Part shown: piece by piece, positions 1 through 64,000 of the stretch
How the letters are laid out: each line of letters starts with the position of its first letter
How positions within the stretch are numbered: position 1 is the stretch's first letter
DNA from: an uncultured Nitrososphaerales archaeon
GTDB lineage: Archaea; Thermoproteota; Nitrososphaeria; Nitrososphaerales; Nitrososphaeraceae
NCBI GenBank assembly: GCA_963695855.1
Contig: CAVOHZ010000010.1
Span: 448,001 to 512,000 of the forward strand
Direction of reading: 5' to 3'
Length of the DNA stretch: 64,000 nt
The notes under the pieces: model-generated
Told to the model about the DNA's origin: nothing
Database searches by the model: none
The model's input: the letters and a program-made list of their open reading frames with translations, nothing else
Position numbers and translations under genes: made by a program

Positions 1-362
1 GCAAGGTACCTCTTTAAACAGTCCTCCTGCAAAATATATGGACCCCGCCAAAAAATCAAATATCCAGAAAACAATAAGCTAAAAAAACCATTCGAACCAA
101 CCTTCACTACATAATCACGTGGTTTTCCTGTTATTGAAAAATGAATATCATTTAGTGAACCAGCTATTACTTTAACAGGTCTCTTTTCTGTTATGATACT
201 TAAAAACATTGCATTATTTAACTCTCCTATGAACTCCGTAAGAATTTGTAAATTTGCTTGATCTTGAATTTCCCCTTTTATAGAATTATATAATTTGTTT
301 ATGTCTGTATGAGGACCTTTGTAATGTTGAACTTTAACCTTCTTTTTATTGCTGTCCCTGTC
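1..362 (-). pseudogene. Possible degenerate hypothetical gene running off the window edge
   Basis: Stop-free frame of ~100 codons (DRDSNKKKVKVQHYKGPHTD...DIHFSITGKPRDYVVKVGS) with no start codon (TAA TAG at the 5' end) and a break near the poly-A run at ~81-87. Confidence 0.3.
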
Positions 363-528
363 CTATTAACACACTGCAAATAAGTACTTTTATTAAATAA
401 ACACGGCAGTATAACTAAATATGTGATGATAATATTATTTTCGTCTTCAAAAATTATATTTATTCTTTTATACGTAATAGAATCAAATTTCAGTAAATAT
501 TAAATATATCTTTGGTCATATAAAAATA

Positions 529-990
529 ATGTATAAACTTAATAATCGTTTAATACCAATCATCACATTATTAATTCTAGCGATCTTAGCCAATTTATCA
601 ACATCACCAGGAATGGCACAAACCACAGGTAATGAAACCAAAGAAAAAACTGAAGAAACTTCGCAAACAGAAAAACCGTTTTTTTTCTTATTTAATTCTG
701 AACTGCCTGCATTTAACGTGACAGAATTTCCACCAGATGTTTTCTCTCAAACAACATTAGAGGTCAATCAGGGAGATGAAGTCAAGATATTTATGTACAA
801 TCAGGAAGCGCCAAATGCCGATCGACACTCATTTACTATAAATGCACCATATAATATCAATTTAGACTTGGGACCAGGCAAAAATGGAAATGTAACTATT
901 AACGCAGATCAACCTGGAATTTATAGATTCTACTGCGAATATCATGAACCAACTATGAGTGGACAATTCGTTGTATTGCCTAAAGGATAG
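529..990 (+). CDS. Secreted cupredoxin-domain (blue copper-like) protein
   Basis: Signal peptide; HSF strand and C-terminal YCEYHEPTM type-1 Cu loop. Confidence 0.85.
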   Translation: MYKLNNRLIPIITLLILAILANLSTSPGMAQTTGNETKEKTEETSQTEKPFFFLFNSELPAFNVTEFPPDVFSQTTLEVNQGDEVKIFMYNQEAPNADRHSFTINAPYNINLDLGPGKNGNVTINADQPGIYRFYCEYHEPTMSGQFVVLPKG

Positions 991-1138
991 GTTGTGTCTG
1001 TAAGTTATTAGAGTTAATGGATAGAGTCAATTCCTTTCAGCAAGTAATAATTTTTTTAAAAAAATAAAATTACGATTATTTTTTATTAGTAAATAGAAAG
1101 ATAAATTTTTATAATAATCTTTTACAATACAAAATAAG

Positions 1139-1399
1139 ATGGAAAATACAAAAATTTTCTTAATGTTCGCAGGAATTTTTTCCTTGGGATTGCAGGGTTG
1201 CCTGTACACAGTAAATAATGCTTACGCTCAGGGAGAAACGGAAAAAGATTTCGAAAAAATTGCTGGAGACGAGAATATGCAAATCATAGAGAACAATACT
1301 GCAATTAGCAATCCAAATGACACGCTTTTAAATGCTGAAGAAGTCAACATTGAAGAAGATTGTATGACTTTACCAGATGGTAGCAAGGACTGTCCGTAA
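1139..1399 (+). CDS. Small secreted hypothetical protein
   Basis: Signal peptide ending AYA-Q; acidic body; terminal C-x8-C. Confidence 0.65.
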   Translation: MENTKIFLMFAGIFSLGLQGCLYTVNNAYAQGETEKDFEKIAGDENMQIIENNTAISNPNDTLLNAEEVNIEEDCMTLPDGSKDCP

Positions 1400-2117
1400 T
1401 TCATACAAGATTTTTATTTTTTGACAAGTCATCAAAATCTTAAATATTAAAGCTTAATTCAAAATTATCATCCCATAGACAACTATACTGTTTGGTAATG
1501 TACGACATGAACATAGTGTTCTTATTTCTTTCCATACGTTGTAAATAACATCCTGATTCTGTTATGCATGAATTTGTTCCTTCTATAATCCATCCACTTG
1601 CTGCATGATGTCTTCTCAGATACCTCCGTTTCTTCTTTCTCATGATAGTTTAATGTTCTACATACTTCGGTTGATCTGCTTTATGAATAGATAGATTCCG
1701 CTTTTTCTTCCTATCTTCTGTAGTTGATGGTTCTGATTTCATGATAACCAAATTTTTAACTGTATAAATTGAACATAATATCAAAAGTATTGACTAATCG
1801 TATAATCGCATACAGTCAAATACCCATCCTTATCTGCAATATCTCTCTTGGTTCCTAATTTACTCCTGTTAGTAGGATTATATTCAGATATTATCATAAA
1901 TGTGATTTTGTATATTCTTTCAAGACAATCCCATTCCGATTTGCTTCCCCTTTTATCATCGTAGATTTTTACAAATGTTTTTGATATTAATTTATAGCAT
2001 TAGCAAACTAGACAAGATTAGTTTTTCGGTCACTGAATTATTATTAACGTTATTAAATTGAATATTTCAACAACAAAAACAGCAGGATAATGATCTAATG
2101 ATGTTTTAAAAATATGT

Positions 2118-2432
2118 TTAGTCAACTGTCGTTTCTTCTGATGAAATTGGTACCGATGCAAAGAGGTCAAGTCCATTTGAAATCTCCTGAATATTGTCCG
2201 TTACATTAGATAAAAGATGTAATGCAGTTTCAATGTCACCGGATTGAATTGCTTGAATAGTTTGATTCACATTAATACCAGTACTATTGATCAATTCTGA
2301 CAGTTTCAGATACATACCTGCTTTTGGAGGGTTTTCAAAAAAAGGATCATATGCAAAAGCGTTATCAAATAAAGAAGAAGTGAGAATGGATAAGAAAGAA
2401 GCATTGATCAAAAGTTTTACACCTAATTTCAT
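2118..2432 (-). CDS. Secreted hypothetical protein
   Basis: Signal peptide ending AFA; helical mature region; TATA upstream. Confidence 0.65.
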   Translation of the reverse strand: MKLGVKLLINASFLSILTSSLFDNAFAYDPFFENPPKAGMYLKLSELINSTGINVNQTIQAIQSGDIETALHLLSNVTDNIQEISNGLDLFASVPISSEETTVD

Positions 2433-2948
2433 ATAGTCTGTTCATTCAATAATTATATAAACATTTTTAGAAGTATAATATTACCTTTATACTTGTCATA
2501 ATGCAATATCTGTATGTAACTAATTATAAGAACATTTCTTATCCGATTTAGTTGATGGAAATTATGTAAAAAGTCATATTTTTAATATACACCTTGAAGT
2601 ACTACTTAGATTCTTGATCATGTAAATATAAGAGATTGTTTTATAGAATCAAAGTATTATACAGATACTGGTTCTAAAATTCAGATTAAAAAATATACCT
2701 ATGACAAATATGCTAAAAGATAGGAATAAATAGATTATTAACTGGATTGCTTCACAAACTGAGACGGAAACCCTCCCTGCTATAAGATCCATTTTGACAT
2801 CATTAATAGAATAAAAAGATGAGGAATAGAATCGCCTTACGAAAAATTTCCTTGAAGGTGCAAATACATACTAAAATAGAGACTTTTGATATATCAATAG
2901 ACTAGGATAAAGAAAATTTATATAATTTAGGTTATAATTAACCATTAG

Positions 2949-3356
2949 ATGCTTTTACCTGCAGAAATTGAAGCGAAGTCACTGATTCCAGCGATTAGAG
3001 CTATTCTTGCCAAAAAATTAATCACTGAATACAAAATGAAAGAAGAAGTTGTTGCTAAGGTATTAGGAGTAACCCAAGCAGCAATAAGCAACTACATAAG
3101 GGGAACAAGGGGTGACTTGGAACTAATAGATAAATTATCATCTATTCACGAGATAGTGAGAAAGGTAGATGATATCGCCCAAGACTTGGTATCAAATAGA
3201 GCATATACTCCAGGCACAATGGCAAAATTCGTAGAGCTTTGTAATTTCATGAGGTACTCTTTTATTATTTGCGATGTTCATCACAAGATAGAATCAAATA
3301 TAGATGAGCAGGTATGCGAGCTATGTAAAGATAATTTAATTGGAAGCAAGTTTTGA
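2949..3356 (+). CDS. HTH transcriptional regulator (COG2522-like, resembling the ThiR N-terminal domain)
   Basis: LPAEIE..IPAIRAILAK..VAKVLGVTQAAISNY HTH; C-terminal CxxH..CxxC. Confidence 0.8.
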   Translation: MLLPAEIEAKSLIPAIRAILAKKLITEYKMKEEVVAKVLGVTQAAISNYIRGTRGDLELIDKLSSIHEIVRKVDDIAQDLVSNRAYTPGTMAKFVELCNFMRYSFIICDVHHKIESNIDEQVCELCKDNLIGSKF

Positions 3357-3398
3357 CTGATAAATTTTAAAATGATAAAAAATAAAATTTAAGTAAAA

Positions 3399-4688
3399 TT
3401 ATTTTACCATTTTGATAGCCATATCCAATATTTCTGATCCCATTAACGTACCTAGATTTCCTTTTTTAGCAAAAAATTCAGTGAATCTCTTGCTGCCATC
3501 TTTCGGAATTTGGTTACCAGATATCAAGAGCGGAACAGGGTCATCACTATGACTTTTTTTAACACAAGGAGTTGAATGGTCTCCCGAAACCATGATAATG
3601 GCGTCATCGACATTCAATTCAGCAATTAAAGTTCCAAAGAAATTTTCATCAATTTTTTCTATGTTCTTTTGTTTTCCAATAGCGTCACCATCATGACCAA
3701 ACTCATCAGGTCCCTTTATGTGCACATATATCACATTATACTTGTTCAATTTCTCGGCAGTAACCTTTGCTTTTGTAATATAGTCATTAACATCCCCTGC
3801 ACGAATTGAATCCATTTTTAATATTTTTGATATTCCTATTTCAACGGGCATATCAACAATAGATGCAACATCGAGATCATATTTCTTATTTATAGGCACA
3901 TAATTTGGCAATTCGTTACCTGCATCTCTGACTAAAATACAATTCATAGGATTCAAATCTCTTTGGATTCTAGAAAGATTTATGGGATGATTTTTTGTTA
4001 AGGAAATAACTTGGTTTGTAAAATCATTAACCAGATCTGCTGAAATTCTTGAGGATGCATCATTATTTTGTGGTTCAGATTTCAGAACATGCACCTCTGC
4101 AATATCTGTTTTAGCAATTCCAATACCATTTACTTTATCATACGCAGGATCGGTATTAGTTATTTGATCAGAAAGTTTTGTCTTTTTGTGCCTAAATCTT
4201 ATGGTAACTCTATGAGCAATGGTAGGAACAACAACAACGGAAGCATCTGGATCCTGAAAAGAAATTTTTTTGTTAAGTGTTTCACAGATCGATCTGGCTT
4301 CTTCATCCCTGATAATACGTCCTGCACGTCTATCTACAATTTTCAACCCGTTGTCAACTGTTGCAAAATTCCCTCTTAATGCTAAATCTCCCTTCTGAAA
4401 ATCTATGCCACATCCAATAGATTCTACAACTCCTCGCCCGACATAAGGAGTATTCCGAAAATTATATCCTAACATGTTAAATACTGCTATGTCTGATTGA
4501 GGAGCTATTCCCTTACCCACCGTAATTACTTGCCCCATACTACCATTACTTGCAATCTTATCTAGATTAGGAGTATATGCTGCAGCCAGAGGAGTCAAGT
4601 TATCAAGAGATTCATGAGGAAGATCACCAATTCCATCCAAAATTACGTAGACTATTCTAACTGAATTCTTGCTATTTTTTACTTTCAC
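3399..4688 (-). CDS. apgM: 2,3-bisphosphoglycerate-independent phosphoglycerate mutase (archaeal)
   Basis: ILDGIGD, TPLAAAYTPNLD, DRRAGRI, DEFGHDGD, GDHSTP, HSDDPVP motifs. Confidence 0.92.
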   Translation of the reverse strand: MKVKNSKNSVRIVYVILDGIGDLPHESLDNLTPLAAAYTPNLDKIASNGSMGQVITVGKGIAPQSDIAVFNMLGYNFRNTPYVGRGVVESIGCGIDFQKGDLALRGNFATVDNGLKIVDRRAGRIIRDEEARSICETLNKKISFQDPDASVVVVPTIAHRVTIRFRHKKTKLSDQITNTDPAYDKVNGIGIAKTDIAEVHVLKSEPQNNDASSRISADLVNDFTNQVISLTKNHPINLSRIQRDLNPMNCILVRDAGNELPNYVPINKKYDLDVASIVDMPVEIGISKILKMDSIRAGDVNDYITKAKVTAEKLNKYNVIYVHIKGPDEFGHDGDAIGKQKNIEKIDENFFGTLIAELNVDDAIIMVSGDHSTPCVKKSHSDDPVPLLISGNQIPKDGSKRFTEFFAKKGNLGTLMGSEILDMAIKMVK

Positions 4689-4765
4689 AAGAAAAAAGAT
4701 ATTTTAACTAAATTTATTTTTATTTAATAAAAAAATAAAATTATAGCTAAAAAAGGGATTTAAAA

Positions 4766-4984
4766 TTAAGTTTTGTCTTTCGTTCCACCTTTTTTCCAAA
4801 CTTGTATTTGTCCTCCATAAACCTCATCGGCATATACAAATGAAGGAATCTGTGCGTAATATCCTTCTCTACCAGTACTAAAAGTCTTTCTAACTAGGGG
4901 AATTTCATAATTTTTTCCATCAGGCATCAATAATGTCGCGATAGCGAACTTTCTTTCTTTGGTACCTTTGAGATCTTCTGTCAT
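4766..4984 (-). CDS. Small hypothetical protein
   Basis: Clean 72-aa ORF with protein-like composition and an upstream TATA. Confidence 0.7.
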   Translation of the reverse strand: MTEDLKGTKERKFAIATLLMPDGKNYEIPLVRKTFSTGREGYYAQIPSFVYADEVYGGQIQVWKKGGTKDKT

Positions 4985-5668
4985 ACTAATTATCTTATTG
5001 ACAAGCTGAAATATAAAAATAATATTAATCAGAATAATCTTAATGTTATAGTAAATGTAATGAATCGCAAGAAAATGAGTAGCTGATTACTCAATATAAA
5101 TTGAATTTGTAATGAAAAGATTTGATGACTCCTTTGAAGTTATTAATCAAAGATAGTTAATATTTAGATTTATTTGGATCACGAAATGTTAAAAACATCA
5201 AAAAACATAGCTAAATAATATTTTAAAAGTAATAAAAGAATCGATGACTAGATAATTTCATTAATCCTATTTTATCTAGTTAATTTAAATGACAAATATA
5301 ATATAATATAATATCTTACGATCATGAAATGAAAATTTTTAATTGTATTATAGTTTTGTGTTATAATATTATTACTCATTTACACCAACCAAACACATTC
5401 CCTTATAATGATCTTTAACAAAATTGAATGAAAATAAAGAAAGAGCAAAATTGAATAAATTATACTAGAATGATATTATTTTAAGAAAAGAATTTTATTC
5501 GGTGATTTCGGCAATAATCAAAAAAGTAATTGATATTTAATCCGCAAATAACTTGATAGAACAATACCAAAGTCTCAAATTTTGGTAGATTAAATCCCAT
5601 GTTATTGAATTTTATAAAATTGTATAATTTAAAACAATTTTATATATTACAGATATGAAATCAATTAG

Positions 5669-6562
5669 ATGGATTTTTTAGAATGCTATAGAAAGGCTGG
5701 AAAGATAGCGAGTACAGTTAGAGAAAATGCTAGGGAGAAAAACCACATTGGCTCAACTATGTTTAAAATCTGTGAAGAAATAGAAATAGAAATAAGGAAA
5801 GAAGGAGCAGAGCCCGCATTTCCAGTCAATGTTAGTCTAAATGAAATTGCTGCACATTATACGGCAGAACCCAACGATCCCACTCTGGTAAAAGATGGTG
5901 ATATTTTAAAAATAGACATAGGAGTTCATGTTGATGGATATATAGCTGATACTGCTGTAACTGTTTGTTACAATCCAGAATTTGGATCTTTGGTAAGAGC
6001 CTCAGAAATCGCATTAAATGAGGCGTTAAAAATAGCCAAAACTGGTGTCAAGTCGTCTGATATTGGAAAGGTAATCGAAAGTAGCATCATAAAAGGTGGA
6101 TTTATACCCATAAAGAACTTGAGCGGTCATTCATTAGAACAATACACAATTCATGCTGGAAAATCAATTCCCAATATCGATACATTTGGTTCTTTTCGAT
6201 TAGAAACTAACCACATCTATGCAATAGAACCCTTTGTAACTGTCAAGAATGGATTAGGGATAGTACATGAGGGAAAAATCGCAAATATTTTTGCAATAGT
6301 GTCAAGAAAACCTACAAAAGAGAAGGAGACTGACGAGTTTTTAAACGAATTATGGAATAGATTTAGATCATTGCCTTTCGCTTTGAGGTGGTTACTTGAT
6401 TCTCATGAAGAGAAGGAAGCAAGAGAGTTACTGGAAAAACTGAAAAAAAGGAAAAATGTTCATGCATATCCAGTTTTAATAGAGGGTAAAGGAATGACAG
6501 TGGCTCAATCTGAACACACCATAATACCTATTGAGAATATTGTTGAAGTCATTACTGCATGA
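5669..6562 (+). CDS. map: Methionine aminopeptidase type II
   Basis: AAHYT, KIDIGVHVDGYIADTA, LSGH, HAGK, AIEPF, EHT metal ligands. Confidence 0.95.
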   Translation: MDFLECYRKAGKIASTVRENAREKNHIGSTMFKICEEIEIEIRKEGAEPAFPVNVSLNEIAAHYTAEPNDPTLVKDGDILKIDIGVHVDGYIADTAVTVCYNPEFGSLVRASEIALNEALKIAKTGVKSSDIGKVIESSIIKGGFIPIKNLSGHSLEQYTIHAGKSIPNIDTFGSFRLETNHIYAIEPFVTVKNGLGIVHEGKIANIFAIVSRKPTKEKETDEFLNELWNRFRSLPFALRWLLDSHEEKEARELLEKLKKRKNVHAYPVLIEGKGMTVAQSEHTIIPIENIVEVITA

Positions 6563-6658
6563 TTCTATGGTCTAATTTTAAAACTACAATAGTTTAAAAG
6601 AAAACTTCCGAAGCTTAAAATTATATACTAAAAAAAACATTATTTAATCGTAAAATAA

Positions 6659-6732
6659 GGGGTCGTTGTCTAGCTTGGTATGATGCCAGCCTTGGGCGCT
6701 GGAGTTCGCCGGTTCAAATCCGGCCGACCCCA
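6659..6732 (+). tRNA. tRNA-Pro(TGG), intronless
   Basis: Acceptor stem GGGGTCG/CGACCCC+A; anticodon arm CCAGC-CTTGGGC-GCTGG; T arm GCCGG-TTCAAAT-CCGGC. Confidence 0.97.
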
Positions 6733-7088
6733 TTGATTCTTTGGATCAAAGCAAATTCGAATTTTTTTGAAGAATATGAACACCGTATATGTACTTAATA
6801 CTTAGTAACAAATAATTAGTGATTATAATCTCATAGCTTATCTTTAGTATGTCTTCCTAATGGATGCAAATTTGTTTCTGCTAAAACTGGTAAAAGTACT
6901 AACATATGAATAATAAAAAGATTAGACGATACATATGATCCGGAAAGACCTTAATTTAAAACATGTGAATAATTCATACATTATACTAACAACAAAAAAT
7001 TGCTTTTACTTTGGAATTCCTCGAATCCGTCAGCCTTGTACAATAAGCAAAGAAGCCTAACACATCTTGTGGGTTGACTGAAATAGAG

Positions 7089-7557
7089 TAAGACTTAAGA
7101 GATGTCTTATTTTAAATATCCATACAAAGCAGGTTTATTGATTATTGCAGAGAGACAGAATTTATTTAATGATAGACATTTTAACAAAATTAACTGAATT
7201 TGGAGAAATAAACCAATCTTCTCTTTTGCTTTATTGTAGATTAAATTTAACTAAACATAAAGAAATTTTTGATGAGTTAGAAGAAAATAAATTTATTGAA
7301 AGAACAGAGTCTTTTTTAGGAAAAAAGCTCATTATCACTTATAAAATAACTATAGAAGGACTAGAATTTTACAAGAAAATCTTAGAACCATATGAAAAAT
7401 TTTTCCCAAGAAGATAACTCTGAATAAGATAATTATAAAGAACGAGGATTAATCAAAACTCATGATTGTTGTTCTTTCCCATCGGCATCATCTATTTCCA
7501 TTTTGAATTTTTTTGCTATGTATTTATTAGAGATCATCTTTATCCTTTTTGAATGAT
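7089..7557 (+). repeat. Direct repeat copy 1 (~469 bp); copy 2 at 8588-9055
   Basis: Near-identical sequence including promoter, wHTH gene and the 3' end of the convergent membrane gene; one SNP and one 1-bp indel seen. Confidence 0.95.
7145..7417 (+). CDS. Winged-HTH transcriptional regulator (COG3432/HTH_45-like), copy 1
   Basis: RDRIYLMIDIL...LEENKFIE...YKITIEGLEF wHTH pattern; TTG start. Confidence 0.8.
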   Translation: MQRDRIYLMIDILTKLTEFGEINQSSLLLYCRLNLTKHKEIFDELEENKFIERTESFLGKKLIITYKITIEGLEFYKKILEPYEKFFPRR

Positions 7558-7856
7558 TTGTATTTCTTATGCCATGAACCTATTTGCCTAAATTGCAAAA
7601 TTCCAGTGACAAATAGTATTGATGATATTATTATAACAGAAGACAGTAAAACAGCTAGCCCTAATCCAAAATCACTTTCTGATTCTAAAATCCTGAAGAA
7701 TGATGGATGACTGAATAAGAATATTGCCAGCATAATTGCAATAGGGGTAAGAATAACTGATGAAATTGAGACTCCTATAAGGAATTTTCTTATTTTATCT
7801 ATTTGTTCAATAAAACTATCTAAAAGGGTTAGTGTATTAGTTCTGTCAGGATCCAT
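7527..7856 (-). CDS. Two-TM membrane protein, C-terminus truncated by a 1-bp insertion
   Basis: Two hydrophobic helices; the duplicated 3' end near 9030 lacks the extra base and continues DDLNKYIAKKFKMEIDDADGKEQQS*. Confidence 0.7.
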   Translation of the reverse strand: MDPDRTNTLTLLDSFIEQIDKIRKFLIGVSISSVILTPIAIMLAIFLFSHPSFFRILESESDFGLGLAVLLSSVIIISSILFVTGILQFRQIGSWHKKYKSFKKDKDDL

Positions 7857-7915
7857 CTACAAATCACTTTTATTGTTATTGTTCAATATTTATCTCTCTT
7901 TTTATTTTATTTACT

Positions 7916-8425
7916 CTATTTTGCATGTACTATGATTTTGCCTTTCATTTCTGGATGAATACTACAATAATAATCAAATGTTCCAGTTTTGTTTGCACTG
8001 AAAGTTACAGTTTGACTCTGGAAATATCCTAAATCTCCTGTATGAACGTTAAATTCATCAATGTTTAGATTATGTTTAGAATGTTTCACTGAATCTTCAT
8101 TAATTAAATGCATTGATAATGAATTACCTTGAGTAAGAGTAATTGTAGGATTATGACCAAATCTTCCTGCACCACTATTTAATGATTTAGCTGTCCCTGT
8201 AGATTGACTGGTAAATAAGTAGCCTGTATTTTGGGAATACATCGCTTTAAGGAAAATGTTTCTGGGTGGAGAAGATAAAAAAATGCCATTAGAAGTTTTC
8301 AAGGCATTTATCCCTCCATAAATGATTAAACCTCCTATAGTAAATAAAATTCCTAAAATAATAATTCTTTTTTTAGATAAATTTATAGTATTTTTTTTAT
8401 TAATTGTCTTATTTCTTTTATTCAT
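7916..8425 (-). CDS. Membrane-anchored cupredoxin-domain protein
   Basis: N-terminal TM; HNL strand; YYCSIHPEM Cu loop. Confidence 0.85.
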   Translation of the reverse strand: MNKRNKTINKKNTINLSKKRIIILGILFTIGGLIIYGGINALKTSNGIFLSSPPRNIFLKAMYSQNTGYLFTSQSTGTAKSLNSGAGRFGHNPTITLTQGNSLSMHLINEDSVKHSKHNLNIDEFNVHTGDLGYFQSQTVTFSANKTGTFDYYCSIHPEMKGKIIVHAK

Positions 8426-8429
8426 AAAT

Positions 8430-8581
8430 GAAATAATTCTGTTATGTATTTAAAGAAGACTGAACAATGTTAATAGATATTTATTATATTTTTATGTATT
8501 GATATAATACGAAATAACTCTGTTATGTATTTAAAGAAGACTGAACAATGTTAATAGATATTTATTATATTTTTATGTATT
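8430..8581. repeat. Tandem duplication (2 x ~71 bp, 81-bp period) of the cupredoxin promoter
   Basis: GAAATAAyTCTGTTATGTATTTAAAGAAGACTGAACAATGTTAATAG... at 8430 and 8511. Confidence 0.95.
8460..8474 (-). promoter_or_regulatory. GTTAAC-N3-GTTAAC-type box upstream of TATA (second copy 8541-8555)
   Basis: Coding strand ATTAAC-ATT-GTTCAG-tcttc-TTTAAATA; TATA 29 bp before the ATG at 8425. Confidence 0.7.
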
Positions 8582-8587
8582 AGTTAA

Positions 8588-9055
8588 TAAGACTTAAGAG
8601 ATGTCTTATTTTAAATATCCATACGAAGCAGGTTTATTGATTATTGCAGAGAGACAGAATTTATTTAATGATAGACATTTTAACAAAATTAACTGAATTT
8701 GGAGAAATAAACCAATCTTCTCTTTTGCTTTATTGTAGATTAAATTTAACTAAACATAAAGAAATTTTTGATGAGTTAGAAGAAAATAAATTTATTGAAA
8801 GAACAGAGTCTTTTTTAGGAAAAAAGCTCATTATCACTTATAAAATAACTATAGAAGGACTAGAATTTTACAAGAAAATCTTAGAACCATATGAAAAATT
8901 TTTCCCAAGAAGATAACTCTGAATAAGATAATTATAAAGAACGAGGATTAATCAAAACTCATGATTGTTGTTCTTTCCCATCGGCATCATCTATTTCCAT
9001 TTTGAATTTTTTTGCTATGTATTTATTAAGATCATCTTTATCCTTTTTGAATGAT
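8588..9055 (+). repeat. Direct repeat copy 2
   Basis: Matches 7089-7557; ends just before the IS remnant. Confidence 0.95.
8644..8916 (+). CDS. Winged-HTH transcriptional regulator, copy 2 (identical protein)
   Basis: Translation identical to 7145-7417. Confidence 0.8.
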   Translation: MQRDRIYLMIDILTKLTEFGEINQSSLLLYCRLNLTKHKEIFDELEENKFIERTESFLGKKLIITYKITIEGLEFYKKILEPYEKFFPRR

Positions 9056-9149
9056 GTATTTGCAAGAGAGTAGTTTGAGTACTCCCCTTATCGATTTGTC
9101 TATATTTAAAAAGGCTCTATTTAATTAAGCAAAATTTGGGAGAAATATT

Positions 9150-10192
9150 AAAAACTCACCAAAATTGGCCACAGTAACGATATTGATTTTCTAAATCCTC
9201 TGCTTGTATGATGATACGTTGTCTGTTCTGATGACCAGATCTTGTGGTATTATGTTCTTGTGTGTTACCAGAGCATTTTCTATCGATATTATAGCGTTCT
9301 CTTTTACTACAGACAGATCAAAACAGTAATCAATCCATTCCATTGTGAATAAATCAAATACATTGAATAGGTAAACCCATCTATCAATACCACAGTGTAG
9401 GAAGGTATGATCTACTTCCCATACCTGGTTTGGTTGCCTACTCTTACATAGGATCCTTTTGATCGTATAATTTCCTTCTTACTTTTAGATGATGTAATAT
9501 AACCCGTCTTTCTGAAGATTCTCTGTATCCTCTTTCTGTCGATTGGTCTACCTAATAGTGTGTCAAAATTGCATTATAGCTATTCTTCTTGTATCATAAT
9601 AAGTTGGTCTTGGTAGTGCTGCAGTGACTGCAGCGACTCGCGCAATATGATTTGTATGATATTTCTTCTGTTCGCTGTGCCGATTGTTGTTGTAGTACGT
9701 ATTTTTACTACAACCAGAATATGTCAGTGTCTTTAAGACCCATCGTACCGTTGTTTAATATTGTTCTGATCACTGCTAACCTTTTCTTCCTGTTTCTAAC
9801 GTTTCTTTAAATGCATCTATTGCTATTGTCTGTTCACCAATAATCTTCTTTAGTCTCTCAATCTCTCTGCTTCTTTGTTATTTTTTATTCGTATTGTATT
9901 TATTGCAAGCTGAAAGTGCCATCCTACCACAATCTATGAATTTCTGTTTCCAGTTGTAGAACACGTCTCGAATGAGATTCTATTTTCTTCACAATTCAGC
10001 TACCGTGATATTTGTAGTCAATGATTCCATTACAATCCCTGTCTTGTCTTCTGGTGTACATCTTCCAGTAATATTCTCTTTCTTTATCTTTAACACCCTG
10101 CACCTGCATGACCTCATTCTATACTTGTTATAATGATAGGAGTAAAAGAGTGTCCATTACAAGATGTTCTCATTTTCAATGGGTCCAGACTA
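9150..10192 (-). mobile_element. Degenerate IS3-like insertion sequence (orfA/orfB remnants)
   Basis: Broken frames give orfA-like TPEDKTGIVMESLTTNITVAEL..FYNWKQKF..EIERLKKIIGEQTI and orfB-like RKRIQRIFRK..QPNQVWEVDHTFLHCGIDRWVYLFNVFD; many stops; boundaries approximate. Confidence 0.75.
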
Positions 10193-10948
10193 ATTTTTTA
10201 TTATCAAGAGTGTATTTGAAAGATCGATTCAATGGACTATCATGTTTTTCATTTTCTATTACATTCTTTGCTTCAAAATATTCTAACCTTTTTTGATCTC
10301 ATCACAGTCATAACCAATATAAGTCAAATTTTTTTGATATGTATGTTCCCTCAAAATTTTGGTGTCTCGATTCAAATTTAGCAACAAATATATCAATATT
10401 ATTTAGTTCAACAAAAAGAGTAATAATATCAATTATTCGTAAATAGACTTTGTATTTCTAGTACTAATTACTTCAACGTAATTTTAACTTGAAAGATAGA
10501 ATATCTGTTATCTCAATTACAATATATTATACAGTTTCCATATCTTTGCTAAAACGATATCCTGAGATTGAAAAACAATGTGACTTTTTTATTCTTATGT
10601 TGATTATGATCTGGTTATAAACAACATAATAAATATCATTTAAATTTATATTTAAAAAATAGTATAAGTTAATAGGTAAAAATTGTATTATCATGTATTC
10701 TATGATACAGAAAAATAATCTAAATGGGTATAATATTTAGCTTCCACTAAGTTAGTCAAAAATCTATTAGTAATAACTTCATAGCAATTAAGTATATGTT
10801 AAGATAACACCAATAAAAAAAGTCATCAGATGAATACTAGTTTCTTGAATTACCCTCATTTTTGATATTTATAATTATTTGTAATCATGTCAATTTATTT
10901 TCAGTCTAATTTCTTTCAAATAATTAAACCTACTAAAATAAATATAAA

Positions 10949-11785
10949 TCATGATGCTTGGATATTTACTATGCCTGTTTTTGCAAGTTCAGAACCTATA
11001 CCATATCCTACTAACGCTATACCGGTTCCTAGTCCCGCCATTTCTATTCCACCTTTGATCCAGTTTTTTTTTGCTAGACGAGCCTTTATGGCACCAATCA
11101 CAAATGAAGAAACAATACTCATAACAATAGCTAATCCAATCCCAGTCATAGATGACATTATTCCAGCTTTAACTACAAAATAAGGCATTATTGGAAGGAT
11201 GCCTCCTAATAGAAATGAACCAAACATCACCAAGGCACCTTTTAATGGGCTCCCTAGAATGTCTAAATTAAGCCCTATTTCCTCAGTCAACATAGTCTGG
11301 AGCCATACTTCTTTGTTTGAGGTTATCTTTTCTACAATTTTCTCGAGATCCTCTCCTTCAAATCCTTTTGCACGGTAAATGTTTTCGATCTCCAGTCTTT
11401 CTTCATCAGGTCTATTTTCTATCTCGTATTCTTCACGTTTTATTTCTGATTCTAATATTTCCCTTTGCGATTTTACAGCAAGGTAATTCTGGACAGCCAT
11501 TGCCTTAGCCCCTGTAAACATTCCTATTAATGCAGCAAGAATGACAACATCGGCTGTAATTACAGCTCCTCCTACACCCGCTACAATTCCTAAGGAAGTG
11601 TTAACACCATCTCCAAAGCCGAATACAAAATCTCGTATGTAATTACTTTCTTTGATATGTGGTTCTGGATGTATATTAAAATTAATCAACATAAATGTAA
11701 TAATTTCCAATTTATTAAATGTAACTAATATATGGAATTTTACTATGAATCTATTCCGGATAATCAAGAAATTTATATCCATCAA
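10949..11785 (-). CDS. VIT1/CCC1-family Fe/Mn transporter (true start probably ~11692)
   Basis: YIRDFVFGFGDG, MAVQNYLAVKSQRE, MLTEEIGL, SFLLGGILP. Confidence 0.9.
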   Translation of the reverse strand: MMDINFLIIRNRFIVKFHILVTFNKLEIITFMLINFNIHPEPHIKESNYIRDFVFGFGDGVNTSLGIVAGVGGAVITADVVILAALIGMFTGAKAMAVQNYLAVKSQREILESEIKREEYEIENRPDEERLEIENIYRAKGFEGEDLEKIVEKITSNKEVWLQTMLTEEIGLNLDILGSPLKGALVMFGSFLLGGILPIMPYFVVKAGIMSSMTGIGLAIVMSIVSSFVIGAIKARLAKKNWIKGGIEMAGLGTGIALVGYGIGSELAKTGIVNIQAS

Positions 11786-12166
11786 ATTAACGATTCTGCG
11801 TAAATAGTTATCTTTAAATCAAACTATTAGATTAAAACGGACATAAATTAGTTTTACATATGAACTCAGAGGATTGCAATCTGCGAATCTATCTATATTA
11901 CCAATCTCACTTACAAAAACCATATCATAATAATATCCGAGGCGAAGTATACTAATCAATAATATTTAAGTATCATCTTCTTTAGTATGTAACTATATCT
12001 TTTTGTATACTTCTTTGATTTTTTCATCTAAAGGATGAGTTACAAAGATATGTGGCCATTTATAATTATGTAATTCAATTAACAATATACTGTAACCTGT
12101 TACTCGGCTCACTCGGATAATGATTTTTTATTATAATTTAATATGTAATCATTTGAAAGTTGTTCT

Positions 12167-13043
12167 TTAAACCCAGTTATACAATGATACTTTTAATAGC
12201 ATCTCTTTCATCATGTTCTCAAATCTTATTGCAGTAACATATGCTCCAAACATTCTTTTGATACAGGAGAAGATAGTTTTTTTTACAATCCATCGCTGTT
12301 CATAGATAAGGCTATACTTCCATTGTTGTATGTTAGTTTTCTGTGATTGTACACTCCTGTCTCTGAGATAGTAATTGGTCTTTTTACACCTAACATTCTT
12401 TCTTACCATAATTGCAGGGTTCGTTTCCCTAAAGGATAGAAATTGAAAATTTTTGTTACTAATATAGGAACCTTCCATAATGGTAGTTTCTAGTTCCTTA
12501 TTCTGCTTTATTGTTATATCATCTGCTAGTTCGGGGAAAACTTTTCCGTCATCTACTTGCTCACTGATTATTTTTAATGATAGAATTCTTTTCTTTTTAA
12601 TACCAACAGCTAGATGTATCTTAAGATAGCCTCTTTTGACATTCAACTTGAACCTAATCCATTCTCCTCGGTTGCTTACTTTCATACCAGTACAATCAAT
12701 TGCTATCACAAAATCATTATCATGTATGTTAAAATCTTGGCTTATTTTGATATTCAGTCTGTTTATTCGTCCCATTCTATTGCTATAATCAGTGATTGAT
12801 GATACTGTATTTGGAGCATGTGCTGTTACTGGATCTGCAGTCTTTCTATACGGTAAATGAAAATAGGTTCTCAAATGACCTAATAACTTGCTAAATGAAT
12901 ATGGATATACGAACTTTCCATCTTCCTTACATTCGTTCATCTTTTCTAATCAGTATCAGAGTTATCAATAACATCAAAATCAAGTAATATGTTTCCTCTC
13001 CTAACCAGCAGGGATTCTTAGTATCTATTCCAATGCCATACAT
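12167..13043 (-). mobile_element. IS5-family transposase pseudogene
   Basis: WNRY*ESLLVRRGNILLDFD 5' part with stops and a frameshift; AIDCTGMKVSNRGEW, YLKIHLAV, FSCIKRMFG; catalytic residues decayed. Confidence 0.85.
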
Positions 13044-13081
13044 AATATGACTAGAATTCGTTAGCTAATGTGTTAATTTGA

Positions 13082-13711
13082 GTGAGTTGTGCAATACAGC
13101 AGAAAGTATTATTAGCTCATTCTCATACATATCATGTGGATATTTTCAAACTATTTTCAAAACGGTCTTTGAGAGTTCTTCAAATCGTATTTGGAATTCT
13201 TTCGATAATAGCTGCAGCAATTGTATTAGTTTTTCCAAATATAGGAATTTTAACAGTAGTTCTAATCCTATCAATTGCACTATTATTAATAGGAATAGAA
13301 CGAGTGATTATGGGAATTTTCTCTCCTTTGAAAAAGAACATAAAAAAAGTAAACATAGGTCTTGGAATTTTGGCAATAGTACTATCAATAGTTTCTTTGG
13401 CATTTCCAATCTTTGCCATAGAGATTTTAATACTAATTATTAGCTTTGCGTTAATGTTCATTGGAATTACAAGGATCCTACATGTAATAAAACAACCGCC
13501 CGCGCAAAAATGGTTACGCGTTTTTTCAGCGGGTTCTGGTATCTTTAGTATAATTCTATCAGTGTTAACGATGATTTCGCCAACCTTTGGTATAATATTG
13601 GTAGATATTTTTGTATCCTTCGCGTTACTGATTAATGGTTTAGAAATGATAACTACTGGAATAAGCGGTGCACATAATTTCGGTAGAAAAGATTTGGAAG
13701 ATATGCGATGA
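13082..13711 (+). CDS. HdeD/DUF308-family membrane protein
   Basis: Three repeats of GILSII..FP helix pairs. Confidence 0.75.
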   Translation: MSCAIQQKVLLAHSHTYHVDIFKLFSKRSLRVLQIVFGILSIIAAAIVLVFPNIGILTVVLILSIALLLIGIERVIMGIFSPLKKNIKKVNIGLGILAIVLSIVSLAFPIFAIEILILIISFALMFIGITRILHVIKQPPAQKWLRVFSAGSGIFSIILSVLTMISPTFGIILVDIFVSFALLINGLEMITTGISGAHNFGRKDLEDMR

Positions 13712-13810
13712 AGTTAAGTTAAAATACACATATAAACAAATTTATTTTCGAAATCAATAATAACTTCAAATAGAGCAAATCATCTAAAGATTCCTTAATT
13801 ATCAAAAAAA

Positions 13811-15266
13811 ATGTTAACATCATTAACGAGGGATCTGATAGGTATATTTAAAAAATTGCCTGAGTTGGGTTTCAAAATGGTCAATTTTCATAATTCACGA
13901 GAAAACAATCGTTCACCAAATAAATTTTTATGTAAACAAAAGGAGATGTACATTTTAGAGAAAGTATGTATATTCTTAAATAGACAGATTAAATATATGT
14001 ATATTTGTAATATGCATAACCACAAACTGGAAAGATCAAATGATGATAAAATTAACCTAGTAATTATTTCTTGTATTCTTTTTTTATTAAGTATATTGTA
14101 TCTTAATACGAATAGCCATATATCTTATCAATTTTTAGAATCAAACAATGTTCAAACGTTGTTTCCTATATATTCTAATTATTCAAAAGCCGGTTCATTA
14201 ATGATAAATACCACTCTTCCAGAGACTCAATCAGCTTTATCACTAAATGACATCAAAAATCTTGTTAGCGCCGGTGAAATAGATAGTAACAATACAGCGT
14301 CCAATTTAATGAATCAAAGTATTTATCCCAATAATTTCCACGGTAAAAGTAGCTCTCAATATATGTTCTCTAGTAATAGAAGTGAAATAAAGACTCCGGA
14401 AAACAATAGCCATACTTTAGAATTTGAAAATTCAAGAATAGCTCTTGTTAAACCTACTTTCACCGATGCGGCTTATCATAGCGCCTTTTATGAATTTTAT
14501 AGAATGTATGAACACGTTCCTAGTGATGCAAACGTAACTAGCAATCTCAATCTACTTTCAAGCAGAATCTCTACCAATCAAGAAGGAGCAATTTCTAACG
14601 TATTTGCGATGCTTGATCTAGTAAAAAATTTAAAATGGCTAACCAATGATTCCAGTATTACGATATTGTCTGACCAAGGTATTGACTCTAAATCAATTTT
14701 TGATAAAAATGGATCTAATCTATATGATGTTATAATTCTAGGACATCAAGAGTATGTTACTCAGGAAGAATATAATAGCTTAAAAGAATTCGTTTCTGAC
14801 GGAGGAACAATTATCCTCCTTGATGGCAATGTATTTTATGCTCAGGTAAAATACAATAGCAGTACAAATCTAATAACTCTTGTTAAAGGTCACGGTTGGG
14901 CTTTCAACGGAAAGTCTGCATGGAAAAAGTGTAGATGAAAGATGGAAAAATGAGACCGCCAAATGGATAGGAAGTAATTACCTATGTGCTATTTGTCATA
15001 TTTCATATCTAAATAATCCTTTTGGATATATTCATCACGAGGAACAATATGTAACTAATCTAAAAGACATTATTCTGTTAAGTTATCCAATCACTAATTT
15101 GGATTCTAAGATACCTAAAAAGATCGTAGTAGCAACATATGAATTGAACTATAATAAAGGAAAAGTTATAGCCCTGGGCTTATATTCTGATGATATAATA
15201 GATAATGGAGTTTTCGATAGATTTTTTGATAGTCTATTGGTTAAATATGCGCTCCGCAAAAGTTAA
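13811..15266 (+). pseudogene. N,N-dimethylformamidase-beta-like/GATase-fold protein split by a frameshift
   Basis: IALVKPTFTDAAY, YDVIILGHQEYVT, DGN, GHGWAF; an extra A in TGGAAAAAGT (~14921-14930) shifts the frame into ERWKNET..WIGSNY..HHEEQY; true start likely ~14011. Confidence 0.7.
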
Positions 15267-15341
15267 ACATGATACTATCATGATAATATTATAATATTCA
15301 AAGATAAATATCATAAAAATAACTTTTGGGTAGTTATAAAA

Positions 15342-16247
15342 TTGTTACCATTTCAATTCAAAGAACACAACACATATGTTCAAATGATAAACCATATACA
15401 AATCAACATTTATAATATAATTCATTCTTTACATATTATGAATATATCATTTATGTTTTTTGTTACTATAGTAATACTAGGATTGTATTCAATCAATTTC
15501 ATTTTTGTAAATGACTCTTTTGGGATAATCATTCAAGATGACAATAATGCTATAATTTTAAATTCTACAAATAACACATTTACAGAATCAGTACCAAGAA
15601 TTCCCCCTTCTGCTTTATATGAAAAGGATACTTCTATCATATCAAGTACCGAAACATCACAGGAAGATCAAGCTCTTCAAAAAAATGAATCGTTTATTGA
15701 AAATGTTATAAAGTCAAAATTTGGAGAAAATAAAAATTCTTCTGCTACTATTGGTACTACTATGGATAATTCAACTTTATCTCAATTTTATCATATGCGA
15801 AATAACTATTTGTCACAATGGGAGGCAGTGCCTTTTCAGTCTAATTTTGCTACCCTTATTAACGAGGATTTAAACAAAGAAGGATATGGAGTATTTACTG
15901 AAAGAAATTCTAATATTTTTAACCCAGATGAACGAATATCTCTATATCTAGAACCAATAGGATTTAAACACAAACCAATAATAGACTCGAAAGGAACCAA
16001 ATTATACTTCACAAATATTACAACAATAATAACAATGCAGGATGATAATGGAAATGAAGTACCATCTATAGAAGATATAAAAAACTATAACTCTAAATCT
16101 CATAACAAAATAACTGAGCTGTTTTTACATATAGATTTGGATTTGATCCCACCTCTTCCATCTGGAAATTATATCATAACTTACAGTATTTTTGATGAAA
16201 TATCAAAGCAAGATTTTGATCTTCAAAAAAATATTACTATATCATAG
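15342..16247 (+). CDS. Secreted/membrane-anchored hypothetical protein
   Basis: Hydrophobic N-terminus; beta-rich C-terminal domain (GYGVF..YLEPIGF..GNYIITY). Confidence 0.65.
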   Translation: MLPFQFKEHNTYVQMINHIQINIYNIIHSLHIMNISFMFFVTIVILGLYSINFIFVNDSFGIIIQDDNNAIILNSTNNTFTESVPRIPPSALYEKDTSIISSTETSQEDQALQKNESFIENVIKSKFGENKNSSATIGTTMDNSTLSQFYHMRNNYLSQWEAVPFQSNFATLINEDLNKEGYGVFTERNSNIFNPDERISLYLEPIGFKHKPIIDSKGTKLYFTNITTIITMQDDNGNEVPSIEDIKNYNSKSHNKITELFLHIDLDLIPPLPSGNYIITYSIFDEISKQDFDLQKNITIS

Positions 16248-16644
16248 AATATTGGGTTAACGCAATTTTACACCTAAGTATATTTGAGATTTGAATTTTG
16301 TTATTTTTGATCATTGGATCTGATTTGATTCTCTGTTATGCAATTCCATTCATAGACCAATCAGCATTAACTATCTAGATTTTACTTGAAGGTACTAAAA
16401 ATAGCTTTGATTCTGTTTTATTTGGAATTGGTAGTGTCATTGTTATAACCAGCTGAGTCTGATTAGTGTCTGATGATATGAAATCCATTATATTTTCTTG
16501 TTATGCCTATGCGTGCAAATCAGACAGGATCAAGATAGTTAACATCAATGCCATTGTTACCATCAAATGACTGGATTTGTCAAATTTCAAGATAGTCAAC
16601 CTCATACATCATTGACATTAATTCTTTTGTTATTAAGAAGATCT

Positions 16645-16659
16645 ATTAACTTGATTAAC
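16645..16659 (+). promoter_or_regulatory. GTTAAC-N3-GTTAAC-type box upstream of TATA
   Basis: ATTAAC-TTG-ATTAAC-taata-TTTATATT; ATG 33 bp after the TATA start. Confidence 0.5.
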
Positions 16660-16697
16660 TAATATTTATATTTAATAAATAATATATTTTATTAAAG

Positions 16698-16841
16698 ATG
16701 GAAACGAAATATATTTATGAAATTAATTCAAAAGCATATGATCAAGATACATACAATACTAGATTATATCCTCAAAATTATATTCAATCAGTTTTTCCCG
16801 TTGAAAAAAGTTATCTAGAAATAGATCAAGTTTCAAGTTAA
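16698..16841 (+). CDS. 47-aa small protein upstream of patatin (not in ORF track)
   Basis: METKYIYEINSKAYDQ...EIDQVSS*; preceded by box plus TATA. Confidence 0.45.
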   Translation: METKYIYEINSKAYDQDTYNTRLYPQNYIQSVFPVEKSYLEIDQVSS

Positions 16842-16870
16842 ATAATTGCAGGAAGTCAATAAATTCGATC

Positions 16871-17971
16871 ATGGATAAGGAATCATATAAAGAAACAGTC
16901 CTTATAATGCAAGGAGGAGGATCACTAGGTTCTTATGAATGTGGTGTGTACAAAGTTTTAGAAAAACATAATATAAAATTTGACATAATCGCTGGTACGT
17001 CTATTGGTGCTATCAATGCCTCTATTATAGCCGGGACAAAGACTGATACTCCAGCACTTGCACTAGAAGATTTTTGGTATTCATTAGCAGAAAACTCGAC
17101 ATCATCATATTTTTCAGACGAACTGCGATCTTATTATTCATCCATGTACGCAGCAATTTTTGGCAATCCTAACGTCTTCATCCCGATCTGGCTCAAACCC
17201 TTTTCATACTATTCTTATATAAATTCAAATTATATTTATGATCTTGCTCCATTAAAAAACAAAATCACTGAATACGTAGATTTTGAGAGGATTACAACGG
17301 ATTCTAGTCCACGGCTCATCTTAACAGCCACCGATATCCAAAAAGGTGAATTGATAAAATTTGATAGCAAAAAAGATAGGATTGATCTGAATACTATGCT
17401 TGGATGTGTTGGTTTTCCTTTCTACGGGATTAAATGGACAAGAAAAGATGACAAATACCTTTGGGACGGCGCACTTGAAAGTAATACACCAATAAAAGCA
17501 ATAATGGATTCTTCTCCTAAATTCAATAAACTCGTATACATGATTAATCTATTTCCTCGGGTTCAGGCTGAACTACCAAAAAACCTGTTAGAAGTATGGC
17601 ATAGAGCACGAGATATTATATATAGTGATAAAACACAGTCAAATGTTGATATTTATAATTCTATTTCAGAATATATTTTTCTCTTAAAGGAAATGAATGA
17701 AATAATATCAAATAATGAATCTTGTCTGGACTTTGAAGCAAAATTCAAATTTAAAAAAATACAAAAATTGTACAATAAACTAGCAGTTGATAGGGGTGCA
17801 ATATTAGAAAAAATAATTCGAATAGAGCGAACAGAAAAAATTCACTTCCTTTTCGAAGATGTAGATTTTTCTTTAAAGACGATAAAAAAACTAATAAAAC
17901 AGGGGGAACATGATGCAGAATTAGAAATATCCAAACAAAAAGGTGAAAATCCACTCTTTCTAACCGTGTAA
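16871..17971 (+). CDS. Patatin-like phospholipase
   Basis: QGGGSLG, GTSIG nucleophile, WDGA. Confidence 0.92.
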   Translation: MDKESYKETVLIMQGGGSLGSYECGVYKVLEKHNIKFDIIAGTSIGAINASIIAGTKTDTPALALEDFWYSLAENSTSSYFSDELRSYYSSMYAAIFGNPNVFIPIWLKPFSYYSYINSNYIYDLAPLKNKITEYVDFERITTDSSPRLILTATDIQKGELIKFDSKKDRIDLNTMLGCVGFPFYGIKWTRKDDKYLWDGALESNTPIKAIMDSSPKFNKLVYMINLFPRVQAELPKNLLEVWHRARDIIYSDKTQSNVDIYNSISEYIFLLKEMNEIISNNESCLDFEAKFKFKKIQKLYNKLAVDRGAILEKIIRIERTEKIHFLFEDVDFSLKTIKKLIKQGEHDAELEISKQKGENPLFLTV

Positions 17972-18592
17972 TGGAATCCAATTATTCAGATAAATAAAAT
18001 ATAAGAATTGAAATGAATTATGTTCTCTTTATCCATAAATAACAGTTTTATAGATCGTATATGTTAACATAATTATAGATTGATACCCAACTATACTACC
18101 TAACACATACCATCAATTATTATTTGTCCTGATAAATTTATAGTCTGTATTTCGAGTACCAATGAATTATAAATTGCCTGTCTAACTATTCTAGATCCTT
18201 GTTCAATTGTTGCTGACCTAATAGATACATACGGTTTCATTCCGTAACATTCCGTAAGCATGAACACCGAGTACAAATAGATATAACAAACGAAATATAA
18301 TGTCAAATGAGATTTTTAATGTAACCAAATAAGTACATGCGAAATCACTAAAAGCATATATACAGGGTTTACATGGATATCTTTTTTTAATCTAACAATT
18401 GACTTACGTATCTATTGTTACATCTGGACATTTTCTTTTTCCATGTCACCTACCATCAAAAATATAACCTACTTTTCTGAATATCTGTAATCAATGTTAA
18501 CGGTTTGATCTCATGTAAAAATTACGCATAAGGTAATAATCATTATTATGCCTTTTTATTTCAAATGTAAAAGTATTGCCTAAAAGAAAAAA

Positions 18593-18817
18593 TTAGTTTG
18601 TAAAAATTTTGTACTTGTATACATCATTTGTATCTATACTCAAGAAAACTTCTCTGCCGTTATATCCATCAATGAATTGAACAGGAAATTGGAAGATTCG
18701 CCTTCCCCGTACAGTGATATATGCACTATCTGCCGCTATTACGTTGCCTAAAATGTTTCCATCTTTTGTCCTAACTCCTTTATGGACCAATTTATTAAAA
18801 TATGAGATTGTAGACAT
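18593..18817 (-). CDS. Small PRC-barrel-like protein, paralogue 1
   Basis: HKGVRTKDGNILGNVIA; near-identical to 40599-40817. Confidence 0.7.
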   Translation of the reverse strand: MSTISYFNKLVHKGVRTKDGNILGNVIAADSAYITVRGRRIFQFPVQFIDGYNGREVFLSIDTNDVYKYKIFTN

Positions 18818-19236
18818 TTTTAAGTCAGAAGAAGGTATATGTCAATAATTATATAACCATGAGTGAACAACGTTAACCGATACTAAACAATCATTACAAA
18901 TTTAGAATTACTAGATGACAACAAAACTCTTTATTATCAAATTAATGTTCTAGATGTTCCAAAAATAACAGGGATCCATATTCATAAAGGTAACTTGGGT
19001 GAAAATGGAGATGTATTGGTGAGTATATATAATGTAAAGGAAGACATATTTAAAAATCAAAATACAACAAAAATTTCTGAAATAGAATCTAACTCTATAA
19101 CAATTAATGGAAACAAACAAAATTCCCTCGCCGCAAGTAGAACAATCAATAACTTGGATTTGCAAGGACCCCTGAAAGGAAAGAATATTTCTGATCTGAT
19201 CACTTTAACAGAAAGTGGAGACACCTACGTGAATGT
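18602..19236. repeat. Inverted repeat of 39901-40815 with a ~300-bp internal deletion
   Basis: 18602-18890 matches the reverse complement of ~40527-40815; 18905-19236 matches the reverse complement of 39901-40229 (3-bp indel). Confidence 0.92.
18863..18877 (-). promoter_or_regulatory. GTTAAC-N3-GTTAAC-type box upstream of TATA
   Basis: GTTAAC-GTT-GTTCAC-tcatgg-TTATATAA on the coding strand. Confidence 0.75.
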
Positions 19237-19318
19237 CCGTAGGACGATTAATATTGATGATGAAATCGGAAGTCAGATAAATCAAATTAAAATCAAAATT
19301 TTTAATTTTTTTAAATAA
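18905..19318 (+). pseudogene. 5'-truncated CHRD-domain gene copy
   Basis: Near-identical to the middle of 39852-40454 but lacks promoter, signal peptide and the VHSE..PDGEIRGQ end. Confidence 0.85.
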
Positions 19319-19558
19319 AAATTCAAATTTTATTATACTTTTTATCTGGATACAATAGATTGAATAGGTCAGAAAATTTTTTTAATAATTTAAATAACTA
19401 TGATATGAAAGTATAACTCGGAAATGTTGAAAAATACAAAAGATCTACAATAGCTAACAGGATCACGATAAAATAGAATATTTAAACTAATTTCGCTCCT
19501 ACATTTTGGCCAAAGTTTAATTTAATTAACAATAAAAAATAAAAAATGATGTTGATCT

Positions 19559-19774
19559 TTAGATTTTGTACTTGTATGCTTCCTTCGTATCTAATGTTAG
19601 AAAAACTTCGCTTCCATTGTAAAGATCAATGAATTTTGATGGAATTTTCAGGATTTTTCTTCCTTGGACGGTTATATTTGAACCCTCAATAGCAATTACA
19701 TTTCCCAAATCGTTTCCGTCCTTTGTTCTCACACCTTTATGTACCATTCGTTCCAAGTCATGAATCGTAGACAT
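19559..19774 (-). CDS. Small PRC-barrel-like protein, paralogue 2
   Basis: HKGVRTKDGNDLGNVIA..YNGSEVFL. Confidence 0.7.
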   Translation of the reverse strand: MSTIHDLERMVHKGVRTKDGNDLGNVIAIEGSNITVQGRKILKIPSKFIDLYNGSEVFLTLDTKEAYKYKI

Positions 19775-19817
19775 TTATCTTCAAAATATGCAACATATAA
19801 AAGATATATAAATATGA

Positions 19818-19832
19818 GTTAACAAGGTTAAC
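19818..19832 (-). promoter_or_regulatory. Perfect GTTAAC-N3-GTTAAC box upstream of TATA
   Basis: GTTAAC-CTT-GTTAAC-tcata-TTTATATA on the coding strand. Confidence 0.8.
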
Positions 19833-20828
19833 TTAATTTTTATTATGAGTCAGACAAACAATAAAGTCCCTTAACCGACTTAAATTACCTTCAAATAAAA
19901 AAGCCTTACAGATTACATTTAAAATTAAAATTGCGGTATTTACTTTCATTGTTATAGCGTCAATATTTCTTATGTCAAGATATTGTAGCAACAAGAAAGT
20001 TAGAGCAGAATCAGATACTGCGTCTAGTAATATTTTACCGTTAAATAAATCTATTTTAGTACTGATTATGGAGAGTTATTGTGAAATGTACAAAATTCGA
20101 CGATTCAAATATCGTCTCGTTCTGCGAATTTATTATATTATATTGACTATGAATATAATAAAATAGGTTCAGGTTTTGTATATAACACGGGAGCACATAT
20201 AATTAAGAATAATCATATTATTCAAAAATCAAATAAACTCGATGTTGGTTTTTAAAATTGAAATCTCTACACCGCAAATATAGTAGAAAGTGATGCCCAA
20301 TTGATATCGGCCTCATAAAACTAAATATATCTTTACGATAAAATATTAATTGCATGAGATTTGCCAAACTCTTGTTTAATTAAAATATGAGAAACTTTTG
20401 CGGCAATTTGAAATTTCTTGATTATCGAGTAGATTACGGAAGCGATCGATGACTACGCTGGAAGATCATTACTACCATATAATGAGTCAAGGAGTAACAC
20501 ATTTTTTAAATCAGGAACTGTACAACTTTGAATTTCAGATACGGCCCCAAATACCTGCTGTCGTAAATCCAGGAAATTTCGGTCTTTTCCTTAATTTAGA
20601 AGGTAATTTTATAGGATAAAACACATCGTTTTTTTCCTCTACCGGTGCGCGTGCTTGTGTATGTAATTCGATTTTGTATGGTTTCTTAGCAGGCTGGAAA
20701 GTATTACCAATGTATGTGAATGAACTTTTAACCGTATGAAAGTATAACAGCTAGCATTACAATTTTATTTGATCTTTATTATTAAAAAATCAAATTGGGG
20801 ATAATGAAGGATAGATAGGTAGTTAATT

Positions 20829-21152
20829 ATGTTTGGAGAAATTCTTGCAATATGGGGTTGCGTACCTGAAATAACTGGGGATTGTATAGATATGACAAAT
20901 GCAGCGAGCACTTATGTTGGAATTTTGATAGGAGGAATTATGGGAGGCATAATATCATGGTGGATATATAATAGACAGAAAAAAACTTCAGACAAGGAGG
21001 ATGAAGTACTACAACATATTGAAGATCTTGAAGAGAATAATGAAATGGTGCTCAAAAAAATAGAATATTTTGAAGAGAATAATGAGAAACTTTTACAAAA
21101 TATTTTTCAACTGGAGAAAAAAATAGATTCAATAATAGAAAAAAACTCATAG
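20829..21152 (+). CDS. Single-TM plus coiled-coil hypothetical protein
   Basis: GILIGGIMGGIISWWIY TM followed by heptads with a duplicated EENNE. Confidence 0.7.
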   Translation: MFGEILAIWGCVPEITGDCIDMTNAASTYVGILIGGIMGGIISWWIYNRQKKTSDKEDEVLQHIEDLEENNEMVLKKIEYFEENNEKLLQNIFQLEKKIDSIIEKNS

Positions 21153-21193
21153 AAAAATCTTATTCTGAGAGTTCTATTTCGATGTATTAATAT

Positions 21194-21208
21194 GTTAACA
21201 AAGTTCAC
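21194..21208 (+). promoter_or_regulatory. GTTAAC-N3-GTTAAC-type box upstream of TATA
   Basis: GTTAAC-AAA-GTTCAC-ttttc-TTTATATA. Confidence 0.78.
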
Positions 21209-21252
21209 TTTTCTTTATATACCAATATTTTCTAATTAAAACAGGATTAAAA

Positions 21253-21774
21253 ATGATAGATAAAAGAAGAACTCATCAAAATAACGAGAAAAAAAAGAGC
21301 AAAAAATGTTTAATATCAATTAAGACTTTTGTCATTGTTTTGTTCGCAGCGTTGACTACTGTTATTGCAAATATCGCAGTAAATTTCGATAATGGAAATG
21401 GAATATTAATGATGCCCGGAATACCTACTGCAAATGCTCAGCAGTCAACCTCCGGAGAAAATGGAATTGTAGATTTAAAGGTTTCAGAGAGAAATGGTAA
21501 CTTCGTATGGGAATCCGGAGACAATAAGGTAAATCCACAAATTAACATGAAAGCAAATGCTGTCTATAGTATTCAATTGGAGAGCATGGATGGAAACAAC
21601 ATAGAACATCAATTGGTTATACAGACAAAGGATGGTAAAGAATTAGTAAAATCGGCTGAAATCTCCAATGGTGAGACAGACGACTTCTCCTTTACACCTA
21701 AAACTATTGGAACCTATGAGTATCACTGTGAATACCATCCACAAACAATGAAAGGAACAATAATTGTATCCTAA
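21253..21774 (+). CDS. Secreted cupredoxin-domain protein
   Basis: Signal/TM; HQL; YHCEYHPQTM. Confidence 0.85.
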   Translation: MIDKRRTHQNNEKKKSKKCLISIKTFVIVLFAALTTVIANIAVNFDNGNGILMMPGIPTANAQQSTSGENGIVDLKVSERNGNFVWESGDNKVNPQINMKANAVYSIQLESMDGNNIEHQLVIQTKDGKELVKSAEISNGETDDFSFTPKTIGTYEYHCEYHPQTMKGTIIVS

Positions 21775-21840
21775 TAAAGAGTTATTTTCATTTTCACTCT
21801 TATTAGAACAGATTTTGTAATTTAGGTGTAAGATAAAATT

Positions 21841-22947
21841 ATGATCCCAAACTCTTTCTATAAACAATTTGTTATAGTTGTTTTTCTTGTGTTAGTATAT
21901 TTATTTGGAAATAATATACAATATTTTTTTATTTATGGAGATTTTGTTGATACATTAAATAAAATTCAAAATTGTAATGATGGAAAGATTATCGATAGAG
22001 TATTATCTGGTTCTAATTTTGATAGTTATAGTAAACAGGGTTTTAACACTCCACAAAATTTTCATCATATCAAAAAATTCAACTCTAATGGCGATTTAAT
22101 TGATAGTTGGGGCATAAAAGGATCAAAAGATGGTCAATTTCTACATCCCCACGGAATCGGCTCTGATTCTAAAGGAAACATATTCGTAAGCGACGCCGTA
22201 TTGTGTAATATTCAGAAATTTGATAAAAATGGTAAATTCTTGTTGAAATTTGGTAAGAGAGGAGATGGACCTGGTGAATTCTTACAGCCAGAAAGTATTG
22301 CTATAGATAAGAATGATAATGTATTTGTAGTTGATTATGTTACTTCACATATCCAAAAGTTTGACAATGATGGTAACTTTATTACAATGTGGGGATCAAA
22401 AGGAAATGGAACAAATCAATTTATGAAGCCATGGGGAATAGGAGTAGATTCTAAAGGTTATGTTTATGTAGGTGATCAGGAAAATCCAGTCATCCAAAAA
22501 TTTGATAACAATGGAAATTTTGTTAAGAAATGGGGTTCCTATGGATCCAAAGCAGGAGAATTTGTTCATATTCATGATGTTACCTTGGATTCAGTAGATA
22601 ATGTCTATGTAACTGATGGCAGAGATAATTCTAGAGTTGAAAAATTTGATAGTAACGGCAACTTTATTACTATGTGGGGATCAAAAGGAAGTGATAAGGG
22701 TCAATTCATAGAAGACCATGGGATAGCAGTAGATAAATCAGGATATGTATATGTAGCAGATACAAGAAATGTAAGAGTACAAAAATTTGACAGTAATGGT
22801 AACTTCATTACAATGTGGGGATCTCTTGGATGTAAAAATGACCAATTTTTAATACCTCATGATATAACAATTAGTCCAGATGGAAACATATATGTAAGTG
22901 ATAGCGGAAATGTACATTTTAGACAAAATTACATGTGTAATCCTTAG
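21841..22947 (+). CDS. Secreted NHL-repeat six-bladed beta-propeller
   Basis: Repeated WGSxGxxxGQFxxPxGIAVD..YVxD..QKFD units. Confidence 0.92.
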   Translation: MIPNSFYKQFVIVVFLVLVYLFGNNIQYFFIYGDFVDTLNKIQNCNDGKIIDRVLSGSNFDSYSKQGFNTPQNFHHIKKFNSNGDLIDSWGIKGSKDGQFLHPHGIGSDSKGNIFVSDAVLCNIQKFDKNGKFLLKFGKRGDGPGEFLQPESIAIDKNDNVFVVDYVTSHIQKFDNDGNFITMWGSKGNGTNQFMKPWGIGVDSKGYVYVGDQENPVIQKFDNNGNFVKKWGSYGSKAGEFVHIHDVTLDSVDNVYVTDGRDNSRVEKFDSNGNFITMWGSKGSDKGQFIEDHGIAVDKSGYVYVADTRNVRVQKFDSNGNFITMWGSLGCKNDQFLIPHDITISPDGNIYVSDSGNVHFRQNYMCNP

Positions 22948-23057
22948 TCATAAATTATTAACATGATCATTTTCATTTAGATAAAGAGTCCTCTTTGGAA
23001 GGTCATAAATTATTAACATGATCATTTTCATTTAGATAAAGAGTCCTCTTTGGAAGG
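22947..23057. repeat. Exact tandem duplication, 2 x 55 bp
   Basis: GTCATAAATTATTAACATGATCATTTTCATTTAGATAAAGAGTCCTCTTTGGAAG twice. Confidence 0.95.
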
Positions 23058-24128
23058 TATATTATACTAAACAGCCTTTGTATACGCTTACATATTCTTT
23101 TGTAATTTTGCTTATATGAAATAAAGGATTACATCATACAAGTCAGCCTTTTCCAAATATTTTTTATCATATATCTTGAGATTTTTAGGATGCTTTATGA
23201 TATCGGTGGAATTTATTCTGTCATAGAAACCATACAACGGTTTCTATTCACTCTATAGCATACATTTTACATCGAGAATTTCTTTCTTACATCATTATGT
23301 CTGATATTTTGTTGTTAACCTGCAAAATTTAATGTCTTTTTTATACATGGTTTCTATCTTATCATGGTTTCATTTCAAATACCAGCATCATTTTTTTTGG
23401 GTTGATGTGACTTGTCTGTAGTTCTTTGCCTGTTTCTTTCCATCATCATATTTTTGTGCTTGTTCTACTTTTTGTCTTTTACATCAAGTATCCAAATCTT
23501 TAGTACCGTTTGAAGATGTTCGAAGTTGATTTCGATATCAAGTTCTTCGGTGAGATAATTTCCAGTGACCTCAGACTCCAAGTATTTCTCACATGACCAA
23601 AAATGATGTGTTCATTAAAAGTACAAAAGGTAAAATGTCTCTATATTCATATGTTATACGCATTTTTTACTACCTGTCTTTTTCATTTTCCAAACCACTA
23701 GTTTTTGTCTGGAGTTAAGCTGATACATATCTCTGCACAGACTTAATTAATGTTCACATAGTGTTCCTTCGGTTTATCTTTAAAAGTTCTACCATTACTT
23801 GTGTGGAGCATTACATGAAACCTTCGATAATCTCTCTTGTCTCTACTATTTTTTCAACAGTCGGTAGTATTTTTTTATCAATGACTTTAGACTCTCATTC
23901 TCTGCTGTAATAAGACTGAGATTTTTAGAACCACGTACACACATTTATGATATTGTGATATAAGCTTTATTTACCGAAGAATTTAGACCTTGTAATTATA
24001 AAAATATAGCATCAATTGAGACATCGTACTTCTAGTCGTTTAGTAGAATACTGAATATCTCGGAAAGTGAATAACTGTCAAGTATTCAAGATAAAACAAT
24101 ATAAGAAGACAAAACAGAAGTACATAGA

Positions 24129-25490
24129 ATGAATAATGTTATTGAATATCCACCAGGTCCCAAAGATCTACTTCCCTATAGCATTGCTCGGAAATTTCTT
24201 CGAGATCCTCTTAAAACATTAATTGTCTTATCTGAAACTTATGGTGATATATCTCACTTTAAATTTGGTAAACAGGATGTCTATTTCCTGAATAATCCTA
24301 ATTACATTGAAGAAGTATTAGTAACTAATTACAAGAATTTTATTAAAAGTAGAGGATTGCAGGTATCAAAACGTCTGTTGGGCATAGGTTTGCTTACTAG
24401 TGAGGGCATTTATCATGATAAACAACGACACTTAATACAACCAACATTCTCCCCGACGAGAATCAGATCATACGTTGACGTGATGATTAAAAAAACTCTG
24501 AATAGCTGTGAAAAGTGGAATGAGGGGTCAATACTAGATATTCATAAAGAGATGACACGGCTTACATTGGAAATTATTTGTAAAACCGTATTAAGTTATG
24601 ATATTAAACCGGAGGATGATGAAGTAGGAGATTCACTTCTAACTTGTATGGAGTATTTTAATCGTCTTTTAATGCCGTTTGGTGAATTAATTGAAAAAAT
24701 CCCAATTTTACCAATCAATAAGGGATTTCAAAAAGCCAAAGGAAATCTAGATTCAATAGTTTTTAGAATAATCGACGAACATAGAGTCAAATTAGAGAAA
24801 AATGAGCAAGATAATGATCTATTATTTACTCTTTTACAGGCACAAGACTATGGTTCAGGCATTGGGAAGATGACTGACCAACAATTAAGAGATGAAGTAA
24901 TGACCATATTTTTGGCAGGACATGAAACAACCGCAAATGCGCTTACTTGGACATTTTATTTGTTATCCGAACATCCTACCATCGATGCTAGACTTCAAGA
25001 AGAAATTCATTCGATTTTTTGTAACAAAATAGATATGTCATTTCATGATATCTCAAAACTGCAATATACTGCAAAAGTACTGACAGAGTCTATGAGACTT
25101 TATCCACCTGCATGGGCTTTAGGACGTCAAGCGATTAATGATTGCAAAATTGGAAAATACATAATTCCGTCGGGTTCTATAATCTTAATGAGTCAATATG
25201 TGATGCACCGTAGTCAACATTATTTTCCCGAGCCTAACTCTTTTTATCCTGATCGTTGGACTGATGAATTTAAGAAAAGCCTGCCAAGATTTAGCTATTT
25301 TCCTTTTGGTGGTGGAATTAGAGGTTGCGTTGGAGAACCATTCGCATGGATGGAAGCAATTATCATTACAGCTGTCATAAACAGACTGTGGAAGATGAAT
25401 AGTACATTATCAAATAAGGTTGCTTTGAAACCATTGATAACATTGCGACCAAAGTACGGAATGCATCTGAAAATAACCAGAAGAGAATAA
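24129..25490 (+). CDS. Cytochrome P450
   Basis: AGHETT I-helix, ESMR (ExxR), PDRW, FGGGIRGCVG heme motif. Confidence 0.96.
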   Translation: MNNVIEYPPGPKDLLPYSIARKFLRDPLKTLIVLSETYGDISHFKFGKQDVYFLNNPNYIEEVLVTNYKNFIKSRGLQVSKRLLGIGLLTSEGIYHDKQRHLIQPTFSPTRIRSYVDVMIKKTLNSCEKWNEGSILDIHKEMTRLTLEIICKTVLSYDIKPEDDEVGDSLLTCMEYFNRLLMPFGELIEKIPILPINKGFQKAKGNLDSIVFRIIDEHRVKLEKNEQDNDLLFTLLQAQDYGSGIGKMTDQQLRDEVMTIFLAGHETTANALTWTFYLLSEHPTIDARLQEEIHSIFCNKIDMSFHDISKLQYTAKVLTESMRLYPPAWALGRQAINDCKIGKYIIPSGSIILMSQYVMHRSQHYFPEPNSFYPDRWTDEFKKSLPRFSYFPFGGGIRGCVGEPFAWMEAIIITAVINRLWKMNSTLSNKVALKPLITLRPKYGMHLKITRRE

Positions 25491-25662
25491 AAAAGAAATA
25501 TAATTTTATTTAAAATCCCAATTATCAAAAATCATTTTCAGATTATTAGACTCCTTGTTTCTTCTACTTTATACTCACATAGGACCGCTGTTATTGACAA
25601 ATGTTTCAGTCAAGCTTTAATCTATATAATACACATTTATCTTACTGATCTGTATATCCGAT

Positions 25663-27000
25663 ATGCAAAGAACTTCTACCATTAAAACTACTGTTAAGAC
25701 CAAAAAGGCCTATTCCCCATATGAGAAGTTTTTACGGTCAATCCATACCGAGGCAACCAGAACAGGATACAGTTATTACCTGAAACAGTTTCTGGAATAC
25801 TGTGGTTTTAATAAATATGAACAGTTACTTGTAAACATTTCTACCAAGAAGAAAGAAGATTTGATACGTAGTTACATTCAGTATCTGGTACAGGATAGAA
25901 AATTATCTTATTCAACTGTTAATAATACTACTGCAGCAATTCGTCTATTCTACGTAGCAAATGGTGTCTATCTGGCATTCTGGGAATCTTTGAAAAGTAT
26001 TAAAGGTAAAAATAAACTGATTATTAAGAATCGAACTTACACTGTTGACGAACTAAAATCATTGATTGAATATGCAGATTTGAGGGAAAAAGTTGCAGTT
26101 CTTGTAATGTTGTCAAGTGGAATTAGAGTTGGTGCACTTGCTAGGTTGAGGGTTGGTGATTTAAAGTATAATGAAGAATACAAACTGTATAGGATAGAGG
26201 CCTATAACAACGAGGAAGATGATACTACGGCAAATGATATGTACATTACCTATTGTACCCCAGAATGTGCTACTTATATCAACAAGTACTTGGAGGATCG
26301 TAAGAAAGGGGGTAAGGAAACCATTACTAAGGATTCACCACTTATCACGCATAAAATAGATTCTCCTACTAGAGATAGGAAAAAAAATTCCTATTTAAGT
26401 GTCAAGTCCATAGAAAAGGTGCTATCCAGGTTAAGGTACGATGCCAAAGTTATTGAACCTATTACAATGAAGGAATTGAGGAGGAAGGTAAGGGAGCAAC
26501 CCAATAAAAGGCCGTCTCAATTCATGCGCAAAGAAATAATGAGTACTCACGCATTTAGAAAATTCTTTGATACTGCATGTGTAGACAATAACGTCAACAT
26601 AAACATTATGAAGGCATTAATGGGTCATGATATCGGTCTACAAAAACACTACTACAAACCTGAAAATGAAAATAAGTTATTATCCGAGTACCTGAAGATA
26701 ATCGATGCTCTGACGGTAGATGAATCCTATAGGTTAAGACGCAAGACGGAGAAATTAGAAAAACAGGTTGAGGAAATCAACATATTAAAACAACAGATGA
26801 AGGAAAAAGATCAGGAATGGGGTAACGCATTACAGGATGCGTATTACACAAGTGAAGAATTAGAGACTATGAAAAAAGAATTTACTAAAGTTGTACAAGA
26901 ATCTTATGATTACCAAACCTACACAGAAGCAGAATTAGGGTTTTTAAGAAAACAATTAGAGATATTAAAACGTCAACTAAAAGAAAAGAATAAAAAATAA
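25663..27000 (+). CDS. Tyrosine recombinase/integrase with a C-terminal coiled coil
   Basis: SSGIRVG (R), HAFRKFF (HxxR), LMGH, HYY (catalytic Y). Confidence 0.93.
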   Translation: MQRTSTIKTTVKTKKAYSPYEKFLRSIHTEATRTGYSYYLKQFLEYCGFNKYEQLLVNISTKKKEDLIRSYIQYLVQDRKLSYSTVNNTTAAIRLFYVANGVYLAFWESLKSIKGKNKLIIKNRTYTVDELKSLIEYADLREKVAVLVMLSSGIRVGALARLRVGDLKYNEEYKLYRIEAYNNEEDDTTANDMYITYCTPECATYINKYLEDRKKGGKETITKDSPLITHKIDSPTRDRKKNSYLSVKSIEKVLSRLRYDAKVIEPITMKELRRKVREQPNKRPSQFMRKEIMSTHAFRKFFDTACVDNNVNINIMKALMGHDIGLQKHYYKPENENKLLSEYLKIIDALTVDESYRLRRKTEKLEKQVEEINILKQQMKEKDQEWGNALQDAYYTSEELETMKKEFTKVVQESYDYQTYTEAELGFLRKQLEILKRQLKEKNKK

Positions 27001-27387
27001 ATTTTCTTTCTGGATGAAATTTCATCCAAAATTAGAAAGAATAGTCGTCGTCCTTGTGAGGAGCATCGTAAGCATTGCATTTCATGCATAATTCCAAGTC
27101 ACTACCAAATGTCCTTTCCAATTCTAAGTAATCCGTCTCTCTTCCACACTGATCACAATGGAAATAGTACCAGTACGGCTTACCGTCTACGGGTGAAGTC
27201 ATTTTATTTCGGTGCTACTGGAAAGCAAATGTTAAATCTGATGAAATAATATTTAGAATTACTACTTTCAGATTTGACATCATGGTAGATGTTTTTGCGC
27301 TGGAGGTGGTAAAGATTTCTAGAGAGGGTCTTGTTTGCCCTTGGCCCTCTCTCCTATTTTTCTTCTCAATTACAATATTTTTCATTT

Positions 27388-27522
27388 CTATTTTTTTCCT
27401 TTCTGCTGCATATAGTAGTCGAATAACCTTAGGATTATTCCTTCATAGGTTTCACCTTTGACGCCTATCTTTTTCAATTTCTCGCGTGTGTCACTATCAA
27501 CAACGATTGTTGTTCTTACCAT
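27388..27522 (-). CDS. 44-aa RHH/antitoxin-like DNA-binding protein (not in ORF track)
   Basis: MVRTTIVVDSDTREKLKKIGVKGETYEGIILRLFD: beta-helix-helix pattern. Confidence 0.65.
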   Translation of the reverse strand: MVRTTIVVDSDTREKLKKIGVKGETYEGIILRLFDYYMQQKGKK

Positions 27523-27669
27523 ATTTTCATGAATGATGTTCATCATTATAATTACTTCTGATATAACATACTTATAAAGTATATGTCAGTATACAATTAA
27601 TGCATTAACAGTTATTCCATATGTAAGAATCATTATAGTATATATGATGGAATGTAATTAGAAATCTGT

Positions 27670-28743
27670 ATGACTAGCCCGACAAACGAAGAACGAATAG
27701 ACGAACTGATGAAAATGTTAAAACATGAGTCAGGTAAAATGAATTGGAAAGTAGTTGTAGATATAGTAAAAGAAGAATTGAAACCTTACCAGATACAAGG
27801 CTTTGCTCCTTCTCTTAGAACTATGTTTTATCGTCTATATTCAAAAGGCGTATTGCCCAATACCGAATATCATTACAATCAACTGAGCAAGGTCACGGCT
27901 GACGCAAGGATGGATAGACGTCTGCCGATAGATTGTTTTTCAGATTCAAGCAGAAACATGATAGCAGATTTCACAGAGGTTTATAAAACAATAGACGATT
28001 TTATGGACAGGGATTATCTGAAAAAAATAAAAGAACTGCCTGAAAAATATCCGGAACTTATACCAAGATGGCATCGACAACCTGAATATATTGAGGTCTG
28101 GATTGAAAAGGATGCTATGTTGGGAACATTTGAATCCATTCTTGAAGGAAGGGATGTTAGAATAGTTTCAAACAAAGGTTTTGACAGTCTATCATGGCTT
28201 TTGAAAAATGTAAAAAGATTGAGTATGTGGAGTAGGAAATGGGTTGATTCATCAATATTATTAGATGACCCAACGACGAGTAATTATAGACCCGCATTAA
28301 AGAATATTCATGTTCTGTATTTCGGTGACTTTGATCCATCAGGTGAAGATATGGATAGAGACCTGGAGAATAGGATTGATCTACTAAGGGAATACAAGCA
28401 TACAGGCATATCATTTGATGAAATAGATTTTCAGAGGATTGCAGTAACGAAAGATCAGATTAGAGAATATAATCTGCCGATAGATATAGATGCTGAAACC
28501 CAGGAGAAACTGGACAGGGATTCCAGAACCCCAGGATTCATAGAAAAATACGGCGAACTGTATGCTGTTGAACTTGATGCGTTGCCTGCTATTGTTCCCG
28601 ATGAATTTAGAGAATTGGTAATCGGTTCAGTTGACAAACATTTTGATGAAGATATCCATGAAGAAAATACGGCAGATTATTCTGAAGATGATACCAAGAA
28701 ATTAATAAAAAAATATTTAAAACAATTTTTAAAAGAATTCTGA
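27670..28743 (+). CDS. Spo11/TopoVI-A-like wHTH+TOPRIM protein
   Basis: SLRTMFY (candidate catalytic Tyr), IEVWIEKD, YFGDFDPSG, ELDAL. Confidence 0.78.
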   Translation: MTSPTNEERIDELMKMLKHESGKMNWKVVVDIVKEELKPYQIQGFAPSLRTMFYRLYSKGVLPNTEYHYNQLSKVTADARMDRRLPIDCFSDSSRNMIADFTEVYKTIDDFMDRDYLKKIKELPEKYPELIPRWHRQPEYIEVWIEKDAMLGTFESILEGRDVRIVSNKGFDSLSWLLKNVKRLSMWSRKWVDSSILLDDPTTSNYRPALKNIHVLYFGDFDPSGEDMDRDLENRIDLLREYKHTGISFDEIDFQRIAVTKDQIREYNLPIDIDAETQEKLDRDSRTPGFIEKYGELYAVELDALPAIVPDEFRELVIGSVDKHFDEDIHEENTADYSEDDTKKLIKKYLKQFLKEF

Positions 28744-28873
28744 TTTTTTGTGTGGCTAGTCACACAATCCACATTTTATTTTAAATTAAAATTTATTTTA
28801 TTTTAATCATTCAAAAATTTTTTGTGAAGATATTCCCATACTGGTTTATTAATAACAATTTTAATCCAAATAA

Positions 28874-29176
28874 ATGATAATCATGCAAAAAGAATTTGAA
28901 GAATTAGAACGTTGTGCGGATTGTGGTCATTATGGTGGTTACGAAGTGGTAGGAATTCCTGCTTATGATGATTCTGGTGCCCGTTGTTATCTCTGTGGCG
29001 AATCAGCAAAGACCAGATCACTGCCTTCTATGTTGTATCTAGATGGTGTAACAAATGAAGCACCACATTTTCGTTTTCTGATATGCAAGAATTGTATTGA
29101 TCACGCATATGAAGAACTAACACTGGCGTATAATTCAGAATCATATCAAGGATATGTACAAAGAATGTCCAGGTAA
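28874..29176 (+). CDS. Zinc-finger hypothetical protein
   Basis: CADC, CYLC, CKNC. Confidence 0.6.
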   Translation: MIIMQKEFEELERCADCGHYGGYEVVGIPAYDDSGARCYLCGESAKTRSLPSMLYLDGVTNEAPHFRFLICKNCIDHAYEELTLAYNSESYQGYVQRMSR

Positions 29177-29381
29177 AAATTTTAATTTTTCAGACTGAGT
29201 TAGGATATGACCACCGTGGCCACCGTGTCCAAAAATGTTTCATTATTACAATATTTCATATTGTACTTGTAGATCAGTTGCTATTCTTCTTATAGTCAAT
29301 ATTTCAGCATGATAAAATATTACAAGATTAGATAATGTTCCTTCCAACCATAGATATATTAAATTCGTATTTAACAATGCA

Positions 29382-30377
29382 ATGAGCGATAGTAAGAATA
29401 GAATCATAGTTTTTGCTTCTATACTGGGAGCAATACTGGCGACAAGTATACTGGCTCTAAACCCATCAACAATTACAAGTGCAGGTGCACAAATGGATGG
29501 AGACCAGTACGGATATGATAGGAACTATTACCAAGACGACAATAGATACGGATATGATAACCATGAAAAAAAGAGTTCTCATGGAGATATTCAGAAAATA
29601 AAGTGTGTAAACAGTAACATAAACGTCAATGGTGTAGATATTACCAAGATACCTCGAGACGACATTGCTGGTGTAGCGGCGGCAAATGAAGGAGGAACAG
29701 CAGCAGACGCAGCAAATACACAAAATGGTAACGGACTCGATAGAATAAACTTCGACAAGAATCTAGTAAACGTATGTGTAAATGTCAATGACAACGAACA
29801 GACAAAAATTACTCCTCCAGGTGAAACACCACCACCAGTAGAAGAAACAGCAACATTAACCGTAAATAAACAAGTTTTTGGTTGTACTGTTGTTATTGGT
29901 GGTGCAATGACTTGTGACCTACAAAATACTTCACCATTATGGCAGGCATGTGCCGATCCGACATCGGATATATTCGGTAACTCTTTCTGTGAAGGATTAC
30001 CAGAAGACACATTCAATATTGAAGTATTAGATGGGCAGGATAATCAAATTCGGCCCCCGTTTCAAGGATCTGCAATAGGAACAACAATTCCAAATCTGCA
30101 ACCAGGCAATTATCAAGTAAATGAGATAAAAAATCCGGATATTACTGTCGAGAACGAGTTAGTACGAAATGCAGATTCCCAAATAGGATGTCTTCTTAAC
30201 GGATTTGATGATGGCGGACAATTGTTTGCCTCATCACCGGGCATAATATATGAAGATATATGTTTTGAATATGAAGACGAACAGGGAAATGATTGCAGTA
30301 CATTGACATTAGCGCCAGGAGAAGAAAAGACATGCACAGTTAAGAACTACATACAACTTGCTTATCCCCAATCTTGA
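29382..30377 (+). CDS. Secreted surface protein with a Cys-rich beta-sandwich domain
   Basis: Signal peptide; Tyr/Asp tract; KIKCVNSNINVNG; ATLTVNK..CTVKN. Confidence 0.75.
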   Translation: MSDSKNRIIVFASILGAILATSILALNPSTITSAGAQMDGDQYGYDRNYYQDDNRYGYDNHEKKSSHGDIQKIKCVNSNINVNGVDITKIPRDDIAGVAAANEGGTAADAANTQNGNGLDRINFDKNLVNVCVNVNDNEQTKITPPGETPPPVEETATLTVNKQVFGCTVVIGGAMTCDLQNTSPLWQACADPTSDIFGNSFCEGLPEDTFNIEVLDGQDNQIRPPFQGSAIGTTIPNLQPGNYQVNEIKNPDITVENELVRNADSQIGCLLNGFDDGGQLFASSPGIIYEDICFEYEDEQGNDCSTLTLAPGEEKTCTVKNYIQLAYPQS

Positions 30378-30546
30378 TGTGACGGGGTAAACTCCACTTT
30401 TTTTTTATTTTGTTTCTAATCTGGGTTAATTAATTATTTGGGAATATACATTCCATTATCGATAAAGTCTCTTGCTAGCAATTTCTTTTTGGTTTCTTTC
30501 TCCTCTTCCGTAACCGTTACCAGTTTATCCATTGTATTCATCATCA

Positions 30547-33033
30547 TTACTCCCATGCGTTCCCCTTAAAGTCTACCTGTACTCCCTCCCTCCTTAAGGA
30601 CTCAATCCGATCCTTCGTAGGTTGGGGAGGCTGATCATTATGTGCTAACATACTATGAATAAGGTGCTGTTTGATGTCAGGAGATTCATTGTCGCAGTAG
30701 TTGCAGCCGTATAGTAATTCCATTGGTGCTCTTGTTGTCGTCTCTGTCGTCGATTCCTTGTCTTTCATATCTTTGTTATCGATTATGCCCTCAATCGATA
30801 TGAATGGGCTTATTTTGCCAAAAGGAGCAATATTTGGGCTCCGATTGTTATCGATTGGGCTAGGGGCAGTGTGGTATATTTTTACAAATTCATCTGGTGA
30901 AATCTTAGTTTTTCCCTCGTCGTTTAGTATCTGAAACCTATTTTCATCATTTAGATAATAAATAAGATTTTCCATGTTATACCCCTGACCCAATCGATAT
31001 GAAATCAACTGTGTTATTTTAGATAATATCCAATCTTCATTGATTTTTTCTGTAATTTTTTCATAAAGACCATTACTTTGTTGTGAAAGCACATCGATTG
31101 GCTTCATAATCGATATACTAGATATGCTTTCTGTGACCAATGGATAGTAAATATATTGCTTTGAGTTTATCTTGGAGTTTGTATAGTCGATTATTCCCTC
31201 GTTGACTAACTGATTTAGGAATGTTTGTTTTAGATTATCAGTCGAAATGGGTTTCTTTTTAACCTCCTTGTAAAAGTCGCAAAGTTCCCTTGTTGTTACT
31301 GCCACCACCTCTTCACATTTTTCTGATTTCTCACCCGTGTTTTGAATATCTACATGGCCATCCTTCGAATTGTAGCATGGGATGAAGACATCCCTTAAGA
31401 AGTCCAATTTAAATTTAGGCAGTCCCTCAAAATTCTGATTCATGGAAAGCACCTCCTTAAGGTCCTCGAGTTCAGCAATTACTGACGTTTCACCTTCCAG
31501 GACCAACAGTTTTCTAAGATTAAGTTTTACAACAGGAACGATATTCAGTAATGCAAAAACCCTTTTTAGAAATCTTACATCCATACCCTTGTTATGTGGT
31601 AGTTGTTTCTCCAACACGTCATTGTATGGAACCCAGACGCTTATCTTTCGGTTCTTATTTTTCTCTTTCAATTCTCTGATTTTGTGTTTTATTAGTAGGA
31701 CACACTGTTTTGTTAGGTCGATTCGTTCATTAGAGATTATTAGTTGTTCTTGAATTATATTCGGCATTCCGTAAGTTACCGCTATCAATTCGTTAGATTG
31801 TTTATACTTTTCAGGAACCATATTAGGAGACGTTGGAAGAATCCTGCTCTTTATCTCAGGCCATATCTCCCATTTTGATTCATCTTTTGCACTGCAGAAA
31901 ATACAGGCTGGCCAACCTCTAACCAATACTTTCTTAGTTTGATGACCCGTTCTGTCAGTATGATTTACAAAGTCATATTGCATCTCTCTTTTATCATGTT
32001 CCTCTGATAGGACTACCCTCACTATCTGATTTTCAGTATCTATTTCAACAACTGTAATTGCAGTTACCGACGAACTAAATCCAGGGTCAATACCTACACC
32101 ATGTAAACAACCGGAATTGATAGATAAGTCTCTGTATTTCTCTCCTAATTCTATAGCGTCTTCAATGTCTACTAGACTGAATATGTTACCTATATGGCCT
32201 GTATATTGGAGATTGTATTCTCTTTCGAATGATGGCGAGATTTTGGCCTTTTCAATATCTTCTGTTGAATATATTTTATCCAATCCATACCTGTAGTCTA
32301 ATTTGATTCTTTTATAAAGACATTCGTTTACTGGTTCTTGTTCAATAGTTTGCATAAGTCCACCTGGAGCATTTGGTGTACTAACCATTACAATGAAAGG
32401 GTTAGACTTTGCGATATAACGTTCTGATACTGCTCTTACATCTTCCTGTTGACCCTTACTAAAAAAGTCACATTCATCTAATAAAATGAATTTAGGATTA
32501 TCTAGACTTCGGAAACTATCTACATGATGACTAGGAAAACTTTCGATAGTCACACCATTTAGTTTAACAAGGGTTTCTTTTGTATCAAAGTAAATATTTA
32601 ATTGTTGAAATAAATTTTTTATTCTAGTTATTAATTTCTTTGAAAGTTCCCAATTAGGTCCAGTAACAAGTACAAATTGAGAACCCTGGTATGTATTATC
32701 TTTAAGACATAGATAGACCATATATCTTAGGAATAATTCAGTAATACCTAATCCTGTAGCCTTCAATATCCATAAATGTTTACTATCTTTTAATAATTCT
32801 ATAATCTGATTCTCATAATCAAATAATGGTTTCTCTAACCCATTTTTTTGGGGCATGCCTAATATATGATTAAAACAACATGTTCCATTAGTTGTCACAT
32901 ATTGCTTATTATGCTCTACTTTATCCCATATGTAAAATGGTTTATCTTTGAAGATTTGTAGTCTTGGATTGCTAGTATTAGAATACTGGTTCTGATTCTG
33001 TGATATTAGTTTCTGTAAGTCTTTCCATCCCAT
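30547..33033 (-). CDS. Terminase large-subunit-like ATPase fused in frame to a replication-protein-like C-terminal half
   Basis: aa 1-350: ILKATGLGITE (degenerate Walker A), ILLDE, VMVSTPN, FEREY, GIDPG; aa 351-828: unrelated region with wHTH and C2H2 finger. Confidence 0.72.
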   Translation of the reverse strand: MGWKDLQKLISQNQNQYSNTSNPRLQIFKDKPFYIWDKVEHNKQYVTTNGTCCFNHILGMPQKNGLEKPLFDYENQIIELLKDSKHLWILKATGLGITELFLRYMVYLCLKDNTYQGSQFVLVTGPNWELSKKLITRIKNLFQQLNIYFDTKETLVKLNGVTIESFPSHHVDSFRSLDNPKFILLDECDFFSKGQQEDVRAVSERYIAKSNPFIVMVSTPNAPGGLMQTIEQEPVNECLYKRIKLDYRYGLDKIYSTEDIEKAKISPSFEREYNLQYTGHIGNIFSLVDIEDAIELGEKYRDLSINSGCLHGVGIDPGFSSSVTAITVVEIDTENQIVRVVLSEEHDKREMQYDFVNHTDRTGHQTKKVLVRGWPACIFCSAKDESKWEIWPEIKSRILPTSPNMVPEKYKQSNELIAVTYGMPNIIQEQLIISNERIDLTKQCVLLIKHKIRELKEKNKNRKISVWVPYNDVLEKQLPHNKGMDVRFLKRVFALLNIVPVVKLNLRKLLVLEGETSVIAELEDLKEVLSMNQNFEGLPKFKLDFLRDVFIPCYNSKDGHVDIQNTGEKSEKCEEVVAVTTRELCDFYKEVKKKPISTDNLKQTFLNQLVNEGIIDYTNSKINSKQYIYYPLVTESISSISIMKPIDVLSQQSNGLYEKITEKINEDWILSKITQLISYRLGQGYNMENLIYYLNDENRFQILNDEGKTKISPDEFVKIYHTAPSPIDNNRSPNIAPFGKISPFISIEGIIDNKDMKDKESTTETTTRAPMELLYGCNYCDNESPDIKQHLIHSMLAHNDQPPQPTKDRIESLRREGVQVDFKGNAWE

Positions 33034-33499
33034 TGTTATTATTTACCTTACCATTACCATTATTATTAGATAATTTGTTTTTGTGTACTTCTACGAATTT
33101 AATAGAATCCTGCAGTAATGAAGCGTTAGTTAATAGGTCCATTTTAGTTGAATAGGTATCCTTTATCAGTGATAACGATTGTAGTTTCTCTTTTGTATCC
33201 CCTTCCTTTTCTGCTTTTGCTGCTATAATCCAGGATTCCTTAATGATTTCTTCCAAACCCTGCAGACATTTGTTATATTCGTACGGTAACCGTTGCTGTA
33301 TATGATTCCTTATTATCTCTATTGCCTGTTCCTTCAATAGGTCCGCATCTCTTGAAATGGTAGCCTCACTTATCTGCAGCATCCTCGATATCTCTGCCTG
33401 TGAGTATCCCTTAACTGCTAACTCCTGGACCTTACTACGACGCCACTTGAGGCGTTCTTTCATCTGTGATTTTGGACCTTTCATCTTTTCATTAGCCAA
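32978..33499 (-). CDS. HTH protein, candidate terminase small subunit
   Basis: GYSQAEISRMLQISEATISRD HTH plus helical hairpin; overlaps the TerL start. Confidence 0.6.
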   Translation of the reverse strand: MANEKMKGPKSQMKERLKWRRSKVQELAVKGYSQAEISRMLQISEATISRDADLLKEQAIEIIRNHIQQRLPYEYNKCLQGLEEIIKESWIIAAKAEKEGDTKEKLQSLSLIKDTYSTKMDLLTNASLLQDSIKFVEVHKNKLSNNNGNGKVNNNNGMERLTETNITESEPVF

Positions 33500-33602
33500 C
33501 TCTTAATACTTGCATTTAGGTTAGTAACTATAATAAGTATAGTGGATTCAACTGCCAGGACAGAAGACACATTAAGGCGATTCATAGACATACCGTTAGT
33601 AT

Positions 33603-34031
33603 ATGATAATGGTAATGACATTTAATAAAAATATAATATTTGTACTGTTGATAGCAGCATCTATCTTTTTTAATATAGTACCTGCATTAGCAGTAGAAAC
33701 AGTAGACCGGTGTACATATTATGGCGGTACTTGGGACGACACCGATACCATCTGTAATTTTGATGACCCAGAAAAGAAAGCAGTGTATGAGGCCGCCTTC
33801 CAAGCATGGCTAGCAGAGTATGAAGACGTCAATCCAACAATACTACATCTATGTGAAAGTTACGGTGGTACTTGGGACACGATAAGTAATGACTGTGTTA
33901 TTTATGACCCAGAAAAGAAAGCCGCATATGAGATAGCATATGATGTCGCCTATCAAGAATGGAAAGCAGAGATAGAGAAATCAAATCAGGAAGTAATAGG
34001 CGGATACTGTGTATTTGCAGGATGTGATTAA
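33603..34031 (+). CDS. Secreted Cys-repeat protein
   Basis: Signal peptide; two CxxYGGTWDxxxxxC..DPEKKAxYE repeats. Confidence 0.7.
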   Translation: MIMVMTFNKNIIFVLLIAASIFFNIVPALAVETVDRCTYYGGTWDDTDTICNFDDPEKKAVYEAAFQAWLAEYEDVNPTILHLCESYGGTWDTISNDCVIYDPEKKAAYEIAYDVAYQEWKAEIEKSNQEVIGGYCVFAGCD

Positions 34032-34037
34032 ATAAAG

Positions 34038-34337
34038 TTGATGACCGAATTAAAAATGGTAACAACAGCAGTTGTGATGGTGGTGTTGTTAGTAATGCCT
34101 ATGTTTTTTAATATAGCATATGCAGAAACAGAATTTGCCAAACCAACACAACAACTATGTGAAGGCCGATACTATAACGGTACTTGGACTGGTACCGATT
34201 GTATTGAAATCCCTGATCCACAAAAGGAAGCAGAGTGGGAAGTATTGAAAGTAGTGGAAGCAATGGAAGCAGAGAGAATAGCAGAAGAATGGAAACGAGC
34301 ATGTATGCTACCTGGGTCGTGTACGTTCATCAAGTGA
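34038..34337 (+). CDS. Secreted Cys-repeat paralogue
   Basis: Signal peptide; C..YYNGTW..C..DPQKEAEWE single repeat. Confidence 0.68.
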   Translation: MMTELKMVTTAVVMVVLLVMPMFFNIAYAETEFAKPTQQLCEGRYYNGTWTGTDCIEIPDPQKEAEWEVLKVVEAMEAERIAEEWKRACMLPGSCTFIK

Positions 34338-34344
34338 ATGCAGT

Positions 34345-34464
34345 ATGGCCATCATAAAAGTCGATGCCTTCAAGTGTAACGTCTGCGGCCACATCTGGAT
34401 CCCGTGCTGGTCCACGGTAATAGGTTCAAGTTGTTCGTGTACCATTAGCGATTTTTCCAAATAA
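34345..34464 (+). pseudogene. Truncated Zn-ribbon ORF
   Basis: MAIIKVDAFKCNVCGHIWIP, then sequence with no recognisable motif. Confidence 0.35.
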
Positions 34465-34652
34465 TCTTAATTGTTGTCATTTTCTTACTATTCACTCTCC
34501 CAGATGTTATCTTTAAAGTCTACGTGAATACAAAAAGTTGTAAATTCAAAAGAACAAGCCTTACAATACTTTGCAGACTTCGACCATAAGGATTGCATGG
34601 TTAAGGCCTTTTATAACTCCAAACTAGAAGTACTATACAATTTTGTATTACC

Positions 34653-34790
34653 TATATGACCATCTGGTACATATGACCGAATTTTCATTCCCATTTTTTT
34701 TAAATTATTATCATTCATGATTATCATCCATTTTTTTTACCATTCTCAAACTGGTCATATACACCAGATAGTCATATGACCTATATGACC
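34653..34790. repeat. Origin-like inverted repeats (ATATGACC units) around an AT-rich spacer
   Basis: 34653-34678 versus the reverse complement of 34753-34778: 22/26 identical; 74-bp AT-rich spacer; extra units to 34790. Confidence 0.7.
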
Positions 34791-37037
34791 TCATGTCAAT
34801 ACCTCATTTCCACTGGAACTTTCTTCATCTTCTGTTCCAATTTTTGCAACAACATACTTTAGTGTCTTGGGTTTTAGGCTTACTGTTCTAACGTTCAAGG
34901 TCTCCCCTAACCTATCTATAATATCTTGAAGAGATTTATTGGTGTCAAGGGTCCATTTATCCTTCAAGTATTCTTTGATAACTGTTTTTCGTTCGGCTGC
35001 TTGCTTGCATAGTTCATGTACTGTAAATTCTACACCTGCATTTTCATGCAAAATAACATGAAATTCCTCAATTACTACGTCCCTGGGGTCCGATACACTA
35101 TCCACTATTGCGCCGTACTGTTGGAACATCAATTTCATAAGGTTCATTGTTTTGGTTGCTATCATGTCGTCAACCGTCCAGGACATGTTTAATTTGGCCT
35201 GTGCTTCTGCTATCCTCTGAATAAAGTCGAATGTTCTGTTAGAGGCTACACCCTTTAATTTCGCATTAACCCAGAATTGATTAAGTCGTTTTTGAGAATA
35301 ACCAGTCCATTTAGGTACAATACCTTTAACATGTTCCAGGTATTTATTCAGAAATCTATAGTTGTGTGGCTTCCTATTCTTTATCTTGGTTTTTTCTTCT
35401 GTGTAGTGAGTTAATTCCTCCTTAGTTTCAAAGTCAAAGAATGCATAAACCTGGTCGAACCTATTCAATAGATTTTTCTTTATTGGAATCTTTGAATTTG
35501 ATATTTTATCCTTGGAATCCCATGTCATATTTACGGGGTTGGTTGTTGCTATAACTGTAGTAGGTGCATCTATCTCAAAATGTCTGCTATATCTTTCCAG
35601 TGTACAACGGCCTTCCTCTACTATCTCATCAAAATACTTTTGGTCCTCATAATCCATTACTCCAATCTCGTTTATTACTACATGCGAATTCTTTGCAAGG
35701 ACTAGTACCCCATACGATACGGATAGACTGTTATCGTTATCTTTTTCTACAATTCCTATTAGAGATTTACCGTTAATTCCAGATGCAGTAACATATTTAG
35801 AATTAGGATTTATCCTTGTTGACTCTTTACCTAACACAGATTTGGAGGTACCCAGGTCTCCAACCAGTAACGTGTTTATCCTTCCCCTCCTACCGTTATC
35901 AATACCACTGATTTTATTTCCTCCAACTACAGAACGTAAAATACCTATCTTCTTATCATTATGACCTACTACATTGGGTGCAAACATAGAGACAACTATC
36001 TGTTCAAACGTCATTGGTTTAACGTAGTGTTTACATGCTGGACATTTAGGATATTTCTTAATTAGTTCAAAATCCTTCTTATATTTCTCATCACAGACAT
36101 CCTTCCATCTCTTGATAACATCCACGTCTTTTTCAGTTAATTGTATTTTCTCTTTGCTCCTTGATACTATGTTCCGGCTATGAAGTACATTGATTAGTTT
36201 TTTAGACCTCTCACCAGAACCTGGCTGAATTCTTATGTTTCCTCTTATATCTACAATTTCACCAGAAACTATATTATCAATTGCATCTCCATACAAAATG
36301 ACGTGAAGTCTATCATATTGGTCTTCGATATTTTCGATATCGTCTAACCATATTTTCTTGGCCTTTATGGTTTCTTTAGTTATTTCAAATCCTGTACTTT
36401 TACATCTGAAACATACAGACGTTGGTGAGTTTGTAGCAACACTGAAAATCTTGGGAAGATATTCTAATGGAAAATCATCAAAAGATTGGGAACCCTGGTT
36501 ATCACAGTCCAACGCAGCACATTTCCAATCCAACTTGGTTATAGCCTTGTATGTGATTGTTATTCCTGATATCCTACCTGTTACCAGTGCAGGCCCTTCC
36601 TCAGGTGTTCTGATTGCCTCTATAACAGATATAGGCCTATTTTCCTGTTCCTCACGTTCTTTTTGTTCTTTTTGTATTTGTTCCTGTATACTCTGATTTA
36701 ATTTGTAAATATTATATTCTTTAATAGTATGAATCATCTTTTCTTTGTTAATCTCTAAATGAAGAACTTCAATGATACAACCTGTGTCAAATGAATCAAT
36801 ATTATATTCTTCATCTAGTTTTTTGATAAGATATTCAATATTCTCGTTTTTTACATCGCCAAATTTATCAAATGTAATAGGGAATATTATTAATGGGATT
36901 TCGTTGTGTACCCCATTCAACTTCAAAAGGCCTTCATTTGATTCTCCATTAAAATCAAATCTTTCTATGGTTTCATCTTCTACTAGTCTGGGAGTAAGTT
37001 CCAGGGCAACAATAAATTCTTTAGTGGTAGTAGTCAT
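34791..37037 (-). CDS. mcm: Element-encoded MCM-family helicase
   Basis: Zn finger C..C/CFRC, FAPNVVG, RGRINTLLVGDLGTSKS, INE (Walker B variant), TTNP, LLNRFD, RIAEAQAKL. Confidence 0.88.
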   Translation of the reverse strand: MTTTTKEFIVALELTPRLVEDETIERFDFNGESNEGLLKLNGVHNEIPLIIFPITFDKFGDVKNENIEYLIKKLDEEYNIDSFDTGCIIEVLHLEINKEKMIHTIKEYNIYKLNQSIQEQIQKEQKEREEQENRPISVIEAIRTPEEGPALVTGRISGITITYKAITKLDWKCAALDCDNQGSQSFDDFPLEYLPKIFSVATNSPTSVCFRCKSTGFEITKETIKAKKIWLDDIENIEDQYDRLHVILYGDAIDNIVSGEIVDIRGNIRIQPGSGERSKKLINVLHSRNIVSRSKEKIQLTEKDVDVIKRWKDVCDEKYKKDFELIKKYPKCPACKHYVKPMTFEQIVVSMFAPNVVGHNDKKIGILRSVVGGNKISGIDNGRRGRINTLLVGDLGTSKSVLGKESTRINPNSKYVTASGINGKSLIGIVEKDNDNSLSVSYGVLVLAKNSHVVINEIGVMDYEDQKYFDEIVEEGRCTLERYSRHFEIDAPTTVIATTNPVNMTWDSKDKISNSKIPIKKNLLNRFDQVYAFFDFETKEELTHYTEEKTKIKNRKPHNYRFLNKYLEHVKGIVPKWTGYSQKRLNQFWVNAKLKGVASNRTFDFIQRIAEAQAKLNMSWTVDDMIATKTMNLMKLMFQQYGAIVDSVSDPRDVVIEEFHVILHENAGVEFTVHELCKQAAERKTVIKEYLKDKWTLDTNKSLQDIIDRLGETLNVRTVSLKPKTLKYVVAKIGTEDEESSSGNEVLT

Positions 37038-37354
37038 TGGAAAAATGTCTCCAACTTTTGAATTTTATCTAGAATTTTGTTTGTGTCTGATTTACAATTT
37101 GCGATTGATTTTTGTGTTGATTTAAGTTCTTCCTGCAGTATTTGATAGTCTGAATGTAGTATCCAACATGTCGAACATTTACATTTTTTTCTAGCAGTTG
37201 AATTATTTTCTAGAGCAAAACTTTTATGTTCTGCAGTTCCAATACAACCTGGAAGTTCATTAGTTCGTCTAGGTTGACCTTCTCTTTTCATGTAGTCATA
37301 GGTTCCGTCACCTGATTTTGTGGCGGGACTTTTGATCTTTTTATTTAATCTCAA
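37034..37354 (-). CDS. Hypothetical protein coupled to MCM
   Basis: ATGA overlap with the MCM start; CKCSTC. Confidence 0.55.
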   Translation of the reverse strand: MRLNKKIKSPATKSGDGTYDYMKREGQPRRTNELPGCIGTAEHKSFALENNSTARKKCKCSTCWILHSDYQILQEELKSTQKSIANCKSDTNKILDKIQKLETFFQ

Positions 37355-37669
37355 AAAGTGTTACGCCTCCCGACAGATACAGATTTTGAATGCACTAAAG
37401 ATTTGTCAGTCACTACAGGCAAAGTATTAAATCCTGTAGCCAACCAACGCCGAGAGGGATAGGAGTGTAATGATATTTTGAAGTTTTGTTAAATTTTGTG
37501 GAAATTTATGAATTTCTGTAAGCGTAGTTTGTGCGTAACTATTGATATCAGTACAAACCTTTAAAAATGAATATTTTATATCATCCATTTAGCGTTCGTC
37601 TCCGGTGTCTGCGTGGGATAATGCTTTTATGCTCGGCGGAGTGCTTGCCGCCCGGGCTACCTTTTATTA

Positions 37670-37855
37670 TCATTCCTGGGGACTAGTCTCCACTTTTTTT
37701 CTAAATTCTATTAGTTCATGAACCCTTTCGCTAAAGGTTTGATCCTTCCTGGTTTCAGAAACTAATTCGTTATAAACCTCAGGTCTTAACCCGATGTTTT
37801 TTCTGATTTGATGTTCTTTCAACAACATTATTTTCATATAGTGGTGTAAATTCAT
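37670..37855 (-). CDS. RHH/antitoxin-like DNA-binding protein
   Basis: KNIGLRPEVYNELVSETRKDQTFSERVHELI. Confidence 0.6.
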   Translation of the reverse strand: MNLHHYMKIMLLKEHQIRKNIGLRPEVYNELVSETRKDQTFSERVHELIEFRKKVETSPQE

Positions 37856-38496
37856 TATTAATAAAACTTCTTTTACTCAAAAAATTATTACGCAACATAT
37901 TCAATTGGAGCACGATATGCATGAATGTCAGACCATCGAAAGGACATATCCTGAGGCTTAATACACATCGAAGACGTGTTTACTTTAATGACATCTGTTC
38001 CTGATGAAAGTAGGTGTACAAGCATACATCGAGAGGTGCGGTGAAAGAATAAGAACAATAATATAATATGTGCATGCTGCTTGTCCAATAATTTACAGAA
38101 AGATGGTCTTTACTGACCGTACGAAGTTTTCTTTTTTAAAGAATGATTCAATTACAAACCATGCACGGTATTCCATTATTCACATACCTCATGGAAGATA
38201 TGGTTTATGCCAATGTATCTATAATTTGTACTCTAGCATAGTTGTTCTATAAGAGAGATATAGCGTGAGTCAGTTGTACTGTGAATAACACAATACAGAA
38301 ACAACATCTATCGGATCTGGATAAGAAAATTTGGGGGTTTAAACGAGTACAATTTAGGAATATATTCTAGAGTATTAAAGGTTATTCATAATAATACATA
38401 CAGGAAAAGACAGGAGAGATTCATGAAGTTTCTTTGTGGTAGGTAGATGAAACATTCGAAAAATAAGAACAAATATTTTTTATACACTACGTCATG

Positions 38497-39738
38497 TTAT
38501 AACACAGGATTATTATCTAATTTTTCAACAGAATTTTTTAAGATATAAAAATATTTTGTTGGCACTATATCTCCGTCTTTTGTTAAATAAATTAAATTAA
38601 AATTCTGTGGAGGTGTATCAATATAATTCCAGTTCCAAAATGCCCAACCTTGTATATTTGATTTATTGAATTTATTTACAAAGAAATCTGATTCATTTTG
38701 AGTCAAGTCACTTTTATCAACATTTATTTTATTGGTATCTGTTTTATCTGTGGTACTAGTCTTATCTCTTATCACGTGGTTCCATTCTCCTACGTACAGG
38801 GGAACTCCTGCTAATTTAGAGACATTCTCGAGTAGTTCTAGCTTTTTTTCTTGATAATTATCTTTCATTGGGATACCATAAAGTGAGATTTTAAAAATCG
38901 ACTTGCTGTCTTTTGGGATAATTTTTACCATATTTTCAGACGTAAGATTAATAGTTGGATCGCCAAACTTTATGGGAATGGTCATATCTATTACTACTAT
39001 CTTCTTTGTTTGTTCCCTGATTTCATTAATCATAAAAGCGTAATATTTTCCAATTTTTGACCATTGATCTTCCGAAAAAATTTGCGGCTCGTTGAGAATC
39101 TCATATCCCAGGGTACTATTATGGTTATCAAGTAATCTGGCAATAGTTTTCAGGAAATTAGCCTGAAGAATCCATCCGTCTGTTTTATTATTCTCGTGCA
39201 CTATATTTCTATCCCACCAATTTGTCCACCATAGTTTAGTAGCATTCCCTGAGTTCTTTGTTTCTGAATTGTAGGGATAAATATTTTTATCAAAGAGGAA
39301 AGACGGGAATCCAGTACCTCTTTTTTCATCAAACCAACTTGACGTATGAAATTGATGATTATCATATATTATATTCAATCCCCATTTGTCTGCAAGAGAT
39401 GCCATACTTTCTAATTCATCTAAAAATAATTTCCGATTATTTTCATATGCTTCCCAATATAACACATATCTAACATGGTTCAATCCCATACTTTTAATAA
39501 GCTTGAAGCTATCATTATAATAGCCATCCATAATGGTCACATTAGGAAATCTTTCGTAATTCAAACTGGTATATTTTCCTTTCATGTTTACCCCAAGAAG
39601 TTTTTCACCATTTTCAGGATATGAATATGCGTTTTTAATTTCTAAAGTGTAAGAAAAAGAAATTGTTAGTATAACAATAAGTAATACTGCTAGATATTGT
39701 AAATTTATTTTATTCTTTAACATTTTTAAAACACACAT
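38497..39738 (-). CDS. Secreted glycoside hydrolase family 5 (cellulase superfamily)
   Basis: NHVR, DNHQFH, YEILNEP (acid/base), VGEW (nucleophile), WAFWNW. Confidence 0.88.
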   Translation of the reverse strand: MCVLKMLKNKINLQYLAVLLIVILTISFSYTLEIKNAYSYPENGEKLLGVNMKGKYTSLNYERFPNVTIMDGYYNDSFKLIKSMGLNHVRYVLYWEAYENNRKLFLDELESMASLADKWGLNIIYDNHQFHTSSWFDEKRGTGFPSFLFDKNIYPYNSETKNSGNATKLWWTNWWDRNIVHENNKTDGWILQANFLKTIARLLDNHNSTLGYEILNEPQIFSEDQWSKIGKYYAFMINEIREQTKKIVVIDMTIPIKFGDPTINLTSENMVKIIPKDSKSIFKISLYGIPMKDNYQEKKLELLENVSKLAGVPLYVGEWNHVIRDKTSTTDKTDTNKINVDKSDLTQNESDFFVNKFNKSNIQGWAFWNWNYIDTPPQNFNLIYLTKDGDIVPTKYFYILKNSVEKLDNNPVL

Positions 39739-39851
39739 GCTATACTTTTTAAGTAATAAATGTTATTAATAAAAATTATTAACGAGTATAGTACATTAAC
39801 AACAGAAATAGGTGAATAAAGTTTAATTATTTTAAAAAAATTTAAAATATC

Positions 39852-40454
39852 TTATGTTATTTGACCTCTGATTTCGCCATCAGGATTAGATTCGCTATGA
39901 ACATTCACGTAGGTGTCTCCACTTTCTATTAAAGTGATCAGATCAGAAATATTCTTTCCTTTCAGGGGTCCTTGCAAATCCAAGCTATTGATTGTACCAC
40001 TTGCGAGGGAATTTTGTTTGTTTCCATTAATTGTTATAGAGTTAGATTCTATTTCAGAAATTTTTGTTGTATTTTGATTTTTAAATATGTCTTCCTTTAC
40101 ATTATATATACTCACCAATACATCTCCATTTTCACCCAAGTTACCTTTATGAATATGGATCCCTGTTATTTTTGGAACATCTAGAACATTAATTTGATAA
40201 TAAAGAGTTTTGTTGTCATCTAGTAATTCAAAAGACGTGCTTCCGATACCAGTTGTTTTAATGGGTGGTACCTGTTCGTTTCCAGTTAATGTCGCCGTAT
40301 ATTTATATTTTAGACTGTTGCTTTCATCTAGGTTTTTTCCGCTTTGCCCTTGACCATAAGCTAAGATGTTAGTATTTGATAAAAGCAATAACATCAATAT
40401 TCCCACAGAAAAAAATACTGTGGATATCACTAGACGTGTTTTATTTTTGTCCAT
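39852..40454 (-). CDS. Secreted CHRD-domain protein
   Basis: LTGNEQVPP, GIHIHKG, YVNVHSESNPDGEIRGQ. Confidence 0.9.
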   Translation of the reverse strand: MDKNKTRLVISTVFFSVGILMLLLLSNTNILAYGQGQSGKNLDESNSLKYKYTATLTGNEQVPPIKTTGIGSTSFELLDDNKTLYYQINVLDVPKITGIHIHKGNLGENGDVLVSIYNVKEDIFKNQNTTKISEIESNSITINGNKQNSLASGTINSLDLQGPLKGKNISDLITLIESGDTYVNVHSESNPDGEIRGQIT

Positions 40455-40488
40455 ATCAAATAGATTATAGGAATATATTTAAAAATTA

Positions 40489-40503
40489 TTGAACTTTGTT
40501 AAC
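40489..40503 (-). promoter_or_regulatory. GTTAAC-N3-GTTAAC-type box upstream of TATA (CHRD)
   Basis: GTTAAC-AAA-GTTCAA-taatt-TTTAAATA. Confidence 0.75.
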
Positions 40504-40538
40504 CCCTATATTTCGATTGTAAGGTTCGTTTAGTATCA

Positions 40539-40553
40539 GTTAACGTAGTTTAC
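40539..40553 (+). promoter_or_regulatory. GTTAAC-N3-GTTAAC-type box upstream of TATA
   Basis: GTTAAC-GTA-GTTTAC-taatgg-TTATATAA. Confidence 0.75.
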
Positions 40554-40598
40554 TAATGGTTATATAATTATTAGTATACACATATTAATGATTTAAAA

Positions 40599-40817
40599 AT
40601 GTCTACAATCTCATATTTTAATAAATTGGTCCATAAAGGAGTTAGGACAAAAGATGGAAACATTTTAGGCAACGTAATAGCGGCAGATAGTGCATATATC
40701 ACTGTACGGGGAAGGCGAATCTTCCAATTTCCTGTTCAATTCATTGATCTATATAACGACACACAAGTTTTCTTGAGTATAGATACAAATGAATTATACA
40801 AGTACAAAATTTTTTAG
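40599..40817 (+). CDS. Small PRC-barrel-like protein, paralogue 3
   Basis: Near-identical to 18593-18817. Confidence 0.7.
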   Translation: MSTISYFNKLVHKGVRTKDGNILGNVIAADSAYITVRGRRIFQFPVQFIDLYNDTQVFLSIDTNELYKYKIF

Positions 40818-41191
40818 GGATTTACACTTTTATTTTATTTTTGTATTTGTATAATAGGATTAATAGTAGAAGTGGTTAATAGTAGAATAAAAAGAATACA
40901 AAGTAAGTTAAGACTTTGTTCTTATACTTAAATATTTAACCTACTTCCACGGGGACAAATTTAAATGAAAGAATTAAGATGAGGAATTACCAATGATGTT
41001 ACTATGTTCTCTCTGCTCATTGGACTCTAAATATAAGATATCTTAATTTCGATTAAACTCCTCACTCTCATACCATACGTAATATGTTAATTTTTGACCT
41101 AGCCTAAAGATAAAGGGAATTGGAATGCAATAAAGATATCAATATAGTTATGCCAATTATTATAAGGAAATACTGACTTTATTATTAATCT

Positions 41192-41362
41192 TCATATATT
41201 TTGAATATAAAGTTTATTTTTTCTGCAAATAGGACATTTGCCAATATCACATTCACCTTTTAAAATAGTTGCACACCAATAACACGAGTTACAAAATACA
41301 AATTCACAATTATTTCTATTATAAAATTTTTTATTCACAGTAATAGTTTTATTATGATACAT
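41192..41362 (-). CDS. 56-aa Zn-ribbon protein (not in ORF track)
   Basis: FCNSCYWCAT...CPIC; preceded by box plus TATA. Confidence 0.7.
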   Translation of the reverse strand: MYHNKTITVNKKFYNRNNCEFVFCNSCYWCATILKGECDIGKCPICRKNKLYIQNI

Positions 41363-41405
41363 TGTCACTCAATAGTTACTTCTTTCTTTAATTATATATC
41401 TATTA

Positions 41406-41420
41406 GTTAACTACGTTAAC
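41406..41420 (-). promoter_or_regulatory. Perfect GTTAAC-N3-GTTAAC box upstream of TATA
   Basis: GTTAAC-GTA-GTTAAC-taatag-ATATATAA. Confidence 0.78.
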
Positions 41421-41765
41421 ATAGTACAAAATTAGAAATAAGAATATTTGATTATTTTATAAAGTACATTGATTTCAATAAAATCTTCAAAAAAAGATTA
41501 TGATTTACAGAAAAACATTAACGTTGATAATTCTCAGTTAGGATAATTATTCTTAATCGTCCAGTCTAATATACAAAAAGGTGATCGTCAGATCTTGTCA
41601 ATTTGGTTTCTTATCTTGTCTGGGATATGTCAAATGGTTCTAAAATCATTTATTGATATTGTTAAGGGATTATTACGAGAAATCAATTTCGTGTTCGTAA
41701 CTATTATAGATCCACAAGATGGGTTCACAGACTACAGCTAGATATACAACTCACGAACAAAATAT

Positions 41766-42404
41766 TCATATTAAATTCTTGAATCCTTCTACTACATATT
41801 GAACAGCAATTGCAGCTATTATTATTGCAAATACTCGCGAAATAATTAAAGAACCTCGATTACCCAATAATTTATAGATTGGATTTATAAGACGAAATAC
41901 AAAATACGTCATCAATAAAACTATTATTATAGAGATTATGGTTACTGCAAATCCACTAGTTTGAAATGTTATTATCACAGTTGTGATGGCTCCAGGACCA
42001 GCCAATAATGGAAATGCAATAGGTACAACACCAGTTTCGTCTGTAGCTGAAGTTTTATTGAATCTCCATTCACCATAGGTTAACAGCTCTATCGCGATTA
42101 TAAATAAAAGGGCACCTCCAGCAATCATAAAACTAAATATTGTGATCCCAAAAATATCTAGAATTTGTTTACCAGCTATTCCAAATATTATTAATAAAAT
42201 TAAAGCAGTTAAAATTGCTGTCTTTGAAACAAGTTGTCTATCTTTTATTTCCAGTTTCTGTGTGAGAGAAATGAAGATTGGAATATTTCCGATAGGATTT
42301 ATAACTACGAAAAGCGCAATGATTGATTTTAATAGATCGCCATGAAATGCATTCAAAAAACTACCTATTTCAATTAAAAAAGAACTAAACACATCTGATA
42401 ACAA
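41766..42404 (-). CDS. marC: MarC-family membrane protein
   Basis: INPIGNIP, FMIAGGALL, VPIAFPLLAGPGAIT. Confidence 0.92.
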   Translation of the reverse strand: MLSDVFSSFLIEIGSFLNAFHGDLLKSIIALFVVINPIGNIPIFISLTQKLEIKDRQLVSKTAILTALILLIIFGIAGKQILDIFGITIFSFMIAGGALLFIIAIELLTYGEWRFNKTSATDETGVVPIAFPLLAGPGAITTVIITFQTSGFAVTIISIIIVLLMTYFVFRLINPIYKLLGNRGSLIISRVFAIIIAAIAVQYVVEGFKNLI

Positions 42405-42659
42405 GGTTAACTGAAATATAATTTCCTATTTGCTATTTTTAAATATTATGTCGGATACACGCTAAATTATTTACTAGATTTTGTTTGACACAATATAGAC
42501 AAATTTAATAAATTTAGTCAAAATGTTCATTTAAGTAATACTAAAAAAACTATATATCGTAATACTGGAATGTGTTAAATATGTAAACAGGCTAAAACAT
42601 ACCTAATTAACTTACAAATTCCATCTATAGATATACAGAATATGATTGAATTATGCATT

Positions 42660-42755
42660 TATTTTATTTATCTCCATAACTGATTCATATCACATGGATA
42701 GCAAGAGTGGATTTTCACATTTTTGTTTGCGTATTTCTAATTCTGCATCATGTTC
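42660..42755 (-). pseudogene. Remnant of the patatin 3' end (inverted copy of ~17906-18000)
   Basis: Reverse complement reads GAACATGATGCAGAATTAGAAATA..AAACAAAAA.GTGAAAATCCACTCTT, as at 17906. Confidence 0.75.
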
Positions 42756-42920
42756 AACTTATTGATTGCTTTTTTGTTTTCATTAAATAAAAATCTAAGT
42801 CTTAACTGAATTCTTTCCAATTTTTGTAAATAATAATCTATTAAAATAAAAAAATAGAATAGAACGGCAATAATGATTAATATAATTATCAGAAGAATTG
42901 GAATATAGTATGGTTATACA

Positions 42921-42935
42921 ATTAACATTGTTCAA
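42921..42935 (+). promoter_or_regulatory. GTTAAC-N3-GTTAAC-type box upstream of TATA
   Basis: ATTAAC-ATT-GTTCAA-ccata-TTAATAAA; ATG at 42970. Confidence 0.65.
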
Positions 42936-42969
42936 CCATATTAATAAATAAGTGGCCAATAACTATTCC

Positions 42970-43203
42970 ATGGTCACATATAAAAACGACAAAAATAATA
43001 TCGCAAACCTTAGAGACATTACAACACGACATGTGAAAGATATTTTAAGAGGTAGTTCCACGTTATTTAACAAGTTCATGCAATATTTTTATAGTTATTA
43101 TAAAGATATATGTCAAAATTATTCTGAATTTATGAAAGAAATTGATCAACAAAATACTTCGAATAATTCTTACATCATGTTTTCAAAGAGGTCAGATTAT
43201 TAG
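42970..43203 (+). CDS. Small hypothetical protein
   Basis: ORF; start reassigned to ATG 42970 from promoter spacing. Confidence 0.5.
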   Translation: MVTYKNDKNNIANLRDITTRHVKDILRGSSTLFNKFMQYFYSYYKDICQNYSEFMKEIDQQNTSNNSYIMFSKRSDY

Positions 43204-43205
43204 AA

Positions 43206-43444
43206 ATGAATATTACAGCAACGGAAATTTCTCGAGTTCTCATTGCTAAAATAAGTGGGTGTAAGGAGAGCAACAAGAAAATAATATATTCTTTTGTGGA
43301 TCAATATCATAGCTTATGTTTAGATACAAGGATATTTTAGCATCTCAACTAGAAGCATGTGAGAATTTGCTTTTAGCAACTCCAGGTAATGAAGATAAAC
43401 AAATAATTGAAAATGAAATTTCGGAATTAAATAGATATCTTTAA
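43206..43444 (+). pseudogene. Frameshifted small helical protein
   Basis: MNITATEISRVLIAKI... shifts frame near 43325 into KDILASQLEACENLL..ENEISEL. Confidence 0.45.
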
Positions 43445-43567
43445 ATTTATCAGTTACTAAACAAAGTGTTTATTATAATTACCAGACATAACTTTGTTAT
43501 TAAAAAATATTTGAAATCATCAAATCAGATATAGGTATAAATAAAATAAAGAAATCACAGAAAATAA

Positions 43568-43855
43568 CTAGAAATTATCACTGAATTGTCGTGTACGTTC
43601 ATCGACCTGATCTTGTGGTTTTTTGGTGGTTTTCTGATAGATATCTTTATGTTCTCTCTTATCATACTCTTTTTCATGCTCTTCTCTTACATGATGAAGT
43701 CTATCCTTTTCATGAATGAACTCTTTTCCACAATTATCGCATTTTAAAATGGCATGATGATGAACATGTCTAGTGTGATCGATTAATTCTTGATAGGTAT
43801 GGAATTTCTCATCATCTAATTCACAGTTATATTTGTCATGGTGAAATAAATTCAT
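43568..43855 (-). CDS. His-rich C2H2 zinc-finger protein
   Basis: CELD..HTRHVH; CDNCGKEF..HVREEH. Confidence 0.8.
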   Translation of the reverse strand: MNLFHHDKYNCELDDEKFHTYQELIDHTRHVHHHAILKCDNCGKEFIHEKDRLHHVREEHEKEYDKREHKDIYQKTTKKPQDQVDERTRQFSDNF

Positions 43856-44035
43856 TAAAAATCATATGAATTATCAATTATTAAAAACTATCTGAAAGAT
43901 AGACATTTGATTTTAACTTTTATGATTTAATATATTATTACAAAGAAGAGCTAAAAATATAGAGAGAATTTTGACAAGAGTACAGAATATATGTTGGTAA
44001 ATCACTATACGAGAACAAAGGATATTGGAGATAAA

Positions 44036-44203
44036 TCATCCTCCAGATGGCATGTCTTGGTCCCATGTATTTTGTTGATAATTGTCAATAAGTTCATTTA
44101 TTAATTCATCTAACTCGATATTTTTTTTTCGTCTTTGCATTAAATCATCCTTTAATGACCCTAGCCTTCTTAAAGTAAGATCCTGAATCTGAATATTAAC
44201 CAT
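44036..44203 (-). CDS. 55-aa RHH-like small protein (not in ORF track)
   Basis: MVNIQIQDLTLRRLGSLK...LDELINELIDNY. Confidence 0.55.
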   Translation of the reverse strand: MVNIQIQDLTLRRLGSLKDDLMQRRKKNIELDELINELIDNYQQNTWDQDMPSGG

Positions 44204-44308
44204 GTGATAATACTTGCCGGTTAACCAAAGATATCTTTAACTGAAATTAATGTGATGAAAATAAAAGAAGGTATTTTAGATGAGATTAAAATCTAAATAT
44301 TTGGGAAT

Positions 44309-44542
44309 ATGAAGGTGATCAAAATCGTAAAATCAGAAAAGACATATCATTCGCTTGTTTATAATGATTTGGTTACAGAAGTTATAGATGAGGCAAGTTT
44401 TAAAGATTTGTTTGAACTAAATTTTTATCTTCAAACTCTTCAAAAAAAACTAGAATTTGAAGATGTTTTGTTAATTATCCATGATAAAATCAATAATTCA
44501 GTAGATTTGAAAAGGAGTACGGAAGACATTTTTCTTGAATGA
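44309..44542 (+). CDS. Hypothetical protein
   Basis: Clean ORF with TATA upstream. Confidence 0.55.
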   Translation: MKVIKIVKSEKTYHSLVYNDLVTEVIDEASFKDLFELNFYLQTLQKKLEFEDVLLIIHDKINNSVDLKRSTEDIFLE

Positions 44543-44618
44543 TAAATCATTTATAAATAAATCGCAAACATGAAACAAAGAATTAATAAGATTATTCAGT
44601 TTAACGTTGCATGTAGAA

Positions 44619-44816
44619 ATGGGTGGCGTATCAAAAAGAGGGAGAATTTTTTTGGGAAAAAGGATAGGTCCCAAATCTGCAAGACGTGCGAGAAAACCAT
44701 TGAGTGCGGACTGGACCACTGGAAGGGTGCTTAACAGACATTTTGTTAATAGAAGAAAAAACAAGAAACCTACAAGAGGAGATAGAAATCAAAGCTATTC
44801 ACATTATTCATATTGA
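44619..44816 (+). CDS. Small highly basic protein
   Basis: MGGVSKRGRIFLGKRIGPKSARRARK...; very Arg/Lys-rich. Confidence 0.55.
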   Translation: MGGVSKRGRIFLGKRIGPKSARRARKPLSADWTTGRVLNRHFVNRRKNKKPTRGDRNQSYSHYSY

Positions 44817-44910
44817 TTAGGCATCATTATCAAAAGAACGGGTTAAGGATAGATCCATAATTAGATATATTGGAAATCCACTAGGTACTTAAGACTGAAA
44901 TAAAGAAAGA

Positions 44911-46620
44911 ATGAATCTAATAAATTATTTCCCATTTAATACTATAAGAGAAAGACAAAAGAATGTCATTCAAAAAATAGAAGAAGAGATAGAAAATGGA
45001 ACCAAATATATATTTTTGGAGGCGCCTACAGGATTTGGAAAGAGTCCTATCGCCATTGCATTAGCAAGGTACCTCGGCAGTTCTCATATTTGTACTTCAA
45101 CAAAGGACTTACAAAACCAATATTCCAAGGATTTTCCCTTTGTAAAGGAAGCAAAGGGAAAGAGAAATTTTATGTGTCTGTTAAAACAGAATGAAGGAAT
45201 AAAGGAAACTTGTGAATATGGACCTTGTCAGAAAGAAGAAGAATTTGACTGCAATTATAAGACGAGGCTACTGGATTACAAGGTAAGTGGTCTTGGAACA
45301 AAATTTGAACATGCAGGAATAGGTCAGATGGAAAAGATGAAATATGTAAGAAAACATGATTCTCAACTCCGATTTGAGAAAATTGAATGGGAACCATGTT
45401 ATTATTTTCATCAGAAATGGATAGCAATAAAATCATCCCATACCATTTACAACTATAAATATTTCTTATCAGATCTATATTTCTCTAACAATATCGTGAA
45501 AAGAGATTTGATAGTTTTTGACGAGGTCCATAATATAGAATCAGAAATTTCTGATTTCAAGAGTTTCACAATAAATGGGGATCTTATTTCAAAAATGTTT
45601 CCAACTCTAAAATTGCCTCATAAAAAAGAAGAAGAGATAGAAACATGGGTCGATTTTTGTGAAGATTATAGAGACCATATTCTTGATTTTATAGAAGATA
45701 CCCAGATGGCTATAGAAAGAAATGATTTAAGAGAACCTCATACAGAGAAAAATCTAATAGATTCCATCAACAGAGAAAAAAATATTTCCCAAGTTCTAAA
45801 CGACATGAAAAGGAACAAGTCCAATTGGTTGGTAACAAATATCGATAGATCTGTAGATAATTTTATACGAAAAATAACAATTACGCCTTTGGATATTGCA
45901 AACTATTTTAAAGAAATTCTTGAAAATAGTTCTTACGGATTGTTCATGAGTGCGACTATTCTAAACAAAGATTATTTGTGTAAAATTTCTGGTCTTCCTG
46001 AAGATAAAATTGCCTTTATCAGAATAAAAGAATCTGACTTCCCAAAAGAAAATAGACCCATACATCTAATGAATGTAGCTTGGCTAAATAGCAAAACAAT
46101 AGCATCAAGTCTTCCCCCCATCGCAAAAGCTATTGATAATATAATGAGTATTCACAAAAAAGAGAAGGGAATTATTCATACCACATCCTACTTTCAATTG
46201 AACTATATCAAGGATAACCTGAGTACACATAATAAGATGAGATTGATAGAAACCGGACCAAATATGGATAGAATCGAAATATTACAAAAACACTTTAAAA
46301 ATAAGAATCCCACTGTCCTGATTTCCCCTTCCCTATACTATGGACTTGATCTTAAAGACGATTTATCTAGATTTCAAATAATCACTAAAGTTCCATATCC
46401 AGATCTAAGTGACAGGAAAGTATCAACAATGAGAAAAAAAGACATGAATTGGTATCTTTGGAATACTGTTATTAAAGTAGTACAAGCGTATGGAAGAAGC
46501 GTTAGGAGTAAAGAAGATCATGCTAGCACATATATTTTAGATAGTAACATAAGTTATCTTTTAAAAAATGCCAAAGAAATGTTTCCTCAATGGTTCACCG
46601 AAGCAATTATCCAAAGATAA
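44911..46620 (+). CDS. XPD/DinG-family helicase
   Basis: APTGFGKS, DEVH, MSAT, QAYGRSVR; Cys cluster. Confidence 0.9.
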   Translation: MNLINYFPFNTIRERQKNVIQKIEEEIENGTKYIFLEAPTGFGKSPIAIALARYLGSSHICTSTKDLQNQYSKDFPFVKEAKGKRNFMCLLKQNEGIKETCEYGPCQKEEEFDCNYKTRLLDYKVSGLGTKFEHAGIGQMEKMKYVRKHDSQLRFEKIEWEPCYYFHQKWIAIKSSHTIYNYKYFLSDLYFSNNIVKRDLIVFDEVHNIESEISDFKSFTINGDLISKMFPTLKLPHKKEEEIETWVDFCEDYRDHILDFIEDTQMAIERNDLREPHTEKNLIDSINREKNISQVLNDMKRNKSNWLVTNIDRSVDNFIRKITITPLDIANYFKEILENSSYGLFMSATILNKDYLCKISGLPEDKIAFIRIKESDFPKENRPIHLMNVAWLNSKTIASSLPPIAKAIDNIMSIHKKEKGIIHTTSYFQLNYIKDNLSTHNKMRLIETGPNMDRIEILQKHFKNKNPTVLISPSLYYGLDLKDDLSRFQIITKVPYPDLSDRKVSTMRKKDMNWYLWNTVIKVVQAYGRSVRSKEDHASTYILDSNISYLLKNAKEMFPQWFTEAIIQR

Positions 46621-46665
46621 AAAATAAAAGATAAAAAAAGTATATAAGATTTTCATAGTAAAAGG

Positions 46666-47802
46666 TCATTCTATAAAATTTAAAATCGTACTCTGTCCAG
46701 AATTATCTTTAAGATCCAACACTTTAATACCCAATCTTCTTATGTGAATATCTTGATTAACTGAAATAAAATCATTTAAAATAATATCAGCATTAATAAA
46801 TAACTCATGGGGATCTTGGCTAGGAATCCTTAATGTTCTAGATTTTGTTTTAATTTCAAGCGTTTCACTTATAAAAATTAAAGCCAACGTTTTAAAAAAT
46901 AAATTTCTTTGAATTAATTTTTCCAAAATCGAGTTACATAACTGGTGTAGTTCAAATTTAAAATATTCGACATCATGAGAATTTTCTTTTAAAGTTTTTA
47001 TTCTAACAATCTGTTTTATGTCATTATCGCTTTTAACAGGATCGTAATTTATGCCACGTGCGGAATTGCATAAATAATTAGAACAAGCAGATCCAAATTC
47101 TTTTTTAAGCAAGTCCATGTTAGCAACAGAAATATCTTTGAAAGTCTTTATCCCCATTTGATAAAGTTTTTTTTTATTTTTTGGCCCTATTCCAGGAATC
47201 AAACTAATGTCAAGATCTGAAATCAAATTTATAGATTTTTTTGGTTCGATAATAAATAAACCACTTGGCTTTTTATATTTTGACCCTATTTTTGCTAAGA
47301 GTTTATTATAAGATATGCCTATCGAACAAGAGATATGAATTTTTTCATATAGGTTTGTCTTTAACATTTGAGCAATTTCTACAGCCTTATCAAAATCTCC
47401 ATTTAAAAATTCAGTAAGGTCTACGTAACATTCATCAACGCCAACGACTTCGCATTTATCCACTACGGATTTAATAATCTCCATGGCATTGTTAGAAACT
47501 TCAGAATAATATTTTTGATCGATCGGAAGAAAGACCGGATTATCCAGAGAACTTAATTTTGACTTGGCTTCCCTAATTGAGATTCCAGACTTTACACCAT
47601 ATTTTCTTGCTACATAATTAGACGTGCTAACTACTCCGCTATCACTTGTTCTTCCAGAATACACGCACACTATTATTGGAGAATTTTTAATGGATGGATT
47701 TCTGATTTCCTCACATTGAGCAAAAAAATAATCAAAATCAATGTGAAATATAATTCTGATATCACTATTTTCAGATAATGGATCAAAATATCGGAATGTC
47801 AT
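46666..47802 (-). CDS. dinB: Y-family DNA polymerase IV
   Basis: HIDFDYFFAQCE, NYVARKYGV, VDECY, LAKIGS..KP, IPGIG. Confidence 0.93.
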   Translation of the reverse strand: MTFRYFDPLSENSDIRIIFHIDFDYFFAQCEEIRNPSIKNSPIIVCVYSGRTSDSGVVSTSNYVARKYGVKSGISIREAKSKLSSLDNPVFLPIDQKYYSEVSNNAMEIIKSVVDKCEVVGVDECYVDLTEFLNGDFDKAVEIAQMLKTNLYEKIHISCSIGISYNKLLAKIGSKYKKPSGLFIIEPKKSINLISDLDISLIPGIGPKNKKKLYQMGIKTFKDISVANMDLLKKEFGSACSNYLCNSARGINYDPVKSDNDIKQIVRIKTLKENSHDVEYFKFELHQLCNSILEKLIQRNLFFKTLALIFISETLEIKTKSRTLRIPSQDPHELFINADIILNDFISVNQDIHIRRLGIKVLDLKDNSGQSTILNFIE

Positions 47803-47919
47803 AAAATTAATTCATTCATTAATATAAATAAAAGTCACTGTTATAATATTTGTGGGGATAATTACTCATGTATCCGGGTTTAGATATACTTTTTTAGAAC
47901 CAAACCAATTGATCTATCA

Positions 47920-48168
47920 TTGGATGATCCCATTACAATTAACCAAGATGGTATCAAATTAAAACCTGAAATAATGATAAAAGAAGAATTGTATCATTGT
48001 ATTTTTCAAAATAGAGTCTTCCTTTTTTACAAAGATAACGACGAGATCATTCATTGTTATGAGGTAGGTGATCCCAATATCATTACCAAAATTAGGGAGA
48101 ACCCCAATAGCATTAGCGATATTTTCAATGAAATAGTCGAAGAGTCTAACAAAAATATCAAGAGTTGA
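47920..48168 (+). CDS. Hypothetical protein
   Basis: ORF upstream of and co-oriented with alba. Confidence 0.6.
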   Translation: MDDPITINQDGIKLKPEIMIKEELYHCIFQNRVFLFYKDNDEIIHCYEVGDPNIITKIRENPNSISDIFNEIVEESNKNIKS

Positions 48169-48205
48169 AAACATTATATTCCACATTAGATGAGTTATTA
48201 TAAGC

Positions 48206-48508
48206 ATGACCACAAATATTGAAAATACTGGAAATGTAAAGAGAAGTAATGAGATTTTTATTGGCAAAAAGCCGTTGATGACCTATGTCACAGCAACATT
48301 AGTACAGCTGGCCAACGAACCGCTTGTAGTCATCAAAGCAAGAGGCAAAAGTATCCCAAGAGCTGTAGATGTATCTCAAATCATTGTGAAACGAATGGAT
48401 ACACTGGGATATAAGGTAGATTCTGTGAAAATAGGTTCCGAATCAGTAAAATCCGAGGACGGAAGAATCAGAAATGTTTCAACCATCGAAGTAGCTGTTT
48501 CTAGATAG
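48206..48508 (+). CDS. albA: Alba chromatin protein
   Basis: IFIGKKPLMTYV, IKARGKSI.RAVDV, VSTIEV. Confidence 0.95.
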   Translation: MTTNIENTGNVKRSNEIFIGKKPLMTYVTATLVQLANEPLVVIKARGKSIPRAVDVSQIIVKRMDTLGYKVDSVKIGSESVKSEDGRIRNVSTIEVAVSR

Positions 48509-49111
48509 CTGTTTCTAGAAATTAGATCCTTAAAAGCTTTTTTGTTTTTGTATTTAATTCTCTAGTTTTTATAATTTATTTATATCCAATACTTATAGTT
48601 TGTTCAATTTATTATTGTTAGTGTTTTTCAAATGCTATGCTCATAGTAATATAAAACTTGGTTACTTCTAGATAATTTTTATGATATCTTATATACAAGT
48701 TTATATTTATTTTGAATATGGTTTACCTCTAATAATTATATAAAAAATTTAAATTAGATTTTGGGGGTGGAAATTACTTTGAGCCAGGCATTACCACATT
48801 TGTTTTCTTATTAGGTAACATTAAATGTTCATTTAACTTTATCATTATCAGCAAAGTAAAAAGTTATTCAAAAAATTATTTTGTAACCGAATTATATTTT
48901 TAGATCTTGTTATTCTTAGTCAAAATGAAGAATAAAAATATTCTAAATTTTTATCATTATCCAGATCTTTAGGAATTTCATGCTACAGTCTAAAGAAAAT
49001 ACAGATTGTTGTGAAAAGTTCTTGACCTTTAATATCCTATTGCAGTATTATTTGAATTCATATCGGATAAATTAATGCTATATATAAATAAAATAAACAC
49101 ATAATCAGTAT

Positions 49112-49360
49112 ATGATTCAAAAAAGGAAATTACATGATTTAAAATTAAGCTTAAGAGATTTAGATTATGATGAAGGAATCAAAATTAGCGTAGATTCAAC
49201 TAATGAAAAAATTTTTATAAATAAAAATATTCTAGACCAGTATGTCGTTGAATTTACAGGAACAGAATCTAATGAAATAAGATATTATGATAATTTGCAT
49301 CTGGTGATATATGATGTGAAAAAAAGATATCACAATAATTTTCATTTTATAGAATATTGA
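49112..49360 (+). CDS. Hypothetical protein
   Basis: ORF with TATA ~30 bp upstream. Confidence 0.5.
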   Translation: MIQKRKLHDLKLSLRDLDYDEGIKISVDSTNEKIFINKNILDQYVVEFTGTESNEIRYYDNLHLVIYDVKKRYHNNFHFIEY

Positions 49361-49726
49361 CAATTTTAAATTAAGAATAGTAATCAATAAACCAAAAACA
49401 GCAACAGCTATTTTAACCTAGTGACTGATTCGTTTCTTCCAGAAATACTATTTTTAATTTGGAAACGTACTAATAGACAAATAATCGAATGCAAAATCAC
49501 GTAGCTGATAATCTCATTTAATATTTTTATTATCAAGTCATCGGTACCAATGATCAAAACGTTCTGTTGGTACTTGAAATTCTGCATTTTCATACCCGGT
49601 GTGCTAATTTTGAACCTACCTTAAAATACAAAGAAAACCTGTATATTATCCAAAGAAGATTTTCATATTGTAAGAGCTCTAAAAACACAAAAATTTATAA
49701 TTTATCCAGCTTTTTGTACATAGATA

Positions 49727-50860
49727 TTGAGAATATTTGATAAATTGAATAATAGAAAAAAAATTATAAATTCAAAAACAAATAATATAAAGGTTTTTTT
49801 ATGTGGTCCAACGGTATATGATACTATTCATTTTGGGCATGCCAGATTTTTTCTTTTTTTTGACCTAGTCTATAGATTATTTAAATTAAGAAACATTGAA
49901 CCAACAATAGTAATTAACATTACAGATATTGATCCAAAAATTCTAACAAGATCTAAAGAGAGAGGAGTTGAATATCCATCATTAGTAGAAGAAAATATTC
50001 AAGAGTTTTTAAAGACATCTGAGAAACTCGGTCTTAATAATTCTTTTATTTATGTTAAGGTGTCTGACTACGTACACTACACAAAAAGGATCATAGAAAA
50101 ACTGATTATAGACAAAAAAGCATACTACAGTTTAGGAAATATTTATCTGAAAGCAGAATTTGGAACTAAAGATAATTTATCCGGATTATCCAAGGAAGAA
50201 ATGAAGGATATGAGATTTGATATTAATCCTGGAAAAAAATCTCCTACAGATATTCTGCTATGGAACTGCTCGGATGTATTTGAAAATCTATTTAATGATT
50301 CGGAATTAGGAGATGGCGTCCCATGGTGGCATATTCAAGATGTTTCCGTTATATGTGGGATATTTTCAGGAAAGTATGATATCCACGGTGGAGCAACGGA
50401 TCTCATTCTTCCCCATCATGAATATATAAGTTCTATTCTATACAGTATAAAAAATAGTAAGAAATACCCAAATATTTGGATGCACGTAGGACTAGTATAC
50501 CTGAAAAATAAAAAAATGTCTAAATCTACAGGACATTATCTTTCGATTAATGATTTATTAAATAAATACAATGCTAACACTATAAGACTTTATTCATATT
50601 CTGAAAATTACCACGATCCATTATTTTTTTCCTATAAAGGCATAAACGAATACAGAGAATTAGAGAATAGAATAAGAGAAATATTCATTTCAGAATACAC
50701 AGTTCCCGAAAAAAATAGCAGTAAAATAAAAAAGTTTATAGAGTATTTAACAGATGATTTTAACACAGTAGATGCTCTTATTGTTTTAAAAGAAGCTGTA
50801 GAAGAAAAAAGATATTGTGAAATCAAAAAGATGGTGGAAATTTTTGGACTCAGATATTAG
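49727..50860 (+). CDS. Truncated, divergent cysteinyl-tRNA-synthetase-like protein (MshC-like architecture)
   Basis: CGPTVYD..HFGH, NITDID, DIHGG..DL..PHHE, KMSKS; PWWHIQD instead of PGWHIEC; no anticodon-binding domain. Confidence 0.8.
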   Translation: MRIFDKLNNRKKIINSKTNNIKVFLCGPTVYDTIHFGHARFFLFFDLVYRLFKLRNIEPTIVINITDIDPKILTRSKERGVEYPSLVEENIQEFLKTSEKLGLNNSFIYVKVSDYVHYTKRIIEKLIIDKKAYYSLGNIYLKAEFGTKDNLSGLSKEEMKDMRFDINPGKKSPTDILLWNCSDVFENLFNDSELGDGVPWWHIQDVSVICGIFSGKYDIHGGATDLILPHHEYISSILYSIKNSKKYPNIWMHVGLVYLKNKKMSKSTGHYLSINDLLNKYNANTIRLYSYSENYHDPLFFSYKGINEYRELENRIREIFISEYTVPEKNSSKIKKFIEYLTDDFNTVDALIVLKEAVEEKRYCEIKKMVEIFGLRY

Positions 50861-51611
50861 AACGAGGTATAAAATGAACGAATTAGAATTTTGTTCATAC
50901 TGGGTCAAAAATTATCCGATTGATTTGTCGACAAATATTTTTGTTAATTCAGATTTTCCTGAAGATTATTTTTTTAATAGGATAATAAGCAAAGCTTCAA
51001 AATCTAAGGTTATATATGAAGGCATTTCAAATTCAAATTTATTTTTAACAGAAAACGCTTTGAGAGGATTTTTTCACTTGCAAAACTTGAACAAGCAGGT
51101 AATAAAACATTTAGAAAAAAATCATTTTCATTATATGGACATAATTTATACCATGGTATCTCCTAGTAAAATTGGTAAGTTATATAGAAAAGCACCTAGC
51201 GTAAATGTCAAAGAGACGAATAATATTAAAGATTGGAATGATATATTTTGCAAGTCATTCCTGATAACAAGGCGGATTACTAATGTAAAACACGTATTAC
51301 GTCAAAATAGAGAACGATTTATTTTTTTGCTTGCAGAAGTTAGTGAAAAAAATAATAGAAAAATACCTGTAGGATGTTGTTTACTTTTCGAAAATTATGG
51401 ATGTATGGGCTTATATTGTCTAGGAACCATTCCAGAATATAGAAATAAAGGAATTGCTAGAACTGTGATTAAAAAATCCGTGGAAACAGCTAATCTCAAA
51501 GGTTTCAGCAATGTCTTCATACATACATTCCTGAACGATGGTTATATGAATTTCTATAATAAACTGAATTTCAAAATTGTGGATAAAAGTACTATATTTA
51601 GATCTGGGTAA
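50817..51611 (+). CDS. GNAT-family N-acetyltransferase (start may be ~50874)
   Basis: LGTIPEYRNKGIA acetyl-CoA motif A; FYNKLNF. Confidence 0.85.
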   Translation: MKSKRWWKFLDSDIRTRYKMNELEFCSYWVKNYPIDLSTNIFVNSDFPEDYFFNRIISKASKSKVIYEGISNSNLFLTENALRGFFHLQNLNKQVIKHLEKNHFHYMDIIYTMVSPSKIGKLYRKAPSVNVKETNNIKDWNDIFCKSFLITRRITNVKHVLRQNRERFIFLLAEVSEKNNRKIPVGCCLLFENYGCMGLYCLGTIPEYRNKGIARTVIKKSVETANLKGFSNVFIHTFLNDGYMNFYNKLNFKIVDKSTIFRSG

Positions 51612-51708
51612 AAATAAATGAGTTTCATAAATAGATTAAATCTCATGGTTATCCTGTAAGAAAACAAAAAATATAATAGATAATTAAAGTGCTTTAAATT
51701 ACACTTAA

Positions 51709-54700
51709 ATGGTTTTTATTAAAAGAATTGAAATTTATGGATTTAAATCATTTGGATTTAAGAATACTATTATCAATTTTAATAATGGTCTAGTAGCGTT
51801 TACGGGACCTAATGGCTCTGGAAAAAGTAATGTTTTGGATGCAATAATGTTTTCACTGGGTGAAAATAGTCCTAAATCCTTGCGCGTTGACAAGTTTCAA
51901 TCTCTGTTCCATGATACTCAAAATAAAGGTCACAGGCTTATTAGAGTAAGTGTTATCTTTGATAACAAAGATAGAGGTATTCCAATTAATTCTGATCATG
52001 TAACATTAACAAGAGAAATGGAAGGTTCTGTTGGAGATAGTCAATATTTTTTGAATGGAAAAAAGGTTGCTAAATCCACGATCACCGAATTACTCCAGAT
52101 AGTTGTAGCGGTTCCAAATAGGTTAAACATTGTACAGCAGGGAATGATTACCAGAATATCAGAATTGAATTCAGATGAGAGAAGGAAAATTATTGAAGAT
52201 ATTGTAGGATTGTCATACTTTGACGAAAAAAAAGAAGAATCTTTAACACAACTTGAAGAATCTGACAGAAGACTAGACATTGCGTTGGCACGTATAGGTG
52301 AGATTAGAAAAAGAATTGATGATTTAGAGATAGAAAGGAATGAACAATTACGATTTGAACACATAGAAACAGATATTAAAAAATACAAGGCAATAAAAAT
52401 ATCAAATGAGATAAAAAGACTAGAAAATACAGTTTCAACAAATGATTTAGAATTAGATAAAAAAAATAGCAAGTCAACTGAATTATCTTTGAATCTCAAG
52501 GAATTAAGAGAAGAAATTGAAAAACTGGATGTTGAGAAAATTGCGTTCATAAAAGAAGTAGATACAAGGAATAAACAAAAAGCAGAAGTTAGCAATAAAA
52601 TTTCATTAATTGTCTATGAAGTAGAAAAATTGAAGGCCATTTATAAACAGACAGTATCAAGAATAGCAGAAATCAAAAACAGATTAAAATCGATAGATGG
52701 AACATTTGAAGATATTGATAAAAAAATAGATCATATTGAGGAGATAGTTAATTTAGCTGAAATTAATATAGAGAAACTATATGATGAAAAGAACTACAAT
52801 ATTAATCTACTAAAAACAATTGATCAAAACATCGTAATTGAAAACAATAAAAATGCAGAGATAAATTCGTTAAAATCAAAATTAGAAAATAGGAATTCCA
52901 AATTAATAAATTTATATAATAATCTTGAAAGACTTATTGTGACTAATCAAGAGAAATTACAAATAAAAACCCACCATGTTAATGAAATTCATAATAAAAT
53001 AAATATACTTAATTCCAACATCTCTAATTCCGTGTCCCAAATTTCATATCACAAAAATAAACTTAAGACGCAACTAAAAGAAAGAGACACCATAGCTATA
53101 TCGATATCAAATTTGCAGGATAAGATAGAAAAATATGCAACAGAATTAGAAAATTCAAGAACAACGTTAGATGAATCCGATCAAGATTCCTTAAAATTTC
53201 AGGAAAAGAATGCGATTTTAGCCAATTCGATGGCGGAAGATTTCACCATCTCAGAGATATTAAAGAATAAGAATCTAGATACAATAGGAGTTGTACATGA
53301 CCTTATAAAATGGGATAAAAATTATCATAGAAGTGTAATAGCCGCAGGATCTGAATGGATGAAAGCCATAGTTGTAAAAGATGCGGGAAGCATGATAAAA
53401 ATAGCAGAATTTGCAAAATCAAGGAAATTGCCTCGAGCCAAAATCATTCCGCTCGATCTAATAAAGTCTTCTGATAAGCTGATACTAAAGGAAGACAATA
53501 TAGGCATAATAGGTCATCTTTCCAATTTTGTTACCTCAGATTTCAAAGTATTGGTGGAATTTTTATTTGGAAACACAATTGTTGTTCGAACAGCAAAAGA
53601 TGCATATACTTTATCTATAAATGGATATAAAACTGTATCCATAGATGGCGAATTATTTGGGACTAGATCAAGATCTTTATTGATAGACTATAATTCTAAA
53701 ATAATCGATGTGGTAAAAGAATTAAATCTGGATAACGATATAAAGACCCTTAGAAATTTAATTCTTAACCTTAAAAAATTCTTAGACAATAAAATCCTAA
53801 AATTAAGGAAGGCGGTCAAGCATGCTAGCGAAATGGAAACTACGAAGATTAAACTGGACAATTCCATAAACCATCACAAAGAAATGCTCAAATTCCATGA
53901 AAATCATCTTTATGAACTAGAAAATGATTTAGATCAACAAATAAACTCAAAAAAGTTAGTCGAAACGGAGACAAATTCGATTGCAGAAAAAATTTACAAG
54001 AATGAAATTAGGTTTGGAATCGTATCCAACACTAAAAACAAATTACAAAATATATTATCAGAAATCGAAGTAAAATATAATGGCTATGAATTAGATAGTC
54101 TAAATATAAGGAGGACCAATCTTCAAACCATTATCGATTCGAAAAACTACGAAATACAGGATCTGACAATAAAAACGACCTCCCAACGAAATGCCAGAGA
54201 ACTACATTCTGACCGTAAATCTATATTAGAAGAAGAGAAGATAAATCTGGAAAAAGAATTAGAAGATAAAGAATCAAGAATTAATATAGATAAGGAAATA
54301 ATCGAAAACAAAGAGACTGATTTGAAGACACTAAGAGATCAAGAACAGGAAATAATAAATGCTTCAGGAAATTCGTATTCAATTTTGCAAACTTATGAAG
54401 AAAAAATCAAATCGTTATTGGAAAATGAAAGAAGAGTTTCAAGGGAATACAACTCGTTTGAGAGAGAAATAGCATTATTAGATAAAGAAAATTCCAACCT
54501 AAGAGAACAACAAAGAAAATTAAATAATGATCTAATCTGGCTAGGATATAAACAGATTATTGAGGAAGATTATGACGTAGATGAATTAGTAACTGAATTA
54601 TCTGAGGAATACGATTCGTTAAAGAATAGAATAAATCTCAGAGCGAATGAAAGTTATATTCAAGTCATTGAAGGTTACAGAGGAATGTCTGAAAGGAAAA

Positions 54701-55242
54701 ATGACTTGGAAAAGGAACGTAATTCTATCATATTATTTATTGAAGAAATAAATAAAGAGAAGGAGAGTATGTTTATGGATGCGTTTCTTAAAATCAATCA
54801 AGATATCAATCACACATTTTCAACAGTCATAGGAGGAAACTCTTGGTTAGAAATTGAAAATCAAGAAGATATCTTTTCAGGGGGTGTTAGGTTGGTTGTT
54901 CAGTTCCCTGGAAAACCTAGGAGAGATTCTACGGCATTGTCAGGGGGAGAAAAAACAATGGCAGCTACAGTATTTCTTTTGGCATTACAATCTATAAAAC
55001 CATCACCATTCTATCTTATGGATGAAATTGATGCGCACTTGGATGCACAGAATACAGAGAGATTGTCAAGCATCTTATTTGAACGAGCTAGAAAAAATCA
55101 AATAATAATGGTAACATTGAAAGATTCAACAATTTCAAAAGTTGACCAAATTTATGGAGTTTATCCTAAAAACGGTGTATCTCAAATATTAAAATACAAA
55201 TATCCTGGAAAATCTTCCGGATCAACTGAGATTATAGCTTAA
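51709..55242 (+). CDS. smc: Chromosome segregation protein SMC
   Basis: GPNGSGKSN, coiled coils, hinge, LSGGEK, DEIDAHLD. Confidence 0.96.
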   Translation: MVFIKRIEIYGFKSFGFKNTIINFNNGLVAFTGPNGSGKSNVLDAIMFSLGENSPKSLRVDKFQSLFHDTQNKGHRLIRVSVIFDNKDRGIPINSDHVTLTREMEGSVGDSQYFLNGKKVAKSTITELLQIVVAVPNRLNIVQQGMITRISELNSDERRKIIEDIVGLSYFDEKKEESLTQLEESDRRLDIALARIGEIRKRIDDLEIERNEQLRFEHIETDIKKYKAIKISNEIKRLENTVSTNDLELDKKNSKSTELSLNLKELREEIEKLDVEKIAFIKEVDTRNKQKAEVSNKISLIVYEVEKLKAIYKQTVSRIAEIKNRLKSIDGTFEDIDKKIDHIEEIVNLAEINIEKLYDEKNYNINLLKTIDQNIVIENNKNAEINSLKSKLENRNSKLINLYNNLERLIVTNQEKLQIKTHHVNEIHNKINILNSNISNSVSQISYHKNKLKTQLKERDTIAISISNLQDKIEKYATELENSRTTLDESDQDSLKFQEKNAILANSMAEDFTISEILKNKNLDTIGVVHDLIKWDKNYHRSVIAAGSEWMKAIVVKDAGSMIKIAEFAKSRKLPRAKIIPLDLIKSSDKLILKEDNIGIIGHLSNFVTSDFKVLVEFLFGNTIVVRTAKDAYTLSINGYKTVSIDGELFGTRSRSLLIDYNSKIIDVVKELNLDNDIKTLRNLILNLKKFLDNKILKLRKAVKHASEMETTKIKLDNSINHHKEMLKFHENHLYELENDLDQQINSKKLVETETNSIAEKIYKNEIRFGIVSNTKNKLQNILSEIEVKYNGYELDSLNIRRTNLQTIIDSKNYEIQDLTIKTTSQRNARELHSDRKSILEEEKINLEKELEDKESRINIDKEIIENKETDLKTLRDQEQEIINASGNSYSILQTYEEKIKSLLENERRVSREYNSFEREIALLDKENSNLREQQRKLNNDLIWLGYKQIIEEDYDVDELVTELSEEYDSLKNRINLRANESYIQVIEGYRGMSERKNDLEKERNSIILFIEEINKEKESMFMDAFLKINQDINHTFSTVIGGNSWLEIENQEDIFSGGVRLVVQFPGKPRRDSTALSGGEKTMAATVFLLALQSIKPSPFYLMDEIDAHLDAQNTERLSSILFERARKNQIIMVTLKDSTISKVDQIYGVYPKNGVSQILKYKYPGKSSGSTEIIA

Positions 55243-55305
55243 AAACTAAACAATATTATAACAAAAATAGTGTAAAAAATATAACAGAACAGAAATTTAT
55301 AGAAA

Positions 55306-56292
55306 TTAAGGCTTGTAATTGAAACAACGAACGTGATGATCTTTTTCTTCCATCGTCAGATCCGGTTCAACATCGTTGCATTTATCTATAGAATAGATAC
55401 ATTTATTAAAAAATTTGCATCCTTTCGAAATGTGTGATTGATCATATTCATTCTTGATCATGATCTCTTTATCTTCAATATCACTTAATTTTGGGATAGC
55501 AGATATTAAGGCTTTGGTATATGGATGAAGAGGATTTGTAATCACTTTCTCAATATCACCATATTCAATTATTTGTCCTTTGTATAAGATCATAATGTTG
55601 TCCCCTACTATTCTCGAAGTTGAAAGATCGTGAGTTATATACAGAAATGATATTTTCTCTTCCTCCTTCAACCTTCTCATTAATTCTAGAATTTGGAATC
55701 TTATAGAAACATCTAGCATTGAAACAGGTTCATCTGCAATTATAAGTTTTGGTTGCAATACCAAAGATCTCGCAAAACTTACTCGTTGTCTTTGTCCTCC
55801 AGAAAGCATATGTGGATATTTGTTAGAGATTTCCTCTAAAGGTTCGAGATTAACTTTTTTTAGTGCAGAAAATATTATTTCTCGAGTTTCATGTTTCTTT
55901 AATGATTTTTTGTGTATTTCTAATGGTTCCTTAATAATATCAAATACCTTCATTCTAGGATCAAGGGAGGAATAGGGATCTTGTAGTATCATTTGCATCT
56001 TTCTTCTCAACCTTAGTAATTCTTTGCCTTTTAAATTCGAGATATCTTCATTATCAAAAATGATTTTTCCTGAATCCTGATCTATAGATTTCATTATCAA
56101 TCGAGCTAAAGTGGTCTTGCCTGAACCTGATTCACCTGCAACTACAAGTATTTCACCAATATCAAGTTGAAAATTTACGTTATCTATGACCTTGACGACA
56201 TTTTTTTTTCTGAAACCAAATGATCTTACCAAATCTTGGTTACTAGGAAATGACTTATATAGATTAACAACATTTAGTAGATGGTTTTTCAA
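55306..56292 (-). CDS. Oligopeptide/dipeptide ABC transporter ATPase
   Basis: GESGSGKT, LSGGQRQR, DEP, HPYT, C-terminal Cys cluster. Confidence 0.93.
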   Translation of the reverse strand: MKNHLLNVVNLYKSFPSNQDLVRSFGFRKKNVVKVIDNVNFQLDIGEILVVAGESGSGKTTLARLIMKSIDQDSGKIIFDNEDISNLKGKELLRLRRKMQMILQDPYSSLDPRMKVFDIIKEPLEIHKKSLKKHETREIIFSALKKVNLEPLEEISNKYPHMLSGGQRQRVSFARSLVLQPKLIIADEPVSMLDVSIRFQILELMRRLKEEEKISFLYITHDLSTSRIVGDNIMILYKGQIIEYGDIEKVITNPLHPYTKALISAIPKLSDIEDKEIMIKNEYDQSHISKGCKFFNKCIYSIDKCNDVEPDLTMEEKDHHVRCFNYKP

Positions 56293-56367
56293 CGCGAGTC
56301 ACAAAATTTTGTTCTTCTTTGTTTTAAATAAAAAAAAATGCAAAATAAAATAAAATAGAAAGAAATA

Positions 56368-57888
56368 TTATTTTGTTTGGTTCTTGTTAATTCTGAATAT
56401 TCTATCAAAATAGTCCGATTGTTCCTGACTTAAATCTTCTGCTTCTGTTTCAGGAATATTTGCTAGACGCCTTGCTAGTTTTTTCTTGTAACCTAATTGC
56501 ATCTGTCTAGCGATTTGAATACGTTGCGCTTGTGGTGAACCCGCACCATGCATAGATTCTGTAAGGTAACCAACTGCATTTCTTCCTAGTGTCATATTCT
56601 CTATTAATCTTAGTACCCGAACCCTATTTTCAGTGGGGATACCCTTTCTTCCCTTAAGATATTTTTCTAAGAGAGGTCCAGTTTCTGGATTTCTAAACTC
56701 TTTTTCAGAAGGCATTGTTACAACTAATCCTCCTGCAATATCTTGAGCCAGTCTCCCAATCTCATAGGGGAAACGAGTAACGTTGTGTTTGCATACGTTT
56801 GCAAGCATATCATCATTCTGAAAATTGCCAGACTTTGTTTTGTATGACTGATAAGACGATGCTAATCCTGCACCAAATATTGTCTCGTTAAGATGCGTCA
56901 TTTCAACTAATTTGTCTTTAATATGAGATACATTTGAAACGCCATTATAATCAGCGATTGATGCTGCTGCACCTATAAGCACGTCACCAAGACCAGTCTT
57001 ACAAACATAGCTCCTTCTGTGGTAACAAGTAAACCTTTCAACCAACATTGAAGCAAACTCATATTCACCATCCATAAAAATAAGATCGTTTGGAATAAAG
57101 ACATTGTCAAAAATCATCATAGCTTCCTGTCCTGAAAATTTGGCATTTCCAGAATCAATATCTCCCCCTTCCATGCTTCTAGTATCACATGATTGTCGTC
57201 CGTAGATATAGATAATACCCGGAGCATCTGCTGGTACAGCACCAACAATGGCATAATCTTTATCTTCGCTTCTAAGCCTCATCGTAGGCATCACCAAGAT
57301 CCAATGAGAATTAATGCATCCTGTCTGATGAGCCTTAGCACCTGATATATAAACACCTTTTTCATCCCGTTTTGCAATATGCACGAATAAATCCGGATCT
57401 TCTTGTTGTGATGGAGAGAGGCTTCTATCTCCCTTTACATCAGTCATAGCTCCTCCAATAACATGATTTTCTTGCTGAATTTTCTTTATGAATTCTTTTA
57501 ACCTTTGATGATATTGTGTATTATTCTTTGCATCAATTTCGAAAGTAGTAGAATAAAGAGAATTTAATGCATCCATACCTACACATCTTTGAAAACAAGT
57601 GCCTGTTAATTGTCCAAGTTTCCGTTGCATCTTATTCTGATTTACAAGATCTTGAGCATTTTCAGTTATGTGTAAAAATCTATTCACACGTAAACCAGAA
57701 AGTGAAGATTCAGCAGAAGCTAATTCTGGCTCTTCGTTAGGCAAATCATAAGTTTCTGCCACAGCATTGATCGAAGGGCGAATCATAGGATGGTCCACTG
57801 GTTCTTTGACTAATTCCCCAAAAAGATAGACCTTTAGATTTCGATTTCTCAAACTTTCTATATACTCGGCTCCGTTTCTAATAGGCAT
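56368..57888 (-). CDS. abfD: 4-hydroxybutyryl-CoA dehydratase (3HP/4HB carbon fixation cycle)
   Basis: CFQRC, YHRRSYVCK, ESMHGAGSPQAQ. Confidence 0.95.
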   Translation of the reverse strand: MPIRNGAEYIESLRNRNLKVYLFGELVKEPVDHPMIRPSINAVAETYDLPNEEPELASAESSLSGLRVNRFLHITENAQDLVNQNKMQRKLGQLTGTCFQRCVGMDALNSLYSTTFEIDAKNNTQYHQRLKEFIKKIQQENHVIGGAMTDVKGDRSLSPSQQEDPDLFVHIAKRDEKGVYISGAKAHQTGCINSHWILVMPTMRLRSEDKDYAIVGAVPADAPGIIYIYGRQSCDTRSMEGGDIDSGNAKFSGQEAMMIFDNVFIPNDLIFMDGEYEFASMLVERFTCYHRRSYVCKTGLGDVLIGAAASIADYNGVSNVSHIKDKLVEMTHLNETIFGAGLASSYQSYKTKSGNFQNDDMLANVCKHNVTRFPYEIGRLAQDIAGGLVVTMPSEKEFRNPETGPLLEKYLKGRKGIPTENRVRVLRLIENMTLGRNAVGYLTESMHGAGSPQAQRIQIARQMQLGYKKKLARRLANIPETEAEDLSQEQSDYFDRIFRINKNQTK

Positions 57889-58045
57889 ATTCTATTATCG
57901 TCTGAATGTTATTTATATATTATTGGTAGAGGGTATGCTAGCTTCTTTTTTTAGCCAATATACTAGGAAATTTAAGAAAAATATCAAATATTCTGGGAAT
58001 ATTAAACATATATTAATTTTCTGCGTCTTAAAATATCGTAACTAA

Positions 58046-58636
58046 ATGAAACTAGACGATTCAAGAAGAGATCAGTTTAGAAAAATGGCCAAATATCAAG
58101 GATATAGAAGCAGATCAGCATTCAAACTAAAGCAGATTAACAAAACACATCACATCCTAAAAAAAGGAAATACAGTAGTAGATGCTGGATGTGCTCCAGG
58201 GGGATGGATTCAGGTTGCAATGGAAGAGGTGGGAGAGAAAGGAAAGGTCATAGGGATAGATCTGAAAAAGATGGAATCGATATATGGTCCAATACTTATT
58301 CATGGCAGTATAGAGGATGAAAAAGTCATAGCACAAGTTAATCAATTGCTGGATAAGAAGGTAGATGTAATTCTATCAGACATTGCCCCCAATGTAAGCG
58401 GAAATTGGGAATTAGATCATGCAAGACAGATTTCATTGACAGAAAGTGTATTTGATTTGGCAAAAAAGATTTTAAAAAGAAATGGTACTGCAGTTTTCAA
58501 GGTATTCCAAGGAGATATGTTAAATGACCTAATCATCAGATTGAAAGAAAGATTTGAAAGAGTGATACTTACCAAACCTATTGCAAGTAGACAAGAAAGC
58601 AGTGAACTTTATCTGGTTTGTTTAAATTTTAGATAG
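58046..58636 (+). CDS. rlmE: 23S rRNA 2'-O-methyltransferase RlmE/FtsJ
   Basis: YRSRSAFKL, GCAPGGW, SDIAP, KVFQG, SSELY. Confidence 0.93.
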   Translation: MKLDDSRRDQFRKMAKYQGYRSRSAFKLKQINKTHHILKKGNTVVDAGCAPGGWIQVAMEEVGEKGKVIGIDLKKMESIYGPILIHGSIEDEKVIAQVNQLLDKKVDVILSDIAPNVSGNWELDHARQISLTESVFDLAKKILKRNGTAVFKVFQGDMLNDLIIRLKERFERVILTKPIASRQESSELYLVCLNFR

Positions 58637-58788
58637 CGAAAATGCATTGTTATAGTTAAGATATTTTGGACTGGTGTGTCATCTTAATGTAAATAGTTAC
58701 TGCTACAAAGACAATTTGACATTACATGAAGAAATTTAAATATTTTTAATATTAAATATAAATATACAAATATTTCAAGGAAAACATA

Positions 58789-59529
58789 TTGCTTGCTTCA
58801 AATTATGAAAGGGAAAAAAATGGAAAAAAATTTATTAAAATATCCAAATCAGAAAGAGAAGGATTTTACAAAATATTATTTTCACGAAGAGATGTTAGAT
58901 CACATTTTACAGATAAAAAAGATATTGCCCTTTCAACACTATTCAAGATATTAAATGCAGCCCATCATGCACCATCAGTTGGTTTCTCTCAACCATGGAA
59001 TTTCATCGTAATAAAAGATATCCAAACGAGGGAAAGGATAAGGAATTCGTTTTTTAAGGAGTATAAAAAATCAGTAGAAATGTTAGAGACAGATAAGAAA
59101 AGGAAGAAGAAATATCAATCTCTAAAACTAGAAGGAATTTTGGAATCTAATATAAACATCTGTATTACATATGATTCTACAAGGTTTGGACCATTTATAA
59201 TAGGAACAACTGCTATACCTGACACTGGAATATACAGTGTCTGCTGTGCAATTCAGAATCTCTGGTTGGCTGCAAGAGCAGAAGAAGTAGGGGTAGGATG
59301 GGTAAGCATTTTATCTAACAAGGATTTGAAAAAAATACTATCGATTCCAAGACATATAAAACCAATAGCTTATTTGTGTCTTGGATATGTTTCAGAATTT
59401 GTGGATAAGCCAGATCTAGAAAGATCAGGATGGCTACAAAGAATGAATCTAAAGGAACTTATTTTCTTAGAAAAATGGGGAAATGACTTGATTTCCCAAG
59501 AAAAGAGAAGTAAGGTAAATGAAGAATAG
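58789..59529 (+). CDS. bluB: 5,6-dimethylbenzimidazole synthase
   Basis: RRDVR, APSVGFSQPW, LKLEGI, CAIQNLWLAARAE. Confidence 0.92.
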   Translation: MLASNYEREKNGKKFIKISKSEREGFYKILFSRRDVRSHFTDKKDIALSTLFKILNAAHHAPSVGFSQPWNFIVIKDIQTRERIRNSFFKEYKKSVEMLETDKKRKKKYQSLKLEGILESNINICITYDSTRFGPFIIGTTAIPDTGIYSVCCAIQNLWLAARAEEVGVGWVSILSNKDLKKILSIPRHIKPIAYLCLGYVSEFVDKPDLERSGWLQRMNLKELIFLEKWGNDLISQEKRSKVNEE

Positions 59530-59573
59530 AAGTATAGAAATGATAATATTCTTCAAAGAGATTAAATAAAGCA

Positions 59574-59954
59574 ATGATTTTTAAAAAAATTTACCTATTG
59601 GCAATACCTACTGTAATTGCAATTATAATATTAATTTTCATGATTAATAATACAAGTTTAATTAATAAGAAAAAATTCGATCTAGCGATCGATGCACTGA
59701 AGGAAGAACAGTCACTATTTACGCATACTCGTGTAAAGATAACTAATATAGGAATCCAACCTCTTACAAATATAACAATAAATTATGGAAATAAAAGTGA
59801 GGTGATATCTATATTGGAACCAGGACAAAGTTATCCATTAAGTCCTCCTGCAGGCAGCGACCTTGAAAAGGTAAGAGTGACTACTAATGAGGGCATCAAC
59901 ATCACTCAGGCATACAGAACACCCATAAAAATGCCGGGAATGATGGGATCTTAG
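59574..59954 (+). CDS. Membrane-anchored hypothetical protein
   Basis: N-terminal TM; Ig-like strands; PIKMPGMMGS end. Confidence 0.7.
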   Translation: MIFKKIYLLAIPTVIAIIILIFMINNTSLINKKKFDLAIDALKEEQSLFTHTRVKITNIGIQPLTNITINYGNKSEVISILEPGQSYPLSPPAGSDLEKVRVTTNEGINITQAYRTPIKMPGMMGS

Positions 59955-59976
59955 ATTAATAGTTACAAAATTTGTT

Positions 59977-60501
59977 TTATTTTTGAATATGATCAAGATA
60001 TCCTTTCCATCCAATTCTTTCTAATTTTTCGAGTTTGTAGTGTACTTCCTTGTTCAGATGAAGTTTGTACTTCTCAATCTTGGTGGATATAGTCGGTGAT
60101 TCGATAGCTAGAATCTGACATGCTAAAATAGCTGCATTCTTTGCACCATTAATAGCTACGGTAGCAACAGGAATTCCGGATGGCATCTGAACAATTGACA
60201 ATAGAGAATCTAAACCATTTAAACTTGAGCTATTAATAGGAACTCCTATAACTGGAATGGTGGACAACGAAGCCACCATTCCTGGCAGATGAGCTGCACC
60301 TCCAGCCCCTGCAATGATCACTTTTATTCCTCTTTTCTTCGCATTAAGTGAATATTTCATCAATCTAACAGGTGTTCTATGAGCTGAAACTATTGTCACC
60401 TCATACGGAATATCAAAATACTCTAGCATTTCTGCGGCCTCCTTCATTACTTTCAAATCAGAATCACTACCCATAATTATGGCAACGTGCGATTTAGTCA
60501 A
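59977..60501 (-). CDS. purE: N5-CAIR mutase
   Basis: [24 protein letters not shown]. Confidence 0.96.
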
Positions 60502-60511
60502 CTGTATATAA

Positions 60512-61687
60512 TTATGAATCTGTTATGATATCTATTGAATTTTTTGCTTCATTTGCCCTTTTTAATGCCTCATCAACGGAATTAGCTAGTGCAATAATGT
60601 GACCTAGCTTTCTCTTGGGTTTGGTAGTTTTTTTACCATATATATGGATCTTGACGCCAGGAATGGAAAGTAGTTTTGTCAATCCTGTTACTTTATAATT
60701 GCCAGATAAATCGCTAGGTCCTAAAATATTCTTCATAACTACAGGTTTAAGTAACTCCGGTCTTGCTAAAGGCATGTTCAATATGCAGCGTATGTGTTGT
60801 TCAAATTGGGATACGGGACATGCTTCAACTGTATAATGACCGGAATTATGAGGTCTTGGAGCAATCTCATTAATCAAAATTTCATCATTCTTTGACACAA
60901 ACATTTCTATTCCAAACAGACCTACATCATCCAAACAGTTTACGACTCTTTCTGCAATCTTTCTGGCATTCTCTTCAGATGTAGATGAAATTCTTGCAGG
61001 AACAATTGTCGTATCTAAAATATTATCTCTGTGGATATTTTCTGCTACAGGAAACGATGTAGTTTGACCAGATTTATTTCTAGCGACAATTATAGAGATC
61101 TCATTTGTAAAATCAACAAATTTTTCTGAAAATATGTCTTTACCTAGAAAGTACGACAATCCATTCTGAATTTCATTTGCAGAAGAAATTAGCAGGTTGC
61201 CATGACCATCGTAAGAATCTTCCGAGGCTTTTAACATTATGGGTAACCCAAATTTCTCTATACATAACAACAAATCATCATTAGAATCTATTTTGTAAAA
61301 ATCTGTTGTGGGAAGATTATTTTTCCTTAGAAAAGTTTTTTGCCTAAATTTATTTTGAATAATTTTTAATGTATGCGGAGATGGAAATATCGGATAATTT
61401 TTAGATTCAAGGTTTTTTAGTGCGCTCGAATTTGCCAATTCGATTTCATATGTTATAAGATCACAATTATTAGCCAGTTCATAGATTTTCTCCTCATCCT
61501 TAAAATCAGCTACAATAAGTTTATCGCAAATAGCAGAGGCAGGACAATCAATACTTGGATCAAGAATAATAACTTCGAGTGACATCCTTTTAGCTTCCTG
61601 GGCAATCATTTTACCTAATTGTCCACCACCTATAATCCCTATAGCAGGTGGATTACTTACTGATAATTCATTCAAAAGATTGGTCAT
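60512..61687 (-). CDS. purK: N5-CAIR synthetase
   Basis: [26 protein letters not shown]. Confidence 0.95.
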
Positions 61688-61904
61688 GAAGATAATAATT
61701 TTGATGACAACAAAGGTGTTAAAAATGTAATCTGTAATTCAAGGAACTATTTTATATCGAAATCACAAATTTAGAAAAGTCTAACAAATGAGTTATATTG
61801 TATTGAAGGAAATTATAGTAAGTATATTCCTTATGAAATTTCTAATATTAAGTATTAGAATAATTTTCATAATGTTTAATTAGAACAAGTTTCTATAATA
61901 ATGT

Positions 61905-62072
61905 GTGATAAAAGTTACCCATCAGAATCGATACGTTCAATCTTTTAGGGATGAGAGAAACAATCACAAGGAATGTTCGAGCTGCGATGGAAATGGCTGG
62001 ATATATGAATTTTATAATGATCCAGTTTCATGGAGATCATGTCCGGACTGTAGCTCAGAAAGTCAGAAATAG
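61905..62072 (+). CDS. 55-aa DnaJ-type zinc-finger micro-protein (not in ORF track)
   Basis: CSSCDGNG..CPDC; GTG start. Confidence 0.55.
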   Translation: MIKVTHQNRYVQSFRDERNNHKECSSCDGNGWIYEFYNDPVSWRSCPDCSSESQK

Positions 62073-62160
62073 GAATTTCTTAAAAAATCTTATTTTTTCT
62101 TGAAAATATGTGCAGGAATTCTAAAGAAATATTTAACAATCATTAATTCAAAACAATATC

Positions 62161-62358
62161 ATGTTAAGGAAAGAAGAAGCTATTAGAAAATGGTTTCCGA
62201 TTGCAGCAATTGTTGCTGGAGTATCTTTTGTCATCACTTTCTTACTTAATCTACCTATTGAAAGAGTGATAGCTGCTACAGCCTTGGCAGGAATTATGGT
62301 ATTTAGTGGATTTTTCTTCAGATCATTTGGAAGGGATCAGAAAGACTACAAACAGTAA
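62161..62358 (+). CDS. Small two-TM protein
   Basis: Two hydrophobic helices. Confidence 0.65.
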   Translation: MLRKEEAIRKWFPIAAIVAGVSFVITFLLNLPIERVIAATALAGIMVFSGFFFRSFGRDQKDYKQ

Positions 62359-62485
62359 AAAAGCACTAAACTCGTTAATGCAGTAAAATGCTAATATTTA
62401 AAAATTATGAAAAAATTTTATCTATTAATTTGAAAAAATTGAGTATCAGACTATTTTAATTTGTATAAATATTCTATAATATCCG

Positions 62486-62926
62486 ATGGTTAAATTTTCA
62501 AATCAACTTTATTCCATTTTATTCTTTGTGGCGATGAGTATTTTAACATTAATCATAGTGCAGACAGTCTACTCCTTCATAAAAAACGACATACAGATGC
62601 CTAAATTTGTTATATCAATCATAATGGAATTTATCTTCGTTTTTGTAATAATAAAAGTATACGACGAGATAGGATGTAAATGGGAGAACATCAAAGTGGT
62701 ACCAATTGCAAAAAAACACAAAGAAGAGGTACAACCTACAGTTCAAAATAACTATTATTACGGTAATTCGCCAAAGTTTAATGTGACCAGATTTTGTCCT
62801 AATTGTGGTATCACCGTTATAAAACACATTCCCCAATCTGACCTAGAAAAGTATGAAGCCATACCTAGATTCTGCAGAAACTGCGGATCGCTAATTAATG
62901 AAACAAGAATTCGTAGTAATAAATAA
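62486..62926 (+). CDS. Membrane protein with a C-terminal zinc ribbon
   Basis: Two TM; FCPNCG and FCRNCG. Confidence 0.7.
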   Translation: MVKFSNQLYSILFFVAMSILTLIIVQTVYSFIKNDIQMPKFVISIIMEFIFVFVIIKVYDEIGCKWENIKVVPIAKKHKEEVQPTVQNNYYYGNSPKFNVTRFCPNCGITVIKHIPQSDLEKYEAIPRFCRNCGSLINETRIRSNK

Positions 62927-62986
62927 AGTCAATATACAAAATAGATAAATCCTAAAAACAATCTTAAATAAACTGAGAACTAGATA

Positions 62987-63538
62987 TTGAAAATAAAAAA
63001 TTTTAACAGTAAATTAACACTGAAAATCATAGTAGCAGTAACAGTACTTTTAGGTTTTATAGCATATAATGTGAATGAAACAATATTTGTTTATGTTCTC
63101 TCAGAAACCGCGGAAGAAATTCACAATGCTATAATGAGTAAAAATGTTTTGGACACCCAATATTTGAAGGGGATAGCAGAGATAGGAGGGTTCATAATTA
63201 ATACAGATATTGCATTGACAGATAAGCAGAAACAAGATGGACTATCAATAAGGAACAATATGCAAGAAAACGAAGGAATGATATTTGTTTTCAAAGAACC
63301 GAAACAACAAAGTTTTTGGATGAAAGGTATGAAATTTCCAATCGATATCATATGGTTGGATGCCAATCTATCTATAGTGCATATTGAGAAAAGTTTACAG
63401 CCCTGTGAATCATTTATATCTTGTCCTTCATATAGTCCATCATCTAATGCACTATTTGTTCTAGAAACAGTTTCAGGATTTGCAGATAGTCATGACCTTA
63501 AAATAGGTAAGAAAATAAATTTCAAATTATTAGAATAG
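62987..63538 (+). CDS. DUF192-family protein
   Basis: GMIFVF, FWMKGMKFPIDIIW, VLE. Confidence 0.88.
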   Translation: MKIKNFNSKLTLKIIVAVTVLLGFIAYNVNETIFVYVLSETAEEIHNAIMSKNVLDTQYLKGIAEIGGFIINTDIALTDKQKQDGLSIRNNMQENEGMIFVFKEPKQQSFWMKGMKFPIDIIWLDANLSIVHIEKSLQPCESFISCPSYSPSSNALFVLETVSGFADSHDLKIGKKINFKLLE

Positions 63539-63621
63539 ACCATATCCTTAATAAAATATAATTTGCTACTTTTATAAAATTAACAGTGTACGTGAAAATT
63601 AGAATTTATCTAAATTTCTGA

Positions 63622-64000
63622 CTATCTCTCAAGGTCTATCATTATCCTTCCATCTCTAGAAGTATCAAATAGACTTTTCAACGCATCTCCAGTCTGTTCT
63701 AAAGAAAATACCTTCCATACCCTAACCTTAAGGCGATTAGAAGATTTTATAACACTTTTTAGTTCTAGTATAGTTCCGCCATTTGAGCCAATGATTTGAA
63801 TTTGTTTTAGATAAATAGGTTGAAGATCAAATTGAACTATATTACCAGTCAATATTCCAAAAATAACCAGTCTCCCATTATAATTCAAAGAATTTAGACT
63901 TGATTCCCAAGTTTGTTTTCCAAGGGAGTTAATCACTACATCAGCCATTTTACCACTTGTCAACTTTGATGTAATTTCCGGAACTTTATCATAATCACAT
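63622..64000 (-). CDS. Zn-dependent alcohol dehydrogenase/MDR family, C-terminal part
   Basis: ADVVINSLG, GRLVIFG, QIIGS, GRI; runs off the window. Confidence 0.8.
   Translation of the reverse strand, partial: CDYDKVPEITSKLTSGKMADVVINSLGKQTWESSLNSLNYNGRLVIFGILTGNIVQFDLQPIYLKQIQIIGSNGGTILELKSVIKSSNRLKVRVWKVFSLEQTGDALKSLFDTSRDGRIMIDLER

Follow-up and report, generated by a model that had tools for sequence, protein, structure and literature searches.

Genes and boxed promoters of the locus

The window, by which we mean the whole 64-kb stretch of archaeal DNA analysed here, contains promoters that carry a 15-bp box upstream of the TATA element, the short genes and operons that they precede, two copies of a winged-helix gene and a long box-free block:

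7145..7417, + strand: first copy of the candidate regulator, a 90-aa winged-helix protein; the gene converges on the boxed cupredoxin operon
7527..8425, − strand: target unit, cupredoxin (7916-8425) and 109-aa membrane protein (7527-7856)
8460..8474, − strand: box ATTAACattGTTCAG; spacer 8455-8459; TATA TTTAAATA 8447-8454; ATG 8425
8541..8555, − strand: tandem duplicate (81-bp) of the 8460 box and TATA (8528-8535)
8644..8916, + strand: second copy of the candidate regulator, encoding the same protein; divergent from boxed promoters 8460/8541
16645..16659, + strand: box ATTAACttgATTAAC; TATA TTTATATT 16665-16672; ATG 16698
16698..17971, + strand: target unit, 47-aa ORF (16698-16841) and patatin-like phospholipase (16871-17971; Pfam Patatin 1.1e-22)
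18593..18817, − strand: target, 74 aa, member of the 72-aa VRTKDG family
18863..18877, − strand: box GTTAACgttGTTCAC; TATA TTATATAA 18849-18856; ATG 18817; duplicate of the 40539 promoter
19559..19774, − strand: target, 71 aa, member of the 72-aa VRTKDG family
19818..19832, − strand: box GTTAACcttGTTAAC, perfect palindrome; TATA TTTATATA 19805-19812; ATG 19774
21194..21208, + strand: box GTTAACaaaGTTCAC; TATA TTTATATA 21214-21221; ATG 21253
21253..22947, + strand: target unit, cupredoxin (21253-21774), then NHL-repeat protein (21841-22947) (Pfam)
24129..37855, no strand: box-free block with P450, integrase, DEAD helicase, MCM and VapB-like genes; G+C 33-37%, raised; approximate extent
39852..40454, − strand: target, secreted CHRD-domain protein (Pfam CHRD 1.7e-25)
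40489..40503, − strand: box GTTAACaaaGTTCAA; TATA TTTAAATA 40476-40483; ATG 40454
40539..40553, + strand: box GTTAACgtaGTTTAC; TATA TTATATAA 40560-40567; ATG 40599; divergent from the CHRD promoter
40599..40817, + strand: target, 72-aa VRTKDG-family protein
41192..41368, − strand: target, 56-58-aa CxxC...CxxC zinc-ribbon-like protein
41406..41420, − strand: palindromic box GTTAACgtaGTTAAC; TATA ATATATAA 41392-41399; ATG 41362 (GTG 41368)
42921..42935, + strand: box ATTAACattGTTCAA; TATA-like TTAATAAA 42941-42948; ATG 42970
42970..43203, + strand: target, 77-aa ORF, no family assigned

The cupredoxin at 7916-8425 matches Pfam Cupredoxin_1 (1e-08), and its pairing with the 109-aa membrane protein recurs in genomes G012, G017 and G010 and in genus g18. 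The 8541 copy has no ORF of its own and reads into the 8460 promoter. The products of 18593-18817, 19559-19774 and 40599-40817 are paralogous members of a single 72-aa family, and the zinc-ribbon-like protein gave no Pfam match at the threshold used. GTG 42952 was rejected as the start of the 77-aa ORF, being too near the TATA. In RNA libraries from four studies, contigs map to target ORFs in each of the five boxed units of the 16 kb examined, which speaks for presence only, not for starts or levels.

A box at fixed distance from the TATA element

The pattern RTTAACNNNGTTHAV (RTTAAC-N3-GTTHAV) gave 11 strand-matches in the window, corresponding to 9 loci, against 0.32 expected, and none of 100 shuffled windows reached 11. 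The 16645 site lies outside this pattern and fits a looser one (15 matches in the window against 2.39 expected); with this variant the window holds 10 boxes. The nine sites listed in the initial annotation and the 8541 duplicate were all found with the coordinates and sequences it had given. It had also claimed a spacing of 5-6 bp to the TATA, and the spacer is 5 or 6 bp at all ten sites, with the box extending 6-21 bp upstream of a near-consensus TATA. Nine sites likewise fit the claimed 29-39 bp between the TATA start and the start codon (29, 33, 39, 38, 39, 29, 39, 37 and 29 bp), the tenth being the ORF-less 8541.

Except for the two duplicate pairs that the annotation had singled out (8460/8541 and 18863/40539), flanking sequences show no relationship from site to site (20-49% ungapped identity), leaving eight promoter contexts with nothing in common but box and TATA. 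Its description of the targets as unrelated was too broad, since three are paralogues of the 72-aa family, although the flanks of the 19818 promoter are independent. The box is indeed absent from 44-64 kb, the sole match there being loose and in-gene, at 56263.

The consensus of the 15-bp box is RTTAAC-N3-GTTNAC. It is polar in the way the annotation had described, with a conserved distal and a variable proximal half: TTAAC is invariant in the half farther from the TATA, and the nearer half is variable at base four. The perfectly palindromic 19818 box has a TATA on one side only. The box is thus a real, positionally fixed cis-element common to otherwise unrelated promoters, a description of which was not found in print.

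Enrichment in the source genome

Across the 3.55-Mb genome the dyad with a 3-bp spacer occurs at 25 loci, compared with 2-15 for spacers 0-12, and 9 of the 25 lie in the window (binomial P 3e-10). When half-site spacers of 0-8 were crossed in a grid with TATA distances of 2-10 over the whole genome, enrichment appeared only for a 3-bp spacer at a distance of 5-6, with 14 matches (13 distinct sites) against a mean of 0.31 and a maximum of 2 in the 72 cells with other spacers, so the positional enrichment relative to TATA that the annotation proposed to seek genome-wide is present. The lone hexamer GTTAAC stays at background (observed/expected 0.96). The box is not part of ordinary promoters, as an alignment of 804 TATA-like upstream regions shows no information at -26 to -1. 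Of 19 cupredoxin genes, only 5 are boxed.

The regulon had been called island-wide. This did not hold, since the box is genus-wide, has about 8-12 further sites elsewhere in the source genome and is missing from the centre of the supposed island at 24-38 kb. Being box-free, the 24129-37855 block was rejected as a part of the regulon; it probably represents an integrated element lying across the box cluster and dividing it.

Conservation in related genomes

Of 18 further genomes from the genus, 17 contain the composite of box and TATA, with 136 matches against 7 for reversed-pattern controls, raw counts that overstate independent events as genomes of one genus are kin. In G010 and G018, moreover, many of the matches represent a single RNA unit present in paralogous copies, the box module also heading a multi-copy hairpin RNA repeat unit in these two genomes. 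Twelve genomes of other genera of the order gave a single composite match. Across the family, only g1 had several matches in each genome; the two genomes of the sister genus g18 had 3 and 1, and genomes of the other 16 genera had at most one, with no composite box above background found in family genera except g1 and g18. The search in related Nitrososphaeraceae that the annotation had proposed thus finds the motif within the genus, and the position of the box is conserved among related ammonia-oxidising archaea of soil.

Orthologous promoters bear this out gene by gene. A gene-first search found a box, at -57 to -62, before each of the 7 loci homologous to the 72-aa gene, and in 10 unique promoters information peaks only on both half-sites and the TATA. 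Across species the half-sites are fixed while the N3 spacer and the flanks drift. The CHRD gene has a box before 4 of 4 orthologues (at least 55% identity) and before 0 of 18 paralogue-level matches. Boxed orthologues of the cupredoxin, zinc-ribbon and 215-aa genes occur in G012, G014, G003 and G017; the promoter orthologous to 8460 is boxed in G012, as are the orthologues of the 19559-19774 target in G014, G035 and G012. The G014 orthologue of the 21253 cupredoxin is preceded by a box identical to that at 21194, and the 41406 unit has a boxed paralogue at C6:182925 and a boxed G014 orthologue.

In the same 31 genomes the mirror pattern was matched 5 times, no more often than its reversed control (also 5), and the fourth base of the proximal half is non-A in about 127 of 145 composite matches (hand count). 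Since the mirror pattern stays at control level and the proximal half is polar, the box is oriented relative to the TATA. With an invariant distal TTAAC and a variable proximal fourth base, a factor-promoter complex on it would be asymmetric.

A candidate regulator

The winged helix at 7145/8644, to which the annotation had pointed, is now the best candidate for the box factor and is linked to boxes in two genera; we make the assignment tentatively. The predicted fold of this 90-aa protein is PadR/MarR-like (pLDDT 80; best match 1xma, TM 0.76-0.79). By sequence it had no significant match among solved structures (E 0.92), and its Pfam HTH_45 score of 23.9 is under the cut-off of 25.5. Orthologues of at least 73% identity were found only in g1 and g18 and form one clade (support 99/97) on a long stem (0.57), a restriction that may partly reflect distance, as only the best match per outside genus was included in the tree. 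Among the 12 g1 genomes with a close orthologue in which both were searched, gene and box are about 1.5 kb or less apart in 8, 7 kb apart in 1 and on different contigs in 3; in both g18 genomes the gap is about 1 kb. In G000, G002 and G018 the gene and a boxed promoter point away from each other. This proximity may be plain synteny with the cupredoxin operon. In G016 (97% complete) both the box and the 72-aa gene are missing, and the candidate is represented only by a 63% homologue. The candidate is weakened by the boxed genomes G004 (90% complete, 7 boxes) and G005 (97%, 4 boxes), in which only a paralogue of about 54% identity was found; in G006, G008 and G011 the search found none at all. 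The candidate's own promoter has no box, and the palindrome TAAGAC-N9-GTCTTA found there is not conserved.

Discussion

The reading that we consider likely as a whole is that a transcription factor binds the box, immediately upstream of BRE/TATA, and probably activates. That it is a protein-bound cis-regulatory site is highly probable; that it is an upstream activating site is, taken alone, an even call. A sequence-specific factor, probably a dimer, would bind the 15-bp box and be held 5-6 bp upstream of the TATA, directly upstream of the TFB-BRE contact, where it would most likely aid TFB/TBP loading. It would thereby switch on a small genus-wide regulon comprising a subset of membrane-anchored cupredoxins, the CHRD protein, the patatin-like lipase, the 72-aa protein family and small zinc-ribbon and C2H2 proteins.

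The sign of the effect is the part most open to another reading, in which a dimer on the box blocks TFB from the BRE and silences strong promoters until a signal arrives. The weak TATA implied by the annotation was not found: the boxed TATAs are strong, and just 62 of the 2008 regions upstream of long ORFs have a near-consensus 8-mer of their type at -28 to -43. Since activator-dependent archaeal promoters usually have weak core elements, repressor-held strong promoters are a real alternative. It fits the abutment of the proximal half-site, ending 5-6 bp from the TATA, on the BRE position, and the nearest structural relatives of the candidate, PadR/MarR-type proteins being mostly repressors. 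Most archaeal repressors that have been characterised, however, overlap TATA/BRE or the start site, and activation is the usual effect of factors that bind upstream of the BRE, where the box lies (e.g. SurR, TrmBL1 and Ptr2), in line with the annotation's placing of the box among archaeal activator sites. A polar, fixed TATA spacing is also better explained if the factor makes a defined contact with the initiation complex than if it merely occludes the promoter, and the RNA-library contigs argue weakly that the targets are not generally silent in the field. We therefore consider repression unlikely.

The annotation had offered a dimeric activator or an alternative TFB; the fixed, shared cis-element stood, and the second option fared poorly. 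An extended core promoter read directly by a TFB/TBP paralogue would explain the rigid distance and orientation and the spacer sequences conserved within target families (e.g. TAATRR or YGATTT), and the genome has 14 TFIIB cyclin-repeat matches at 7 loci. Yet the TFB C-terminal helix-turn-helix reads roughly 6-7 bp, and the box, 6-21 bp upstream of the TATA, extends beyond this reach, making TFB alone unlikely; the dyad of two hexamers is typical for a dimeric factor, and no TFB gene lies within the conserved box cluster. We regard this reading as most improbable. Scarcely better placed is common descent, in which the box would have been carried along, with no dedicated regulator, as promoter cassettes were duplicated or moved by a mobile, promoter-carrying repeat. 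The two duplicate pairs, the three paralogous targets and the repeat unit of G010 and G018 are what it predicts, but the eight window contexts share box and TATA alone, and the fixed half-sites amid drifting flanks, together with CHRD orthologues that keep the box and paralogues that lack it, argue for selection on the box itself.

For the favoured reading, an upstream site aiding TFB/TBP, the closest systems are Ptr2 of Methanocaldococcus jannaschii, TFB-RF1 of Pyrococcus furiosus and the Sulfolobus ara-box, upstream sites that recruit TBP/TFB. All share with our box a short site at fixed distance directly upstream of BRE/TATA at few promoters; here the sequence differs, the TATA is strong, the factor is only a candidate and the host is an uncultured genus of Nitrososphaeraceae. 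The SurR site of Thermococcales, GTT-N3-AAC, whose position relative to BRE/TATA decides activation or repression, also combines GTT and AAC triplets with a 3-bp spacer. In our box (GTTAAC-N3-GTTNAC) the triplets stand in inverse order, AAC-N3-GTT, and nothing here points to a SurR-type ArsR-like redox switch. Small PadR-family regulators (1xma, LmrR, Rv3488) resemble the candidate protein only, in a predicted winged helix plus C-terminal helix of about 90-110 aa; unlike them, it has no significant sequence match to solved structures, and its dimerisation and DNA binding are putative.

Within the phylum, the Thaumarchaeota RbkR operators, TTAC-N10-GTAA, are likewise palindromic sites of a winged-helix regulator predicted by comparative genomics, and differ from our box in half-sites, spacing and regulon (riboflavin genes) (PMC5397151). 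The copper-responsive genes of Nitrososphaera viennensis have motifs 35-70 bp before their start codons; the consensus sequences given for them (TTCSGSMTTTGWACYANT and RATTTAAABATAGATTTAAATAATAAS) are unlike our box, whereas the organism belongs to the same family and the targets are again cupredoxin-type and unknown secreted proteins (PMC7785015).

Box sites and their geometry

The box, a 15-bp dyad RTTAAC-N3-GTTHAV with a distal and a proximal half relative to TATA, is a real, conserved and oriented cis-element that probably defines a small genus-level regulon. In the window, the pattern gave 11 matches at 9 loci, at exactly the positions proposed in the initial annotation; matches outnumber loci since two boxes are perfect palindromes and match on both strands. 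Dinucleotide-preserving shuffles of the window gave an expectation of 0.32 matches, and 0 of 100 shuffles reached 11. A variant box at 16645 was found only with a looser pattern. On the coding strand, each box is followed, after the 5 or 6 bp seen at 10 of 10 window sites, by TTTAAATA, TTTATATA, TTTATATT, TTATATAA, ATATATAA or TTAATAAA, and 29-39 bp from the TATA start stands the ATG of an ORF of 47-200 aa. Only the 8541 site lacks an ORF of its own; it duplicates the 8460 promoter in tandem (81 bp). The perfectly palindromic boxes, at 19818 and 41406, each have TATA and an ORF on a single side. The annotation had recognised 8460/8541 and 18863/40539 as duplicate pairs, which we confirmed, and the other sites are unrelated outside box and TATA (20-49% ungapped identity, in A+T-rich DNA).

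We then analysed the whole genome (3.55 Mb, 31% G+C, 11 contigs, with the window at C10:448001-512000). The dyad occurs at 25 loci with a 3-bp spacer, against 2-15 for spacers 0-12, and 9 of these 25 loci lie inside the window (binomial P 3e-10). In a grid of half-site spacers 0-8 and distances 2-10 to a TATA-like octamer, the only geometry enriched genome-wide was spacer 3 with distance 5-6 (14 matches, 13 distinct sites), while the 72 cells with other spacers averaged 0.31 matches, with a maximum of 2. The hexamer GTTAAC itself is neither enriched nor avoided (observed/expected 0.96), so it is the geometry that is special and not the word. Restriction-site avoidance of GTTAAC was rejected on the same ratio. 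When 804 TATA-like upstream regions from long ORFs were aligned, positions -26 to -1 showed no information, so ordinary promoters do not include the box. Few long-ORF upstream regions (62 of 2008) have a consensus TATA octamer at -28 to -43. Sites with three mismatches (11, against 5-10 for other spacers) do not exceed background, which sets the detection limit at about two mismatches. Strict TATA patterns undercount: the genome scan missed boxed promoters in the relatives G012, G017 and G018.

Boxed genes and the block between them

The targets of the composite (box, 5-6 bp and TATA-like octamer) are as follows.

Boxed units in the window
7527-8425, a cupredoxin and a 109-aa membrane protein
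A 47-aa ORF and a patatin-like lipase
18593-18817, 19559-19774 and 40599-40817, three paralogues of the 72-aa family, with an invariant VRTKDG motif
A second cupredoxin, then an NHL-repeat protein
39852-40454, the secreted CHRD-domain protein (CHRD)
A 58-aa zinc-ribbon-like protein
A 77-aa ORF

Boxed units elsewhere in the genome
A zinc-ribbon paralogue
Two divergently placed cupredoxins, one with a degenerate box
A 215-aa cupredoxin-like protein
A 201-aa secreted protein
A 46-aa ORF preceded by two tandem boxes
A C2H2 zinc-finger protein

Only 5 of the 19 cupredoxin-domain genes in the genome are boxed. For the 72-aa family we found neither a Pfam family (best DUF2171, E 0.046) nor a solved relative; our impression, and only that, is of a PRC-barrel-like fold. 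At the 46-aa ORF (L005, C8:555710-555752), the boxes (CTTAACTTCGTTTAC) stand twice in tandem, 28 bp apart, before one TATA.

The boxes had been described as island-wide, which did not hold: in the window they occupy two flanks only, six at 8.4-21.2 kb and four at 40.4-42.9 kb, and the 24-38 kb core is box-free. The composition profile and the Pfam annotation of 65 ORFs identified this core as a block of higher G+C.

Box-free block
24129-37855, P450, tyrosine integrase (25663-27000), DEAD helicase, MCM helicase (34791-37037) and a VapB-like gene

The block, probably an integrated element of MCM type, divides the box cluster in two. A direct-repeat search around it for the element ends gave nothing convincing. 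The sole tRNA (6659-6732), which was also the only Rfam match at gathering threshold in the window and eight relatives' loci, is distant from the element.

A 5'-truncated CHRD copy (18896-19279, + strand; residues 73-199, 90% identical to 39852-40454) adjoins the duplicated 72-aa-gene promoter at 18863, and is the remnant of an inverted duplication of the divergent CHRD/72-aa module. A perfect 55-bp tandem duplication (22947-23056) lies directly 3' of the NHL-repeat gene, and a DDE transposase gene (12167-12940, - strand) is located within the box-rich flank.

Conservation and polarity

Among the 18 other genomes of the same genus (g1), 17 carry the composite, with 136 matches against 7 for the reversed control; 12 genomes from 12 other genera of the order gave 1 match. 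Across 81 genomes of the family, a tally that includes G107, on which no claim depends, several matches per genome occurred only in g1. Two genomes of the sister genus g18 had 3 and 1, and the remaining 16 genera had at most one per genome, which is the control level.

Because pattern matches are pre-selected for the box, we also made the comparison starting from the genes. All seven homologous loci of the 72-aa gene found by protein search carry GTTAAC-N3-GTTAAC with 0-1 mismatch at -57 to -62, and in 10 unique promoters of this family the information peaks on both half-sites and TATA, with drift in the N3 spacer and flanks. Likewise, the four complete CHRD genes with at least 55% identity to the window protein have a box-like 15-mer at -49 to -58; none of the 18 paralogue-level matches (33-47% identity) has one. 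Orthologues of the cupredoxin, zinc-ribbon and 215-aa genes carry a box in G012, G014, G003 and G017, and 44-73 kb of G012 contig C15 mirrors the window in gene content and box clustering. G016, which is 97% complete, has neither a box match nor a 72-aa gene.

The two halves differ. The fourth base of the proximal half is C, T or G in about 127 of 145 composite matches (counted by hand), and the distal half keeps TTAAC. The mirror arrangement, with the variable half distal, gave only 5 matches in 31 genomes against 5 for the reversed control, and at least some of these are the same boxes read on the opposite strand. The variable proximal half, together with a mirror arrangement at control level, indicates that the element is polar with respect to TATA.

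Boxed units in RNA libraries

Four metatranscriptome runs from four studies were selected by the segment 16000-23000, and their contigs were compared with 7000-23000. Contigs lay on ORFs of all five boxed units in this interval (7556-8232; 16919-17100; 18559-18814; 19558-19765; 21260-21848 plus pieces of the NHL gene), several pieces having 0-1 differences to the window. These contigs report presence only, with no starts, strand or level; DNA carry-over is possible, and the end of a contig does not mark the end of a transcript. Lack of contig cover, as over the winged-helix genes and VIT1, is no evidence of silence. One contig of run X4 joins 20075 back to 19564 (it goes back 512) and may stem from a related strain in which this locus is rearranged. 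Contigs touching the DDE transposase have loose ends on both sides, as expected of copies in other organisms.

A hairpin unit headed by the module

In two relatives, the box-plus-TATA module (ATTAACATTGTTCACYGATTTTTAAATAT) heads a multi-copy non-coding unit, with at least 15 copies (G010: L012, L015-L018, L021, L022, L026 and L027; G018: L038, L041, L042, L044, L046 and L047). Its 5' part, about 45 nt, is conserved and is accompanied by a long hairpin that is nearly perfect (CCATGGCC...GGCTATGG); the unit has neither an ORF nor an Rfam match. Folded singly, copies give z -2.4 to -4.4. RNAalifold on 16 copies gave a weak consensus (6 pairs, 1 compensatory change), because the alignment did not have the stems in register. 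The unit was essentially not found in the window's genome, where nhmmer returned two weak matches to the hairpin part (E 1e-3).

A candidate regulator

Within the conserved cluster a single DNA-binding protein could be recognised, a 90-aa winged-helix protein encoded at 7145-7417 and 8644-8916. Its AlphaFold model (pLDDT 80.2) has a winged helix and a C-terminal helix, and Foldseek gave 1xma as best match (E 4.5e-4, TM 0.76-0.79). By its predicted structure, the protein resembles small PadR-type and MarR-type winged-helix regulators; by sequence it reached 23.9 bits with Pfam HTH_45 (cut-off 25.5) and E 0.92 in a PDB search. The two copies encode the same protein, lie 1499 bp apart and have about 52 bp of upstream sequence in common. 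Adjoining them is the tandemly duplicated cupredoxin promoter (81 bp, 8460-8555), and the duplicated gene and duplicated promoter together indicate recent local rearrangement.

Homologues with 50-60% identity occur throughout the family; at 73% identity or more, orthologues were found in g1 and g18 alone, and these are the genera whose boxes are convincing. A tree of 24 sequences places the close orthologues in one clade (99/97), its long stem measuring 0.57 substitutions per site; a second g1 paralogue falls elsewhere, and the 63% identical G016 protein outside the clade, on a long branch. Twelve g1 genomes were searched for both box and gene and yielded a close orthologue. In 8 of them (G000, the window's genome, and G001, G002, G010, G012, G015, G017 and G018) a box stands no more than about 1.5 kb from the gene; in G003 the distance is 7 kb, and in G013, G014 and G032 gene and box are on different contigs. 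In both g18 genomes the gene is convergent to a boxed cupredoxin-plus-membrane-protein operon, as at 7145-8474; in G000, G002 and G018 a boxed promoter also diverges from it. This proximity may be inherited synteny. Against the candidate, G004 and G005 are boxed and yet have only a paralogue of about 54% identity; the homologue search gave no match in G006, G008 and G011. Assembly gaps are possible in all five genomes. The gene's own promoter has no box. A palindrome upstream of the gene, considered as its operator, is not conserved and was dropped.

Proposed mechanism and alternative readings

Purifying selection on the half-sites points, indirectly, to the box as the putative site of a sequence-specific protein. 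Archaeal TATA boxes are centred near -26, from which the box would lie at roughly -51 to -36 from the expected start, one step upstream of the BRE. Factors at this upstream position, such as SurR, TrmBL1, Ptr2 and TFB-RF1, usually stimulate TFB/TBP recruitment, and by this rule a factor on the box would do the same; the rigid 5-6 bp spacing and the polarity would fit a defined contact with the initiation complex. A promoter that depends on such an activator would be expected to have a weak core, and the TATA boxes here are near-consensus; alternatively, a repressor may act at the box on these strong promoters. The box-TATA spacers are indeed not purine-rich, as had been noted, and ordinary promoters in this genome are likewise without a BRE signal.

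The initial annotation had also proposed an alternative TFB, and the genome has seven TFB-like loci. The TFB element, the BRE, lies within about 7 bp upstream of TATA, whereas the box covers the positions from 6 to 21 bp before the TATA start; at this distance, an alternative TFB reading the box alone is unlikely. More tentatively, and with rather more doubt than confidence, we propose that a lineage-specific, fast-evolved PadR-like winged-helix protein reads the oriented, TATA-locked bipartite box and, in these soil ammonia oxidisers, directs membrane-anchored cupredoxins, small metal-binding proteins and the 72-aa family as a programme shared across the genus, the hairpin RNA unit of the two relatives having captured the module.

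Significance and comparison with known systems

To our knowledge, gene regulation in ammonia-oxidising archaea is almost unstudied, and we know of none for this uncultured low-G+C soil genus. As a cis-element, the box is sharply defined and testable, its target list is conserved and a candidate regulator can be named, which makes gel-shift, pull-down and in-vitro transcription assays direct to design. Its sequence can also be used to search soil metatranscriptomes for co-regulated genes. With electron-carrier-type cupredoxins among its targets, the regulon may be relevant to the adjustment of copper-dependent respiration in these nitrifiers. If the PadR-like reading were true, this would be the first regulator, site and regulon triple in terrestrial ammonia-oxidising archaea, with a small-RNA arm.

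SurR sites consist of GTT and AAC 3 bp apart, in that order; the box, here GTTAAC-N3-GTTNAC, has AAC-N3-GTT as its spaced triplets and so is not a SurR-type GTT-N3-AAC site. In full-text literature searches no description of the box was found, and the GTTAAC matches inspected were primers. For copper-responsive genes of Nitrososphaera viennensis two promoter motifs have been published, and these copper-limitation consensus strings, compared by eye, differ from the box (PMC7785015). The RbkR operator predicted in Thaumarchaeota, TTAC-N10-GTAA (PMC5397151), likewise differs from RTTAAC-N3-GTTHAV. The box is probably a new representative of a known class, the archaeal factor sites located upstream of BRE and TATA.

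Follow-up and report, generated by a model that had tools for sequence, protein, structure and literature searches.

The 64,000-nt window analysed here, a stretch of a contig from an uncultured Nitrososphaerales archaeon, carries an integrated element that we regard, with a probability of about 0.5, as a satellite-like, capsid-less member of a multicopy family of terminase-bearing elements, the copy in the window being rearranged and packaging-defective. Packaging and dependence on a helper are what we infer from the gene content: with a DNA-packaging enzyme of viral type and genes for its own replication, and none for a shell, the element is probably carried in a shell made by a different virus. 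As part of the same explanation, and at the same even odds, the element would be a site-specific insertion, without capsid genes, in a soil ammonia oxidiser of the Archaea.

The limits of the element were examined in soil metagenome contigs. One contig of run X2 joins position 25617 to 37971 with 21 other letters in between (shorter side 32 nt), and record 10 of the same run (25423–25632, 0 mismatches) spans the left junction in its occupied state. In run X1, two contigs stop matching at 25617 and then continue with identical letters. The contigs that hold element sequence come from one study only. G+C content inside the element is 0.32–0.38, against about 0.26–0.31 in most flanking kilobases. 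The segment 25618–37970 is a discrete insertion whose presence or absence is polymorphic in the natural population; the initial annotation had placed it at 25550–38450, so its discreteness held while its limits became slightly narrower. At the element ends we found an exact 10-nt repeat (25627–25636 and 37959–37968) and no direct repeat of more than 13 nt flanking it. No contig with a circular junction, a sign proposed at the outset, was seen among the metagenome contigs matching the element.

Pfam and PHROG searches and inspection of the translations recovered the gene content first read from the letters, namely the integrase, the TOPRIM protein, the overlapping HTH and terminase-ATPase genes, the MCM with its origin-like repeat and the secreted cargo (Table 1). 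Of the two regulators called RHH-like, small regulators are indeed present but their RHH identity became doubtful, because 27388–27546 belongs to DUF7557 and the VapB-like match of 37670–37855 lies below the Pfam cut-off. The integrase gene starts 45 nt from the left end of the element and has homologues in 17 other loci of the family, the closest (60% identity) in sibling element L009. In two sibling elements of this genome a paralogue of the DUF7557 gene adjoins the integrase; the zinc-ribbon-like ORF has no paralogue across the genome. The 331-aa cargo protein gave about 50 tblastn matches spread over the genome, and its cluster (c6) occurs in 9 of 90 family loci. Secretion of this protein and of the products of 33603–34031 and 34038–34337 is predicted by eye from their hydrophobic N-termini. 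A COX4 identity was considered for 33603–34031, whose sole Pfam row it is, and rejected: the whole-protein E-value is 8.6e-6 but no stretch passes alone. As initially noted, no ORF of the element matched a capsid, portal, protease or tail family (0 matches, Pfam and PHROGs); the HK97-fold capsid, portal and maturation protease by which a Caudoviricetes provirus is recognised thus had no match among the ORFs of the element. The only ORFs of suitable size without a family encode secreted-type proteins.

Table 1. Features of the integrated element, in window coordinates
Feature	Position	Strand	Basis
Whole integrated element, 12,353 bp	25618..37970	.	metagenome junction contigs, raised G+C
Tyrosine integrase, 445 aa	25663..27000	+	PF00589 3.3e-9, PF13495 1.7e-6, phrog_1 3.8e-14
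Zinc-ribbon-like ORF, 56 aa	27032..27202	-	weak PF09723 match 0.0026, below cut-off
56-aa ORF	27215..27385	-	no family match (Pfam, PHROGs)
DUF7557 protein, putative small regulator, 52 aa	27388..27546	-	PF24434 4.3e-7
Mini-A-like Toprim protein, 357 aa	27670..28743	+	phrog_6247 'DNA topoisomerase' 2e-41; motifs
Cys-rich ORF, 100 aa	28874..29176	+	no family match (Pfam, PHROGs), no paralogue in genome
Secreted-type cargo protein, 331 aa	29382..30377	+	hydrophobic N-terminus by eye; no family match
TerL::Rep chimeric ORF, 828 aa	30547..33033	-	two parts, join about 32000
Rep-derived part, aa about 346–828	30547..31999	-	PrimPol/P-loop replication-protein C-terminal region, C2H2-type zinc finger at end
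TerL-derived part, aa 1 to about 345	32000..33033	-	ATPase domain and first nuclease-domain strands
HTH protein in TerS position, 173 aa	32978..33499	-	sub-threshold HTH families only
Secreted-type protein with internal duplication, 142 aa	33603..34031	+	direct repeats D1–D4; hydrophobic N-terminus by eye
Paralogue of 142-aa ORF, 99 aa	34038..34337	+	repeats D1, D2 common to 33603–34031
Iteron-like cluster, candidate origin	34654..34790	.	five ATATGACC copies
MCM helicase, 748 aa	34791..37037	-	PF00493 1e-31, phrog_10371 7e-50, weak MCM_lid
106-aa ORF	37034..37354	-	no family match (Pfam, PHROGs)
53-aa ORF	37427..37588	-	no family match (Pfam, PHROGs)
VapB-antitoxin-like small DNA-binding protein, 61 aa	37670..37855	-	PF02697 1.8e-5, 25.9 bits (cut-off 27.9 bits)

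The 828-aa ORF was compared with the terminase and replication proteins of the family. The large-terminase profile phrog_2 matches aa 66–344 (2.3e-16), aa 18–350 are 66–75% identical to intact TerL paralogues, and only positions 1–358 of the 482 in the profile of family alignment A1 are matched. The TerL part retains the Walker A-like motif KATGLG and the Walker B motif LLDECD of the ATPase, motifs conserved across alignment A1. The core of the RNase H-like nuclease is missing: TerL homology ends at about aa 345–358, before the family-invariant D374, and this residue and the near-invariant D456, D464 and D467 all fall beyond the break. From aa 336 the ORF is 57% identical to P0241, and its Rep part is 49% identical to P0255, a 991-aa protein with a precomputed PF09250 PrimPol match, and 25% identical to a 685-aa protein of sibling element L010. 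The P-loop (Walker A/B) of the Rep family falls upstream of the join. At the level of sequence, the ORF is an in-frame fusion of a TerL ATPase with the C-terminal ~480 aa (two thirds) of a replication protein, the nuclease core being gone, which bears out the earlier reading of a fused TerL as the mark of a rearranged copy. The chimera is singular among the matches listed: none of 120 (of 904 at E≤1e-5) covers more than 59% of it. Left to itself, the window copy probably cannot package its DNA, although excision and replication may still be possible, and the four intact TerL genes of sibling elements in this genome may act for it in trans. Since its TerL lacks the nuclease and yet the element is polymorphic, mobility or loss need not depend on TerL.

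The HTH ORF upstream overlaps the start of the 828-aa ORF by 56 nt, and 34 of the 90 loci have a member of its cluster (c1); a small ORF precedes 26 of the 35 full-length TerLs with upstream context. Neighbours of the 173-aa protein in the ESM-Atlas include a Uroviricota HTH_23 cluster (0.94). We detected neither an above-threshold TerS family nor a BLAST homologue of this c1-type protein in the virus contigs described below. The position and size of the protein fit a putative TerS role.

The element carries a replication module of its own. The AAA+ P-loop domain of the MCM is present (PF00493 covers profile positions 14–211 of 224), and the protein is 27% identical to the product of the other MCM gene of the genome (C10:1643240-1644442). 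Within the family an MCM was found in 2 of 90 loci, the window element and L035 (28% identity). The motif ATATGACC occurs eight times in the window against 2.5 expected, a number reached in none of 100 shuffles, and five of these copies form a cluster abutting the MCM stop codon, with one copy inverted and an A+T-rich stretch surrounded by the copies. This iteron-like cluster is a candidate origin and could serve as such. The 357-aa Toprim protein shows, by eye in its translation, the motifs RTMFY, WIEKD, DFDPSG and AVELDAL. Mini-A proteins, viral proteins that resemble the A subunit of type IIB topoisomerases, are marked in the excerpted text of Takahashi et al. (PMC7671362) by a conserved catalytic tyrosine, E...DxDxxG and an xWELDAL box. 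To judge from these signatures, the 357-aa protein qualifies as a Mini-A: it has the Toprim E...DxDxxG, a tyrosine within RxxFY and a box similar to xWELDAL, lacks a neighbouring B subunit and resides on a mobile element; its box differs in having V for W, and the assignment was made from the motifs and the PHROG match. No Bergerat-fold protein was found among the Pfam matches of the element, nor any PDB sequence match for the 357-aa protein, which has homologues in L044 and L083.

We then examined an intact TerL paralogue, 66% identical to the window protein. Its structural model (pLDDT 87.5) found as best PDB matches in Foldseek, over both domains, the large terminases of T4 (gp17, 2e-18), HK97 (9e-15) and D6E and Sf6 (about 1e-13), and it also matched the nuclease domains of G20c, P22 and RB49. 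Judged by modelled fold, the intact TerLs of the family are genuine large terminases; the ground for refutation named initially, an ATPase not terminase-like in structure, thereby did not apply. In alignment A1, D317 and D374 are invariant and other catalytic-type residues nearly so. Six element–element TerL pairs with dS 0.5–1.1 gave dN/dS of 0.04–0.17, values that indicate purifying selection on the intact genes.

The genome itself contains about 11 further TerL-like places, 4 with uninterrupted frames of 444–495 aa and at least 7 broken; the sibling elements L009, L010, L011 and L013 share the order integrase, cargo, TerL, HTH, PriX primase, Rep. Beyond this genome, 2463 of 8000 scored proteins belong to the family at E≤1e-5, and 130 stretches of GTDB genomes encode a relative; the 79 loci kept come nearly all from Nitrososphaeraceae/Nitrososphaerales MAGs, often several per MAG. 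In a class survey whose totals take in two unpublished genomes (G254 and G160), the family was present in 34 of 301 genomes, including 24 of 39 of the host's own family; a second archaeal family yielded 7 matching genomes out of 180. From these sequence comparisons, the element belongs to a large multicopy Nitrososphaeraceae family sharing a small HTH gene followed by a large-terminase gene. Where 5 kb or more was available on each side (18 loci), an integrase was present in 12 and a replication module could be recognised in 9, the alternatives in the family being MCM, PriX primase with P-loop Rep, and D5-like primase-helicase. Fragments are common among the family TerLs, only 44 of the 137 members of the cluster measuring 430–570 aa, and this abundance also fits decay. 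Single genes in two loci gave weak matches of structural type: L066:6440-7558 to tail-fibre PHROGs at 1e-7, and L050:6955-8193 weakly to head-maturation proteases, where the ClpP-like SDH protease family fits better.

Homologous loci consistently carrying portal and capsid genes, named initially as the sign of simple provirus decay, were not what we observed: portal or major-capsid PHROGs were matched by none of the 248 representative proteins scanned for the 90 loci, which covered ORFs of at least 220 aa or recurring in three or more loci, the other 812 of 1060 clusters being both smaller and rarer. Similarly, BLAST with the proteins of six virus contigs found no homologue of their structural genes in the 90 loci. 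The PHROG and Pfam libraries are weak for this lineage: even the genes that stand in portal position in L110, L111, L113 and L115 matched nothing in them.

Three of these IMG/VR contigs (L110, L111 and L113) encode TerLs 47–50% identical to those of the elements. What these tailed viruses of Nitrososphaeria have in common with the elements is TerL, a c7-type upstream protein, the c5 protein and ParB-methyltransferase-type genes only. They differ in carrying a 506–525-aa gene in portal position after TerL, further large genes and, in L111, a minor-head-protein match, their structural genes having no homologue in the elements or in the host genome (99.9% complete), where no helper was found. L079:1948-2934 resembles a 381-aa protein of L111 (28% over 192 aa, 1e-9). 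A quick tree, which carries long-branch warnings, places the three virus TerLs within the element clade and requires 3 changes of the label; this nesting could mean repeated decay from virus to remnant. Tailed proviruses of Nitrososphaeria, Nvie-Pro1 and others, are named in the excerpted text of PMC6563490.

The elements were further compared with known systems. Bacterial phage satellites include PICIs/SaPIs, capsid-forming PICIs, P4 and PLEs; like the window element, they measure about 10–15 kb and combine an integrase with an initiator or helicase for their own replication, small regulators and cargo. Their virion genes are few or absent, and their packaging genes have relatives in helper viruses. 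Classical PICIs are known to carry TerS or a redirecting protein at most; in capsid-forming PICIs, TerS and TerL come together with capsid and portal genes. We know of no described satellite type with a TerS-like and TerL pair and no head gene at all. The window element also differs in its archaeal host and in that its helper dependence is a prediction from gene content. The closest described archaeal case is NitKor-E1 of Ca. Nitrosopumilus koreensis AR1, which in the excerpted text of Krupovic et al. 2019 (PMC6563490) is integrated, has a tyrosine integrase gene and a TerS gene that directly precedes TerL, and has no other tailed-virus gene. There it is filed as a cryptic integrated element, that is, an integrase-bearing mobile element not assignable to proviruses, casposons, IS-like transposons or conjugative elements, a definition into which the gene content of the window element also falls. 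Compared by description, the two share the integrase and the TerS–TerL pair without other tailed-virus genes; NitKor-E1 was described as a single case, as against a family of hundreds to thousands that recurs within single genomes, evolves under purifying selection and has replication modules of its own. With this printed precedent, the suggestion of a new replicon type found no support. NitGar-E6 and NitEve-E3, Thaumarchaeota cryptic integrated elements (PMC6563490), likewise combine an integrase with an MCM recruited as replication protein; that text reports no terminase for them, as far as excerpted, whereas in the terminase-bearing family MCM is one of several replication modules.

A simple alternative would be that the family consists of tailed-provirus remnants, left after deletion of the morphogenetic module, with TerS and TerL as functionless relics. 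We consider this unlikely, given that portal or capsid remnants were detected in none of the 90 loci by the PHROG and BLAST searches above, that integrase and replication genes lie directly beside TerL in a recurring architecture, and that element copies diverged to dS about 1 keep low dN/dS and invariant catalytic motifs; it does draw on the abundant TerL pseudogenes of the genome and its relatives, the broken TerL of the window copy, the nesting of the virus TerLs and the terminase of NitKor-E1, called 'likely a relic' in the excerpted text of Krupovic et al. 2019 (PMC6563490). Purifying selection on TerL with no capsid gene would suit an exapted terminase, in which an integrative plasmid-like element uses HTH and TerL for a non-capsid job: cutting concatemers to unit length, exporting DNA (e.g. 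in vesicles), or interfering with tailed viruses by competing for procapsids or DNA. The close linkage of the pair to replication modules, the lack of a resident helper provirus among our findings in the host genome and the in-frame chimera, in which the ATPase proves combinable with DNA-binding parts of a replication protein, point the same way. This too seems improbable, since the chimera is singular, the intact proteins keep the complete two-domain fold of a packaging motor, and we know of no precedent for a terminase acting outside capsid packaging. According to the excerpted text of PMC6563490, the terminase complex had not previously been found in non-viral mobile elements.

It is very improbable that the element is a complete virus whose capsid, invisible to searches, is built from ORFs without a family (c3 and c5 in relatives, small ORFs in the window element). 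Such ORFs are many, the head genes of the related virus contigs themselves escape the profile libraries, and the c3 model has no solved-fold match (Foldseek best E 0.14; VIA-align best Z 3.2), but those of the window element are all at most 142 aa or of secreted type, and the L031 element ends at its integrase right after c3. Moreover, TerL motors are to our knowledge found only alongside portal-bearing HK97-type capsids, and a portal protein needs about 400 aa or more.

For the satellite reading, already raised in the initial annotation, speak the integrase, the element's own replication module, its discrete borders and the lack of a complete virion gene set, the last within the sensitivity of PHROG and Pfam for this lineage; the term 'virus satellite' itself goes further, neither a helper nor particle-associated DNA having been found. 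Under the satellite reading, the integrase of an intact member would insert and excise the element, and the element's own helicase would start replication, in the window element at the iteron-like cluster beside the MCM gene. The TerS-like HTH protein would then mark the element DNA, and TerL would cut the marked DNA and pump it into the procapsids of an unrelated helper tailed virus, by analogy with bacterial phage satellites. We tentatively propose, at somewhat less than even odds, that soil Nitrososphaeraceae harbour old, diversified satellites of tailed viruses with a complete TerS-like and TerL motor of their own and no head gene, the window copy being a recombinant in which a replication protein has acquired the TerL ATPase.

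The presence of a terminase is usually read as the hallmark of a tailed virus. If a widespread, selected terminase on capsid-less integrative elements is real, TerL matches in archaeal genomes and soil viromes could not be counted as proviruses, and satellite parasitism of viruses may extend to Archaea. Soil ammonia oxidisers are key nitrifiers, and their viruses are almost unknown. The singular TerL-ATPase::Rep chimera is a natural case of domain shuffling between packaging and replication proteins. The enigmatic observation made on NitKor-E1 would become open to testing, now that there are defined intact copies, virus contigs related to them and an insertion that is polymorphic in nature. 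Should the satellite reading be true, these would be the first tailed-virus satellites in Archaea, with a motor-only, borrowed-capsid design undescribed in Bacteria too.

The genes of the integrated element are collected in the table below. The inventory of the initial annotation, which had listed an integrase, small regulators, a TOPRIM protein, an overlapping HTH-terminase pair, an MCM with an origin-like repeat and secreted cargo, was borne out by the ORF listing and the family scans. None of the 16 element ORFs scanned matched capsid, portal, protease or tail families.

Genes of the element, from left to right (window coordinates)
Feature	Position	Strand	Remarks
Tyrosine integrase	25663-27000	+	Start 45 nt from the element's left end
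Three small ORFs right of the integrase		-	Zinc-ribbon-like, no-family ORF, DUF7557
357-aa Toprim protein	27670-28743	+	phrog_6247 'DNA topoisomerase', 2e-41
100-aa Cys-rich ORF			Between the Toprim protein and the 331-aa protein
331-aa protein	29382-30377	+	Hydrophobic N-terminus
828-aa ORF	30547-33033	-	aa 66-344 match phrog_2, large terminase, 2e-16
173-aa HTH protein	32978-33499	-	56-nt overlap with the start of the 828-aa ORF
Two paralogous secreted-type ORFs	33603-34337	+	
MCM	34791-37037	-	PF00493, 1e-31
Three small ORFs right of the MCM			One VapB-antitoxin-like, under the Pfam cut-off

Five of the eight window copies of ATATGACC lie within 137 nt directly behind the MCM stop codon, flanking an A+T-rich stretch; these eight copies compare with 2.5 expected for the whole window, and none of 100 shuffles reached eight. 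The motifs of the Toprim protein, read by eye (RTMFY, WIEKD, DFDPSG and AVELDAL), agree with the tyrosine, E...DxDxxG and xWELDAL signatures described for virus-borne 'Mini-A' type IIB topoisomerase-like proteins (PMC7671362). No significant match among PDB sequences was obtained for the Toprim protein, for TerL, for the Rep-like protein or for the family TerL profile (A1). The 331-aa secreted-type cargo protein is one of a large set of paralogues: tblastn gives about 50 matches in the genome, many copies sit near other TerL elements, and ~150 aa at the N-terminus are conserved while the C-termini vary. Within the first of the two secreted-type ORFs, 141 nt are duplicated, and a conserved Y-G-G-T-W-D-type motif goes with this duplication.

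The borders were read from contigs of four soil-metagenome DNA runs of one study, each of which holds part of the window (shares 0.08-0.25). One contig of run X2 connects 25617 with 37971 and so bypasses 12,353 bp; 21 other letters separate the two positions, and its shorter side measures 32 nt. In run X1, two contigs leave the window sequence at 25617 and go on with the same letters as this bridging contig. The occupied left junction is carried by another X2 contig (25423-25632, no mismatch). The element therefore spans 25618-37970, on evidence that is thin: contigs of one study and a short side on the bridging contig, with two runs consistent. The discrete element of the initial annotation stands, and its borders at 25550 and 38450 are replaced by slightly narrower ones. 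On the same thin evidence, the element is present in some genomes of the sampled population and absent from others. No joint of the element ends, as expected for a circular form, was seen among the contigs of the four runs.

We found no tRNA near the borders, and no flanking direct repeat or att site above chance by exact and short-BLAST comparison of both ends, also against the sibling element L009. The longest exact repeat between the ends (13 nt) lies within coding sequence; a 10-nt exact repeat, set in by 9 nt at the left end and by 2 nt at the right, is only a candidate for the core site. A 66-aa ORF straddling the right border (37888-38088) is probably not a gene. P450 orthologues were found in eight congeneric genomes, and four of these regions (L106-L109) were fetched. 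No empty site could be read by synteny in the four: homology to the window (25490-25620) extends no further than the stop codon of the P450, and what lies downstream differs in gene content from the window and from one genome to the next. The place downstream of the P450 is plastic, which suggests an insertion hot spot. Two CHRD-domain genes, ~6 kb left (18896-19279; C10:466896-467279) and ~2 kb right (39852-40454) of the element, share 89% identity over 128 aa. The element may lie in a larger variable island.

The 828-aa ORF is a chimera. Its first ~350 residues match about 11 other places in the same genome at 45-75% identity, four of them uninterrupted frames of 444-495 aa (an intact sibling TerL is, for example, the 480-aa frame at C10:1525856-1527277). 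Residues ~330-828 match other genes, whose intact relatives are 545-995 aa long and in some cases have a precomputed PrimPol domain (PF09250). In the alignment of these Rep-like proteins an N-terminal P-loop (Walker A and B) is followed by a long conserved middle and a C-terminal C2H2-type zinc finger. One Rep-like 685-aa family, P0121 and its relatives, has the precomputed Pfam accession PF27228. Pairwise alignments place the TerL/Rep switch at aa ~336-346, where the TerL nuclease domain has only its first strands behind it and the Walker B region of the Rep-like family has just ended; the Rep part is 57% identical to the relative P0241 and 49% to the 991-aa P0255. The chimera has therefore retained the TerL ATPase and lost the rest of the nuclease as well as the Rep PrimPol and P-loop. 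The invariant family residue D374 and the near-invariant D456, D464 and D467 are missing from it, and on the best reading the window terminase would no longer be able to cut DNA.

No second copy of the fusion was found in a database of 5.8 billion proteins of 455-1449 aa: among the best 120 of 904 matches (E ≤ 1e-5), none covers more than 59% of the chimera. Hence the view that the fused TerL marks a rearranged copy was upheld, the fusion being peculiar to the window copy among the matches listed. A simple deletion between tandem elements does not explain its origin, because the Rep gene of the siblings lies upstream of HTH-TerL and not downstream. A frame open over 828 codons suggests that the fusion is recent or that its product is in use; metagenome contigs cover the join near window position 32000 only thinly.

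With the intact 482-aa paralogue of L009 as query, 2463 proteins among 8000 scored reached E ≤ 1e-5. Typical family TerLs are 480-510 aa long and ~50% identical, a few with precomputed Terminase_6N or 6C. A scan of one genome per prokaryote species gave 130 stretches encoding a relative, the best 80 of which were kept as 79 MAG loci, nearly all from Nitrososphaeraceae or Nitrososphaerales and often several per MAG. Of 301 genomes drawn evenly from the class, two of them unpublished (G254 and G160), 34 had a match at E ≤ 1e-10. The family of the host contributes 24 (39 genomes drawn), a second family 7 (180 drawn) and a third 2 (9 drawn); stop codons interrupt many of the matches.

Together with 10 own-genome regions and the window, and after eight small duplicate loci were dropped, the MAG loci gave a set of 90, whose 1567 proteins were clustered. 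TerL is adjoined by a c1-type HTH protein (34 loci), an integrase (25), a c7-type upstream protein (8), ParB-methyltransferases and a Mini-A protein (3), and is directly followed by two clusters without known family, c3 (~230 aa; 13 loci) and c5 (~155 aa; 12 loci). Replication clusters comprise a PriX-domain primase (7), a large, uncharacterised Rep-like protein (7) and a D5-like primase-helicase (5). A small same-strand ORF lies directly upstream in 26 of the 35 full-length TerLs with upstream context. Where 5 kb or more is available on either side (18 loci), an integrase of at least 300 aa occurs in 12 and a recognised replication module in 9. The pairing of MCM with HTH-TerL recurs in one further locus (L035), and the sibling L013 carries an intact 479-aa TerL, a PriX primase, a split Rep-like gene, c5, c3 and, further downstream, a 381-aa protein of the integrase cluster.

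The conserved c5 and c3 follow TerL in a subgroup of the family, made up of L011, L013, L016, L019-L021, L023, L026, L029-L031, L049 and L066 (e.g. L019:1462-2160). In many cases c5 is encoded on the opposite strand; the virus contig L111 has a c5 homologue behind its TerL, and c3 has none. A c3 model (pLDDT 70) gave no Foldseek match at E ≤ 0.001, a best VIA-align Z of 3.2 and no usable ESM-Atlas match. In L050 (11565-21485), TerL is followed by a defence-type island with GmrSD carrying a Swt1-like HEPN domain, NurA-like and HerA-like genes, a helicase and a methyltransferase.

The initial annotation had made its reading depend on a terminase-like structure of the ATPase, and the predicted fold does not refute it: modelled with AlphaFold from a 24-sequence alignment (mean pLDDT 87.5), the intact paralogue best matches large terminases in the PDB over both domains (T4 gp17 2e-18, HK97 9e-15, D6E and Sf6 ~1e-13), with isolated ATPase and nuclease domains lower in the list. 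Between element TerLs, dN/dS was 0.04-0.17 in six pairs with dS 0.5-1.1; the remaining pairs were uninformative (three with dS 2.6-4.1, five saturated). A quick maximum-likelihood tree was built from 44 element and 24 virus TerLs; it excludes the window chimera, fragments that fall outside the range of 430-570 aa, and five virus rows that were duplicates. In it, 21 virus rows form one clade (SH-aLRT 100), and the IMG/VR tailed-virus contigs L110, L111 and L113 fall inside the element clade, beside those copies of the host genome that most resemble the window's. On this quick tree three changes of the element/virus label are needed, with long-branch warnings for L110 and for L066 with L113. The family TerLs are close kin to those of contemporary tailed viruses of the same hosts.

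Neighbourhoods of homologous TerLs had been proposed as the place where portal and capsid genes would betray simple provirus decay. At E ≤ 1e-3, none of 248 representative proteins of the 90 loci matched portal or major capsid PHROGs; the 248 stand for the clusters with a representative of at least 220 aa and those in at least three loci, the other 812, small and rare, lying outside the scan. Three contrary rows were seen: L066:6440-7558 matches tail-fibre PHROGs at 1e-7, L050:6955-8193 weakly matches head-maturation proteases (ClpP-like SDH-type protease in Pfam), and the protease L092:5541-6827 has a baseplate/lysozyme row at 2e-6. The control consisted of 38 IMG/VR loci with related TerLs. 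On the more distant, mostly unidirectional virus contigs, PHROGs identified a portal (L123), major head proteins (L123, L140 and L112), minor head proteins (L111 and L112) and a minor tail protein (L112). On the closest contigs (L110, L111, L113 and L115), a 506-525-aa gene in portal position and the 380-445-aa genes behind it had no PHROG match, and Pfam matched head genes in none of the control contigs; the profile libraries are therefore weak for this lineage. Accordingly, the lack of any match to the capsid, portal and terminase families PF05065, PF04860, PF05133, PF17289 and PF20441 in the whole genome is uninformative, since Pfam is likewise blind to the genome's intact TerLs.

Direct comparison was made by BLAST of the proteins of six virus contigs against the 90 loci. 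Homologues were confined to TerL, the c7-type upstream protein, the c5-type protein, ParB-methyltransferases and two small proteins, with one exception, a 381-aa L111 protein matching L079:1948-2934 (28% over 192 aa, 1e-9). Of 809 virus-locus proteins, 74 match the whole 99.9%-complete host genome, all as TerLs, MCM-like genes, methyltransferases or host-type genes, and no portal-position or head gene of the virus loci has a match there. A candidate provirus at C8:350-370 kb, with several virus-contig matches, resolved into ordinary host genes (CTP synthase, NAD kinase, PIG-L and a giant repeat protein). The genome contains two CRISPR-like arrays with a common 30-nt repeat (C8:550855-551596, 11 spacers; C10:1185516-1186329, 12 spacers). 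Among the 23 spacers there is no match to the window, to family loci or to virus contigs; one matches the genome itself at C3:303179-303213 (92% over 37 nt).

We give a probability of about one half to the reading that these loci form a family of capsid-less integrative elements that lack head genes and bring a working packaging motor, an integrase and replication genes of their own, the window copy being a rearranged member. That the family is instead a relic of decayed proviruses we consider unlikely; it is favoured by the many TerL pseudogenes and by the printed reading of NitKor-E1, set beside the low dN/dS between element TerLs. NitKor-E1, with TerS, TerL, integrase, VapBC and a nuclease, is the one such element that Krupovic et al. 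2019 (PMC6563490) describe. They found its terminase enigmatic, took it for a probable relic and filed the element as a cryptic integrated element; MCM-bearing cryptic elements are listed in the same paper. Equally unlikely is a plasmid-like element that has exapted its terminase for some task other than packaging, to be weighed against a model matching large terminases over both domains. A complete virus that went unrecognised, in whose favour the blind spots of the profile libraries on the closest virus contigs count, is very improbable.

For the capsid-less family with its own motor, such gene content is on the best reading the anatomy expected of a satellite that would package itself into procapsids of a helper: element DNA would be taken up by its own motor into those of a helper virus. 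What we infer from gene content comprises packaging itself, a helper, the origin function and the HTH protein as TerS. The satellite proposed by the initial annotation is partly supported: no portal or capsid gene was found in the loci scanned and the terminase fold has held, packaging and a helper being proposed from genomes only. In the literature searched, with subscription journals mostly outside it, we found only NitKor-E1 and neither a terminase-bearing capsid-less family nor a satellite of archaeal tailed viruses. To our knowledge, a bacterial satellite lacks a terminase gene, carries only TerS, or combines TerS and TerL with genes for capsid and portal; in contrast, the present family, known here from its genes, has a motor without head genes. 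By this comparison a motor-only satellite design would be a variant beyond the bacterial types and, as far as genomic inference carries, the element family is of real interest to archaeal virology.
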